From: Carcharhinus amblyrhynchos
Lineage: Eukaryota
NCBI GenBank assembly: GCA_965287045.1
Contig: OZ336873.1
Coordinates: forward strand, 80,600,001 to 80,664,000
Direction: 5' to 3'
DNA length: 64,000 nt
Under the pieces are notes generated by a model. The model worked only from the letters and a program-made list of their open reading frames with translations, was not told where the DNA came from and did not search any database. This document shows, in pieces, positions 1-64,000 of the stretch. Numbering within the stretch: position 1 is the stretch's first letter; each line of letters starts with the position of its first letter. Both the position numbers and the translations under genes were made by a program.

Positions 1-109
1 CATGCACTTGTCCAGGACTTCCCGCTCCCTCCCACACCCCCACCGGATATTCAGAAGACACCAGCACTATATCACGTCAGCACCATTTACAACCTAGATG
101 TGAACCTGT

Positions 110-590
110 CATAGGGGTGTCTCAAGGGGTTGGGGGGAATATAAAGGTGAGTATACCCTCCTGGCACTGGCCCTTGGCACAAGTTGGCACTGTGCCCACA
201 CCAACCTGGCAGCGCCACCTTGGCAATGCCAACCTGCGCCAAAAGGCGGGCCCCAGTGAAAGGCTCAAATGGGAGGGAGGTGATTCATTCAAATTTGATA
301 GTGGGCCAGAAGTGGCTGCAGGAGCAGGGGAGGCTAGCAATGCCATTGGGTGGGTTAGAAAAGGTGGTGATGATCAGGAGGAAGTGAGAAAAGGACCAGT
401 GATTGGGAAAGGGGATGGGAGAGAAGTGCTGACTGTGATCTGGGAATGGGAGCCCCTGAGACCTCCGAGGTGGGCTGGGGTGAGGTTGATTCCTGTTCTG
501 ATTGGGGCATCGTTTGACGATGGCACCTCAATCTCAGTGCAGCCAGGTTTTGCCGGCGTATTGAGGGTCCCTCTACCCCCGCATAAGTTT
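110..590. mobile_element. Fragment of a GC-rich non-autonomous DNA-transposon-like repeat (PIF/Harbinger-like family also at 23.4k, 49.5k, 58.4k)
   Basis: Shares internal TGGCAC/GTGCCA/TTGGCA motifs and G-rich tracts with the TIR-bounded copies; ends not resolved. Confidence 0.35.
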
Positions 591-3500
591 GCCTGATTAA
601 ATCCTGATGCCCAGGAGTAGGTGAACATCAGCCTCCAGTTCTCAGTGTTACTCTGAAGTGGTTGCACTATGAAATAAACCTGCCTCTAGATTTGGTTTAT
701 CAGCAGTTTGAAGGTACTCGAACAGAAATAGATACTGGCTGATGTCCTGTTTCAGAATGCTCACTGGCCCTTCTTTGCCAATCTGCTTAGTAATCTCTTA
801 AATACCTATTCAGAACAACATATGTATATTAGATGACTGCAATTATGCCAATAAAGCTATTGAAAATTAGACTTTTGGGACTGTCCCATGAAGAACCAAC
901 TCCATGAATGAACAAATTACTTCAGTTTGTCCTTACAGACTTAACTCTTAACTTCCCTGGATAACTACTCTGAATCTGTGTAAATAACCCACAATGTGCG
1001 CTAGCATTTGCTCTTAAGTCAGTGTGAATAGGGGCCAGTGAGTTGAGACTCTGGTTGGACATTCTCACGTAGCTCACTGATTAAGACCTCCAAGTTGCTG
1101 CAAGGCAGGGGTGACCAAGAATGGGAGAAGTAAACGATGGAGAAGGGAAGAGTTTGAGAGGGAGGAATGGACTAGAAGAGGAAAGGCAGAAATCAGAGGT
1201 GGGGGCAGAGGTAACAATGGAGGGCTGCGCCAGAAGGGGTGGAGAAGTGGAGCCTTCAAAATGCAGTTGCATGTCCTGCTCCCCGGCTCCAAATTCTGTT
1301 AACCTTTTTTTAAATTGACTTTTTTCACAGAGGTCTCCAGTGATCACTTAAAAAAATCATTGTTTTTATTGCATCTGGACAAAGTTTTCTTGAGTACAGC
1401 TATCCAAGCTCTTTACATCAGTCTCCTTTAACAGATTTCTGCAGATCCTTTGGAGGTGAACTTGACTTTCAGCTGTTGCACGAAACAGATGACAGCAGTT
1501 TGACAACCCGTTTGCGCCTTGTCCAATTTTCTTTTGCAATGAAGTCAATTGAAATCAAGTGGGATGTAGAACAGCTTCCAGTTCACTGTCATACATTTTG
1601 CGATGCCATCAAACTCCAGTATGACCTTCCCTGAAATTTCTGAGCTTGACAGGAAGTTAAAGCCTTGTCCTTTTACCTTCTCTCCTTGCTCTCAGTGCAA
1701 GTCATGCTAGCAAGTTAGCCTGCCTTTGAGAGCCAACTAGAGAATGAAGCAATTTCAACAAATTGGGGTAGAGTTTCTGATTTGAGTGCAATCAGGAAAT
1801 TGCAACCATAATATGTTCAAAATTGCTCTAATTGGCATGAGATTGAATCATAGAGCACTGCTTCCAGCCACTTTATGCAGATTTGCCTTTCACTCTTTCT
1901 CTCCTGAATTGCTGTTGCTAGACTGGTGGCTTTCTTTGGTGTCTGGAAACAGGAACTCAGGGAGAAAGCTGGTGTGAGGGAAAGGCACTGGAGTTGACTG
2001 CAACAGGTTCTAGATGATATCAGGAACTTGTTCATCATGCCAATTGCAGGATGAGTATTATGGGAGAGGAGAGTGGGGCATAAGGCAAGTAATGCCATTA
2101 TCCTCAATATTCATGGTGATATTTGTCACAGTTGGCCCCATGTTGCTGAGCCCCATTTCCTCAAGAGCTGCAGAAGACTTTGTTCCCCTTTGGTTGTGCT
2201 ATCCTCCCTTCTGTAGTGTACCTTCTTATCTGCAAGAGACAGGACAAATGTCAATGGTTGTATAGCAATGTGTTTAGATAACTGACTATTTCTTTAAGGT
2301 CAGATAAGGCCCAAATTCAACCATTGTTCCATGTTGTATTAGCTGATCTCAGTCAGGACTAATCATTTGTGATGCCCTCAGTGGTAATTTTTAGACTAAG
2401 GTCAATTTAGTTTCAGCCTATTCTGCATAGTCATGATTGATGCCCATTCCATTTTCTATGGCAGTCCTCTCTTTGTTACAACCCAACAAATCTACACACG
2501 CTATGTCAATAGCCTAACAGATACTGTGTCCTGTTGAACTCCAGCAACAATCAATATTACAGGCGGTAGATGAGGGCATGATCTGGCTTTCCTGTATGTT
2601 CCATTAAATGATCTGCCAATATCCATTGTCCCGACATACACATAACAACTGGGGCAAGATGCTTCCCGTCAAAGTGCTCATCTCATAAGAAAAGGACAAA
2701 AAATTGCACAGAAAAGATTAATGGTTGATTATCAGGTTTTCTGAGATGTTGGTAAGAAAGAAAATGATTAGTTTTGTTTCAGTAGACCACATAATCAGTG
2801 AACTGGCTGGGAGGTGCAAGTAAGTCTGGTACTGTGGGGAGAGAAGAATTAACATCGATAAAAACATGCATTAACTTGGGGTGGTTGAGTGATCCTGTCA
2901 CTTTAGCTGTACATCATTTAGTACCATTGGATCATGATGGTCCCTTCCAGTCCTGTGCATTTGGTGTGCTCTCTCTAACTATTTGACTTAGGAACTCTCC
3001 CAAACCAGCTCGATGCTAATGGTTAATAACACTCACTGTTGAAATCAAGATGTACTAAAGTATTTTCAGGAGCAATCAGTAAAGCAAAAGATGGTTGATT
3101 GTTAGTGAGACACTAAAGACATAATTTGTTCTTATGATACCTTCACATCCCAGTCTCCCACCCCCATCCTTTCCAAACATTTTTGTTTCATTCTAAAATT
3201 GTTTCTATTTGCTTAGCTTGAAAGAAGTGCCACTTCACTGCATGTAATTTGATTTCTGGTTTTGAAACTGGAGGACCTAGGAATTTTTATGAAAGTACCC
3301 ATTTCAAAGTGAAAGTAACAGCTGTGCAGTGTTGCTCTTTCCTATTTAAATAACCATCCGATTGTAAGTGCTTCCGTTGTTAAAGGCACGCTGCCCCCTC
3401 AGTTTGACTTTGATCATCTTTGTTTGAATATGTTGAAGTTTACAATCCAGTAAATTGGAGGATAAAAATATGATTAAGAGAACTCATGACCCCCCTCTGA

Positions 3501-4035
3501 TGGATTTGTCTCATCAGAACACAACCCAAATGAAATGACACCGTTACCAAAAGTTGGTAAACACTTTGTCAATACAAACGGGATAGTTAATTTTTTTTTT
3601 GACAGGGGATGTTGAATTCTAAGCCACCCAACAGCCAGTACACAGCCACTGACACGATGTTAATACTGATTGTAGAATCTTGTATATAAAGCCCACGGTC
3701 TCAAATTAATTCAGATTCAAATCTGAAGAAGGGAAGTCCCTCCTGAGAGAAAGTGAAGGCATGTATGGCATTTTCTTGATCGATACTACAAACAGTATAC
3801 ACTTTCAAAATACCCCTTAATGTACTGACTGCACTGAATGCCATTTCCCCATGGATTTTTATGAGCATGATACGGAAATTTAGCAGAGTTGTGGAGAAAA
3901 AATCTTATAAAAGCTTCATAAAGTACTGCTTAATGAATCCAAGACACGGCTAATTATTTCACTCTGATCACATGAGTAAGTCCACTTGATACTGAAATGT
4001 TATTGGATAATATGTTTTCAGTGGAAGCTATAATA

Positions 4036-4162
4036 GGGTGTGATTTTACAGCCGCGCTTACCCCAAAGCCGGAAAATGCCCCCCAAAGTCAGTGGGTCTT
4101 TGCATGGTCCATGCTTCCTCCCGCCCACTACAATTCCCATGGCAGATGGGATAGGAAAATTG
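4036..4162. mobile_element. ~125-bp MITE (GGGCGGAATTTT...AAAATTCCGCCC type)
   Basis: Short TIRs and a shared internal motif (GTCAATGG...CATGGTCC...ATTCCCGTGG); related copies near 4262, 5647, 13585, 25147, 28142, 45286, 51205, 51438, 61352. Confidence 0.6.
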
Positions 4163-4357
4163 TAATGTTCAATTAATTATGCAATTTGATATCTAAAGGA
4201 TAATTTTTGTTGCTGCAGTATTTGCTGCAAATCCTTTATACTGGAGACATAAGCTAGAACTCTAACCACCTCGCCCGCCACAGAATTGGCACGGGTGAGG
4301 GTCAGACAACAGAAATCTCCTTTGACCTTGGGCAGGCGAGGCTGTAAAATCCCGCCC

Positions 4358-4770
4358 ATAGTACAAAGAACAATGAAAATTACAGCACAGGAACAGGCCC
4401 TTCGGCCCTCCAAGCCTGCACTGACCATGCTGCCTGATTTAACTAAAACTCCCTACCCTTTTGGGGACTGTATCCCTCTATTCCCATTCTATTCATGCCC
4501 TTGTGAAGACGCCCCTTAAAATTCAATACCGTATCCACTTCCACTACCTCGCCCGGCAACGAGTTCCAGCCATCCATCACTCTCTGAGTAAAATATCTGC
4601 CTCGTATATCCCCTTCAAACCTTACCCCTCTCACCTTAAACCTGTGCTCCCTAGTAGTTGACTCTTCCACCCTGGGAAAAAGCTTCTGACTATCCACTCT
4701 GTCCATGCCTCTCATAATCTTGTAGACTTCTATCAGGTCTCCCAACCTCTGTCGCTCCATTGAGATCAAT
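4358..4770 (-). mobile_element. CR1/HER1-type LINE 3' fragment
   Basis: ORF 4443-4769: ERQRLGDLIEVYKIMRG...RYFTQRV..WNSLP, the CR1 ORF2 C-terminus, plus 3' tail. Confidence 0.9.
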
Positions 4771-5833
4771 GTGTACAGTATTCTCTTGTAGTTTGATTCT
4801 ATGACATCTCCTGATCAAAATGATTTTACCAGAAACAAACACGCAATGTCATCATTTCCGTTTTTTTTAAAAGTAGCCGAGTGCATAAATAAACAACCAA
4901 ACGCTAAGCTGATGTGACCTGCTGTGGAGTGTTAACTTTTCTAGCCCATCCCTCCCTACCCCCAGCCTAATCAACAATAGAGTCACCGTGCATTAATGTT
5001 GTGCCTATATTATCAGAAACATTTGAGGTGTTTTGTAAATAGTCTTCCTACCTCCTCCACAATCAGTAACCTTACACATTTACACTGATAGTCACAAAGG
5101 CTGTTCACCTTGCAGTTTGTGAATTTTACCCAAAAGTCCACAGGGAAATGTCTTTCAGTTCAGTCAGTTTAAGGGATATTTTGAAAGTGTATACTGTTTG
5201 TAATATTGATTTAAAGAAAGCTGCAAATGCCCTCACTTTGTCTAAAGAGACATATTTCTTCTTCAGATTTGAATTTCAATTAATTTAAGACTGTGGCCTC
5301 ATGCTATAGATTGTAGAATAAAGGCACGAGTAAGGGAGCTAAGGGCCTCTGCAAATTGACTTTACTTCTCTCACCAAAACACAGTCCAAATCAAATGACA
5401 CAACTGCCAATATGTTATAGCTCCGATAACCTCGTTATCAGTTCCAGGAAACTTGAACTGAATGTAAAAAAACAATTTTCAAATTGTAATTTAGATGCAA
5501 ATTTAAAAATATATAAATACAGTTTTTTGTGTATGAAAGTTCTTCGCGATGAAGGGTGATGGCCATGACAATAGAACAACGGAGCTGAAAATAAAAATTG
5601 CAAATGCTCAAAGTCTACAAAGCCATCTGCAACTGAAGGATTGAAGGCAGGGATTTTCCAGCCTTGCCTTGGCCTTACCCACCATGGGGACTGAGGAGCC
5701 GGCCCGAAGTCCATTCACTTTGCAACCATTGGGATTTCCCAATCCTGCTGAGTTTCAGATGGGAGATTGGTGTGGTTCTGATGGAGGATCCTCCAGAAAT
5801 GTTTACCTCCTTTTTCCCCCTCAGACCTGCTAT

Positions 5834-6426
5834 TGGATTTGATTTGATTTATTATTGTCACAAGCATTATCTTGCATGCTATGCACACAAAGCATACTAT
5901 TCATAGAGAAGGAAAAGAGAGAATGCAGAATGTAATGTTACAGTCATAGTTAGATGTAGAGAAAGATCAACTTAGTGTGTGGTAGTTCCATAAAAGCCTA
6001 ATAGCAGCAGGGAAGAAGCTGCTCTTGAGCCGGTTGGTGTATGATCTCAAACTTGTGTCCTTTTTCCAGTGGCAGAAGGTGGAAGAGAATATGTCCGGGG
6101 TGCGTGCAGTCCTTAATTATGCTGGCTGCCTTTCCAAGACAGTGGGAAATATAGACAGAGTCAATGGATGGGAGGCTGGTTTGCATTATGGACTGGGCCC
6201 CATTCATGACTCTTTGTAGTTCCTTGTGGTCTTGGGCAGAGCAGAAGCTGTGATACAACCAGAGTTAATGCTTTCTATAGTGCATCTGTAAAAGTTGATG
6301 AGAGTCATAGCTGACATGCCAAATTTCCTTCATCTTCTGCGAAAGTAGACGCGTTAATGGACTTTCTTAACTATAGTGTCAGCATGGGGGGGGAGCCAGG
6401 ACAGATTGTTGGTGATCCGGACACCT
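5834..6426 (-). mobile_element. Rex1/Babar LINE 3' fragment
   Basis: CSAQDHKELQRVMNGAQSIMQTSLPSIDSVY...KAASIIKDCTHPGH; (ATCAA)n-type tail. Confidence 0.8.
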
Positions 6427-7590
6427 GTTACATTTCTTGCCCCTTCTGCTTTAATGTCTTCATTGCAATTTTGCTGTTGGAGGGAATTCCAAGCATTTTG
6501 TTGTCAGGTATGGAATTCATTCAATTGTAACTCTGTGCTCCTGTTGCTAATGAATCTCAAACCCTAGTTTTGAAAGTAAATACCCTCACTGTTGTCAGTG
6601 AGCCACCATTAGTGCCAGTCATTTTTATTTAACAGTATAACCAGCTGGGCTGTGTGTCAGTTTGAAAAACAAACACAGATCAATAATGTTTAAATGGCTT
6701 TGCAATCTATGTCAGTCTCCTGGATCATGAATCTCACAGCTAACGCGTCGCTGATATTGAAACCCCAGTATTATTGTGACCTTTCGATTCCTTACATTCT
6801 CTATCCTATGACCTGTCAGCACAGACTACAGGAAAGAGTGTCAAGTTCGGGGTAGAGTTTATTCTGTGACTCACAGCCACCATTCATCTCACTTTGGTGA
6901 CCTTTAACTGGCAATAATAGAGAAAGAGGACCTTCAGTTCTGAAAGTCTCCAGAGGGGGAACGACAATACTCTGAAACTGTGTGACACCTTTAAGTGTCA
7001 GCTCTATTCATTGCAATAATTCAGACGTTTTTTCTTTATACTACATAAATGAATCACTAATGGCTGGTATAAAGGGAGAGTAACCATTCCTCTCTATCTT
7101 CTGTTTTTCTACTTCCAAGAAAGAAATAATAAGGCTGGACAAAGCTTAGCGCCGCACTGCTGAGTGTTATTGTACTGTTTTTATAAATGATTCATTTCTT
7201 CTTCCAGCCAGCTAGAGAGTTTTATTCCATTGGGCCAAGACTCCAGCTGTGTATTTAAACAGAATTCCAGGTGATTAAAAAAAAAACAATCCACTTCTTG
7301 TAAGTGATCCACATTTGCCTACTAATTCAGAGCAAGCCACCGGTTCCTTTCTGTGAGTCATGTTTGTGTTCCTGCTGTAAACACTGCTTGAATGCTAAAG
7401 TAGAGAATTAATATCTAACCAGGGCATAATTCAGTCCAGCAGTTATCAAAGTGGAAAGTGCATAAGGCTTTAACTGAACGATTTTACCAAAAAGCAAAAA
7501 AAGAAATTAAGACCAATAAACAAAACTTACAGGCTAAGTATTAGGTTGACTCAAAATGACCATCAGCAATAAGAGACACTCTAACCACCA

Positions 7591-8290
7591 CCGCTCAATG
7601 GTATTACCATCATTGAATCCCCCATGTCAACATCCTCAGGTTACCATTGACCAGAAACTAATCTGGACTCACCACAAAAAACAGTGGCTACAAGAGCAGC
7701 TCAGATGCTAGGAATACCGCAGCGAGTAACTCACCTACTGGCTTCCCAGAGTCTGTCTATCATCTAAAAGGCACAAGTCAGGAGTGTGATGGAATACTCC
7801 CCACTTGCCTGGATGAGTGCACTCCAACAATACTCAAGAAGCTTGACACCATCCAGGACAAAGCAGCCTGTTTGGCACCACATCCGCAAACATCATTCCT
7901 TCCACAACCGACGCTTCGCAGCAGCAGTGTGTACTCTCTGCAAGATACACTGCAGCAATTCACCAAAGATTCTTAGACAGCACCTTCCAAACCCAAAACC
8001 ACTTCCATCCAGAAGGCTAAGGCCAACAGATAGATGGGAAACACTATCACTTGCAACTTCCCCTCCAGACCACTCACCATCCTAACTTAGAAATAATCAC
8101 TATTCTTTTGCAGTCGCTTGGTCAACATCCTGGAATTCCCTCCCTAATGGCATTGTGGGTAAACCCACAGCACATGGACTACAGGATTCAAGAAGGCAGC
8201 TCACCACCATCTTAAGGGCAACCAGGGATGGGCAATAAATACTGGCCAGCCAGCAACGCCCCGTCACCTTAAATGAATGTAAAAAAATTA
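7591..8290 (+). mobile_element. CR1-group (Zenon-like) LINE 3' fragment
   Basis: Decayed KAQVRSVMEYSPLAWMS...LDTIQDKAA; tail GGGCAATAA-TACTGGCCAGCCAGC...TGAATG-A(n). Confidence 0.75.
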
Positions 8291-8403
8291 AGTTCAAGAT
8301 CCATAATTTGTATTAACACTTCAGTCTGCCAGTTTCCTGCTCTGGGATGGATCTTAAAGATTCTATAGGATTATTTAGAACAGGGAATTCTCTAGGCACC
8401 AAA

Positions 8404-8700
8404 GGGCATATGATGGCACAATGGTTGGCACTGCTGCCTCATAGCACCAGGTCCCAGGTTCAATTCCAGCCTCAGGTGATTGTGAAGTTTGCACTTTCTC
8501 CCTGTGTCTGCATGGGTTTCCTCCCAGTTCTCTGATTTCTTCCCACAGTCCAAAGATGTGTAGGTTAGGTGAATTAACCATGATAAATGTGTGAGGTTAT
8601 GAGGAAAGGGTATGGGTGTGAGTCTGGTTAAGGTGTTCTTTTGAAGATTTGGTGCAGACTTGATGGCTGAATGGCCTCCTTCTGCACTGTAGGGATTCTG
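8404..8700 (+). mobile_element. HE1/V-type tRNA SINE, CR1-type tail (tail A)
   Basis: tRNA head with A/B boxes, V-domain (GGGTTTCCTCC...CCCACAGTCCAAAGA), ends GGCCTCCTTCTGCACTGTAGGGATTC. Confidence 0.85.
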
Positions 8701-8845
8701 TAAAAATACTGCGGGTTCTGGCAATCTGAAATAAAAACAAAAAATGCTGGAAATATCCAGCAGGGCAGGGCGCATCTGTGGAAAGAAACACATTTCCCGT
8801 CAAGATGATCTGATGTAAGGTCACGTTGATTGAACCATTAATTCT
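8700..8845 (-). mobile_element. Penelope-like pLTR remnant (family B) with decayed fold-back
   Basis: AAATACTGCGG..CTGGCAATCTGAAATAAAAACA...GCATCTGTGG head shared with 36093 and 58012, followed by CTGATGTAAGGTCA...TGAAAC. Confidence 0.55.
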
Positions 8846-9502
8846 CCAGGTGTCTGGGCCAATATTTCTCCCCAAAACACACTAACAATTATCTAGGCTG
8901 GCGGTCTCTCATTACATGCAAAATGATTGTTATTCTGCAGTCAAATGTGACAATCACCACACTCTATATGATTCATTGTATGTAATGCATTTTGAGAGAG
9001 GTTTCTGAGAAAGTATATTGGTAATTGTTATCCAAAGTATCACACCCAACATCTATTTAAAATTTGATTTAAAAGTAAGGACATTTCAAAAAGGATTCTC
9101 TTCCGTCAAGCTAGTCCAATATATTTGTTATTTGCTCTTTCTGTCCGCTCATTTCCACACTTTCAGTCATGCTTCAGTGGAGTTAGAGAGTTAGAGCTAC
9201 AACAGCATAGCCTTACATTTCTAGACCCTGTTCCCCTTGATCGTAACTCCCTCTTTGGAGTGAAGGAGCGATGAATACTGCCCCTGAGCCTAGGATTTCC
9301 CAACCGATTCCACATGTGCAATGCTCCTCACCTCTGTTCTGTGTGCCATATACTCCCACCACCCAAATATTGCCCAAAAATGAGTCCAAAGCAGAGGAAG
9401 GATAGGTGTTGACTTGTTTCTGCTGTTCTCCTGGACAACATTGCAACACTTCATCTGTGGCTGTGCAGTGCAGCCGTTGTATCGGAATAAATATCAGAGA
9501 GC

Positions 9503-9846
9503 TTTTTTTTTAATTCGTGGAATATGGGCATCACTGGCTGGCCAGCATTTATTGCCCATCCCTAGTTGTCCTTGAAAGGCAGTTGAGAGTCAATCACATT
9601 GCTGTGGCTCTGGAGTCACATGTAGGCCAGACCAGGTAAGAATGGCAGATTTCCTTCCTAAAGGACATTAGTGACCCAGATGGGTTTTTCCTGACAATCA
9701 ACAATGGTTTCATGGTCATCAGTAGATTCTTAATTCCAGCTATTTTTTACTGAATTCGAATTTCAAAATCTGCCGTGGCATGATTTGAACCAAGTCCCCA
9801 GAACAGTAGCTGAGCTTCTGGATTAATAGTCTAGCCATCGCCTGCC
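9503..9846 (-). mobile_element. tRNA-derived SINE with Zenon-like LINE tail (type C)
   Basis: Reverse complement of 32716-33066; tail matches the 3' end of the LINE at 7591-8290. Confidence 0.8.
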
Positions 9847-10276
9847 CTTGAACAGTTGTTAAAGGGTCTGGCATTCGTCAATAGCAGTGCTTTCACGTGA
9901 TCTTCTACACAGAGTTCCTCTAACTTGATGGGCCAAATGACCTCCTTCTGCACTATAGGGATTTTGTGAAAATACTGCAGATACTGGATGTAGATCACAA
10001 AACTTATCATAAAACCGGCACTGTAGTTATGTCCCAAATACCTGAGGAGACTTTTTCATTTCAAGTTGTGTTGTGGCTTCAGTTATTGAATTCTATTAAT
10101 TTTTTTCACTTTGTCATGGAGACTGAGTTTTTAGTACTCTGCCTTCCTACAATATAGCTGTTTGGAGGCAACTGTGTGGAAACAATCGTAAGTCCACTTG
10201 TCAACTGCTGAAGCTATTCTGCTGATTCTCCCCTGAGCTACTAAGAAACATTGTCCCATCAGAGAACAAGTGTGGT

Positions 10277-10582
10277 GGGTGACATGGTGACACAATAGTC
10301 AGCACTGCTGCCTCGCAGCGCCAGGGACCTGTGTTCAATTCCTTCCTTGGGTCACTGTCTGTGCGGAATCTGCACATCCTCTCTGTGTCTGCGTGGGTTT
10401 CCTCCGGGTGCTCCGGTTCCCTCCGACAGTGAACGACTTCCTGGTTAGGTGCATTGGCCGTGCTAAATTCTCCCTCATTGTACTCAAGCAGATGCCGCAA
10501 TGTGGCGACTAGAGGATTTTCACAGTAACTGCATTGCAATGTTAATTTGTGCTACTTGTGACACTAATAACAAAACTTAAAG
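10277..10582 (+). mobile_element. HE1/V-type SINE, alternative tail B
   Basis: Same head as tail-A copies; ends ...CATTGCAATGTTAAT...CTACTTGTGACACTAATAA. Confidence 0.85.
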
Positions 10583-10717
10583 AATCCCTCTCCCACTGTC
10601 TGTACAACCACTTAAATATGCCTGGAATGAAAAGAAAGAGGAATCAAATCAAAACCTTCCTTTATTCCTGAACCATCATTTTTTCATGCACAGGCATGTT
10701 TTCTCTGTTGCTACACT

Positions 10718-10922
10718 TATTGGTATCCTGGCTAATATTATCCTTCAGCCAGAAGGACAAAAACAGACTGGTCATCATCACGTTACTCCTTGTTGGAAGC
10801 TTGCTGTGTGCACACTGGCACACCATTCTCTGCATTGTAACACTGCTTACATTCAAAAATCAGCTGGAAAGCGCTTTGGAATGCCCTGAAACCATGAAAG
10901 GTACAATACAAGTCTTCTTTTC
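10718..10922 (+). mobile_element. Ancient DeuSINE/SacSINE1-like fragment with L2-type tail
   Basis: TCCTGGCTAATATT...CTGGTCATCATCAC...GCTTGCTGTGTGCA...AAAGCGCTTTGG...TGAAAGG, recognised from memory of Deu-domain SINEs. Confidence 0.5.
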
Positions 10923-11211
10923 CTTTCCTTTGGCTGCTTGGCACCATGTTGCTGCCTTTCTGTCATTCCCTTCAAAGCAAACTGCAGGAGGCATGAGCTT
11001 CCATTTGGTGTTGCTGCTGCCACCATCCCAGCCATGGCATTGCATACAACGCCATGCCACTCACAGAGAAATCTTTAAATGAGCATGAAGAATTTTGTCA
11101 TGCAAACCACTATTGCCAACGTCCTACTCTTTAGAAGCTGTCCAAATGAAAACCCTGCTCTATTTAATGTATAGATTTAGATGGAGTACATTAAGAGCAG
11201 CTGATTCCAAA

Positions 11212-11764
11212 TAAGGGACGTTTTGCTTCAATAGGGCATTGGTAGGCAGCACCTGGAGTATTGCGTGCAGTTTTGGCGTCCTTATGAGGAAGGATGCCCT
11301 TGCTATAGATGAAGGTGCAGCAAAGGTTTACCAGGCTGATTCCTGGGATGGATGGTCTGTCATATGAGGAAAGACAGAGTCGGTTTGGATTATATTCTCT
11401 GGAGTTTAGAAGAGTGAGGGGATCTCACAGAAACTTAGAAAATTCTAACACAGTTCGACAAAGAATATTTCCAAAGGGTCATAGTTTGAGGATAAAGGGC
11501 AAACCTTTTAGAACTGAGGTGAGGAGAAATTTCTTCACTCGGAGGGTGATGAATGTCTGGAATTCACTAGCACAGAAAGTAATTGAGGCTAAGACATTGT
11601 GTGATTTCAAGAAGAAATTAAATATAGCTCTTGAGATTAAAGGGATCTGGGGGTAAGATGGGATCAGGATATTGAATTTGATGATCAGCCATGATTGTAA
11701 TGAATGCCAGGGGAGCAGGCTGGAAGGGTTGAGTGGCCTAAGTCTATTTCTAGTTTCTATGTAT
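11212..11764 (+). mobile_element. CR1 LINE 3' fragment
   Basis: VQQRFTRLIPGMDGLSYEER...RRNFFTRRVMNVWNSL and 3' UTR. Confidence 0.9.
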
Positions 11765-11938
11765 AGACCATAGAAAATTACAGCACAAACAGGCCCTTCG
11801 GCCTACAAGTTGCGCTGACCATAGCCCTACCTACTAGGCCACCTATAACCCTCAATCCCATTAAATCCCATATACTCATCCAGAAGTCTCTTAAAAGACC
11901 CCAACAAGTTCGCCTCCACCACCACCAACGGCAACCAG
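11765..11938 (-). mobile_element. CR1 LINE 3' end, tail-to-tail with the previous copy
   Basis: CATAGAAAATTACAGCACAAACAGGCCCTTCGGCC tail on the minus strand. Confidence 0.7.
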
Positions 11939-11985
11939 TTTCTGTAACTGAAGGATCAATGATCAGAGAGCCCAGATTTAAGATG

Positions 11986-12330
11986 TTTTTTCTTTTATTC
12001 TTTTGTGGGATGGGGGCATCACTAGCAAGGGTAGCATTTGTTGTTCATTCCGAACCATCCTTTGGAAGGTGGTGGTGACTTGTCATCTTTAACCATTGCA
12101 GCCCATGTGGTATAGGTACAACATGATGTGGATGTGCCGGCGTTGGACTGGCGTAAACACAGTAAAAAGTCTGACAACACCAGGTTTTAGTCCAACCTAT
12201 TTATTAATAAATAGGTTGGACTAAAACCTGGTGTTGTCAGACTTTTTACTGTATAGGTACAACCACAGTACTATTTGGAAGAGAGTTCCAGGATTTTAAT
12301 TCTGAGTGAAGGACTGGTGATATAATTTCA
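11986..12330 (-). mobile_element. Zenon-like LINE 3' fragment, host of Penelope hairpin 1
   Basis: Matches the reverse complement of 8110-8290; continuous across the duplication at 12110-12122/12251-12263. Confidence 0.65.
12123..12252 (-). mobile_element. Penelope-like family A fold-back insertion, copy 1 (perfect 94-bp palindrome)
   Basis: Arms 12159-12205 and 12206-12252, no spacer; unpaired tail 12123-12158; flanking duplication GTATAGGTACAAC. Confidence 0.85.
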
Positions 12331-12499
12331 CGCAATGAATGCTTAGGATTTTGAATTCACTGTCTGTTGAGTGATGGAAACAGTTTATAGGAAGTCTATT
12401 CTTGAGGATTCAGGACATCAGGAGGGCAAAAACAGAGTGACAGAGCACTTTGTGGTGAAAAACGTTACTCTCTGACTTTACGAACATTCTCCATATTGC

Positions 12500-12970
12500 T
12501 GAAAAGAGAAACATATCACCAAAGTTTTTTATCTTGCACTCATCAGGACAAAGGAAAGAATGCCAAATAATAAAAGATCCCACCAATATATACTATGGAG
12601 AAAAGGGGTGCTGATTCGTTGGCAAGTCAATTCTGATTGACTAAGGTATTGCCATGGAGAAAACAACAGGGATCTATGGACTCGCTAATGCTTCTGAGTA
12701 ATTCTATAAAGATGCCAGGCTTGAACATGTTACTTTTGTTTGCAGTGAACAGGTCCCTGCGTATAAACATTTGTTGCTTCCATGGATGAACTACATTAGC
12801 TGCCCAATCGGGAATCACATCTAACAGTGGACATTTTGTTTTGAGTTTTGTAAGCGCGGGCTGGTTCAGTGTGGTCTGTACTCTGCCTAAAATGGACAGC
12901 CAGATGAACATGTTTTTAACAATCAATCATTCATTGGGATTTATGGATTATGTGCCTGGCATCACACCAG
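12500..12970 (-). mobile_element. Penelope-like family C remnant (GIY-YIG endonuclease C-terminus and decayed pLTR)
   Basis: Minus strand reads DARHIIHKSQ*...KHVHLAV...TEPARAYKTQNKMSTVRCDS and MEATNVYTQGPVHCKQK*HVQAWHL; CCTGATGAGTGCAAGA hammerhead-like remnant at ~12530-12548. Confidence 0.65.
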
Positions 12971-13055
12971 CAATGCAGCATCTTCCAAGAAGTTGGTTAT
13001 GATCTGTCAAACAGAGTTCCCACTGAGTAAAGAAATGCTTTCAGCACCAACCTTT

Positions 13056-13250
13056 CATAGGACATAGAACGTGCAGTACAGGCCCTTCAGCCTTCGATGG
13101 TTTTCACAGATCGGCGAAACAATCTAAAGCCCATCTAACCTACACTATTCCAATATCGTCCATATGTTTATCCAATGACTATTTAAATGCCCTTAATGTT
13201 GGCGAGTCCACTACTGTTGCAGGCAGGGCATTCCAAGCCCTTACTACTCA
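13056..13250 (-). mobile_element. CR1 LINE 3' end
   Basis: CATAGAAC...CAGGCCCTTCAGCC tail and WNALP-like codons on the minus strand. Confidence 0.7.
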
Positions 13251-15137
13251 CCTGGTCGTGGCTGGAGCACTTTACTGAATTGGTCAAAGTCTTTCTAGCT
13301 TGTCAGTTTCACTAAAGTAACATTCCCACTTGTCTCGGATGACCCTAGTGAGTTGCTAACATGTCAGGAAATTGATGTCCTGATTGTTAGTTCCAGAATT
13401 GAAGGTATTACAGCACTTGTCTGCTTGACGAGAGGTTTTCCTGCTCTCCTTAGAACCTGGTCAGATGAAATCCCAGAGAGGTCATAATGAAGTGACGATC
13501 CCAACCTGGCATCAATGTTTTGGAGCTTTAACTCCCGGCATGCAATCAAACCCGCTTCCCCTTGCCTAGGCAAATTCCACCCCTTGGCAGAATTTTCCTG
13601 TCCCACCTGCCACGGGAATCATAGCAGGAGGAACATGAACCATGCAAAGGTCCGTTGACCTCAGGTGGCATTTTTCTGGTCTTGGGGGGAGCGCAACTGG
13701 AAAATCCTGCTCCTCCTCTTTGTAAGGAGAGGATGACCAGTATATTCATTCACTTGTTTATTTGCTGATGAGAATTGGAGGCTTGCGTCTTCAGTGGGAT
13801 GGAATGGCAAAGGAACTGAGGGATTGGAAAGTAATAGAATGTTGAATTCAATTCCAGCTGTATTATTAATTTTATAATAACATTGCTGTGTGCAAGCAAC
13901 AATTATCATTAATTTATTGTTGCTGGAGTGTACTTTTGGCTGCCTGCACTCTGTTTTATAATCATCACATATTTATACTAATAAGGTTATGATACAGTCA
14001 TACTTACATTTATTATTGCCGGGAACAGAGAACTGCCTGTGTTGTTATAGCATGGATTATTGTTACTGTTGGTACATCTGTATATGTCCTGGGGATCAGA
14101 AAATGGGAGAGGGAGATTAATAAGGAATGTCAAGAGATTGTACATGTTATTATTGTCTTTCACAGAACTACTAACTTTAAAAAAAAGCCTTGATAATTGT
14201 GCAGCATAGTAAAAAATGCATTTCATTCATTGCAATCCAGATTTCTTTTTAAAAATTACCTTTATAATTACTGACTAGAATGTTCCAGCAACTACCAAAT
14301 TGAGTCACGTATTAGTAGGAAGTTGTCAGTCAATTTCATTTCCACAGCATTATGTCACAACATTACTTACTTACTTCAGAAAAGTTGAGCTGTGTCGACT
14401 CCTGACTTGATGTAGCTGTCACAGTACATAGTGCCGGTTTACCTGTCAGAAAACCAACTGCCTTCCTCATTGACATAAACTGAAGATACAATCCGCTCTC
14501 CAGTGGGGGTGGGGCAGAGGTAGAGCTTGCTCTCCAGGGAATTCCCTACCCCCATCCCCATCCACAAGGATTTATAACATAAAATAGTGATTACAATGTC
14601 GAGAGAGACTCTGAACAAGCACAAGTCGAAAGATGCTCACATTTCAGGGTTGTAGGGAAGGTCAATTTTTGTCAGTAATTCGTTCGGGCTGAAGGGTAAA
14701 ATGAACAGCCATAACAGATAAAGCAGACTTGGGCATAAAGTAACAATGAATGTAACTTACTTACGCCCAAATGTCTGTGACCTGTTAAGCATCTAATTGG
14801 TTTGTCATCTAAATGCTGCATGTTGCTGGGCTTGAATCCAGTGGGAAGTCGAGGCTTTGCTCTTCATTACATGCTTCTGTTTGACCAGTATGACCAGCAA
14901 GAACTTTTGGTCAGTGGTGTGTAGCACAAATCTGAAATAAAGCTCTGCTACAAAAGCATTGCGTTTGACATTACAAACTGGGTGTTCCGCCAGACTGGTT
15001 CTCCTCAGCTCCTACTCACCCAATTGAAACGACTGGGAGCGCATTGCATCTCGTCAAATAATCGTCTCTATCAAATCAAATTCTTTTTTAAATAGTTCAG
15101 CGCTTCCTACTCAATTGTGCTTCTTTTCCTTTGTCAG

Positions 15138-15325
15138 GATATTCCATCCTTCAGGTAATCATGGAAGCTGCTGTCCAGAACAACTGGCAAGTTACAGCGA
15201 AATCAGTTGGAAGCATCACCGATGTGATGGAATACAGGAGAATCTTTGAGGAAATGGACAAAAGACAAGAGAGAAGATATTTGATAGACTGTGAACTGAA
15301 CCGACTGAATGCTATTTTGGATCAG
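15138..15325 (+). CDS. gria3: AMPA receptor GluA3, internal coding exon (NTD; equivalent to mammalian exon 4), 188 nt, phase 1 to 0
   Basis: ttgtcAG|GA...CAG|GTaacc; (G)[62 protein letters not shown]; [17 protein letters not shown] is the GluA3-type sequence. Confidence 0.93.
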
Positions 15326-16535
15326 GTAACCTCTATTTGTGTAATATCTCCGTCAACAAAAAAATAAATAAACGATTGCTTTGTATTCACTGTAGTGGCA
15401 CCGTGATCCTGTTAAACCCAGTGTTGGTAATGCAATAGCAGGCCTTTCTGTTCTAATGCAAAGCCACATCCATCCTCGCATCCCCAGCGGACTACCTACT
15501 GATAATGTCCAATTTACTCAGCAAGAATCCTGTAATCCTGCTCTCTTCGAGTTCCTGCTCCATATACACATTATAAGAGGATCACTCTAATAGCATTAGC
15601 GTTGGTGGTGCTGGTTGTGGAAGATTGTGAGCTCAATTGAATAATGTTTTTTTTTGAAGGTCAACTCACAAGGTTTATAGCCCTGGTTATAATGTGTTAC
15701 TTACATCTACTTTCATCCTGCTTTTCACTGCAGCTGTTAAAGTGGAAATAAGCCTCTCTATACACAGGCGAGCGCGAGCCCGCTGCATCACTTGGGTTGA
15801 TTACTTCTATTGCTTAATTGATAAGATCTGATCGGGCGGTTAGCTCTTCAATCAGTAGAAGAACAGCAGAAGTGCTCTGAGGCTTTCCGTAAAAGCAAGC
15901 GAAAAGGCAAGCCTTGTAATTGTGCGGCAAACTCAAAGTGAGGAGGATATCACTCGGAGGCAGTCTGGTTTACGAAACTGCTTGTAGAATTGGAGCAGTG
16001 CCAGTAGCCAGACTTCTGTTGCGGGTGTAATTAAAATTCTTTCACAATGCCAACGCTAATATATAGCATAACAATTGCCTCAAAAAAAAATTTCAGTGCC
16101 ACAACTATCATTAATCTCACCTAAAGCTATGTAACTCTTAATTCCTTCCACTTTCATATATTTGAAAAGATATATGCTGCTTTATGTTGAGCTGCATTCA
16201 AGAGAAATCTCATTCCTTAGAATGTACAAGAATATTTTCAATGTATTGGGAAAAAAATGGCTGAAGCGATGTTACTGATGAAATGTTAAAAATCAATTGA
16301 GCCGAAAACATGATTAATGGATGATCTTTGAATCTGGCAGGAAAGACCATTGATGGTGAATATTTTGGAAAATTTACGTCATTGAAGCATTACAGGAAAG
16401 GAGTTGTTACTGCGGAAAAAGGGTTGATGCTACTAGATCAAGGGATAGGAAAAAAGAACAAGGGAATGGGTGAATGTAGTATTAGAAGCTGATTGAATCT
16501 AATGATTCAAAGCTGAGGACTGTACCAGTTGCCAG

Positions 16536-16854
16536 CATAGAATCATAGAATTCGTACAGTGCGGAAAGAGGCCATTTGACCCAGCAAGCCTGCACTGACA
16601 ATAATCCCACCCGGCCCTATCCCCATAACCCCATGTATTTGCCCTGCTAATCCCAGACACTAAGGAGTAATTTAGCATGGCCAGTCCACCTAGCCCGCAC
16701 ATCTTTGGACTGTGGGAGGAAACCAGAACGCCTGGAGGAAACACATACCGAAGTGGAGAGATTGTGCAAACTCCACACAGACAGTGATGCAAGCTGCGAA
16801 TTGAACCTGGCTCCCTAGCATTGTGAGGCAGCTGTGCTAACCACTGTGCTGCCC
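16536..16854 (-). mobile_element. HE1/V-type SINE, tail A
   Basis: Full-length reverse copy with (CATAGAAT)n tail. Confidence 0.85.
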
Positions 16855-17365
16855 CTAGGTAAAAAAGCCTCAGAGTAAAATGAAGAAAGACATAAGGAGA
16901 TGGTAAAAACAGGGTGATTTTCTACATCTGATTACACAGCCGGAGACAGGCTTTAAGACACTGTTCCCATTGAAAACATCGAAAATGCACACTGATTCTT
17001 CTAGATGTTGGGGATTTCTTTCCAGCTAAGCCACATTTCCATAATTCAAATTCTCCCTGTCCAATCCTACTTTCCAATCAAGGGATTTTATTTTGAAGTA
17101 TGCAAACCAACCTGAATTGCCACAGGGCAGGGCACCATCAAAGTGGGAAATAAAAGACAGGAGTTAAGGTGACTTCAGAATTAATCCAGTCCCTTTTTTG
17201 AGGGGGCCCCTAGCATTGTGGAGCACCTGTAACTGGTGTCGACAGAGATTGCTGGAGTGCAACCAATACAGTTTCACACAAGCGATTATTAGCAAAAATG
17301 AAGTGCACAGAATTGGAAATATCCTTGTGCAATGGGTTCCTAATTGGTTGGGAGGAAAGAGACAG

Positions 17366-17682
17366 TTTAAGTTTTAAAGTTTATTTATTAGTGTCACAAG
17401 TCAGCTTACATTAACACTGCAATGAAGTTAACTGTGAAAATCCCCTAGTTACCATATTCCAGCACCTGTTCAGGTACACTGAGGGAGAATTTCGCATGCC
17501 GATGTACCTATGCAGCACATCTTTCAAACCATGGTGGGGAAGCCCGATCACCTGAAGGAAACCTCCAAAGACATGGGGAGAATGTGCAGACTCCACTTAG
17601 ACAGTGACCCAAGCCAGGAATTGAACCTGGGTCCTTGACACTGTGAAGCAGCAATGCTAACCACTGTAACACCATGCCGCCC
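17366..17682 (-). mobile_element. HE1/V-type SINE, tail B
   Basis: AAAGTTTATTTATTAGTGTCACAAG...ACCATGCCGCCC. Confidence 0.85.
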
Positions 17683-18204
17683 CAAAAGCTTGGGATAAAT
17701 GACACACTGGTGAAAGGTGGCAAGTAGTGTTTTCCAGGGGTCTGTACAAAATCTTCAGCTTTTCGCTACGTAAAATTAATGACATTGATCAAGGGATATG
17801 GGGATGGAATGTAGTCTGTGCAAGCCTGAACCAGGAGACCTGATGCCAGCTTTGAATTTTAAGCCTATTGTGCGTTTATAGGCAAATCATGCATTTGCAT
17901 TGAATGTGCTGAATATTGGACTACTTGTCTTACCAACTGCTACCCAGTAGTTCCTGAGAGGAGGTTGGAATGGAAAACAAGATGGTGGGACAACTATGAT
18001 GACTGGTGCACTCCTGCTCCTCCCAGCTTCACAGAAAATATTTTTAAAGACATTTTAACAAATGAATCGTTAATTGGCTGTCGTATGGGTAACTAAATTC
18101 TGAACAGAACAGTCCAGGTACCTGCTCCATTTAACATACACTATGGAAGAGTTCTTCATGGTAGGAATGGTGTCGACTCAGCCAACATCATAGTGAAGCT
18201 TTTT

Positions 18205-18370
18205 GGGAACAGTGTCCTCTCAGTTAGCTTTGATGGGAAGCAATCTTGGAAAAGTTACCTCACAGACAGTACTGCAGTGAAGAGGATCTGGGAATGGTGT
18301 CCTCTCAGTCGGCATAGCAGTGAAGCAGTCGGGAAGTGTCCCCTTAGTCAGCATTACAGTGAAGCAGTCA
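18205..18370. repeat. Degenerate ~40-bp minisatellite, about 4 units
   Basis: Unit approximately GGGAA..GTGTCCTCTCAGTCAGCATTGCAGTGAAGCAGTC. Confidence 0.7.
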
Positions 18371-18524
18371 TGATTTTAAAGTGTTATTTTTGTGGAAGAA
18401 GAGAAACTGAGAGACCACACAAATAAATGAAAGTCAGGGTCATTTCAATAAATTAATGTAAGTAACGTAGGGTAAGGGAAGTAAAGTTGGCAGAAGAGAG
18501 GTAATTAGTATTCTAATTACTTTG

Positions 18525-18840
18525 CCCCTTGATGGAGGGATAAATGACTAGGAAGCATTAATTTAAGGTAAGGGGCAGGAAGTTTAGAGGAGATATGAGG
18601 AAAATGCTTTCTCCCAAAAGGTGGTGGGACTCTGGAACTTACTGTCGGAAAGAGTGATGGAGGCAGAAACCCTCATAACATTTAAGAAGTATTTATACGT
18701 GCACTTGTGATGCCAAAGTATACATGTTGATTGGTTAAGTGCTGGAAATTGGGATTAGAATAGTGAGGTGGTTTGTCTTTGACCAGTGCAGACTAGATGG
18801 ACCCAAAGGCCTTTATCTGTGCTGTAGACCTCTATGACTT
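18525..18840 (+). mobile_element. CR1 LINE 3' fragment
   Basis: TTTAAGGTAAGGGGCAGGAAGTTTAGAGGAGATATGAGG... and CR1 3' UTR. Confidence 0.75.
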
Positions 18841-19540
18841 TATAACATAGATTCGGCGATCATTAACATGTATAAGGGGTCTTACACCTGTTGACTTTGC
18901 CTGCCTGGGGTACCCAAAAAATGGATCTAATGAATTTAGCTGTGGGTTAAATGCCTGGGTGGATTGGGTGCAGGCCAAATATATATGCATTGTGCCCTTT
19001 TTACCCCCAAAATCACATATTCAAATTTGTAGATAGCCCTAATGTAGGAAACAATATGTTGTGGTGATGGAAGCAGGAAATTACAAAGGGGTATAGTGAG
19101 TGAACAAAACTATGACAGTTGAAACATGATATTCATTGTGTAGTATCATATACTTTGAATCAAAAGAGCTTCTTAATAGTGCAAGGTAAGGAACTGAGGA
19201 GCAAAAGGATGCAAGTGCAAATGTATAAAAAGCTCTAAAAATACTGCATTGAGTCAAAAAATGATGTAAAATTCAAATGGATTCTTGACCTTTCTTTGAA
19301 GGTGGATTTAACACTAGTATGGAAGTTGTGAATCATTTGTGGAATCTTGGTCTGATCTCATCTGATGTACTGTATTAAATTGAGGAGTAAGAAATATTGG
19401 CCTAGGAAGACCTTGTACAGCTCTGATTCACCAGTATAATAGCCCTGTCTCATTGTGTTGGCTAAAGAATTTATAGTGTGACCACACTTGCACATTTGTT
19501 CAAACGTTTTCACAGGTAATTCTTTTCTTTTCTGACACAG

Positions 19541-19594
19541 GCAGTAAATGTTGGCAAAAATATCCGAGGTTACCACTACATGTTGGCTACTCTG
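19541..19594 (+). CDS. gria3: GluA3 coding exon (equivalent to exon 5), 54 nt, phase 0-0
   Basis: tcttttcttttctgacacAG|GCA...CTG|GTaagt; AVNVGKNIRGYHYMLATL, with the GluA3-type GYHYML motif. Confidence 0.93.
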
Positions 19595-19982
19595 GTAAGT
19601 GTTTTCTTTGTGATTGAATGAATGATAGATGTATGGCAAGACAGCCATGGGATAGCTAATTGGCACATGAGTTAGAAATTGATCTTTTACCTCAGAGTTC
19701 ACCTCTAACTCAGACTAATGGACAGTTGACTGGGAGGATCCATGTAAGGTTAATTTGGGAACGCTGAATTCAATGTCAAGCAATTATTGTCCCCCAGAAC
19801 CTAACTGACTATTGGCTAAGGTGTGTAAGATATGGAAAATGTTGCACTCATGTTGTGGAAGGTCTGCTCCTAAAATTAGCCAGTGGGTGCATTGTCAGAG
19901 TCAAAGCAGAGGGAACTTTACCCTGCACCAAACCATGTTGTACCTTACAAAACAACATACTGTTGATGCTGGAATTTCTTTT

Positions 19983-20292
19983 CCTCTATTTCTTCATGGG
20001 ATGGGAGCATCACAGGCAAAGTCTGTGTTTGTTGTCCATCCCTAATTGCCCTTGAAGGATTTGCTAAGCCATTTCAGAGGGCAGTTCAGATCAAACCACA
20101 TTGCTGTGGTTTGGAGTCACATGTAGGCCAAGCCAAGTAAGGGTGGCAGATTTTCTTCCCTGAAGGTCATTAGTGAACCAGATGGATTTTTACAACAATT
20201 GATTATAGTTTCATGGTCACCCTTACACAGATTAGCTTTCAATTACCAATTTTTTAATTAAACTCACTTTTAGATTGAAATTCATCTGCCAC
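19983..20292 (-). mobile_element. tRNA SINE type C (Zenon-like tail), partial
   Basis: Same sequence family as 9503-9846. Confidence 0.7.
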
Positions 20293-20517
20293 AGTTTTGC
20301 CCATTCACCTAGTCTATCAATAAGCCTATCATGGTTCGGGGAGGGAGGGAAAGAATGAGAGAGTAGAAGCCCAGCAAATTATGCTCTAGTTCCATATGAG
20401 AAAGCCCTGAAAATGTCCACACATGTGCAAAGCTCAAGCCCAGCCAATAATTTATGGGCCTCAAGATTAAAGGTTGATCAGGACCCTCAAACATTTAAAC
20501 AATTAAGAAATAAGTTT

Positions 20518-21022
20518 TATAGAGTCACAGAGGTTTACAGCATGGAAACAGGCCCTTCGGCCCAACTTGATCACGCTGCCCTTTTTTTAAACCTCTAAGC
20601 TAGTCCCGATTGCTCACATTTGGCCCATATCCCTCTATACCCATCTTGCCCATGTAACTGTCTAAATGCTTTTTAAAAGACAAAATTGTACCCACCTCTA
20701 CTACTATCTCTGGCAGCTTGTTCCAGACACAATGAAAAAAATTGCCCTCTAGTTTTAGACTCCCCTCTCTTTGGGAAAAAATATGGACTATCTAGCTGAT
20801 CTATGTCCCTCATTATTTGATAGACCTCTATAAGATTGCCCCTCAGCCTCCTACGCTCCAGAGAAAAAAGCCCCAGTCTATCCAGCCTCTCCTTATAACT
20901 AAAACCATCGAGTCCTGGTAACACCCTAATAAATCTTTTCTGCACGCTTTCTAGTTTAATGATATCCTTTCTATAATAGGGTGACCAGAACTGTACACAG
21001 TATTTCAAGTGTGGCATTACCA
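20518..21022 (-). mobile_element. CR1 LINE 3' fragment
   Basis: PHLKYCVQFWSPYYRKDIIKLESVQKRF...LERRRLRGNLIEVY. Confidence 0.9.
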
Positions 21023-21086
21023 GTTAAAAAAACACCTAAGCACTTTATAATTCTTATAAAGACCCTCCCTTAGCTGCAGTTATGTA

Positions 21087-21370
21087 AAGTTAAAGTTTAT
21101 TTATTAGTCACAAGTAGGCTTATATTAACACTGCAATGAAAATCCCCTAGTTGCCACACTCGATGTCTGTTTGGGTACACTGAGAAGAATTTAGCATGGT
21201 CAATGCACCTAACCAGTGTGTCTTTTGGACTGTGGGAGGAAGCTGGAGCACCTGGAGGAAACCCACGGAGACACTGGGAGAACATGCAGACACCACACAG
21301 GCAATGACCAAAGCCGGGAATCAAACCCAGATCCTAGCATTATGAGGTAGCAGTGCCAACCACTGTGCAC
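21087..21370 (-). mobile_element. HE1/V-type SINE, tail B
   Basis: Reverse copy with GTAAGCCTACTTGTGAC-type tail. Confidence 0.85.
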
Positions 21371-22334
21371 TATCTGGGCTTGAGTCTGAGTCATTCTTTC
21401 ATCATTACAACATGAAAAGTGTTTCACTATAAACATAAATCATGGTATAACTGCTTTCTGACATTATCTGAGAAAATGCATCCTGCTTGGTAATTCCTGA
21501 GATAAGAACGGTGGGCAATTTCACAATTCACTGGGCAACTCAGAAAATCTATAGAAATAGATATTTGCAAATAAATGTTTCTGCAGTTTTAGTTTCATGA
21601 GGTCTGCTGGAGAGTATAGAATCCAGTAAGGATTTTGAATCAGGCCTGAAGAAATCCTATCCAGTTTATTGCACTGCAAATATTTCACGATTGATATTTT
21701 GTCAGTTATTAGTTGGACCTTCTCAACTCAATCATGCATGTGGTGCTTGCAAATGATTGCCCTTTCTCCCTCATGCTAGGAAAGAATAATACATTGCCTT
21801 TGGTACAGTTTTGCCTGAACACTAGCAGCAGCTGAGGTAATGTAGCAAATCAAAACAGTGCAGAATTTGCTAATTAGACAGTAAAGAACACAGCTTTGCC
21901 ACATGTCAAAACTGACTGTGTTGTCAACATCACTTTTAAGCAAATTACTTTGAGTTCATTAGTAGCTGCAAAAACAGGCCTAAGTTTTTCTTTGATAAAT
22001 CATTGCACTGCTTAATTTTCCACCGCTGTCTGTGACACTTGCTGCTGTGAAGAAAGTTTAATATGCAACAACAAAAGGTTCTAAGGCTGCATGGTGCTGC
22101 CTTTACTGTACATTTTACAGTGGTTCTCATTCATCATTAGCCCTGTTCAATGATTCATTTATTTGGTGGGCAGAGATTTTGCTGACACTTTCCTTCAGGA
22201 CAATTTCGCTGCACCTGTTGCATCTCTTGAAGCATTTTCCTTTCATATCAGGGGCTTTGGCAGCAATAAGTGAAAATAGCCAGTGAAATTGCAACATTAA
22301 CTATGGGAGCGTTCGAAGCAGGGCAACCTGATCG

Positions 22335-22683
22335 AGGGACATGGACAGAGTGTATGAGGAGCAGCTGTTCCCTTTATTTGAAGGGTCAGTCACAAGGGGA
22401 CATAGGTTCAAGGTGAGGGGCAGGAGGTTTAAGGGGATGTGTGGAAAAAGCTTTTTACCCAGAAGGTGGTGACGGCCTGGAATGCACTGCCTGCAAGGGT
22501 TGTAGAGGCAGGTTGCCTCACATCCTTTAAAAGTACCTGGATGAGCATTTGGCACAGCATAACACTCAGGGCTATGAGCCAAGTGCTGGCAAATGGGATT
22601 AGTTGCGTGTTCAGGTGTTTGTAATATGTCAGTACAGACTCGATGCGCCAAAAGGCCTCTTCAGTACTGTATGATTCTGTGAT
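22335..22683 (+). mobile_element. CR1 LINE 3' fragment
   Basis: LFTQKVVTAWNALPARVVEAG and ...TGTATGATTCTGTGATT tail. Confidence 0.85.
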
Positions 22684-23379
22684 TTAAAGATTATTATTCA
22701 GTCTCAGGGCTCAGTTTTGGTTGCTATATCTATAGAGTTATAGATACATAGGAAAGACCATTTCATTCATCAATCTATTACTGTAGAGCTATCCAATCAG
22801 TTCCAGCCTTGTAAGTTTATTTTCCTTTAAAACCCATCAAATTTCCTTTTGAAACATTGATCAGTTCTGCTTCTACCACTATCTGGGATGTCAGGTCATT
22901 ACCATTCACTGCGTCAAAAAATTATTTCTTAATCTCCCTGCAGCATTTCTTGCCCAAATTCTGTGCCTCCTAGCCATGGTACCATCAGCTAATGGGGACA
23001 GATTTTCATGACACACTTATCTAAACCTACCATAATCTCATATCCCTCCAACAAATGTCCCCTCTTTGCTTTGCTTCAAAGGGAAAACTCCAGTTTCATG
23101 TCTGATAAAACTCCTCTACTCCCTCTGAAGGATCTTCACTCACCTATGGTGAGCAGGATTGAACTTAAATGTTGGACTAACCAAAACCCTTTAGGGATGG
23201 AGCATAACCTCCCAGCTTTTGTACTCAATGGGCGGAATTTTATGTGATTGACTCTAAGGCCCTGATTTTTACCAGCACGCCCACCCCAGAATCGGGGTGG
23301 GCGAGGCTCGTAGAACAGTGTTCTTCACTGGCCTTCGTGCGCCTCAGGTGGATGTGCCAGTGAAATTCCACATCAGTGT

Positions 23380-24165
23380 CCAACTCGCATGAAAATGGGA
23401 GAATTCCTAATCAGTATTTTGGGTGAGTTTCCATGCCCAATCTTAGGTACGTGGTCTCTGAAAAAATGGGCTAGTCAGTTTCGAATCACTAGAGGTTGAG
23501 GGCTGGACTTAATTTGCCAGCCAGCCTATCGAGGGGGGTATTGCGCATCTGCAGACCTCTGATGCTGCACATGCACATTAGACATCCCGAGAGCTGTCAA
23601 GCCTCTGCTGCTGCAGGCGGCCTCACCCAGCACCAGCACCCCCCAAACGCACCCCCCCCTCCGCAGCTGCCCAGACTTATCACAGCTCCCTGCCTCCCTC
23701 ACCAGTCACAGGCAGAGAGGCAGCAGGCCCCAATCCCCCATTGTCCCCACCCCCCAGTTACCCCCATTGGCTCTGCCCCTGACCCTGCCCTGTGAACAGT
23801 GCCAAGGTGCCCATTGGACAGTGGCAGGGTGGCAGTGCCAGGCTGGCATCTTGGCCTCCCCAGGTGGCCTCAATAGCCTCTGATTCCACCGGCGAGGCCA
23901 ACACAACCTTTCCCTATACATGGGGAGCAGGTTTGTTCCTCACCAGGGAGAACCTCTCCCAGCAAGTCCATAAAGGAAAGCGAGCCCAGATGATTAAGCA
24001 CTGGATTTGCTAAGCAGATGTAAAACAGCATTTAAATACATTTAAATAAATTATTCAGCCTCTCTCCCATTTCAGCAAGAGGCTGACCATGCCAGAAATC
24101 TGGCTCTCATAAAATCGCGAGAAGCAAAAAATCAGGCATGATCCCGATTTCTCGGCTCTTGCATG
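23380..24165. mobile_element. GC-rich non-autonomous DNA-transposon-like repeat
   Basis: GGCAGTGCCA/TTGGCAC motifs and C-rich tracts shared with 49494 and 58372. Confidence 0.45.
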
Positions 24166-24171
24166 ATAAAT

Positions 24172-24512
24172 AGAGCAGCACGGTAGCACAGTGGTTAGCA
24201 CTGCTGCTTCACAGCTCCAGGGACCTGGGTTCGATTCCCGGCTTGGGTAACTGTCTGTGTGGAGTTTGAACATTTTCCTCATGTCTGCATGGTTTCCTCC
24301 GGGTGCTCTGGTTTCCTCCCACAGTCCAAAGATGTGCGGGTTAGGTTGATTGGCCATGCTAAAATTGCCCCTTAGTGTACTAGGATGCTTAGGTTAGAGG
24401 TATTAGCAGGCAAAATATGTAGGGATATGGGGGTAGGGCCTGGGTGGGATTGTGGTCGGTGCAGACTCGTTGGGCCGAAGGGCCTCTTTCTGCACTGTAG
24501 GGTTCTATGATT
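24172..24512 (+). mobile_element. HE1/V-type SINE, tail A (young, full length)
   Basis: GCAGCACGGTAGCACAGTGGTTAGCACTGCTGC...GGTTCGATTCCC...TTCTATGATT. Confidence 0.9.
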
Positions 24513-24559
24513 TGAGAGATATTGGGCACAATTTTATCAGATCGCTCTGCCCATCAATG

Positions 24560-25085
24560 GCAGCACCAATATCTCTATTTATGAAGCTTAGCATTTCATA
24601 TTCTTTGCTGACTACTCTCTCAATATTTCCTGCTACCTTCAAAGATCTTTGCACATGAACACCTAGTTTCCTTAGTTCCTGTACATCCTTTAAAAATGTG
24701 CTATGAAGTCTCTCCTTATCATGTCTGCCAAAATGTATCGTTTCACATTCTTCGATTTTAAGTTTCACCTGTCACCTCTATGTCCATTATACTGATTTAT
24801 CTATGTCCAGTGCAGTCAACAGGTACCATCCTCACTGTCTGCCATGCAAAGTTTTAGGGGAATGGTGAGTCTTAATTAGATCTGAACTAAACAACTGTTG
24901 TAGGGAAAATGCAGGAATCTATTATTAAGGTGATTATAGTAGGGCACGTAGAAAATCCCAATGCAATCGAGCAGAGTCAACATAGTTTTGTGAAAGGGAA
25001 ATCACATCTGACTAATTTATTGGCTTCCCCTGAGGAATTAACAAGCAATATGGATAACGGGGAACCTGTGAATGTACAGTACTTC
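24560..25085. mobile_element. Two decayed CR1 fragments (- 24560-24850; + 24880-25085)
   Basis: CETIHFGR...LGVHVQRSLKV; EQSQHSFVKGKSHLTNLL. Confidence 0.65.
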
Positions 25086-25565
25086 TTCCACAATGTCCAC
25101 AGTCATGCACAATCCAGAAAGTCCCTGGGTAGCATGTTGAGACAGAGGCCAGAATTTTACCGTCCCACCCGCCACGGGAATTGGAGCAGACAGTGGGTGG
25201 ACCATGGAGGGTCCACTGACCTCGGGCAGGATTTTGTGGTTTCGGGATGAGAAAGGCTGTAAAACCCCACCTTGAAATTCAGACTGATTTTGTTCTCCTT
25301 CCTCAGTCTGGCTAAAGTCTCCTATCCTAGCAGAAATCCAGCCAACTCTGCAGCAACTAGGGATCAAAGTAGGGATTTTTCTGATCTGTGAAAGTTCGCT
25401 GCATGGTAACCTTTACCAAGAAGAGCCATCAGGAAAGCCCAGATAAGGCAGTTTTTTAAATAAATGAACAAGGTATTATAGGGGAAAATAATCCACAAAG
25501 ATTGTGGGACTCAATATTTTGTTTTGTGGTCGAATTAAGCCAGCCTTTATTTTTGTTCATTGCAG

Positions 25566-25727
25566 GGCTTCTCTGATCTCGTACTTGATAAATTCATTGA
25601 GACAGGAGTCAATGTCACTGGCTTCCAGCTTGTGAATTATGAGGATCCAATGGTGCAAAAATTCATGCAGAGGTGGACAAAGCTGGATCAGAGAGAGTAC
25701 CCTGGAACTGCTGCCAGCACATTAAAG
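25566..25727 (+). CDS. gria3: GluA3 coding exon (equivalent to exon 6), 162 nt, phase 0-0
   Basis: ttttgttcattgcAG|GGC...AAG|GTatgg; GFSDLVLDKFIETGVNVTGFQLVNYEDPMVQKFMQRWTKLDQREYPGTAASTLK; N-glycan sequon NVT; in frame with the previous exon. Confidence 0.92.
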
Positions 25728-26696
25728 GTATGGCCTTGACCCCGAAAAGTATTCAACCTTATCTAGCATTCGGCTGTGTTACAAATTCAATCGAGAGTAG
25801 GTCAGACTCCAAAATTAGAACACCTCGGGTATTTCAGGCTGTCTTATTAATGCTTAGAAGATCCACCCTATAAAGTAATTTGGACAGTTTTCTAAATCAG
25901 TACCAGAAATAAAACCTGTTCAAATGAATTACGACAACAGCTGCAACACGAATTTATACTGTGTACCTAATGTAACTTTAGTTAAACTATTACAAATAAT
26001 ATGGCATATATTCATTAGACAATGATCTCTATTTGGTGGTTCAATTCACAATAATTTGTGAATTATTAGGAGGGTTAATACTCTAGATCATTCTAGGGAT
26101 CATACTTGTTGGTGTGTTTCTCCTGTCCTTTAAACACTGGCTGACATCAGGCTCCCAGTCTCCTGGATCTTCTCCAGACTCTCACTCCACTCTCAGTCTC
26201 CATTAATATTTTTAAGGTTCCAGTCATCTCCAGCTTTTTGGTTTTCTATTTCCTTTCTTTGTGGCTTTGGCCTCTATTCCTTAGGCAGAATCCTGTTGAG
26301 GTGCCAAGGGGTCAGGGGTCCTGCCTGCTGACAGGAAAGTTAGCAAGAGGCCCACACTGCCACTCTTTGGGAAGGCCCACTGAACCACATGCCAATCAGG
26401 TTTTGACGAGACCAGCAGCATGCCTTCCCCTGCAATCAAGGTGCAGGAGGGCAGTAGCTTCACCTATTGGCAGCTGCCAACCAGTCAGAGGCTGGAAGCT
26501 CTTATGCTCAGCAGAATTGCTGGAAAGTTGCAGTTGGAAGCAATGCTACGATTGCTGGGTCATCCAGGCCACAGGTAAGGAATGTAGAGGGAGGTTCACC
26601 AAGGTGGTGAGTGGCATGTATGAGGGTCTGCAACAAGCGCAGAGGCTGGTATCTATCAGCAGCACCCCCCAGCCCTCCCAAAGTCCAGTCTCTTGA

Positions 26697-27010
26697 TCAT
26701 AGTCTCCCTACATTGCAGAAGGAGAACATTCGGTCCATCAAACCTGCACCAACAACAGTCCCACCCAGGCCCTCACTCTCTATAAATCCACATACTTACC
26801 CCATAGTCCCCTGACACTAAGGAGCAATTTAGCATGGCCAATAAAGCTAACCCACACATCTTTGGACTGTGGGAGGAAATGGGAGCACCTGGAGGAAACC
26901 ACACAGACATGGGGAGAACCTGCAAACTCTACACAGATAGTGATCCATGCTGGAAACTGAGCCTGGGTCTCTGGTGCTGTGAGGCAGCAGTGCTAACCAG
27001 TATACCACCC
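26697..27010 (-). mobile_element. HE1/V-type SINE, tail A
   Basis: Reverse copy with head, V-domain and tail. Confidence 0.85.
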
Positions 27011-27664
27011 CAGAGGTAGTATGTGCCTCTGATCTAGGGATCCCTACCCACCCCTCAAATGGCAGAGGTGACAAGCTGGTTGCACATTTGAACATGCTGT
27101 GCATGCCACATTGTGACAGAGCTGCCTGAAGGAAAGTTAATAACCAGTAGTGGCAGGATGAGGCCCTTAAGTGATCATTAATTGACCACCTAAAGGCTCC
27201 ATTTGGTGGCGGGTTGGGAAGGTTGACCTTGGAGGGGCCTTCCTGCCCAGAACGCAATTCTTCTAGTATGCCACTGTCTCTTCCCACAGGTTCCAATCTC
27301 ATCACCAAGAAAAGGACAGCTTCCAGCCAAGACTGTATGAAGTGATGGCAACTCATCAAACAGTTAACACATATCAAATTTCCATTTTTTTCTGGGGGCT
27401 ACAAGACAGGGCTCATTGTTTCTCCTCCTTGCATTGCATTCTGTAACCTCATTATGCTGTTCTACAAAGTACCATTAGATGATGTACCCTGCTATGTGAG
27501 AGAATGTTCCACAAATGAGGTTACTGTTACACTCTACTTACTTTGTTACAATGGACCCTGAACTCAGCCTCACCAGTCTGTCTCATTGATTCCAAAGTGC
27601 AGCAGCATTGTCCCAGCAGCTAACTTTGAGGTCAGAAGACAACATTAAGAGCAGAGCAAATTAA

Positions 27665-27800
27665 TACAAAGCGAAAACGGGTGCTGGAAATACTCAGCAG
27701 GTCAGGCAGCATCTGTGGAGGAAGAAACAGATCAATGCTTCAGAACTGTGACCTTTTGCCAGAACAGTTCTGATGAAAGATCAGTGACCTGAAATGTTGG
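27665..27800 (-). mobile_element. Penelope-like family B pLTR with decayed fold-back
   Basis: GCTGGAAATACTCAGCAGGTCAGGCAGCATCTGTGG...TGACCTTT..CAGAAC, then inverted GTTCTGATGAAAGATCAGTGACCTGAAATGTT (hammerhead core on +). Confidence 0.6.
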
Positions 27801-28084
27801 GCCCAATCTTACTGCCTTTGAAGAGTTTCTGAGCTTGTGTCAAAATCAGGTCCCAACATAACTTGTCAAGCCTATCCACCTGCTTGCGCAATATTAATTA
27901 ATTGGCAACCAAGTAAGAGGCCACCTCTGGAATCAGCATCCAATAAAGGACAGTTGGTGGTCAGACCTGCCCACTGGTAGGGCCCACAGCAATGTTCTAC
28001 TGGCAACAGGGGAAGATAATAGTGAAGAGCCAATATTATTGGAGTAGCATCATCCACAGGTCATCCAGGCCACAGGTAAAGAAT

Positions 28085-28452
28085 GCTCTGGGGAGATGGG
28101 TTCAAATCTCACTTTGATACTGGTTGAATTTAGATTCTATTGGGAGAATTTTACCATCTCGCCCGCCACAGGAATCAGAACAGTCGATGGGCAGACCATG
28201 GAAAAATCAGTTGACCTCAGGTGGGATTTTCTGGTTTCAGGGTGAGCGTGGCCAGAAAATCCCACCCAATTGAGCAGGTCTGCAAGTGAAAGCTAATCTC
28301 AGTAATGATGATGATGAAGCTGCCATTGATTGTTGTAAAAACCCAATTGTTCACTAATGCCCCTTTAGGGAAAGTAACATGCCATCCTTACCTGGTCTAG
28401 CCTACATGTGACTCCAGACCCACAGCAATGTGATTGACTGTTAACTGCCCTC
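28085..28452 (+). mobile_element. tRNA SINE type C interrupted by a MITE (28142-28268)
   Basis: GGGTTCAAATC B-box and ...CCTACATGTGACTCCAGACCCACAGCAATG... Confidence 0.65.
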
Positions 28453-29711
28453 TCCGCATTCCCCCTCTCCCTGCACATGATGACTAGCAAAGTGGCTCCT
28501 TGAGTAGGAAAAATACAGGAGTACTTGGAAGTGCATGATAAAATAGGACTGAGTCAGCACGGCTTCATCAAGGGGAGGTCATGTCTGACAAATCTGTTAG
28601 GATTCTTTGAGGAGGTAACAAGGAAGGATGTGATTTATTTAGATTTCTAGAAGGCCTTTGACAAGGTGCTGCATTGGAGACTGTTAAATAAGAGTCCCTG
28701 CTGTTACAGGTCAGATCCCAGCATGGATAGAGGATTGGCTGACAGGCAGAAAAGGAGATAGAGGGCTCTTTTATCAGTGTAGCAGCTGGTGACTCGCGGT
28801 GCGCCTCAGGGGTTGATACTGGGACCACATCATTTCACAATATACATTAAGGACTTGGAAGGAGGAACTAAATTTGTTACTAAATTTGCAGATGATACAA
28901 AGATATGTAGAGAGACGGTTGTATTAAGGAAGCAGGGGAGGGCTGCAGACAGGTTAGGAGAGTGGTCAAAAAAGTGGCAGAAGGAATTCAATGTGGAAAA
29001 GTGTGAGTTATGCACTTTGGAAGGAGGAATGGAGGCATAGACTATTTTCTAAATGGGAAAATGCTTAGGAAATCAGAAGCACAAAGGGACTTGGGAGTCC
29101 TTGTTTAAGATTCTGTTCAGGTTAATGTGCAGGTTCAGTTGGCAGTTAGGAAGGTAAATGCAATATTAGCATTCATGTCGAGAGGGCTACAATACAAGAG
29201 CAGGGATGTACTTCTGAGGCTGTATAAAGCTCTGGTCAGACCCCATTTGAAGGATTGTGAGCAGTTTTGGGCCTAAGAAAGGATGTGCTCATCTTGGAAA
29301 GTGTCCAGAGGAGGGTCACAAGAATGATCCCTGGAATGATGAGCTTGTCACATGATTAATAATTGAGGACTCTGGATCTGTACTCGTTGGAGTTAAGAAG
29401 GGTGAGGGGGGATCTTATTGAAACTTGTAGGATACTGCGAGACCTGAGTAGAGTGGACTTGCAGAGGATGTTTCCACCAGTAGGAAAAACTAGAACCAGA
29501 GGGCACAATCTCAGGCTAAAGGGACGGTCCTTTAAAACTGTAACTCCAGAAGCGAAAGTCCCGTCACCAAGTTACTCTACTTACACCACACATTTGTACT
29601 TGGCCAGCTAACCAGTTGCTCCCTGCTGAATGCAGGTTGGGAGTCTGACACACAAATAGGGAGTATAAGTCTCCCTGATTTTAACCATCAAAAGAGATAC
29701 TTCATCAGGTA

Positions 29712-30290
29712 TCTCTTTTGAATACCAAGCAAATAAACTAACTCAAACTAACTGAAAGACAAATTAAAAGGGGCAACTCCCCAAAAGAAGGGGGAACAGC
29801 CCAAACAAAAAACAAAGTTGAAAGGAAACTTAAAACATCAAATCAAAAGGTGATTTCAGGATCGATAATACACCCCAGCCCCTGTGGTGCCCAACGGGCA
29901 TGGAAGGCATCAACTGTGCCTGTGGACACCGCATGCTCCCTCTCCAGGGACACCTGGCCGCGAATGTAGCCACAGTAGAGGGGCAGACAGTCAGAATGGA
30001 CGACCCTGTCGATTGCCCGCCGCCTGGACCTGTTGATGACACAACTCACCAGGCTCAGGAGCAAGTTCGTGAGGAGGTCGTCCTCCCTACCCACCCCTGC
30101 TCTGCATCAGGCACCTGTAGATCAGGAGTGTGGGGCTGAAGTGCAAACAAAACATCAGTAAAAGTTTTTCAGGAAACTGAAAAGGGTGTGCAACCTCAGA
30201 CGTAAAACATAGACATGGTCCACGGATTCCACAAGACCACAAAAATGCAAGCTTGTGAGTCCGTGAACCGAAGGAACTTATGGTTGTACG
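29712..30290 (-). mobile_element. Tx1-clade (L1 group) LINE 3' fragment
   Basis: CIF/CGLVESVDHVY zinc-knuckle remnant and GREDDLLTNLLL...DCLPLYCGYIRGQVSLEREHAVSTGTVDAFHARWAPQGL; T-rich 3' UTR ending ...TTCAAAAGAGA. Confidence 0.75.
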
Positions 30291-30308
30291 GGAAAGACTC
30301 ATCAGGTA

Positions 30309-30351
30309 TCTTTTTTCATACCAACCAAATAAACAAACTCAAATTAACTTA
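30309..30351 (-). mobile_element. Second Tx1 3'-terminal stub (~43 nt)
   Basis: TCTTTTTTCATACCAACCAAATAAACAAACTCAAATTAAC aligns with 29712-29752; bracketed by ACTCATCAGGTA. Confidence 0.65.
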
Positions 30352-30994
30352 GGGAAAAGGACTCATCAGGTACTTTATAATCTTGCAAGCCAACCTCATT
30401 AACCTGGCTGAAGCCATAACAAAAACAGAGATAAGGAGGAATTTTTTTCAGCCAGAGTGGTGAATCTGTGGAACTCTTTACTGCAGAAGGCTGTGGAGGC
30501 CAGGTCATTGAGTGTCTTTAAGACAGAGATAGACAGGTTCTTGATTGATAAGGAGATCAGGGGTTATGGGGAAGAGGCAGGAAAATGGGGAGAAGAAAAG
30601 TATCAGCCATGATTGAATGGCAGGGCAGACTTGATGGGCCAAGTGGCCTAATTCTGCTCCTATGTCTTATGGTCTTAAGGTCTCATGGACTCACTGTCCA
30701 AGAAAGTACCCCCCTGTCTCCCTGCCCCCCACCTCTCGTCACCCACCATCATCTGCTGCAGGGAAGTCATCTCCAGAGACCTCTTGAATTTTGTCCAAAT
30801 CATGGGGCCTGTCCACAGTAACAGTAAGACCCAGGTGTTGTCCCCAGGTGGCCAGTTAATGGCCACCAATAGGCTACCACCCACTGCCGGGTAGGTAGCC
30901 ACTTCCATTGCTCATCCTCATCTGGCAAGGATGCTCAGATACAGAAACCCATCACTGATACCACCCTTTTGTATTTCCTGCCAGTCACACTTAA

Positions 30995-31064
30995 AGCTGT
31001 CTCTTTCTCTCTCCAAAGATACTGCCGGACCTGCTGAGTATTTCCAGAATTCTCCTGTTTTTTT
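30995..31064 (+). mobile_element. Penelope-like family B pLTR stub
   Basis: TCTCTCTCCAAAGATACTGCCGGACCTGCTGAGTATTTCCAG. Confidence 0.55.
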
Positions 31065-31730
31065 ACAGTCGTAAGAACATCCATTTTGCTCTGATGTTAA
31101 GATTCCATAATTCACTTTGAAAGTTTCCAGGAGTTTTGAAGAAGTAGAACGATCGGAATTACAGTAGAAAAGTAAGACGTGCAGCCCACATCATCCATGC
31201 TATTGCTGCCAAGCATTTGTGAAATGTATTTCTTGTCAGACTGGAGGTAAACAGTGGCTGGCAGATAATGAAAGCAGCATGACATGACCCCAAGGTAGAT
31301 GCTAACACCACTTGTACTCTCATGGATTTATGTCTGCATATCAAGAAGAGACACAACAGTACAGCTATCTTTCACACCAATGCACCCAATGTGAAGTGCT
31401 GTAAAACTGCAGTTTGGGGTAAATGTTTCTTCTTGACAATACTTCTGCCTATCAGTGTGGGAGTGGATTGAGGAAATGGCATTCTGACTGTATATTGGCT
31501 AGAAAGTCCTCTGATTCAAACCATTGATTTCCCGCTGATCAAAGATTGCTTAATAGAAAACAGGAAAAGTTAAACATAGAAAATTGTGCCTAAAATGTAA
31601 AGTCTAAAATGTGAGTGATCTGCTATCATCGACCTATTATGGTCTGACCCAGCTGCCTGGAATAAACTCTTGCCCACAGGAGGGCTTGCAACGTGGGCTA
31701 ATGTTGGGTGGATGCCAGTCTCTCTCATCC

Positions 31731-32172
31731 ATGTGGGTATGCCGGCGTTGGACTGGCGTAAACACAGTAAAAAGTCTGACAACACCAGGTTTTAGTCCAA
31801 CCTATTTATTTGATAATATACTCACAAGCTTTTGAGGGGACTGCCTCTTCGTCAGGTGAATGGAGAGTTCTGGCCTCAGACAGAGCATATAAAGCACAGA
31901 CAGTTTAGAGATTGCTGATTAAAATGCGAATCCTTACACCTAACCTGCTGTTCCACTCACATTATCAGCCACTTCAGGTCTTGAACAGCAGGTTAGGTGT
32001 AAGGATTCGCATTTTAATCAGCAATCTCTAAACTGTCTGTGCTTTATATGCTCTGTCTGAGGCCAGAACTCTCCATTCACCTGACGAAGAGGCAGTCCCC
32101 TCGAAAGCTTGTGAGTATATTATCAAATAAATAGGTTGGACTAAAACCTGGTGTTGTCAGACTTTTTACTGT
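31731..32172 (-). mobile_element. Penelope-like family A fold-back insertion, copy 2 (190-bp inverted pLTR arms)
   Basis: Arms 31764-31953 and 31983-32172 match at 189/190; 29-nt spacer; tail 31731-31763; duplication TCTCTCATCCATG at 31721-31733 and 32172-32184. Confidence 0.9.
32075..32116 (+). ncRNA. Minimal type I hammerhead ribozyme motif of Penelope type
   Basis: Stem I ATTCAC/GTGAGT; CTGACGA 32081-32087; stem II GAGG/CCTC; GAAA 32103-32106; palindromic AGCT helix III; predicted cut after 32110. Activity not shown. Confidence 0.75.
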
Positions 32173-32189
32173 CTCTCATCCATGCAGAG

Positions 32190-32712
32190 ATATACACGTA
32201 CACCCACACAAACCCACCCCATACACACTACCCTGCAGATACACCACACACCCCCCCCCCCGCCCCACACACGCAAGCACACAACCCCTCCCACACACTG
32301 CACCCACATTACCACCCCCACACACACCACAACCCCACTCATACCAGATTCCCCACATACACCGCACTCTCCACACACCTGACCCCCCCCCCCCCCCCCC
32401 CACAACCTCATAACCCCAACTCCTGCACACAGCACATCTCAGACACACACACACCCTCCCTCCACACTACCCTCCATACGGACCACACCCATACACACCC
32501 CCCCCAACCCCATACACACACAGTACTGGCCCCATTAACAATCACACACACACTCCCTCCCACACAAGCACCTCACACACACACACACACTGTCCCCCAC
32601 ACAGACCACATCTCCGTATATGCCAGACTCCCCACAAATACTGAATCCTCCCACACAACCCCATCCCCTGCACCCACCACATCCCACACACACATCCCCC
32701 ATCACACCCACA
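32190..32712. repeat. CA/C-rich low-complexity tract
   Basis: Degenerate (CA)n with poly-C runs. Confidence 0.9.
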
Positions 32713-32715
32713 TCA

Positions 32716-33066
32716 GGGAGGCGATAGCCTAGTGGTATTATCACTAGACTATTAATCCTGAAACTCCACCAATGTTCTGGGGACCTGGGTTCAAATCCCA
32801 CTACAGCAGTTGGTGGAATTTGAATTCATCAAAAAATATCTGGAATTAAGAATCTACTGTTGACCATTTATGATTGTTGGAGAAACCCATCAGTTTCATT
32901 AATGCCCTTTAGAGCAGGAAATCAGCCATTTTTGTCTGGTCAGCCCTACATGTGATTCCAGTGCCACAGCATTGTAGTTGAAGCTCAACTGCCCTTGGGA
33001 AACTGGGAATGGGCAATAAACATTGGCCAGCCAGCGATGCCCATGTCCCTCAAACAAATAAAAAAA
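32716..33066 (+). mobile_element. tRNA SINE type C (full length, Zenon-like LINE tail)
   Basis: A-box TAGCCTAGTGG, B-box GGTTCAAATCC, tail GGGCAATAAACATTGGCCAGCCAGCGATGCCCATGTCCC. Confidence 0.85.
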
Positions 33067-33202
33067 CACACACGCAAAATTATTATCTCTTCCATTATTA
33101 TTGTTTATTTGTGATTGACTGTTTTATCTATTGCTCAAAATCAATAAGGTTCTTGCAATTTTGAGGCCAAGCTTTCACAATTTTATTAAGTATGAAATAT
33201 TG

Positions 33203-33645
33203 AAGGTGGCGCAGTGGTTAGCACTGCTGCTTCACAGTGTCAGGGACCTGGGTTCAATTCCAGCCTCGGGTCCCTGTCTGTGTGGAGTTCTCCCTGTATC
33301 TGCGTGGGTTGCCTCTGGGTGCTCCAGTTTCCTCTTACAGTGCAAAGGTGTGAAGGTTAGGTTGATTGGCCATGCTAGGTTGCACCTTAGTGTACATTAG
33401 ATGGATTATTATTATTATTTATTTATTCATCACAAGTGGGCTTACATTAACAATGCAATGAAGTTACTGTGGAAATCCCCTAGTCACCGCATTCCGGCAC
33501 CTATTTGGGTACACTGAGGGAGAATGGGAAATGTGTCGTTATGGGGATAGGTTAGGAGGAAGGGCCTGTGTAAGTTACTCTGTCAGAGAATTGGTGCAGA
33601 CTCAAAGGCCCAAATAGCCTCCTTCTACATTGTAGTGGTTCTGTG
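33203..33645 (+). mobile_element. HE1/V-type SINE (tail A) containing an inverted tail-B fragment (33405-33525)
   Basis: Head and V-domain, then (TAT)n-TCACAAGTGGGCTTACATTAAC...GAGGGAGAAT, then tail A resumes. Confidence 0.75.
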
Positions 33646-34493
33646 ACATGCAGTAGTGTTCAGCATACACTTAGAATATTACAATGCCTGGCTGCTGGGT
33701 ACTTTAAACACTTCATAATTTTAAGCTCAGGATTTAAATTGGTCGATTTATTTTGACTCAAAATCCTCATTATAAGTTGCATTTTTTTTATTCTTTTACC
33801 ACTCCCAGACAATGTGCACATATCTATCTTGCATAATTACATAAAACAGCAAAAACAACTCCATTCAAAGACAAATTAGTTGAATCTGTACCTGTCCATG
33901 AATTCAGTGCATACCAACTAGATCTTCTTTCACTGGACTACTGAGACCTTTCTTTGTTACTTTAACATGAATCTCTCTCATGTTACATATAATTATTATT
34001 CTACCAAGTGAAACTTTTAATTAATGCTGCCTGCTTTTGATTTTGTGAACGGTTCAGCTCTTTAATATAGAATCATCTGGTGGTGATGACAAAACTCCTC
34101 CAAAGTTTCATATTGACGAACATTATTATAGAAAGTGTCTTCACAATCGGTGCTATCCCATTAAAGTTTGCTTTGCAGCACAGAACACAAGCCAGACAGC
34201 TCCGTGGTTGTTTTAAGGTTCATTAGCAGTGGGACTGAGGCAAATCACCAGGATTTGTCCTGAGGGTCATCCATTTCCTTTTTGCTTTAAAATGTCCAAC
34301 GTTGACTGAACTGAAGTAGTCTAACATTTCCATGTCCCACTACCTCATGGTTTTCTGGTATCTCACCCAATGTGTTACCCACTGATTTATTTTTGAAAGA
34401 CCTTTTGCCCACTGCCAGGATCATGTGAGCATATGCAAAAACTCATTCATGTTGCAGTAATGTCCTGAGAAACAGACTCTGAATAAAACTGTT

Positions 34494-34625
34494 AAACAGA
34501 ATACTGCCTATGCTGGAAATCTGAAATAAAAATCAGAAAATGCTGGAAATACTCAGCTGGTCAGACAGCATCTCTGGAGAGAGAAACAGAGTTACCTTTT
34601 CAGGTTGCTGACCTTACATCAGTTT
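34494..34625 (-). mobile_element. Penelope-like family B pLTR remnant
   Basis: Tail and decayed hammerhead (minus: CTGATGTAAGGTCAGCAACCTGAAA). Confidence 0.6.
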
Positions 34626-35253
34626 GAGGTTCCAAGGGGATAGGGGTTGATCAGGCACCTTATGGAGGGGTGGGCAGTGAGTTGTAAGAGACTGGTTGGT
34701 GGTGGACAGACAAAGTGGTGTCTCATCTTGTGAAGGCTGCCCACACAGGAGGTGCTCTCTCCCTCCCCTTCACCCCATCTGTGCTGGAAGAGCTGTTGAG
34801 CAATGTTTGTTTGCTTCTGCCCTCTTCCTCAGACCAAAGAATAGTGACAGAGATCAAATAAGACTCTTAAGTGCCAGTGATTTGTCCACTTCCGGGTCTT
34901 AATAGGCGTAATGGGGCATGTGGGTTGTCTAATGCCGATCCACCCTCCCATAACATAGGAGACAGGTCAGGAGTGAGCAGAAAGACAGGTTCATTTCTCC
35001 CCATTGTTTTGAGTCATAATGTCCTATGTCCCTCAGTCTTCCGAGAATTCCCAAACCCGACTTTCGGCAGCAAGATCACTGATTTCTTCTCCTAGTCTGG
35101 CCAGGAAAAATTGACCTTAAATCTAAGCAGCTTTAGCCTCTTCCTCCCGAGGACGTGCTCCCACCAGCATTCTGCCTGGTATGCAACAGAGCACAGCCTT
35201 TTCTTCTGAAATCTACAACTACATCTCTTTCCATCTATGGCCAGGGTTTCTGA

Positions 35254-35355
35254 TGTGGGTATGCCGGCGTTGGACTGGCGTAAACACAGTAAAAAGTCTG
35301 ACAACACCAGGTTTTAGTCCAACCTATCTAAAACCTGGTGTTGTCAGACTTTTTA
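35254..35355 (-). mobile_element. Penelope-like family A fold-back insertion, copy 3 (29-bp arms)
   Basis: Arms 35289-35317 and 35328-35356, 10-nt loop; duplication CAGGGTTTCTGA at 35242-35253 and 35356-35367. Confidence 0.85.
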
Positions 35356-36092
35356 CAGGGTTTCTGAATCAGACTATCTGAGAACCTGTGGGCGGAATTT
35401 TACCGGTACGTCCACCTGTATGAGTTTTGTACAATCCCGCCCAAGGCAAATGCCGTTCTCCAAGTCTCGTCCGTGCGTCCGTGGAATCGAAACCTGATTT
35501 TCCGTGAGATTTGATATTGGCCCCCTGTTCTCAAAGTAACCAGGCTACACAGTCTTACCATTGGACAGAACTAGCAGCAGGTCACATGATCCTTTTCCTT
35601 ACTCCCATTTTACCTTGAGTTAAAGAGGCAATTTAAAATATAATGATCTTGTAACACCCAGCTGTCTACCAGTTATTAAAAAAAAGTCCGTTGATATAGA
35701 TCTTCAAAATTTCAATTTATTCAGAATTCATAGTATTTTTGGAGAACAGTTTTCACTGTATGCGATCCCAGTTAGACATTTTTACCATTAAATCAGTTTC
35801 CTTAACCAATTAAATTGCATTGAACTTCATAAATAAATTATGCAATATCTCCAGCTCGATATTATTTTACAGGTAGTGGTTTGAAGCTTGCTTCAAGTAA
35901 TACATGGCCAACAGATCTGAACTACAGCATCAGTTCAGTATTACACTCCTTCCACTTATACATATCTTGCCATCGTTTACAGGGAAGTTAGCTTTGTGCC
36001 GATATTAATAGGAGTTTTGAAAGATTCCATATAGTCCAAATTTTTTATCTTTATTTCATGCCAGCTACAGTTGTATCACAGTAAGATAAGAA

Positions 36093-37035
36093 CAAACTAT
36101 TGCGGATGCTGGCATCTGAACCAAAAACAGAAAATGCTGGAAAATCTCAGCAGATCTGACAGCATTTGTGGAGAGAGAATAGAGCCAACGTTTCTAGTCT
36201 GGATGGCCCTTCATCATAATTGAAGACAAGGAAACTCGGACAAGATTTATACTGAAGGGAGGTGTAATTGACAGAGCTGAGTGCTGTAAATAAAAAGAGA
36301 AAAGGAATATAAACAGTGGTGATCGTGGCTGAGAAGGATGCCAAAAGACCATAAGATATAGGAGCAGAATTAGGCCATTCTGCCCATTGAGTGTGCTCCG
36401 CCATTCAATCTTTACCGATATGATTCTCACCCCCATTCTCCCACAGCCCTCTAGGCCAATGAATTCCACAGATTCACTGCTCTCTGGCTGAAATAATCCC
36501 TCCTTATCTCAGTTTTAAAGGAACTTCCCTTCAGTCTTGAGGTTGTGCTCTCAAGTTCTAGTCTCTCCCCCTCGTGGAAACATCCTCTTCACCTCCACAC
36601 TATTTAGGCCCATTAAGAGATCAGAGTCTGTAATTGGCAGAACAGAGGTAAGCAGAGAGTCAAAAGACAACCCGAGTCATGTAACAGATAGCCCTGGTGG
36701 GGTGGGGGAACAAGATGGGAAGAGAGATCTTAAAACAACAATGGAAGAAATGAAAATAATAAGAGAATAAAAATTAGTAAGGTGAAATGAAACCAGATAA
36801 AATAAATGGAGTGGAGCTGGAGGAACAAGTTCATGTTTTGCAGTCATGGAATTCAATGTTTGGTCCAAAAGGTTGTAAAATGCCTTATCCGAAGTTCAGG
36901 TGCTGTCTCTCCAGTTTGCGTTGGGCTTCACTGGAACATTGCAACAGGCCAATGACGGACATGTGGACAGGAGAGTTGGATGGGGTGTTGAAATGGCAAG
37001 GACAGGGAGGTTTGTGTCCTGCTTGCAGGTGGGCC
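36093..37035 (-). mobile_element. Penelope-like family B 3' fragment (GIY-YIG C-terminus and pLTR), interrupted by CR1
   Basis: KQDTNLPV... remnant at ~36900-37030; decayed hammerhead at 36185-36218 (minus: ATGATGAAGGGCCATCCAGACTAGAAACGTT). Confidence 0.7.
36348..36610 (-). mobile_element. CR1 LINE 3' end nested in Penelope
   Basis: ACCATAAGATATAGGAGCAGAATTAGGCCATTC tail. Confidence 0.85.
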
Positions 37036-37040
37036 TCATG

Positions 37041-37070
37041 TTACAGACCGTTATATTACAGACCGTTATA
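37041..37070. repeat. 15-bp tandem duplication
   Basis: TTACAGACCGTTATA x2. Confidence 0.9.
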
Positions 37071-37574
37071 TTGCAAACAGTACAAAGTGACTTTGGGCTA
37101 CCTGGATGTTTTTTGTGATACATCTCTAAATATGGTTTAGCAATTTCACCTGGAACTCGAACAGAGATACAGCCAATGCAAAAAAAAAGTTGTATAGATA
37201 ATAATGCAAGTTGTGCCACAACCTGAGCTTTTCCAGCTTGAACCTGCCAGTATTTGCAGTGGTGATTAAACTCTTCGTGTAACTAGTCTGCTGATAATGT
37301 GAGATCAAGTGAATCTGTTTATTTCATTTTATTTTGCCTAGTAAATTTAATTGTACCTCCCTTGCTACAGCTTTCAATTGTTCTGTGCTACGGGTGGCCA
37401 GCATTTCACCATTTAAATTCTCTTGCTGAACAAACATCTCTGCCTCAAGTATTGCCATTTTCTTAGTGTTAGGGAAAAAGGATTTGCTGTGGAAAGTTAC
37501 TGTGTTTTAAAATTTGCTCCAGACACCGAGTTTTCTTCTTTGATTCCAATTCCAGTGAGCTATCAAAATTGTGA

Positions 37575-37850
37575 GGCTTACCATTGACATGAAACTGAAC
37601 TGGACCAGCTATATAAAAACTGTGGCTCCAAGAGTAAGTCACAGGCTAGTAATCCTGCGGCAAGTAACTCATCTCCTGCCTCCCTAAAGCCTGCCCATCA
37701 TTTATTCGACACAAGTCAGGAGTGTGGTGGAGTGCTCCCCGCTGGTCCAGATGACTGTAGCTACAACAACACTCAACAAGCTGGACACCATCCAGGACAA
37801 AGCAGCCTGCTTGATTGGCATTGTATCTACAAACATCCACTCCCACCACC
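37575..37850 (+). mobile_element. Zenon-like LINE fragment
   Basis: VECSPLVQMTVATTTLNKLDTIQDKAACLIG. Confidence 0.75.
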
Positions 37851-38685
37851 ACCATCTTTCCACCATTTTTTGTTTTCATTTCAGATTTCCGGCATCCGCC
37901 ATATTTTGTTTTAATGCAGTAAATTAGGATTGCTTTTATACATTAACTGAGAATAGCTTAAATAATTGTGTTTCCTTTAACGTATCCATTCAGCTGAGCA
38001 TCTTTGTTTAAATAGCACACAGAACACAATAAAATGCTTATTACTAATAATGCACAATCTTAGTTTCAAGGTGCTCAAAGTTTGTTTTCAACCAGGATAC
38101 CCACTTAAGTGTTACAATCAAAATATAAGATATAAATAAGCTAGATTTAGGAACATTTAATTTCAACCTCATCCCTCTGGTGCCTTCACTCGTGTATCTA
38201 TGTTTTGAACACAGCGAGGTTTTTGTGAAAAGCTATTCCAAAGATTTACCACTGAGAGCAGTGCAATTATGTATACTACATTGAAATACATGATTATCAG
38301 CCAGAATAAAATGAGCAGAGAACAAAACTGTTTCCTGAAGTTAGATGGAGGGGGTTGACTCACAGGGTTAGCTTGTTGGCCATTTATAACACTTGCCTCC
38401 TGGCTCATAAGCCATGCTGTGACATCGACAACGTCACAGATTTCACCACCATTAACCTGTCAAGTTTCCCACAGACTCAGGAAACCCAGGTCACCTGCAG
38501 TTAAAAATGGAAGAACTGCTGGAACATAAGTGTACAGCCTCATTTTAATATTTAAATGACCGAACAGCTGAGGAGTTTGGTTTCCTGACTCTAATCCGTA
38601 GCTTCATTAAGGCCCAAAGTGGGTGGGTCCAATTCCAGGTCCAGTTCCAGGAGTTTTGCATTTTAACCTCTGCTGCAATCCAACG

Positions 38686-38985
38686 TGACATGGTGGCACA
38701 GTGGTTAGCACTGCAGCCTCACAGCACTAGGGACCTGGGTTCAATTCTGGCCTCTGTGTGGAGTTTGCAAGTTCTTCCCATGTATGCGTGGGTTTCGTCT
38801 GGGTGCTCCAGTTTCCTCCCACAGTCCAAAGATGTGCGAGTTAGGTTGATTGGCCAAGGTAAATTGCCCCTTAGTGTCAGACAAGCTAGGAGGGTAAATA
38901 TAAGCGGGGTTATGAGGATAGGACCAGAGTAGAATGATTGTTGTCGTTGCGGGCTCAATAGCCTCATACTGCACTGTCGATTCTA
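38686..38985 (+). mobile_element. HE1/V-type SINE, tail A
   Basis: Head, V-domain and tail. Confidence 0.85.
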
Positions 38986-39545
38986 TAAATTCACACATTC
39001 TTGGGAGTTTGGATTCAGCCTTTCTTTGTCAGATAGCATGCATCTTTAAACAAGCATGGAGTGGGATGTAAAATTAAATAGCTTCTTTTGGCAGGACATC
39101 AAAAAGGATACTATCAAGACAGCACATAATTTCATTCAGTGCAAAATGAATAGCTCATTCTCTTGCGCCTTCGGCAATCTGAAGGTTCTTGGCCAGTTTG
39201 TGCAATAATTTTCAGTCCCTGAATAGGGGAATTCTGACAAGCCTTGATGTTATACCCACCCACCCAATCACATCCTATCAACACATTCCTCTTATCTGTC
39301 TTTGAGGGTTGGATTTTACATCAAGGGAGCAACTCCCACCACAGGGATCGGAAGAAGAAAGGGATGAGCCAGAGACTTGTGTGTAATGTTAAGGGAGCCA
39401 GCCAGTTTAGGTCAAGCACGGGGTGGGTGGGAGTAAGTTCTGGAACATCAGTTGTTAATGCTATCTTTGAAAGTCAGGCAGCAGTACAGGTTAATTTGCA
39501 GCTCTGAAGGGAGCAGTGAAAAGGTCATGGACACAGTGGAAATCA

Positions 39546-39870
39546 TTGAATCATAGAATCCCTATAGTGCAGAATGAGGTCATTTGGCCCATCGAGTCTG
39601 CATTGACAACAACCCCACCCAGGCCCTAACTCTGTAACCCACATACTTACACTGCTAGCCCCCCTAACACAAAGGGGCAATTTAGCGTGGCCAATTAATC
39701 TAACCGCACATCTTTAGAGTGTGGGAGGAAACTGGAGCACCCAAAGAAAACCCACACAAACATGGGGAGAATTTGCAAAGACCGCACAGACAGTGGCCCA
39801 AAGCTGAAATTAAACCCCGGTCCCTGGCACCGTGAGGCAGCAGTGCTAATCACTTTACCATCGTGCCACC
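39546..39870 (-). mobile_element. HE1/V-type SINE, tail A
   Basis: Reverse full-length copy. Confidence 0.85.
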
Positions 39871-39879
39871 AGGCTGTTG

Positions 39880-41180
39880 CTTTGCCTGAGGGCGAATAAT
39901 AATTACGGAAGGCACCACCTTCTCCTGTCAGGGGAAATGCCTTGGTGTCACCAGTCAGGCAAAGATGATTCCTGCAGAGGTAAGCAGGAGACTTGCCTGT
40001 TGTTGGACAGTCAAGTTGCTGTCACCTCCTGTTGTGAACAGTGACTAATAGGAATGTCTGTGCTTGCAGGAGAAGAGAGCTCACAATGCTCGGTGGATGT
40101 CTAGAGCTAAAGGAGGTGTGCCCTACAGGCATCCTGACTCCTATGGAGGAAGAAATGCTCCAGTGGAGGCAGGCCAGGCTGCAGCAGTTGGTGAGATAGG
40201 TCTGGAACCCTGAGAAAGGAGATAACTCGATGGAAACAAAAGACTTTCTGGCGAGCACAGATCATGTTACTCATGCGTGTACCACTGCTCAGATGAAGCT
40301 TATACAGCATCCCCACATCAGATAAAGTTTTACAGGAGGAGTGATGAGAAGGACATGTTGGAAAGAGTATGGGCCTCTCATCAGTCTTATCTCTCCCGCT
40401 GGCCATTAACAAGAGTGGCCCGTCACCGATCCTGAGGGATAACTCCTATCTCTCCCACACCATCACCAGCACAGATATTCTCATGTCAGTGGGTAGTTGC
40501 ACATGGCTAATAATGGGCTCACATTCCAGTCAGCGTAGTACAGACGCACCTGAGCAGCTAATGGAGGCAGTGACAGTTGAGGTCACTCATACTCAGAGGA
40601 TCACTGGAGAGCAAAGCAGTGCTGAGCCTCAGGCAGATCTCTGGCCTCTGGAGATATCAATAGGGTGGTAGTTGCTGAAGCTGTAGAGTGAAGTGTGTGA
40701 ACATATGGTGGAGCTTCCAGGGCGAGATGAACCTTGGCATGGGCAATGGGGGAGGTCTGTTCGGTCATGAGTGCCAACATGACCCTGGCATGTAATCATG
40801 TTGCACTCAGCATTGAGAAAGTGATAATCTTTCTTAAGAGCCATGTCCAACAAGCTATTCAGTGGATGTTAAAGAGGGTCTGAAGGCCGTCAGCACCTTC
40901 ATGAGCTCTGAGGAGTAGTGACTGGGCAAGAGGGAAATGAGACTCTTGAAACCATTACCGTGCACCTGTACTCTCAGGTGAGCAGGAAGTGAGAGGCATG
41001 TCCTGCCACCTGCAGTACCTTGGCGCTTCTCCCATGGCACTCTCGGTTTGGGCAGAAGTCCATCAGCCCCTCTGGCAGCGACAGCAGCACCTCACAAAGC
41101 CATGGAGACAGAGAGCATCCCTGCACTTGTGGATGAGGACCTACCTATGCCGAGGCCATCAGGCAACTAGAGAGCAATTG
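39880..41180 (+). mobile_element. Decayed Harbinger-type Myb/SANT-like gene remnant
   Basis: ttgcAG|EKRAHNAR...KGGVP...ILTPMEEEML resembles Harbinger Myb-like proteins (from memory); heavily degraded. Confidence 0.4.
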
Positions 41181-41221
41181 TGAAATCACCAAAGGTCACA
41201 GAGCAGCAAGTTGAACAGTCT

Positions 41222-41347
41222 GGCCAGAATTTTACTGGCATACTAGCCCCGAATCTGGGGGCAGGCGAGGTTCGGAGACGGCATTCTCCGTTGGCCTCGG
41301 GTGAGATCATACAGACCTCGAGCAGACATGCCAGTAAAATTCTGTCC
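41222..41347. mobile_element. MITE with 3-bp TSD (PIF/Harbinger-type)
   Basis: TCT|GGCCAGAATTTTACTGGCA...TGCCAGTAAAATTCTGTCC|TCT. Confidence 0.7.
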
Positions 41348-41947
41348 TCTGTCTCCGCATCTGTTGACAGAGCAGTGAGAACACCTGAAAGCATGTGAAG
41401 AAGTCCGTATTGGTGCACACAGGTCACACAAGTTTTTTCTTGGATGTTCAATGTCACCTTGACATGTAGTTGTCTGAAATAATGTTTACCACTGAAAGAA
41501 TCCTCTACTGTCACCACAATTAATTCAGTATCCTGTTTCTAGCCTTCAATTTATTTTACAATTGCACAGAAACTCCTTTGGGTTGTTAAATAGATGCAGT
41601 CATGTAAAATAATGGAAGTATATTCAATCTCATGCTTCATAACATTGTCCTGTACAAATTATGAGAAAGCAATTTTTTTAATTTATTGGTGGGATGTGGG
41701 CAATACTGGCAAGGCTAGGTTTCATTACCCATCCTTGAATGTCCTTCAGAACGTGGTGATGCGCTATCTGCTTCAACTGCTGTAGTCCACATGGTTATAG
41801 ATATAGTCCCAATGCTGTTCGGGAGGGAGTTCCAGGATTTTAACCCAGTGACTATGAAGGAATGGCAATAAGCTTCCAAATCAGGATGGTGTGTGACTTG
41901 AAGAGTAGTTGGAGGCGGTAGTTTTCCCATGCATTTGCTGCCATTGT

Positions 41948-43195
41948 CATAGAGGTTTACAGCGTGGAAATAGATTCTTCGTCCCAACTTGTCCATGCTG
42001 GCCAATTTTTAGCATTAAGCTCATCCCAATTATCTGCATTTTGCCCATTTTCCCTCTATACCCATCCTTATCCATGTAACTATCTAAATGCTTTTTAAAA
42101 GACAAAATCGTACCTGCCTCTACTACTACCTCTGGCAGCTCGTTCCACACATACACCACCCTCTGGATCCTTTTGTAAGTCTCACCTTAAACCTATGCCC
42201 TCTAATTTTAGACTCCCCTACATTTGGGAAAAAATGTTGTCTATTTACCTTATCTCTGTCCTTCATTATTTTATAGACGCTATAAAATCATCCTAAGCCT
42301 CCTACACGCCTGGGAAAATGTCCCAGTCTATTCTTATAACTCAAACCATCAAGTTCCAGTAACATCTGAATAAATCTTTTCTGCACTCTTTCTAGTATAA
42401 TAATATCCTTTCTATAATAGGATGACCAAAACTGTACACAATATTCAAGTGTGGCTTTACCAATGTCTTGTACAACTTCAACAACGCATGCCACCTCCTG
42501 TATTCAATGTTCTGACCAAAGAAACCAAGCAGTCTGAATGCCTTCTTCACCACTCTGTCCACCTGTGACTCCACTTTCAAAGTACTATGAACCTAAAGCC
42601 CCAGACCTCCTTGTTCTATAACTATCCCCAAGACCCTATGATGAACTGCCTGCCTGGTTCAATCTACCAAAATGCATCACTTTGCATTTCTTGAAATTAA
42701 ACTCCATCTGCCATTCATCAGCCCACTGGCCCAATTGATCAAGATTCCATTGCAATCCTAGATAACCTTCTTCACTGTCCACTATGCCACCAATCTTGGT
42801 GTCATCTGCAAACTTAATAACTGATCTGCCTCCTAAATTCTCATCTAAATCACAGGCCTCCAGTTTGAGAACAACGTTCTACAACCACCTTCTGGCTTCT
42901 TTCATCAAGCCAATTTTGTATCCAATTGGCTACCTCACCCTGTATCCTGAGATTTAACTTTATACAACTGCTTAGCATGTGCTACCTTGTTAAAGGCCTT
43001 GCTTAAGTCCATGTAGACAAATTCAGTTGCGCTGCCCTGATCTACCTTCTTGGATATCCCTTCAAAAAATACAAATGAAATTCATGAGACATGATTTTCT
43101 ATTCACAGAGCCATGCTGACTATCCCTAATCAGCCCTTGCCTCTCTAAATGCCAGTGGATCATATCTCTCAGAATACCTTCTAATAACTTGTCTT
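41948..43195 (-). mobile_element. CR1 LINE ORF2 3' portion
   Basis: FADDTK, LEYCVQFWSSYYRKDI, WNELPEVVVEAG. Confidence 0.9.
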
Positions 43196-43214
43196 TCTGG
43201 TGTTAGAGGTTCTG

Positions 43215-43645
43215 GTGTGCAGTTATGGATGCCACACTGTGGGAAGGATGTGATTACACTAGAAAGGGTGCAGAGGAGATTCACCAGGATGTTGACTGGG
43301 CTGGAGCATTTCACCTATGGAAGGAGGCTGATTAAGCTGTGGTTATTTTCCTTAGAGCAGAGAAGACTGAGGGGGAACCATATTGAGATGTACAAAATAA
43401 TGAGGGACATAAATAAGATAGACAGGAAGAAATTTTTCCCCTTAGGGTGGTGAGAATCACACTGCTTGAAAGGGTGGTAAAGGCAAGAATCTTCACAACA
43501 CTTAAGAAACATTGGAAATGCCATTGCATGGAAGGCTGTGGAGTAAGTGCCGGAAAATGGGATTAGAATCAATTGGTGTTTGATGGCTGGCACAGACACA
43601 GTGGGCTGAAGGGTCTCTTTCTGTGCCGTAAAACTCTCTCACTCT
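43215..43645 (+). mobile_element. CR1 LINE 3' fragment
   Basis: LERVQRRFTRMLTGL...LEQRRLRGNHIEMYK. Confidence 0.85.
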
Positions 43646-43977
43646 AGGTTTGGAAGGTTTTGGAAATGGAGCATTAACATGTTGCTGCACTGCATCTTGT
43701 AAAAGGCTACATTGCTATCCTGGTGCATTTTTGAGAGTGAATGTTTTAAGGTAGTGGATGAGGGTGCCAATCAAGTGGACTACTTTCTCCTGGATAGTGT
43801 CAAGCTTCTTGAATGTTGCTGGAGTTGCACTTATTTAAGCAAATGCGGTCTATTCCACCAAATTACTGACTTGTGCCTTGTTGATGGTGGGTTGACATTG
43901 TGAAGGAAAAAGATGAATTACTTGCCACAGAATTCCCAGTCTCTTTCTTGCTCTTGTAGCCCCACTATGAGGCCACT

Positions 43978-44285
43978 CATAGAATCCCGACGGTGGAGCA
44001 GGGAGGCCATGCAGCCCATTGAGCTTGCATCAACAATCCTACCCAAGCCCTATCCCTGTAACCCCATGTATTCACCCTGCTAATCCCCCTGACATTAAGG
44101 GTCAATTTAACATGTACCTAATTCACCTAACATGTCCACCTTTGGGCTGTGGGGGGAATCCAGAACACCCAAAGGAAACCCATGCAGACACAGAGAGAAT
44201 GTGAAAACTCCACACTGTCATCCGAGGCTGGAATTGAACCTGTGCCCCTGGCGATGTGAGGCTGCGATGATAACCATTAGGCCAC
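43978..44285 (-). mobile_element. HE1/V-type SINE, tail A
   Basis: Reverse copy. Confidence 0.8.
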
Positions 44286-44504
44286 TACACTGTCCGTCCA
44301 GTTACATTTCTGGTTATTTGTGATCCCCAGAATGGTTATGGTGGGGAATTCAGTCATAGTAATACCATTGAATGTCAAGGGAATTGTTTTGATTTTTTCT
44401 TGATGGAGATGATTGTTGCCTGACGCTTGTGTGGCGAAAATGTTACTTGCCACATACCAGCCTAAGCTTGAATGTCTGGATCTTGCTGCATATGGAAAAG
44501 GGTC

Positions 44505-44812
44505 GGCACAGCACACAGTGGTTAACACTGCTGCCTCACAGCACCAAGAACCGGGTTCAAATCCCAGCTTGGGTCACTGTCTGTGTGGAGTTTACGCATT
44601 CTCCCCATGTCTGCGTGGGTATTCTCCAGATGCTCTGGTTTCCTCCCACTGTTAAAAGTTAGGTAGATTGGCGAAGCTAATGTCCCTTAGTGTCAGGGGG
44701 CCTAGCTAGGGTAAAATACATAGGCTTATAGGGATAGGGCCTGGATGGGATTGTGATGGGTGCAGACTCGATGAACCAAATTGCCTCCTTCTGTACTGTA
44801 GGATTCTATGAT
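44505..44812 (+). mobile_element. HE1/V-type SINE, tail A
   Basis: Head, V-domain and tail. Confidence 0.85.
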
Positions 44813-46413
44813 GTGGATAAGATTTGCTTCAGTATCTGAGGAGTCAGAAATACTGTGTTCATCAGTGAACATCCCACTTCAAAAGGAAGATCATTGATGA
44901 AGTAGCTTAAGATGGTTGGGTCTAGGACACTGCCATGAGGAACTCTTAAAGCGATGTCCTGGGGTTGAGATGATTGGCTTCCAACAGTCATAAGCATATT
45001 CATAGCAATATAAAATAGCCAGTGTGATTCTTGTCTGTTAATAGATTTAAATGTCAATATTAAATAAACCTCCATGTTGGCAGCAATTCATTTACACTTC
45101 AGAATATCCATAGTTTCCCCATAATTTACATGAGAATTATCCACCTGCAATTGCCAATAGGTGTGTGTCATTCAGGAGATTACAATTAGGAGAGCACACA
45201 AATGCAAATTGTAGATGGTCTAACAGGAAGAGGGAGTTCAATAAACAAAATATTATTTTAGTGCTGTGTGCTTTTGAGTCATCAGGGGCAAAGGTTTCTG
45301 GCAGGGCTCACCCCAAAACTGGAAAATCCCTCCCGAGGTCAAAGACTATTGCATGGCCTGCCCCCGCTACGATTCCAATTCCTGTGGTGGGTAGGATGGG
45401 AAGATTCCGCCCAACCTCCCCCACCCCCCGCCGCCACACACACGCATACACACACACACACAAAATCCCCAGGTCCGGAAAAGGTGATGGATTTCACGCA
45501 AAGGGTACCACAATCCACAACCCAATAACACAAAGAAAATTCACAGTCTCCTGGCCCTCGTTCCTAACAGGTCCTGTTTTACTGCCAACTCAGCGATTTA
45601 ATTAGAGGTATTGCGAGAACTACCAATTAAAGGTAGCACTTTCAAGTGGGAAGAAAAGCATAATTATACCCTGTTTCTGATCCAGCAACTGCCTTGCAGT
45701 TATGCAGTGATGGGTTCCTTCGATACAAAGCTGTAAAGGCCAGTGCAGATCTCTGCTGATGCCAATTGATGGGCTTGGAAGTCACCCTTATGAAAAATAT
45801 AATGTTTTATTGTCTATGTCAGTCAATCACTCAATCCACAGGCAATGCTACAGCCAGATTGTGTGTAAGATGTTAGCAATTATATGAGCAGCGCAACAGT
45901 TGCACCTGAACATCTGTGGTTAACAATTTATCGGGGACAATTGTTAGCTTCGCCATCTGGGCATTAATGTAGTAGTTTGTAGAACTCATTCGATTTTCTA
46001 CACCTGAAGTAATTGCTCAGCTGATATCAAAAAAGCCACATATAAGGTTCTTAAACCACAAGCAGGCAAGCAGTGTTTACACACAAATAAATGACGCAAG
46101 TAAGACACCAGTTATGGTTTATCTGACAAAATCTATCCATCACTGAGAGGAACATCATTTCAAGTGGTGAATTGTAGCTACAAGATTGAAACATATCTCT
46201 TAACCACACTAGTTATCAAGGACTAGTCAAAACTAAAGCTCTCAGTGCACCACAGTGTGTTTTTTTTTCTTTCTTAGGCAATAAAATAGGAGAAGCCATG
46301 CAAAAGATGACTCAGCTGTCAGGCATCAAACACATTGCAATACCACCCACCATGCAGGATCCACCCAGCTATCCACAGTGGAGTTAGTGTAGGTTCTGAG
46401 GAGTTCAGTCTGA

Positions 46414-46732
46414 GGGGCAGCACGGTGGCACAGCGATTAGAACTGCTGCCTCATGGTGCCAGGGACCAGGTTCGATTCCTGGCTTAAGTCACTGTCTGTA
46501 CGGAGTCTGCATGTTATCCCCATGTCTGCATGGGTTTCCTCCAGGTGCTTTGGTTTCCTTCCACAGCTCAAAGATGTGTAGGTTAGGTGGACTGGTCATA
46601 CTAAATTATCACTCTGTGCCGGGGGGGTGGTTAGCAGGATAAATTTGTGGAGTCACAGCCCAGTAACAGAGTTGTCAGTGCAGGCTCAATGGGCTGAATG
46701 GCTTCCTTCTGCACTGTAGGGATTCTATCATT
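46414..46732 (+). mobile_element. HE1/V-type SINE, tail A
   Basis: Full-length copy. Confidence 0.85.
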
Positions 46733-46895
46733 CTCAGTGATTCTCTTTATTTATTGGTTGATTATTTATAGGATCATGAATTGAAATAACCACAATGTTA
46801 CAATTCAACAATATTTTGCAATGCACAGAATTCCAGATGTGCTAAAGTCAGACAGTTGTCCGTTCTGGTATACAGGAGAACATCAGTTTGTATTA

Positions 46896-47197
46896 TAGAA
46901 TCATAGAAAGCCTTCAGCATAGAGGAGACCATTAAGCCCATTGAGTCTGCACTGACAACAATCCCACCCAGGTCCTATTCCCGCCACCCTACATATTTGC
47001 CCCTGTCACTAAGGGGCAATTTAGCATTGTCAATTCACCTGATCTGCAAAGCTTTCAACTATGGGAGGAAACTGGAGCACCCAGAGGAAATCCACGCAGA
47101 CATAGGTAGAATGTGCAGACTCCACACAGTCACTCAAGGTCAGAATTGAGCCCGGATCCCTGGCTCTGTGAGGCAGCAGTACTAACCACTGTGCCGT
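46896..47197 (-). mobile_element. HE1/V-type SINE, tail A
   Basis: Reverse copy. Confidence 0.85.
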
Positions 47198-47306
47198 ATA
47201 ACACCAGAATTACTAACACTAAATACCAATACTGAATGATTCACGAGAACAATCAAAAAAGTGAATCCAAAATGTTCACTTAGATGTTTGTGGCAGTTAC
47301 AATTTT

Positions 47307-47652
47307 CATAGAACATAGAAGACTACAGTGCAGAAAGAGGCCCTTCAGCCCATCAAGTCCACACCAACCACAATCCCACCCAGGCCCTACCCCCATATCC
47401 CTACATATAATACCCACTAATCCCTCTAACCTACACATCCCAAGACACTAAGGGGCAATTTCTTAGCATGGCTAATCAACCTAACCCACACATCTTTGGA
47501 CTGTGGGAGGAATCCGGAGCACCCAGAGGAAACCTATGCAGACACAAGGAGAATGTGCAAACTCCACACTGACAGTGACCCGAGCTGGGAATCGAACCCA
47601 GAACCCCAGAGCTGTGAAGCAGCAGTGCTAACCACTGTGCTACCGTGCCACC
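47307..47652 (-). mobile_element. HE1/V-type SINE, tail A
   Basis: Reverse copy. Confidence 0.85.
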
Positions 47653-47679
47653 CCACGTGTGTTCGACACACAGTGTTAC

Positions 47680-48005
47680 ACCTGGACAGAGTACATGGGA
47701 TGAAAGTGTTTCCACTGACGGCAGGATCAATAACAAGGGGGCACAGATTTAAGGTAATTGGCAGAAGAAGCAATAGAGATATGAGGAGGAACTTTATCAC
47801 GCTGCCAGTAGTTGGGATCTGGAATGCACTGACTGAGGATATGGTCGAGATAGGTTCAAGCAAGGCATTCAAGTAGGAGTTGGATTATGATCGGAACAGG
47901 AAGAATGTGCAGGGCTATAGTGAAAGTCGCATTAGGTAAATTGCTGTTTCGGAGAGCCAGCAGACACAGCAGCCGACTGGCCTCCCTCTGTGCTGCAGTG
48001 ATTGA
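47680..48005 (+). mobile_element. CR1 LINE 3' fragment
   Basis: TRGHRFKVIGRR...RRNFIT..VVGIWNAL. Confidence 0.8.
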
Positions 48006-48417
48006 TTCCCTCATTTCACCAGATATTGAAAATCCCAGTGTTTCACTTTTTTATCTTGCACGTGAAATGATGAGATGAAAGATTTAAGGAAACATAATGC
48101 CTCCAAATAAACTATTTGCTTTCCCCATGATCCACAGATTCAGTTCCATTTGAGCTGTTCAAAAAGCTAGAAGTATATTTTTCTTCAAGCAGGTAATGTC
48201 AGATTATTAACATATAATACAGACGGAATGGAAAATTGACTTTTGCTGGTTCTGAACCAAGTACTGTAACAATCAATACCAGATTAAGCACCAATAACTC
48301 GTAACCTCATTTTCAGAACAGAGTTTCTGAAAATCAGCTTCATTGATGAATGACTATTTTACAAGTTTGTACATCATGTTTTAGCAAGCCACTTACATGT
48401 CTAACAAAATTACATGG

Positions 48418-48742
48418 GAATCATCAAATCCTACAGTACAGAAGGAGGGCATTTGACCCATCAAGTTTGCACCAACCACAATCCTACCCAAGCCTTATCC
48501 CCATAACCCATGCACTTATTTTAGCTAATCGCCCTGACACTAAGGAGCAATTTAGCATGGCCAATGAACCTAACCTGCATATTTTTAGAGTGTGGGTGGA
48601 AACTGGGGCACCCAGAGGAAACCCATGCAGACACAGGGAGAACGTGTAAACTCCACACGGACAGCGACCCAAACTGGGAATTGAACGCGGGTCCTTAGCA
48701 CTGTGAGGCAACAGTGCTAACCACTGAGCCACCCTACCGCCC
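48418..48742 (-). mobile_element. HE1/V-type SINE, tail A
   Basis: Reverse copy. Confidence 0.85.
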
Positions 48743-49493
48743 ATGAATGGAAGATTAGTATACTGGCTGAGACACTGATGTGAAAACTTACATTATTGAA
48801 CAGTAATATGTTTCAATTTCACAATTTGTAAGCATCAGATAAATAATCAATGTTATAAAAAAAGCACAACATTAATACCTTCATGAGCGATTTGCGAAGA
48901 ATAACTCATGCCTTTCAAATCTGATTGAATTTTCAGAAGCACTGTTGAAAGTGATGGACAGTGAAATCAACAGATGCTCTTTATATGAACATCCAGAAGG
49001 CATTTCCTCTGAAGGAAACTGTTAGCTCAAGTTGAAGCTCATTATACTGAAGGCAAATTATTGAGGAAACTGGCTGAGCGGTAGCAGACAGAATTGGAGG
49101 AATAATGCATAGGTACCTTAGAGTATGACAAAAGGTATCCCCACAAGAATCTGCGTTAGAATTATAAAATCACTCCAGTGCAGAAGGAGGCCATTCGGCC
49201 CATCTTGTCAGAAGAGGAAACATCCATTCCGTGCCCACCTTGGTGAGCCAATTCAGGCCAAAAGGTATTTATTTTGTACTTCAATCAAGTCAGCCCTCAT
49301 TCTTCGAAACACCAGTAAAAACAAGCCCAATCTGTCTAGCCTTTCCTCATAAGACAACCCAGGTATCAAGCCAATAAACTACCTCTGAATCACCTCCAAT
49401 GCATTTACATCCTTCCTTTAATAAGGAGACCAAAACTGCACATAGTATTTGAGATGGAGTCTTACCAGTGCCTTGTATAACTGAAGCATAACA

Positions 49494-50415
49494 GTGGCGA
49501 TTCTCCCATTCCAGCACAGCAGGCTGGGAAACTCAAGCAGAGGCCATTTCATGGGCTTCCCACTGGGCGCCACAACCTCCGTACATCTCGAAGCACCAGA
49601 TTTACGGCTCCATGCCAGAAATCGATGCAGAGCTGTATGAAGTATGCAGCTTTTAATTTAAGTACAATTTAAATCTCATTAGTGGGCCCAGGACAGAAGA
49701 GGCAAAGTGCCAATGCCCAGGGGCACCTTGGCACTGCCCACCAGACATAGGGCAGTGCCAAGTGGGTGGGGCCTAATGAAGACTGGGCCTGACGAAGGCA
49801 GAGCCCCTGGGGGCGATTGGTGGGGGTAGGGCACCCCACTGCCACTCTGCAATTACGCTGAATGACAGAGGGAGGGAGGCCAACAATCAGGATTGGCCAT
49901 CGAGTTGGGGGGGAGAGGCTGCCAATTGTTTAGGGTCAGGACTGTGGGCAGGGAAATTGGGGGAGGGGGGAGAACGGGGGATTGGGAATCAACAGAACTG
50001 TGGGGGAGGGAGGAGCGTCAAGGTGGGTTGGGGATGGGGTGGGGAGGGTCGAGGCTGGCCCAGGCATGTTCGGCGGTGGGGGGGGGGGGGTGCGGGTGGG
50101 CAGCGTTCAGGCTTTGGGGAGGGGGTTGCATGACCGGCAATGCGGGCATCGTGGGGCTGGCCAGCGATCGGGAGGTCAGCAGTGCAAGATCACTACGTAC
50201 GTGCTGTTTTCAGCACTGACAGATCAGTGCTGCTGGTCTCTCCTGCCGGGCACCCCCGCCCACTGAATTTTGAAGTGAATCTCGCTAGGGCACTCTGCAG
50301 TGCACAAAGTGTGGGAGATTCGTTTTTGAAACTCCCACAGAATAAAAAAACAATGGGATTTACTCCACTTTTTACACAAATTCGACACTTAGAATTTTTT
50401 TTGGAGAATTGCCCC
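49494..50415. mobile_element. TIR-bounded GC-rich non-autonomous DNA transposon inside a CR1 fragment (49260-50590, -)
   Basis: GTGGCGATTCTCC...GGAGAATTGCCCC (11/13 inverted); G-rich interior. Confidence 0.6.
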
Positions 50416-53370
50416 CAACGGCCTTACTATTATGTTCAATTCCTCTTCTGATAAAGGATAGCATCCCATTAGCCTTCTTAATTACTTTTTTGTGAACACC
50501 TCAATCTCTCTGCATCCCAGAACTCTGCAGTTGTTTTTCGTTTAAGTAACCTTCTGCCTTTTAGATTTTCCTGCCAAAGTGAATACCCTCATAGACACTG
50601 ATGAGAGAGAAAGAAAAGGGAGAGAGCAAAGAGAAAGGGAGAAAGAGAAATGTACATGCATGTCCTGTTCTTAAAATGTAATGCACAAATATAACTCACC
50701 TTTCATTTTAGAAACCCATTGCCCTGTTAGCAGGATGTCTGCAATGGTCCCACAGAGGAACTGAGGTTAATTGCAATTACCCTTGGATAATCTAAGATTA
50801 GTTTTATGGCAGTATATCGCATTGAAACCAAAATGCTTACAATTTGTACAGTATCGGGCAGTTTAAAAAGGACCAGACCAGATCAGCAGCAAGTCCTCAG
50901 CTGCCACAAGACATTCAGACAGAAAGTGATAATGCATTTTAGGGGATGGGGCAGTATCAGAGAGAACATTTTCTGCAGAAGCAGCGCCCACTCATGGGAA
51001 TCTCAGTTCTCTGCATGCCCACAGCACTGCTGTTATATTGTGCTCTGTAAGCAAATTAATTTGATTAGGCAGGTGAGATGTGGTGAAAACTCCACCAGGT
51101 AAAAAGGGATACCTTGTTGGGAAGGGATTGGCGTTGCCAGCACCAGTGAAAGAGGGGAGGGGCTTTAGGGGGACCAACAAATTCTCTGTCAGGCCTGAGA
51201 CTGTGGGTGGGATTTTCCAGCCATGCCTTTCCCAAGGCCGAAGATTCCTGCCCGAGGCCAATGGACCATTACATAGTCTGCCCCAGAGTCACCATATTGG
51301 CGTTCCCAACCACGACCCCCCGGTCTGTCCACAACCTCCTCCCGTGCCCCCCCCCCCAGCCCCACCCACAAAGGCTCCTGGAAAGTGCCACTTACCCTTG
51401 ACTTGGGCAGATAGATACTACTTGGGCTTAAGATTCTGGGTGAGATTTTCAGGCTTTGCTCACTCCAAGACTAGAAAATTCCGCCCAAAGTCAGCAGACC
51501 TTTGCATGGTCCTGCCCCACCTGCTATGATTCCCATGGAGGGAAGGACACAAAAATTCTGCTCTACGAGTGAGTGAGTCATAGTCCAGAGAAATCTGGGA
51601 CAAATAGCGTCCTGAGCAACCAACATCCGGGATATGGGACAGAAATGCAAATTTCAGGACAATCTCATAAAATGCATTTCGGTCACCCTGGGTGGAGGTT
51701 TGGGAAAGACCTGGGAATAATCTTATAACACATTATAAAATCTTATAATACCATCAAAATTTGATAACCCGCAGTTCGTCAGGCCACTGTGCTTTGAGCT
51801 ATAGCAGGCAGCAGATTTCATTGAGATAATGAAGCTGAGACCTCTGAGGCACTGTTCTTCACCAAGGTTCACATGGGACAATCGATACCTGTTGGCCCTG
51901 AGCAAATTTACCTCTTCTGTTGGGAGCATTTCCTCTCCCTCTTCCTCCTCCTCTCTCTTCCAACAGTTTACCCTGCTCTGTGTAACCTCTATTAATTGTC
52001 CAAGTCATGCTTTATTCAAAGTGAATTACAAACAACCCCACACCCACAGATGTTTAAGGGAGTGTTGAGCTCCAAATTGGCAGGGCTAAGATTAGATCAA
52101 TCTTATCACTCTAATTAACATCATGATCTGTTTATAGTGTATACTTCTGGGACAAGAACTCATCAAAATGGGTCCCATTACAGCTAGTACCAAATATTTA
52201 TGTGTCACTGACAACACTTTGGTCGCAAAACCACATCCCTCACACCAGAAATTTGGCATTATAGAGCCAAAATCCACAGTCGTGGTTCAGTGAGGTACAT
52301 GTTTCTGATCCTTAGCAGCCCAGTGGAAATTTGAAGTAAGAATTTATGGTTGTCTTGCAGGTCTAGCCCAAGTATATATATCTACATTTCCTATCTGTCT
52401 ATTGGGAACTGTACCTTACACATCCACACGCTTTTGAAGGAAGCTGGAAATACACATCTATTAAAACACAGATTAGTTATTATTAATATGTTCCTGCAAA
52501 ATAAATCTTGTACATACTTATGCGCTGGAGATATTTTTCAATACAAGAATCGTTGAATGGAAAATAAATTGTATGAACTACTTAAGCTTACAATATAACC
52601 AGTCATTTATGAGATTGTAGCTTCTTTAGAAGAGAATGGATGAAATGATGTGTTGTAGATCAGGTGGCAGAACAGCCAAAAGGAGCTGTCAATTGATGCC
52701 TATGCTGCTATATGTGGATCCACATTAGAAGACTACATTAGGTATATATGCTTAGCACTGGTGTCAGAACTGTGAGGAATCATGTGGTCAGGATGTCACT
52801 CTTCACAAAACTTCACATTTGGTAGAAAGTGAATCCTGTGCCTTAAAAATAATTGAAAAAGCTATTTATTAAGGAGTACAGATATTAACCCTGTATCTAA
52901 TAATGCAATGCCCATTGCCCATACCATTGATATGCATCAGGCATAGACAACCTGCATTATCAGTAACTCAGACCTGCCAAGCTCTCCTAATGCAATGAGG
53001 GATCATTAACAGCACAGACAGCCTGCACATCAGGCATGCATTAGGCTCATTAAGTCCTCATAAAATATGTTATTGAGGTCCAAAAATTGTAAAGCAGTTT
53101 CAGTGCCTGAGCAGTGCTATTGGACCTCAACTCACACAGCACAAGTGATAAATGTGGCTGAAATGGCCATGTTGAATTGTGTTTCTTAAATAGGAGACTG
53201 CTTGATGTAATTGCACATTGACCCAATAATTTTGTTGTTCAGCAAACAATGCAAAGCCAAAATAAAGCCAGGCAAACACAGAAATAACGATGGAAGGTCA
53301 TAGAATAGGGAAGCAATCAGAGTAAGCTCAAATTTACAATGAATAACTATAACTATTTATAATGAATAAC

Positions 53371-53675
53371 GGGGCGGCGTGGTGGCACAGTGGTTGGCAC
53401 TGCTCCCTCACAGCGCCAGGGACCTGGGTTCAATTCCCAGCTTGGGTCACTGTCTGTGCAGAGTCGCCATGTTGTCCCCATGTCTGTATGGGTTTCCTCC
53501 GATTGCTCCAATTTTCTCCCACAATCTGAAAGACATGCTGTTTAGGTGCATTGGCCATGCTGAATTCTCCCTCAGTGTATCCAAACAGGCACTAGAATGT
53601 GGCAACTAGGGGATTTTCACTGTAACTTCATTGCAGTGTTAATTTACACCTGCTTTTGGCTAATAAATAAAACTT
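53371..53675 (+). mobile_element. HE1/V-type SINE, tail B
   Basis: Head and tail B. Confidence 0.85.
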
Positions 53676-53779
53676 CAAAAAAATGTTAAACTTTAAACTT
53701 TAACTTTATCCCAAGACAAATGACAAGCTTGTAGGCGGCAGAGTGACGCAGAGGTGGTCCTTGTCCGGCACTTGTCACT

Positions 53780-54240
53780 TGTCTGTCCAAGCTAGATATT
53801 GCCCAGATCTTGCTGAATTTGAACATGGACTGCTTCAGAATCTGATGAGTCTCGAATGGTGCAGAATATGATGCAATCATCAGCAAACATCCCCACTTCT
53901 GACCTTATGATGGAAGGAAGGTCAATGATGAAGCAGCTGAAAACGGCTGGGCTGAGGACGCCGTCCTGAGGAGCTCCTGCAGTGATGTCCTGGAGCTGAG
54001 ATGACCGATCTCCAACAACCACTGCAACCTTCCTTTGTATTAGATATGACTCTAACCAGCGGAGACATTTCCTCCTGATTCCCATTGACTTCAGTTTTGC
54101 TAGAACTCCTTGATGCCATACTCAGTCAAGTACAACCTTGATGTCAAGGGCAGTCACTCTCATCTAACCTCTGGAGTTCAGCTCTTCTGTCCACGTTTGA
54201 CCCAAGACTGTAATGAGATCAGGAACTGAGTAGCTCTGAT
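53780..54240 (-). mobile_element. Zenon-like LINE RT fragment
   Basis: WLESYL...GAPQDGVLSP...DLP...MFADD. Confidence 0.8.
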
Positions 54241-54296
54241 GTGGTAAAACATTGCTAGTGTTTATTAGCCATTCTACATAATTAGTGATTCACAAT

Positions 54297-54572
54297 GGCA
54301 TTGTGAATAATTCTGCTGCCTCACAGTGCAAGGGACCTGGATTTAATTCCTGGCTTGGGTCACTGTCTTTGCAGAATCTACACCTCCTCCCCCTGTCTAT
54401 ATGGGCTGTGTCTGCATGCTCCAGTTTCCTCCCACAATCTGAAAGACGTGCTAAATTCTCCTTCAGTGTAGCCAAACAGATTCCGGAATATGGCAACTGG
54501 GGGATTTTCACAATAACTTCATTGCAGTGTTAATGTAAGCCTACTTGTAACAATAATAAACAAAATAAGCTT
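54297..54572 (+). mobile_element. HE1/V-type SINE, tail B
   Basis: GTAAGCCTACTTGTAACAATAATAAA tail. Confidence 0.8.
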
Positions 54573-54725
54573 TACATCAGGTATGAAAGGTTTCTTTTAC
54601 AGCAACTAACTACAAAATTGATTAAGTCTAATATAGAGTTCCTGATATCTTCTGGTCACAACCTAAACCAAAATTAAATTGTAGCATAGCGAATGCAAAT
54701 AAATAACAACAAACATCAAAGTCTA

Positions 54726-55032
54726 GAATTATAAATTCGTAGAATCCCTACAGTGCAGGAGGAGGTCATTCACCCCATCGAGCCTGCACCAGTAACAATT
54801 CCACCCGGGCCCTATCATGGTAACCCATGTATTTACTCTGCTGATCCCCCTGATATTAAGGGGCAGCTCAGCATAGCCAATCAACCTAATCTGCACGTCT
54901 TTGGACTGTGGGAGGAAAACAGCACAGCCAGAGTATAAACCCACACAGACACTGAGAGAACCAAGGCCAGAATTGAACTAAGTCCCTGGTGCTGTGAGGC
55001 GGCAGAGCTAACCTCTGTGTCACCGTGCCGTC
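54726..55032 (-). mobile_element. HE1/V-type SINE, tail A
   Basis: Reverse copy. Confidence 0.8.
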
Positions 55033-55044
55033 CATTCTGCAGCC

Positions 55045-56740
55045 AAGAGTCAAAGCAGCCAGTGGACTTCAAGGATGATAATGTTTAGGACTGTTGAAAA
55101 GAATTGATGCAGGGATAAACTATAAATGTCTAAAATTAACATGGAAATATAATGATGTAAGGCTTGGTTGTCAAATAGGAGGCAGAGAGTGGGGGTCAAT
55201 GGGTGCTATTCGGATTGGCGGTTGGTGACTAGTGGGGTGCCCCAGGGGTCGGTGCTGGGGCCTCAGCTATTTACCATTTATATAGATGATCTGGAGGAGG
55301 GAACCGAGTGTAGGGTGTCGAAATTTGCTGATGACACCAAGATTGGGGGAAAGGCAAATTGTGCGGAGGGTGTGGAGAGTCTGCAGAAGGATCTAGATAG
55401 GCTGGGCGAATGGGCCAGGAAATGGCAAATGGAATTTAATGTTGGCAAGTGTGAGGTGGTCCACTTTGGTAGGAAGAATGGTAGGAAGGACTATTACTTA
55501 CGTGGCGAAAAACTGCAGCAGGCGACGGTGCAGAGGGACCTCGGGGTCCTTGTGCATGAGTCGCAAAAACCCAGCCTGCAGGTGCAGCAGGTGGTCAGGA
55601 AGGCGAATGGGATGCTGGCCTTCATAGCGAGGGGGATTGAATATAAAAGTAGGGAGGTCTTGCTGCAGCTGTATAGGGCATTGGTGAGACCGCAGCTGGA
55701 GTACTGTGTGCAGTTTTGGGCGCCGCACCTGCGCAAGGATATTTTGGCCTTGGAGGGAGTGCAGAGGAGGTTTACTAGGCTGATACCGGAGTTGAGGGGG
55801 TTGAGCTATGAGGAGAGGCTGAATAAACTAGGCTTGTACTCGTTAGAGTTTAGAAGAATGAGGGGAGATCTCATTGAGACGTATAAGATGATGAATGGGA
55901 TGGATAGGATAGAGGTGGAGAGACTCTTCCCGCTCAAAAAAGACAGTAGGACTAGGGGGCACAGCCTCAAGATAAAGGGGGGGCGGTTTAGAACGGAGTT
56001 GAGGAGGAACTTCTTCACTCAAAGGGTGGTGAATCTCTGGAATTCTCTGCCCGTTGAAGTGGTGGAGGCTGCCTCGCTAAATATTTTTAAGAAGCGGGTT
56101 GATGGGTTTTTGATAAGAGAGGGGATTAAGGGTTATGGGGAGAGGGCGGGAAAGTGGAACTGAGCCACGACAGATCAGCCATGATCTTATTGAATGGCGG
56201 GGCAGGCTCGAAGGGCCAGATGGCCTACTCCTGCTCCTATTTCTTATGTTCTTATGTTCTTGAGCTGCATCACAGAGAAATAGAGCATCAGCTAAATCCA
56301 GGCAGGCGTATGCCATCACTTAGTGTTAACAATTATGATGAGTTCAACAGAATAGGGGTAGCAAAGGCATTAGAGCATGTCAAAGAGTCAAGTGAACAAA
56401 TGAGAATAAGCCTTCACCCGAAAGATTTTATTAATGTTAGTGAAAAAGAATATTACCTAAAATAGACCTTAGAAGCAGTGACACTGTTAACAAATGTGAA
56501 AATCTTTAATACATTCTCTGCAAGCTTTGGTTACTGGCAGGTCTAATTGGATGAAAATTAATTCCAGTTGTGCCCATTTAATAGTCTGTTGGGCAGCTAT
56601 GTATATACTAGAATGTCCCTTCAAGTTGTCTCAGGGAACTGATAATGCCATGGAAGGATTCAGTGTTATTATGGATGATATCCAGATTTGTGGAGAGAAT
56701 AAACAAAAAAATAAGCAAATGTTGGTAAAACCTCAGTCAT
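55045..56740 (+). mobile_element. Decayed Ty3/Gypsy pol remnant (protease end to RT), split by CR1
   Basis: GLLKRIDA...KYNDV | ...PGRRMP...DEFNRI...MRISLHPKDF...KIFNTFSASFGYWQV*LDEN*FQLCPFNSLLGSYVYTRM...MEGFSVIMDDIQICGEN. Confidence 0.75.
55159..56260 (+). mobile_element. Young 5'-truncated CR1 LINE with an uninterrupted 331-codon ORF2 C-terminal frame (55168-56163)
   Basis: SGVPQGSVLGPQLF, KFADDTK, LEYCVQFW, FFTQRVVNLWNSLP; (TTCTTATG)n tail; CTTG at both junctions. Confidence 0.95.
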
Positions 56741-56746
56741 GAAGTT

Positions 56747-57410
56747 ACATAGAACAGTACAATACAAGAACAGACCCTTTGGCCCACGATGTTGTGTCGA
56801 ACATGATGCTAAATTAAACAAATTCCTTCTCCCAGCCCTTGGTCCATATCCCTCTATTCCTTGTATATTCATGTGCTTATCTAAAAGACCCTTAAAAGCC
56901 ACAATAGTATCTGTCTCCACCACCAGCCCTGGCAGCGCTTTCCAGATACCTACCACTCTCTGTGTTAAAACTTGCCCCTCACATCTCCTTTGAACTTCAC
57001 CCCTCTCACCTTAAGTTCCCTAGTATTAGACATTTCAACTCTGAGAGAAAGATTCTGACTGTCAATCCTATCTGTGCCTCTCATAATTTTATAAACTTCC
57101 ATCAGGTCTCCCCTCAGCCTCTGTCGCTCCACAGAAAACAACCCTAGTTTGTCCGGCCTCTCCTTATAGCTCATACCTTCTAATCCAGACAGGAGCCTGT
57201 AAATCTCTTCTGCACTCTCTCCAAAGCCTCCTCATTATTCCTGTAATGTGACGACCAGAATTCAACGTAATACTGAGTGCTGCATAAGTTTTATAAAGCT
57301 GCAACATAACATCCTGACACTTGTATTCAATGCCCCGACCAATAAAGGCAAGCATGCCAGACGCCATCTTTACCACCCTATCTACTTGTGTAGCAACTTT
57401 CACAAGATCC
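56747..57410 (-). mobile_element. CR1 LINE 3' fragment
   Basis: MKVATQVDRVVK...LGLFSVERQRLRGDLMEVYK. Confidence 0.9.
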
Positions 57411-57439
57411 CTCTGTACAACAGCACATATTGTATATTA

Positions 57440-58005
57440 AAAACAGGGAAGTATTGATTTCGGCAGCATCCGTGGAGAGAAAAACACAGTTATTATTTCA
57501 GGTCTGTGACCTTTCATCAGAACTGAGGCATTTTAAACAGGGCTGTAGGGGGAGAAGAATAAAAGGGAAGGTCTGTGAGAGACAGGGGGCAGGAAAGTTA
57601 AATGATAAAAAGGTTCATGGGACAAAAGCCAAAAGGAGTCATGAATAAAGTAAGGAAACAAAGATGGGACTAGAAAGGTGTGAATGGCTGGATTGCAGGA
57701 ATAAAGAAGTAAAAAAAAGGAGAAAAAAGATCAAATCAGCAAGAAAATCAAAATGGAGGCAGAGGTTATATTGTAAAATTGTTGAACTCAGTGCTGAATC
57801 CAGAAGATTGCAGAGTGCAAAGTCAAAAGATGAGGTGCTGTTCTTTGAGTCTGCTTTGAGTTACAGGAGAACACTATAGCAGATCAAGGAGAGAAAGGTC
57901 AGAGTGGGTGCAAGGTGGAGAATTCAGATGAGAGGCAACAGGAAGCTGAGGATCATGCTTGTGGTCTGAATGACGGTGTTCTGCAAAGTGGGCACGTATC
58001 TGTGA
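57440..58005 (-). mobile_element. Penelope-like family B 3' fragment (GIY-YIG C-terminus and pLTR)
   Basis: HFAEHRHSDHKHDPQLPVASHLNSPPCTHSDLS; hammerhead core at 57490-57523 (minus: CTGATGA-AAGGTC-ACA-GACCT-GAAA). Confidence 0.75.
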
Positions 58006-58011
58006 GATAAA

Positions 58012-58166
58012 CTCAAAATACTGCGGATGCTGGAATCTGAAACAAAAACAGAAAAACGCTGGAAAATCGCAGCTGTGATGAAGGCCCATCTAGACTCGAA
58101 ACATTGGCTCTACTGTCCACAGATGCTGTGAGACTTGCTGAGATTTTCCGGCATTTTTCGATTTTT
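58012..58166 (-). mobile_element. Penelope-like family B fold-back pLTR
   Basis: 58044-58073 inverted to 58137-58166 (~25/30); unpaired tail 58012-58043; decayed hammerhead on + at 58075-58105. Confidence 0.7.
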
Positions 58167-58371
58167 GTGGTGACCCTCTATCTGTGTTTGGTCTCCCTAA
58201 TATTTGCTTTGTGAGCAGCCAATATGGTATGCTAAATTGAAAGCAGTGCAAGCATGTTGCTGTTTCCCATGGAAGGGGCTGAGAAGGAAGGATGTACAAA
58301 GACACATGTTGCATATCCTTTGATTGCATGGAAAGGTGCTGTAGGAAACGGAGACAACGTTGGGGCATGTG

Positions 58372-59550
58372 GGCTGCAATTCTCTCCTGAATTGGTGGCA
58401 AAACTGGTCTAGATCACGCCAGTTCTGACAGGTCAGCTTTTCATCCAAATTTGCACACTCTGTGCTATGCAGAAGGCCCAGTCGTGGGGAGCAGGGCCTA
58501 TTCACGCCGGAGTTTGACAGTTCTGGAACTCTGCACACGTGCAGTGGCCCCGATCTGTCAAACTCCCATTTGCTGGCCAGCTCGATCACCAGCCAACCCA
58601 GGATCCCCGCACTGCTGCACCTCCAGCACTGCTTCCCCGCCCCCCCCCCCCCCCCCCCCCCACTGCCCCCCCACCCCCCCAGGCCTGATCGCGGCCCCCA
58701 CAACAATTCCCAGCCTGACCACTCCCCCCCACCTCCCCATTCCGGATTGCCCTGATGCCCAGGCCCTGCCCCCCCAAGCAGTGGTAACAATCACATCCCC
58801 ATCACCCTGGCAGACCCCCTCAACCTGACCCCTCTGGGGTCTGACACCAACCACCCCCCCCTCACCCCAGGAGGCAGGCAGCCCAGCGCCCCCCGCCAAC
58901 AGATCACCCCCACCCCCGCCAGCCCACTTCAATCACTGCCCTCCCTCCATCCCAGACCAATCCCCAACCCGAAGAGATTTACAGGATCCTGCAGAGTGGC
59001 ACCAGGACCCCCACCGATTGTCCTGGACCCTGCCCAGATAGGCCCCATCCACTTGGCACCACCTAATGTCCCATGGGCATTGCCAACGTGCCCCCCCCCG
59101 AGCATGGGCACTCTCTTGGACAGTGCCAGAGGCACATGCTGGCACTGCCATGATGCCCATGCCCAGGGGGCACCACCACCCCTGCTGCCCAGCCCCCAGG
59201 GGGGCCCCAATTGTCCCCCCTTCATTCCAGCGGGATCTTCTGCTCGTTCCCTGAAAGAGGGGAGCTAGTCTGAGCCCCGCTGGAATGAAGTATTCTTGGC
59301 GAGGCGGGAGATTCGATCAGAAGGTCCCAATAATTAACTAACCTACATATTTAAACTAGATTAAGAAAAGATTTAAATTACTTACCTGCTTTTCCACCGG
59401 TTTCCAGCAATGGTCTGGCGGGTGATTACTCGCCGGCTCTGGGAGATGCACATGCGTTCCTGGCACATGCGCAAATCCCCGTTCAAGGCCGCAGACGTGC
59501 ATCTCCCAGCCAGACCCACCAGAAAAGTAGCGCATGGGAGAATCGCAGCC
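58372..59550. mobile_element. TIR-bounded GC-rich non-autonomous DNA transposon (PIF/Harbinger-like)
   Basis: GGCTGCAATTCTC...GAGAATCGCAGCC (12/13 inverted); C-rich interior. Confidence 0.65.
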
Positions 59551-59770
59551 ATTGTCTGCCTCATGTAAATTTATAGCAAACCCATGCAGGTTCACCTAAG
59601 TGGAGAAGGTTTTTGAATTATTTTGTTTTGTACAGTGTCTTGTTCAGATTGTGTCCTCAGTAACCAGCAGGGAGAAAAATTGAATGAGCAGAGCAAACTT
59701 CACCAGAGCTTAGCTTTGGAATTTCATTCCTATCTCTGACTTGGAGTGCTTCGTGAAGGGATTATCTTTA

Positions 59771-60067
59771 GGGGCTGCACGGTGGCACAGTGGTTAGCAT
59801 TGCTGCCTCACTACGCCAGAGACCTAGGTTCGATTCCCAGCTTGGGTCACTGTCTGTGCGGAGTTTGCACATTCTATCTGTGGCCTCACAGGTTCCCATC
59901 AGTACTCTGGTTTCCTCCCAGTCCAAAGGTGTGCAGGCTAGGTGAATTGGCCATGTTAAATTCTCCCTCAGTGTACCCGAACAGGCATCTAGTGTGGCAA
60001 CTAGGATTTTGAGAGTAACTTCATTGCAATGTTAATATAAGCCAACTTGTGACAATAAATAAACTTT
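59771..60067 (+). mobile_element. HE1/V-type SINE, tail B
   Basis: Head and ...CTTGTGACAATAAATAAACTTT. Confidence 0.85.
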
Positions 60068-60529
60068 ATCTTTTGCCTACTGTTAACACAGGGTTGTAAA
60101 ATCAAGAAATGTAGTCATATCAGTCCTAATTGCTTCTTACCTCACTTTGCCCTTACCTCAAAGAAAGCTGACATACTGGAACAGTGGCTCCGTACAATAT
60201 AGTACAGGTTACAAAATGGCCCATCAGTTTTTCTGGTGGAGAACGATGATAATGTTCAAGAGCAGGTGTTCTCAACTGTGTTCCTCGGAATATCAGGGTT
60301 CTGCAGGAACATCCCAGGGTTCCACGCCAGGTCAGGCAGATCAATACCATTTGAATTTGATGCTGTTTCCAGTGGGGCAAAGGGACTGCGAGAGGGGGAG
60401 GAGAACATGGCCAGTGAGGGGGAGCAAGAGAGGCTCCTGTAAGGGGGAATGAAGGAGTGACCTGTGAGGCGGAGTGGCGAAGGTCAGAGGGGTTGAGCCA
60501 GGAGCAGGAACTGTTGGGCCTCGAAGAGA

Positions 60530-60825
60530 GGTGAGTGTGAATGAGAGATTGACTGAGTGAGAGATGAGAGTAATTGTGAAAGAGGTGAGAATGAGAGAGA
60601 GTGAGTGTGAGAGTGAATGAGTGAGAGATGAGAGTGAATGAATGAGAGATGAGAGTGAGCGAGTGTGTGTGAGATGAGTGCATGTGTGTGAAAGATTAGT
60701 GTATGTCTGAGAAAGGTGTATTTATGTGAGATGAGTGTGTGTGTGTGTGTGTGTGTGTGAAAGATGTGTGTGTGTGTGAGAGAGAGAGAGAGATGAGTGT
60801 GTGTGACAGAGATGTGTGTTTGTGT
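60530..60825. repeat. GA/GT compound microsatellite
   Basis: Degenerate (GA)n/(GT)n. Confidence 0.9.
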
Positions 60826-61649
60826 CCAACATGAGAATTCAGCATTCCAGCAGCAATCTTCCCATTTGAACGAAAGGAGCAACAAAAATGACAAAATGGT
60901 GAGATCTAAAAGCATTTTTCAATAAAAGAAGTGTTTAGTTATAGTAAAAGTATACATATAAGAAATAGAAAAGACTTCAATAAGTTAGGTTTTTGTATGC
61001 TTGTACCCATTACATGAAAACAATCATTTTGTTGCAGCTTGACTCTTCAACACAATAAGTATATTTCTCAAGGGCTCTTTCAGTACTCTTGGGAGGTCAA
61101 AAGTGTTCAGTGACTGAAAGAACTTGGGTAAATCCTATTCAACACAATGATGGAAGAAAATTCCAGTAAGGCAACATAAAATGTTACTTAACTTGGAAGA
61201 GCCCACATGCAGTAGAATACAATAAAGATATGGAACAATATGTCAACAATACATTGGGTCGTAACTACATTCCTAAAACTGATTACACTAACGGCAAATG
61301 TCACAGTTACATTAGGTCAGTGATATTGTGTCTTCTAATGGTGAAAGACCTGGGGCAGGGATTTTCCGGCTACACTCGCCCCCAAGGGTGGAAATTCCCA
61401 TCCAAGGTTAACGGACCTGTGCATGGTCCGTCCCTGCCCACTACAATTCCCGTGGAAAATTCTGCCTTACATGACAGGAGAACAGTAACTAAGATTATTA
61501 CAAATATTGAAATGCCTGATCTTGGAAGAGTATCTAGAAATAAAAACAGATGGTCTCTTTACATCAAAGCAGCAATTTAATTTCAAAATGCATTGTTGTG
61601 ATTTGGGGTTTTTATTCAAAAATGTCTGGCAGCCAACCAAAACATCAGC

Positions 61650-62112
61650 CAGTGGTTCCCAGCATTTTCTATGTCATGGTACACCTCTGTACTATAAAAA
61701 CATTTTGAGGCATACCTGCTATTTTCTCTGCCTTCTTCCCTTACTGAGACCTTCATTTTTAACCTATCCCTGTCCTCTCTCCTTATTTCTCTCGCTTCTC
61801 CCAGGGTTTTTGCAGCCTTCTTGAGTGTTCGCTTTTTGTGTGGGCGCTTGGGACCTTTCAGTTCCAAGCCCGTTGGTCGTACACATGACCAACATGAAAA
61901 ATCTAAACCATGCATGTGTGGTTCTTTCCCAGCCTGCACATGTGTGGGAGGCCCAGGATTTGTCAGGTCTTGGAGCTGCCAACCACACAGCTGAAGACAA
62001 AGGCTAGTTTTAGTTTAATTGCATGAATTTTGAATCATTTTGAATCTTTTTTCATGGCACACTTGGGGGATCTTCATGGTACACCACAGTGCCGCAGCAC
62101 ACTGGCTTGGAA
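61650..62112. mobile_element. Possible hAT-type non-autonomous element
   Basis: Starts CAGTGGTTCCC; subterminal CATGG(C/T)ACAC motif at both ends; right TIR degraded. Confidence 0.35.
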
Positions 62113-62114
62113 TT

Positions 62115-62652
62115 GATTGATTGATTTATTTATTGTTGTGTATTGGGATACAGTGAAAGGTATTGTTTCTTGCAAGCTGTAGAGACAAAACACACTGTTC
62201 ATAGAGCACATAGGGGAGAAGGAAAGGATAAGGCGCAGAATAAAGTGTTGCAGTTACAGATAGGGTGAAGAGTGATAGAGTGATAGGACCACTCAGAAGT
62301 CTGATGGCAACAGTGAAGAAGCTGTTCTTGAGTCAGTTGACACGTGTTTTCAAACTTCTGTATCTTTTTCCCAGTGGAAGAAGGCAGAAGAGAGTTTGTC
62401 CGGGATGCGTGGGGTCCTGATTATGCTGGATGCTTTTCTGAGGCAACAGGAAGTGTAGATGAAGTCAGTGGATGGGAGGTTGGTTTACGTGATGGACTAG
62501 GCTTTGTTCATGAGCCTTTGTAGTTTTTTGCGGTCTTGGTCAGGGAATGGACCATACCAAACTGGAAAGGATCCTTTCTGTGGTGCATCTGTAAAAGTTG
62601 GTGAGAGTCAAAGTGGACATACCAAATTTCCTTAGCCTTCTGAGAAAGTAGG
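62115..62652 (-). mobile_element. Rex1/Babar LINE 3' fragment
   Basis: Collinear with 5834-6426; (ATCA)n tail. Confidence 0.8.
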
Positions 62653-63579
62653 CCTTTGGAAGGTATCAACAAGCATTATTTTGGTGAAGTCAGGAGAGAT
62701 GTCAGGATTTAGGAATGTGTCAATATATTTAAAAATCTAATTGCTCGCCATACAACTCAGCTTGGAGCTTGGTAAGGCAATTGGTGAAATATGATAGTCC
62801 CGCAGAGCATCAAAGACCTGAAATGTTGAGAAAACACAACAATTATAATTGTTGACAAAAATCTTTTCTGTTACAAAATATCAGTTTTGGGTTTTACCAT
62901 GATCAAATGCTAACAGAAAATTGTGACTCAAAAACAAAGGCACAGGAAGTGAAGTTAACCTGATCAGCAGTTCTGCAGCATAGATGTGACTTTTATTACA
63001 ATATTGATATTTTAATATAAGCACTTGAAAATACATTTCCATTAAAAAAACTGGTAAACCTGAACAATTCTCCATGCTGTTATATATTCAAAAATTCAGC
63101 TAACAAATCAAAAACAGATGCAGACTATACTGAAACATTGGCCCACAGAGGATTGATTGGATTTATCAGTTTTAACTAGATGACGGATGGCTGACATTGA
63201 GTTAGGCTCTGGAAAGCCCAAATTAGAAAGGATTGCATATACATACACAATATTTTAAACGTTGTATGTACAACAAGCTCTTCCTGTATTTACAGGATAG
63301 CAACTTATATCAGACCCAGGTGTCACATTAGGGGAATTAGGTTTAAATCGATGAAGCTTACCTTTCCCATAAATTTATCTCTCAGTTCTATTAGTCCCCA
63401 GTTCACATTTTAGGTAAACGATGCTGCACACACTCCTTGCATTGCTTTTGGCTCTGGTACAATCACTTCCAATTTTGAGATACTGCTGCTCCTTCCATTC
63501 CTCCCTCCACCATATGCAACTCAAAAGTCAGCCAAATTACTCTTTCAAACCACAAATTAACTCCTTCCCAGAAGATACC

Positions 63580-64000
63580 CATGACCCCTCAGCCTTAGGT
63601 TCCTTATGGCAGGCTGATACAGAAGGTGAAGTTATATGGGATCCAAGGTGAGCTGATAAGATGGATATAAAACTGACTTGGACATAGAAAGCAGAGAGTA
63701 ACAGTGGAAGGGTACTTTTCTAACTGGAGGACTGTGACAAGCAATGTTCCACAAGGATCAGTGCAGGGACCTCTATTGTTTGTAATATATATAAATGATA
63801 TGGAGGAACATGTAGGTGGCCTGATTAGTAAATTTGCAGATGATACAAAAATTGAGGGAGCGGCAGATAGTGTGGAGCATTGTCAAAGGATATAAATCGG
63901 CTGGAGACCTGGTCCAAAAGATTTGTCTGGAATTTAACTCAGACAAATGTGAGGTGATGTGATTTGGAAGGTCCACTGCAGAAAGAAAGTAAATGATAGA
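63580..64000 (+). mobile_element. CR1 LINE RT fragment running off the window
   Basis: SNVPQGSVQGPLLFVIYINDM...KFADDTK. Confidence 0.85.

Follow-up and report, generated by a model that had tools for sequence, protein, structure and literature searches.

Features of the locus

The window, the whole 64,000-nt stretch of Carcharhinus amblyrhynchos DNA that was analysed, contains three hairpin insertions and two open frames with matches to a host gene (Table 1). The insertions are likely to be intronic in a GRIA3-like gene, and no exons flanking the copies were found among the 295 open frames scanned. The three hairpins are real and share one layout, with the arms and loops (47/0, 190/29 and 29/10 nt) and duplications (13, 13 and 12 bp) given in a preliminary description of this DNA. 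The tail motif has three matches in the window against zero expected from shuffling. The paired arms of copy 2 (31764-31953 and 31983-32172; 190 nt, 99%) enclose the 29-nt loop described earlier, which belongs to the tailless arm and not to the tailed arm; those of copy 3 are at 35289-35317 and 35328-35356. All three window copies are ordinary dead stubs.

For copy 1 the two outer junctions, and for copy 2 the left one, were present in contigs from two samples of a single study (one sample may be that used for the assembly), and no contig of these two samples spanned a whole hairpin. The empty alleles that the preliminary description had proposed to genotype were not seen in the four sequencing runs examined. 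A contig of another organism ceases to resemble the window 12 nt short of copy 2, which may be a weak hint of an empty allele. A known RNA family (miRNA precursor) was rejected for copy 2, which gave only generic hairpin matches below the Rfam gathering score. A MITE or inverted-repeat transposon, a constant unit with symmetric termini, was likewise rejected, as the ends are asymmetric and the turn-around varies by copy.

Table 1. Coordinates of features in the window
Feature	Position	Strand	Remarks
Copy 1 left target-site duplication, 13 bp	12110..12122	+	TG 2 bases outside, 12106-12107
Copy 1 tail	12123..12158	-	Element RNA is read on the minus strand; tail end at the ORF start codon
Copy 1 palindrome, perfect, 47+47 nt (94 nt)	12159..12252	.	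No loop; tailed and tailless arms head-to-head
Copy 1 right duplication	12251..12263	+	2-nt overlap with arm end; CAG at 12266-12268
Host exon matching glutamate receptor 3 (GluA3)	15134..15331	+	3o21_A residues 141-206, E 3e-28; context
Open frame with likely later exon of same gene	25539..25736	+	Weak ANF_receptor match; context
Copy 2 left duplication, 13 bp maximal match	31721..31733	+	Without TG half-site, among few exceptions
Copy 2 tail	31734..31763	-	
Copy 2 tailed arm, 190 nt	31764..31953	-	Hammerhead copy with GAAA changed to AAAA
Copy 2 tailless arm	31954..32172	+	Takes in the 29-nt loop, the extra length of the tailless arm
Minimal hammerhead-ribozyme motif (candidate)	32076..32115	+	CTGACGA, stem II, GAAA, palindromic AAGCTT; read by eye
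Copy 2 right duplication	32172..32184	+	Followed by CAG
Copy 3 left duplication, 12 bp	35242..35253	+	TG at 35238-35239
Copy 3 tail	35254..35288	-	Duplication overlapped by first 3 element bases
Copy 3 arms	35289..35356	.	Two 29-nt arms, the second tailless; the 10-nt loop is extra length of the tailed arm
Copy 3 right duplication	35356..35367	+	CAG at 35370-35372; full TG-N16-CA site

The source element

The hairpins are 5'-truncated insertions from a Penelope-like element (PLE) that is young and of Neptune type. A single 893-aa ORF with reverse transcriptase (RT) and GIY-YIG domains, the domains expected of the autonomous master in the preliminary description, stood in 16 of 16 fetched loci. 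The element protein has an RVT_1 match (E 1e-8), and GIY-YIG matched the C-terminal piece (E 1e-4) but was without a score on the whole protein. Its homologues are unnamed RT proteins from sharks, turtles, amphibians and invertebrates. The family numbers thousands of copies, with intact ORFs in 31 of 150 scored rows; tandem organisation forming pLTRs occurs in L034, L031, L260 and L261, and both a 30-40-nt tail and an inverted 5'-truncated copy are present. On this anatomy (an ORF with RT and C-terminal GIY-YIG, pLTR tandems, tail, inverted truncated copy) the family is classed as a PLE, and the PLE origin and tail proposed earlier are borne out. CHSNLCKTC, found in 16 of 17 intact ORFs, fits a CX2-5CxxC linker between RT and endonuclease, which in the available text of PMC8557442 marks the Neptune and Nematis clades; the linker is common to both, and the family is probably of the former type.

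End classes and pairing in sister copies

Most of the sister copies sampled come from the initial 31 Mb of a single contig, and an exact seed match was required. Their unique ends were bimodal (n=292), with 152 at the tail end, 131 lying 29-40 nt in and 3 between, the remaining 6 being internal tandem junctions. When pairs bounded by a duplication were considered, 105 of 106 were tailed/tailless and none was tailless/tailless; the sole tailed/tailed call proved to be two normal insertions side by side at one site. Second arms started 24-43 nt from the tail end in 112 of 124 insertions and at 50-98 nt in the other 12, so that the fixed end point of the preliminary description gives way to a window, and its statement that the inverted arm always stops at CTTTTTAC(TGT) holds for the three window copies only. 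That the inverted product is the main outcome was upheld by an unbiased tally of 65 events, in which 44 were two-ended, 10 single-armed and 11 unresolved.

Tail-only arms of 29-32 nt were found opposite long tailless arms (L073, L084, L126), and a tailless arm could occur alone with its own duplication (L053, L079, L081). The full-length arm may be either the tailed or the tailless one, and full-length copies obey the same rule as hairpins. RNA hairpins are predicted around both start sites (94% of cells paired, 16 copies, two subfamilies), and the predicted fold contains the GTTGGACT/AGTCCAAC helix suggested earlier. Covariation in these 16 copies of two subfamilies was equal to that in shuffles and the fold z was -0.39, and the hairpins are offered as a lead only.

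Target site and duplication

The maximal duplication (n=122) was 12 bp in 51 insertions, 13 bp in 36 and 14 bp in 14. At 51 unambiguous sites TG stood at -4/-3 in all 51, against a TG background of 8%, and CA at +14/+15 in 46, placing the duplication inside a symmetric TG-N16-CA site. Both half-sites were present in one 12-bp register at 82 of the 116 sites with a duplication of at least 12 bp, and neither at 3. The motif was also seen at 9 of 17 sites of an older subfamily and at 4 of 5 full-length copies with a duplication of exactly 12 bp. In window copy 1 the position of the CAG makes the site TG-N17-CA. No report of a TG-N16-CA target motif was found in the literature searched.

Arms, joints and template

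Arm lengths were counted in 114 two-armed insertions, 10 of the 124 having been left out beforehand (8 with more than 100 nt between arms, 2 from an older subfamily). The tailless arm was the longer in 59 and the tailed arm in 29 (P 0.002). The two lengths were coupled, differing by at most 3 nt in 26 of 114 insertions against 3.7 by permutation. Primer-template microhomology averaged 1.22 nt at each end, compared with 0.47 and 0.44 when shuffled, and 0 of 5,000 shuffles reached it. Arms of one insertion were within one non-CpG change of each other in 44 of 54 cases, against 5.5% between insertions, and came from different variants in 2 of 54 (L052, L139). The tandem L034 carries the 3' pLTR variant at both outer ends and the upstream pLTR variant at neither.

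A hammerhead-like motif in the pLTR, a minimal motif read by eye, has a variable stem II and is a candidate ribozyme; Rfam gave no hammerhead match, with nothing reaching the gathering score. Ribozyme cleavage was rejected as the source of the turn-around. The predicted cut is at about 97 nt, yet hand sums place no more than 11 of 228 inner arm ends at 96-100 nt and 80 within the ribozyme body (110-147 nt); with this cluster in the body and few ends at the cut, stalling fits better than cleavage.

Origin of the hairpins

From features read directly in the finished insertions (end classes, pairing, duplication length, symmetric site, microhomology, arm coupling and shared variants) we infer, with a probability of about 0.65, that the hairpins arose by twin priming, with both ends of a single staggered cut serving as primers. 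This reading is favoured over fold-back because the ends are one of each, the site is symmetric, either arm may be longer and single-class arms exist. Both outer ends are element 3' ends with microhomology above shuffles. The non-overlapping inverted segments from one RNA of the L1 type are not the pattern here; arms overlapped in all but 3 of 114 insertions (L073, L084, L126).

Each of two GIY-YIG domains would recognise a (C)TG/CA(G) half-site that lies outside the cut by two bases, and both strands would be nicked 12 (sometimes 13) nt apart to give 3' overhangs. One 3'-OH would prime reverse transcription at the tail end, beside the start codon; the second would prime at CTTTTTAC, some 37 nt in the 5' direction, and 1-3 nt of pairing would aid both primings. 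As a rule the two cDNAs would be copied from a single pLTR of a single RNA, the tailed cDNA trailing and displacing the tailless one ahead of it, and their synthesis would tend to stall jointly, frequently within the hammerhead-like motif. Their 3' ends would then be joined head-to-head via microhomology or templated filler and host repair would fill in, the hairpins being dead by-products. The odds are about even that a site-selective double-strand break (TG-N16-CA, 12-nt 3' overhangs) is the work of a symmetric pair of endonucleases, and that one RNA is then copied in tandem by two reverse transcriptases from two start sites, one for each broken end. Several observations stand against twin priming: the 12 of 124 second arms at 50-98 nt, window copy 2, which has no TG, and L266, which has two tailed ends and no duplication. 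The single-armed events, the sites whose half-sites do not fit one 12-bp register and the covariation no higher than in shuffles also count against it, as do the ATT preference and the start sites shared by both strands in the assay of a lizard PLE.

Twin priming might instead use two separate RNAs, one per protein copy and usually from the same source locus, which we consider unlikely; one RNA copied twice looks identical to two RNAs of one source. The arms of different variants would be accounted for, and both arms span the same RNA interval, for which a single RNA would need displacement. However, two free RNAs should give tailed/tailed and tailless/tailless pairs, seen in 0 of 105 resolved pairs, and neither the coupling of arm lengths nor the ending of tail-only arms where the second primer starts is expected. 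A single priming at the tail end, with the cDNA folding back to copy itself and the tailless end being a cut or stop joined to the second flank, is quite unlikely, including a hybrid in which the folded-back cDNA then anneals to a short second cDNA. The self-priming with endonuclease resolution set out in the available parts of PMC3846280 and PMC8557442 is close to this route, which in the former is the published reading of junction palindromes. The arms are mostly identical and similar in length. Of 61 microhomology joints, 47 leave a loop of at least 3 nt that a fold-back primer could use, and fit single-cDNA fold-back equally well; in the other 14 the loop is shorter than 3 nt, too tight for such a primer. 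Fold-back also predicts that the tailed arm is always longer, which the 59 of 114 insertions with a longer tailless arm contradict, and it cannot yield tail-only arms, tailless-only insertions or discordant arms. Nor does it suit the tailless ends, which spread over about 15 nt, as widely as the tailed ends, with primer-like microhomology. As a general route fold-back thus appears largely refuted; of the earlier proposal that aborted cDNA is completed by fold-back or a second priming, the second priming at a preferred site stands and routine fold-back does not, given the longer tailless arms and the tailless-only arms.

Long palindromes are unstable, and insertions could have been born longer, the near-symmetric, variable turn-around arising by later deletion of palindrome centres. 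Fillers of at least 5 nt at 20 of 114 joints, several of them copied from nearby sequence, point the same way. This is nonetheless very doubtful. Symmetry falls rather than rises with divergence between the arms (rho +0.29, n=95), near-perfect palindromes as long as 500-650 nt still exist in L039, L040 and L142, and the end classes and target site are left unexplained. It is barely credible that the hairpins are fold-back artefacts of assembly or copies of a small inverted-repeat DNA transposon: the lack of a contig with a whole hairpin would suit an artefact, but each copy has its own duplication, the target motif is common to them and outer junctions occur in independent contigs, while the arms are the 3' end of an RT and GIY-YIG element and the turn-around is unique to each copy.

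Comparison with known systems

In L1 twin priming, said to have been described by Ostertag and Kazazian in 2001, the second target 3' end reportedly primes on the same RNA, giving a head-to-head inversion with microhomology at the joint; it is said to be a minority outcome with a variable second site and cDNAs that barely overlap. In this family, by contrast, most events give the inverted product, the second start falls within a narrow window and the two cDNAs share nearly their whole length. If the proposed mechanism is true, twin priming is the normal route of PLEs rather than an accident, integration is unlike that of any described retrotransposon, and the tail, inverted pLTR and fixed duplication of PLEs are products of one reaction. 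As a by-product, this family has left long hairpins by the thousand in the genome of a vertebrate.

Tail, duplication and inverted truncated copy all belong to the established anatomy of PLEs, for which the hairpin shape has already been described. In the available text of PMC8557442 and PMC3846280, endonuclease-bearing units have a pLTR from a partial tandem, an adjacent inverted 5'-truncated copy, a 30-40-nt tail usually at one end, a duplication (8-10 bp in Adineta) and junction palindromes, all of which have counterparts here. Those parts describe a variable duplication length and an optional tail, from endonuclease resolution, and explain the inversion by self-priming on an antisense template, whereas in this family the duplication is almost constant, 12-13 bp, within TG-N16-CA and the ends are one tailed and one tailless. 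The nearly fixed length contradicts the view that PLE duplication length follows a late second-strand cut. The route to tandem and inverted PLE structures is called undefined in that portion of PMC8557442, and the rules seen here (TG-N16-CA, 12-nt stagger, two starts, one-of-each pairing) give a testable clue to the insertion mechanism. The Neptune linker is also proposed there as a driver of microsatellite targeting; at the sites seen, this family does not target microsatellites and uses TG-N16-CA instead. The portions available of PMC12910113, PMC8969392 and a retrozyme preprint held nothing further on mechanism.

The family suits bench work, having many intact ORFs and a relative with an in vitro assay, the Anolis element Poseidon_Ac (PAc; PMC11167929, available sections). 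In that assay both target strands are cut and extended, which matches the two-ended priming proposed here, and two internal RT start sites bound the tail; PAc further has an AC-rich stem-loop, a pLTR hammerhead and a predicted dimer. Its start sites lie 111-118 nt inside the ORF, the same on both strands, and its cut prefers ATT. The sections of PMC11167929 at hand draw no tie from the start sites to inverted structure or a fixed stagger. PAc belongs to the Poseidon clade, whereas the shark family is probably Neptune-type, with its outer start site at the start codon.

Element family and host gene

In the 2.92-Gb genome, a 34-nt word spanning tail and arm has 8,507 exact matches and a 36-nt arm word has 22,714, while an older tail variant is matched 4,709 times. 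Long copies give a unit of approximately 3,028 nt in partial tandems, of which the window arms are the 3' end, and the tail extends until the following tandem unit's start codon. Among named proteins, the closest come from sharks. Judged by features given in PMC8557442, this Penelope-like element (PLE) family is of the Neptune or Nematis type. A minimal hammerhead motif, identified by eye, lies inside the arm and has a variable stem II, in which (for example at window 32088-32102) pairing is kept despite wide variation among copies. Thirty-nine haplotypes were found in 54 tailed arms.

Two plus-strand frames in the window have matches in the AMPA receptor ligand-binding region, and GluA3 residues 141-206 are the best match of the first; further flanking exons of this GRIA3-like gene were looked for in the window and were not found. 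Since copy 1 lies upstream of the first frame, and copies 2 and 3 lie downstream of the second, the sequence places all three hairpins in what are likely introns of this gene. GRIA3-like AMPA receptor transcripts are of a class known for ADAR editing.

Hairpin insertions and exon matches in the window
Feature	Window positions	Strand	Arm/loop (nt)	Duplication (bp)	Basis
Copy 1	12110-12263		47/0	13	
Copy 2	31721-32184		190/29	13	
Copy 3	35242-35367		29/10	12	
GRIA3-like AMPA receptor gene exons	15092-15364 and 25539-25736	+			AMPA receptor matches

The tail motif was matched three times in the window and not at all in 100 shuffles, and the sizes reported in the preliminary description were reproduced for each hairpin. 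Contigs from two samples of one study, one sample possibly being the assembly's own, contain copy 1's two outer junctions and, for copy 2, the left junction; none of these contigs spans a whole hairpin. One sample's contig has a 21-nt deletion near copy 1, at window 12468-12488. The three hairpins are real, and their shape is already known.

Two classes of end

Each hairpin joins a tailed and a tailless arm head-to-head. Sampling 170 loci and the window gave 292 unique ends, which were placed by their distance from the tail end (d). Ends fell at d -13 to +4 (152/292) or at d 29 to 40 (131/292), with only three between the classes and six at internal tandem junctions. One end of each class was present in 105 of 106 duplication-bounded pairs, the sole exception, L155, being two tailed/tailless insertions at one site. 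At L155:337-1206 these two complete insertions adjoin at one target, and the duplication is present three times. The preliminary description had proposed a fixed end point for the inverted arm; taken from the tailed side, the second arm of 124 two-armed insertions starts at d 24-43 in 112 and at d 50-98 in 12, which upholds a preferred zone and not a single point.

Across the initial 10.3 Mb of contig C1, every arm-word match was also tallied by hand, giving 65 events after removal of duplicated segments: 44 two-ended, 10 single-armed (five tailed, five tailless) and 11 unresolved. Among ten full-length copies with two ends, nine obey the pairing rule, and the full-length arm can be either one; L266 has two tailed ends without a duplication. 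In that full-length copy (L266:1346-5024), the sole unexplained exception, the inverted arm matches the upstream variant of the terminal repeat (pLTR).

Target site

The maximal duplication length (n=122), which in the longer class includes chance matches, was 12 bp in 51, 13 bp in 36 and 14 bp in 14, exceeded 14 bp in 15 and fell below 12 bp in six. The motif played no part in finding duplications. TG occurs at -4/-3 in 51/51 unambiguous sites and CA at +14/+15 in 46/51, against a background of 8%. These half-sites are mostly CTG and CAG, and the duplicated core shows little base preference. Among 116 sites with at least 12 bp, both half-sites were found in one 12-bp register in 82 and in different registers in 20, with the left only in 10, the right only in one and neither in three. 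The pattern recurs in full-length copies and in the older subfamily, where a duplication lies beside the tailless arm in 17 of 27 unique loci, nine being TG-N16-CA. In the window, copy 3 has a full TG-N16-CA target, copy 1 has a 13-bp site and no TG is present at copy 2. The trace that paired endonuclease domains would be expected to leave is a mirror-symmetric site with a fixed stagger.

Independent insertions of different lengths occupy like positions in other repeats, CR1-like and SINE-like (L054, L072-L075, L150; L011, L071; L058, L066, L128; L102, L127, L147, L166), at sites bearing TG-N16-CA, which may be the reason for such repeat hot spots. The site also occurs at the element's own ORF start, directly after the tail (L034:3930-3949). 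Self-insertion at such a site could build tandems, but chance alone predicts about one site in the 200 nt scanned.

Arms, central joint and mechanism

Arm lengths were counted in 114 insertions, after 10 rows had been dropped. The preliminary description had attributed the inverted arm to routine completion of aborted cDNA by fold-back or by a second priming at a fixed site. Fold-back of the tailed cDNA predicts a longer tailed arm; the tailless arm is more than 3 nt longer in 59 and the tailed arm in 29, which speaks against fold-back as the general route. Lengths agree within 3 nt in 26, against 3.7 by permutation. Fold-back is likewise incapable of making tail-only, tailless-only or discordant arms: L073, L084 and L126 have a long tailless arm opposite a tail-only arm of 29-32 nt, lone tailless arms with a duplication exist, and arms are discordant in 2/54 insertions. 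The same variant is in both arms in 44/54, compared to 5.5% between insertions, and both outer ends of L034, a tandem copy, carry the 3' pLTR variant, not the upstream one. Pairing with the template just past the start, at both ends, is 1.22 nt, versus 0.47 and 0.44 expected from shuffles. In L052 and L139 (also L061 and L100) the arms of one insertion differ in ribozyme stem II variant, each variant being found in other copies too.

Deducing all steps from finished insertions, we infer that both ends of one cut prime cDNA, which would explain the tail-only, tailless-only and discordant arms. If one RNA with two start sites were copied, one start per end, then the one-of-each pairing, the lead of the tailless arm and the coupled lengths would follow, and blocking of the trailing enzyme by the leading one would leave tail-only arms. 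The PLE reverse transcriptase is not known to have RNase H, so that the RNA would survive the first pass. Two RNAs of one source may instead have been copied, or fold-back may have come first and its product then annealed with a short second cDNA.

The central joint (n=114) has microhomology of 1-8 nt in 61, none in 13 and filler of at least 5 nt in 20; the loop at microhomology joints is under 3 nt in 14 and larger in 47. Fillers of 17-52 nt in L002, L030, L120 and L157 are short repeats of nearby element sequence, resembling templated insertions of microhomology-mediated end joining. By hand sums, 80/228 inner ends cluster in the ribozyme body (d 110-147), with 11/228, and no cluster, around the predicted cut (d 96-100). 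The two arms of one short hairpin are separated exactly by a 2.8-kb insert (L038:381-3203), which is LINE-like and holds an open frame of 903 aa.

Comparison with known elements

PMC8557442 and PMC3846280 already describe PLEs with a tail, an inverted truncated copy, a duplication and palindromes at the junction, and PMC8557442 terms the duplication length variable. No statement of the pairing rule, fixed stagger or symmetric target was found in the literature searched, the scope of which left outside older subscription papers, Repbase and supplements. The target and pairing rules are sharp and apparently unreported so far, and they make the open question of how PLEs insert testable. For a lizard element in vitro, PMC11167929 describes two start sites that bound the tail, with both strands cut and extended.
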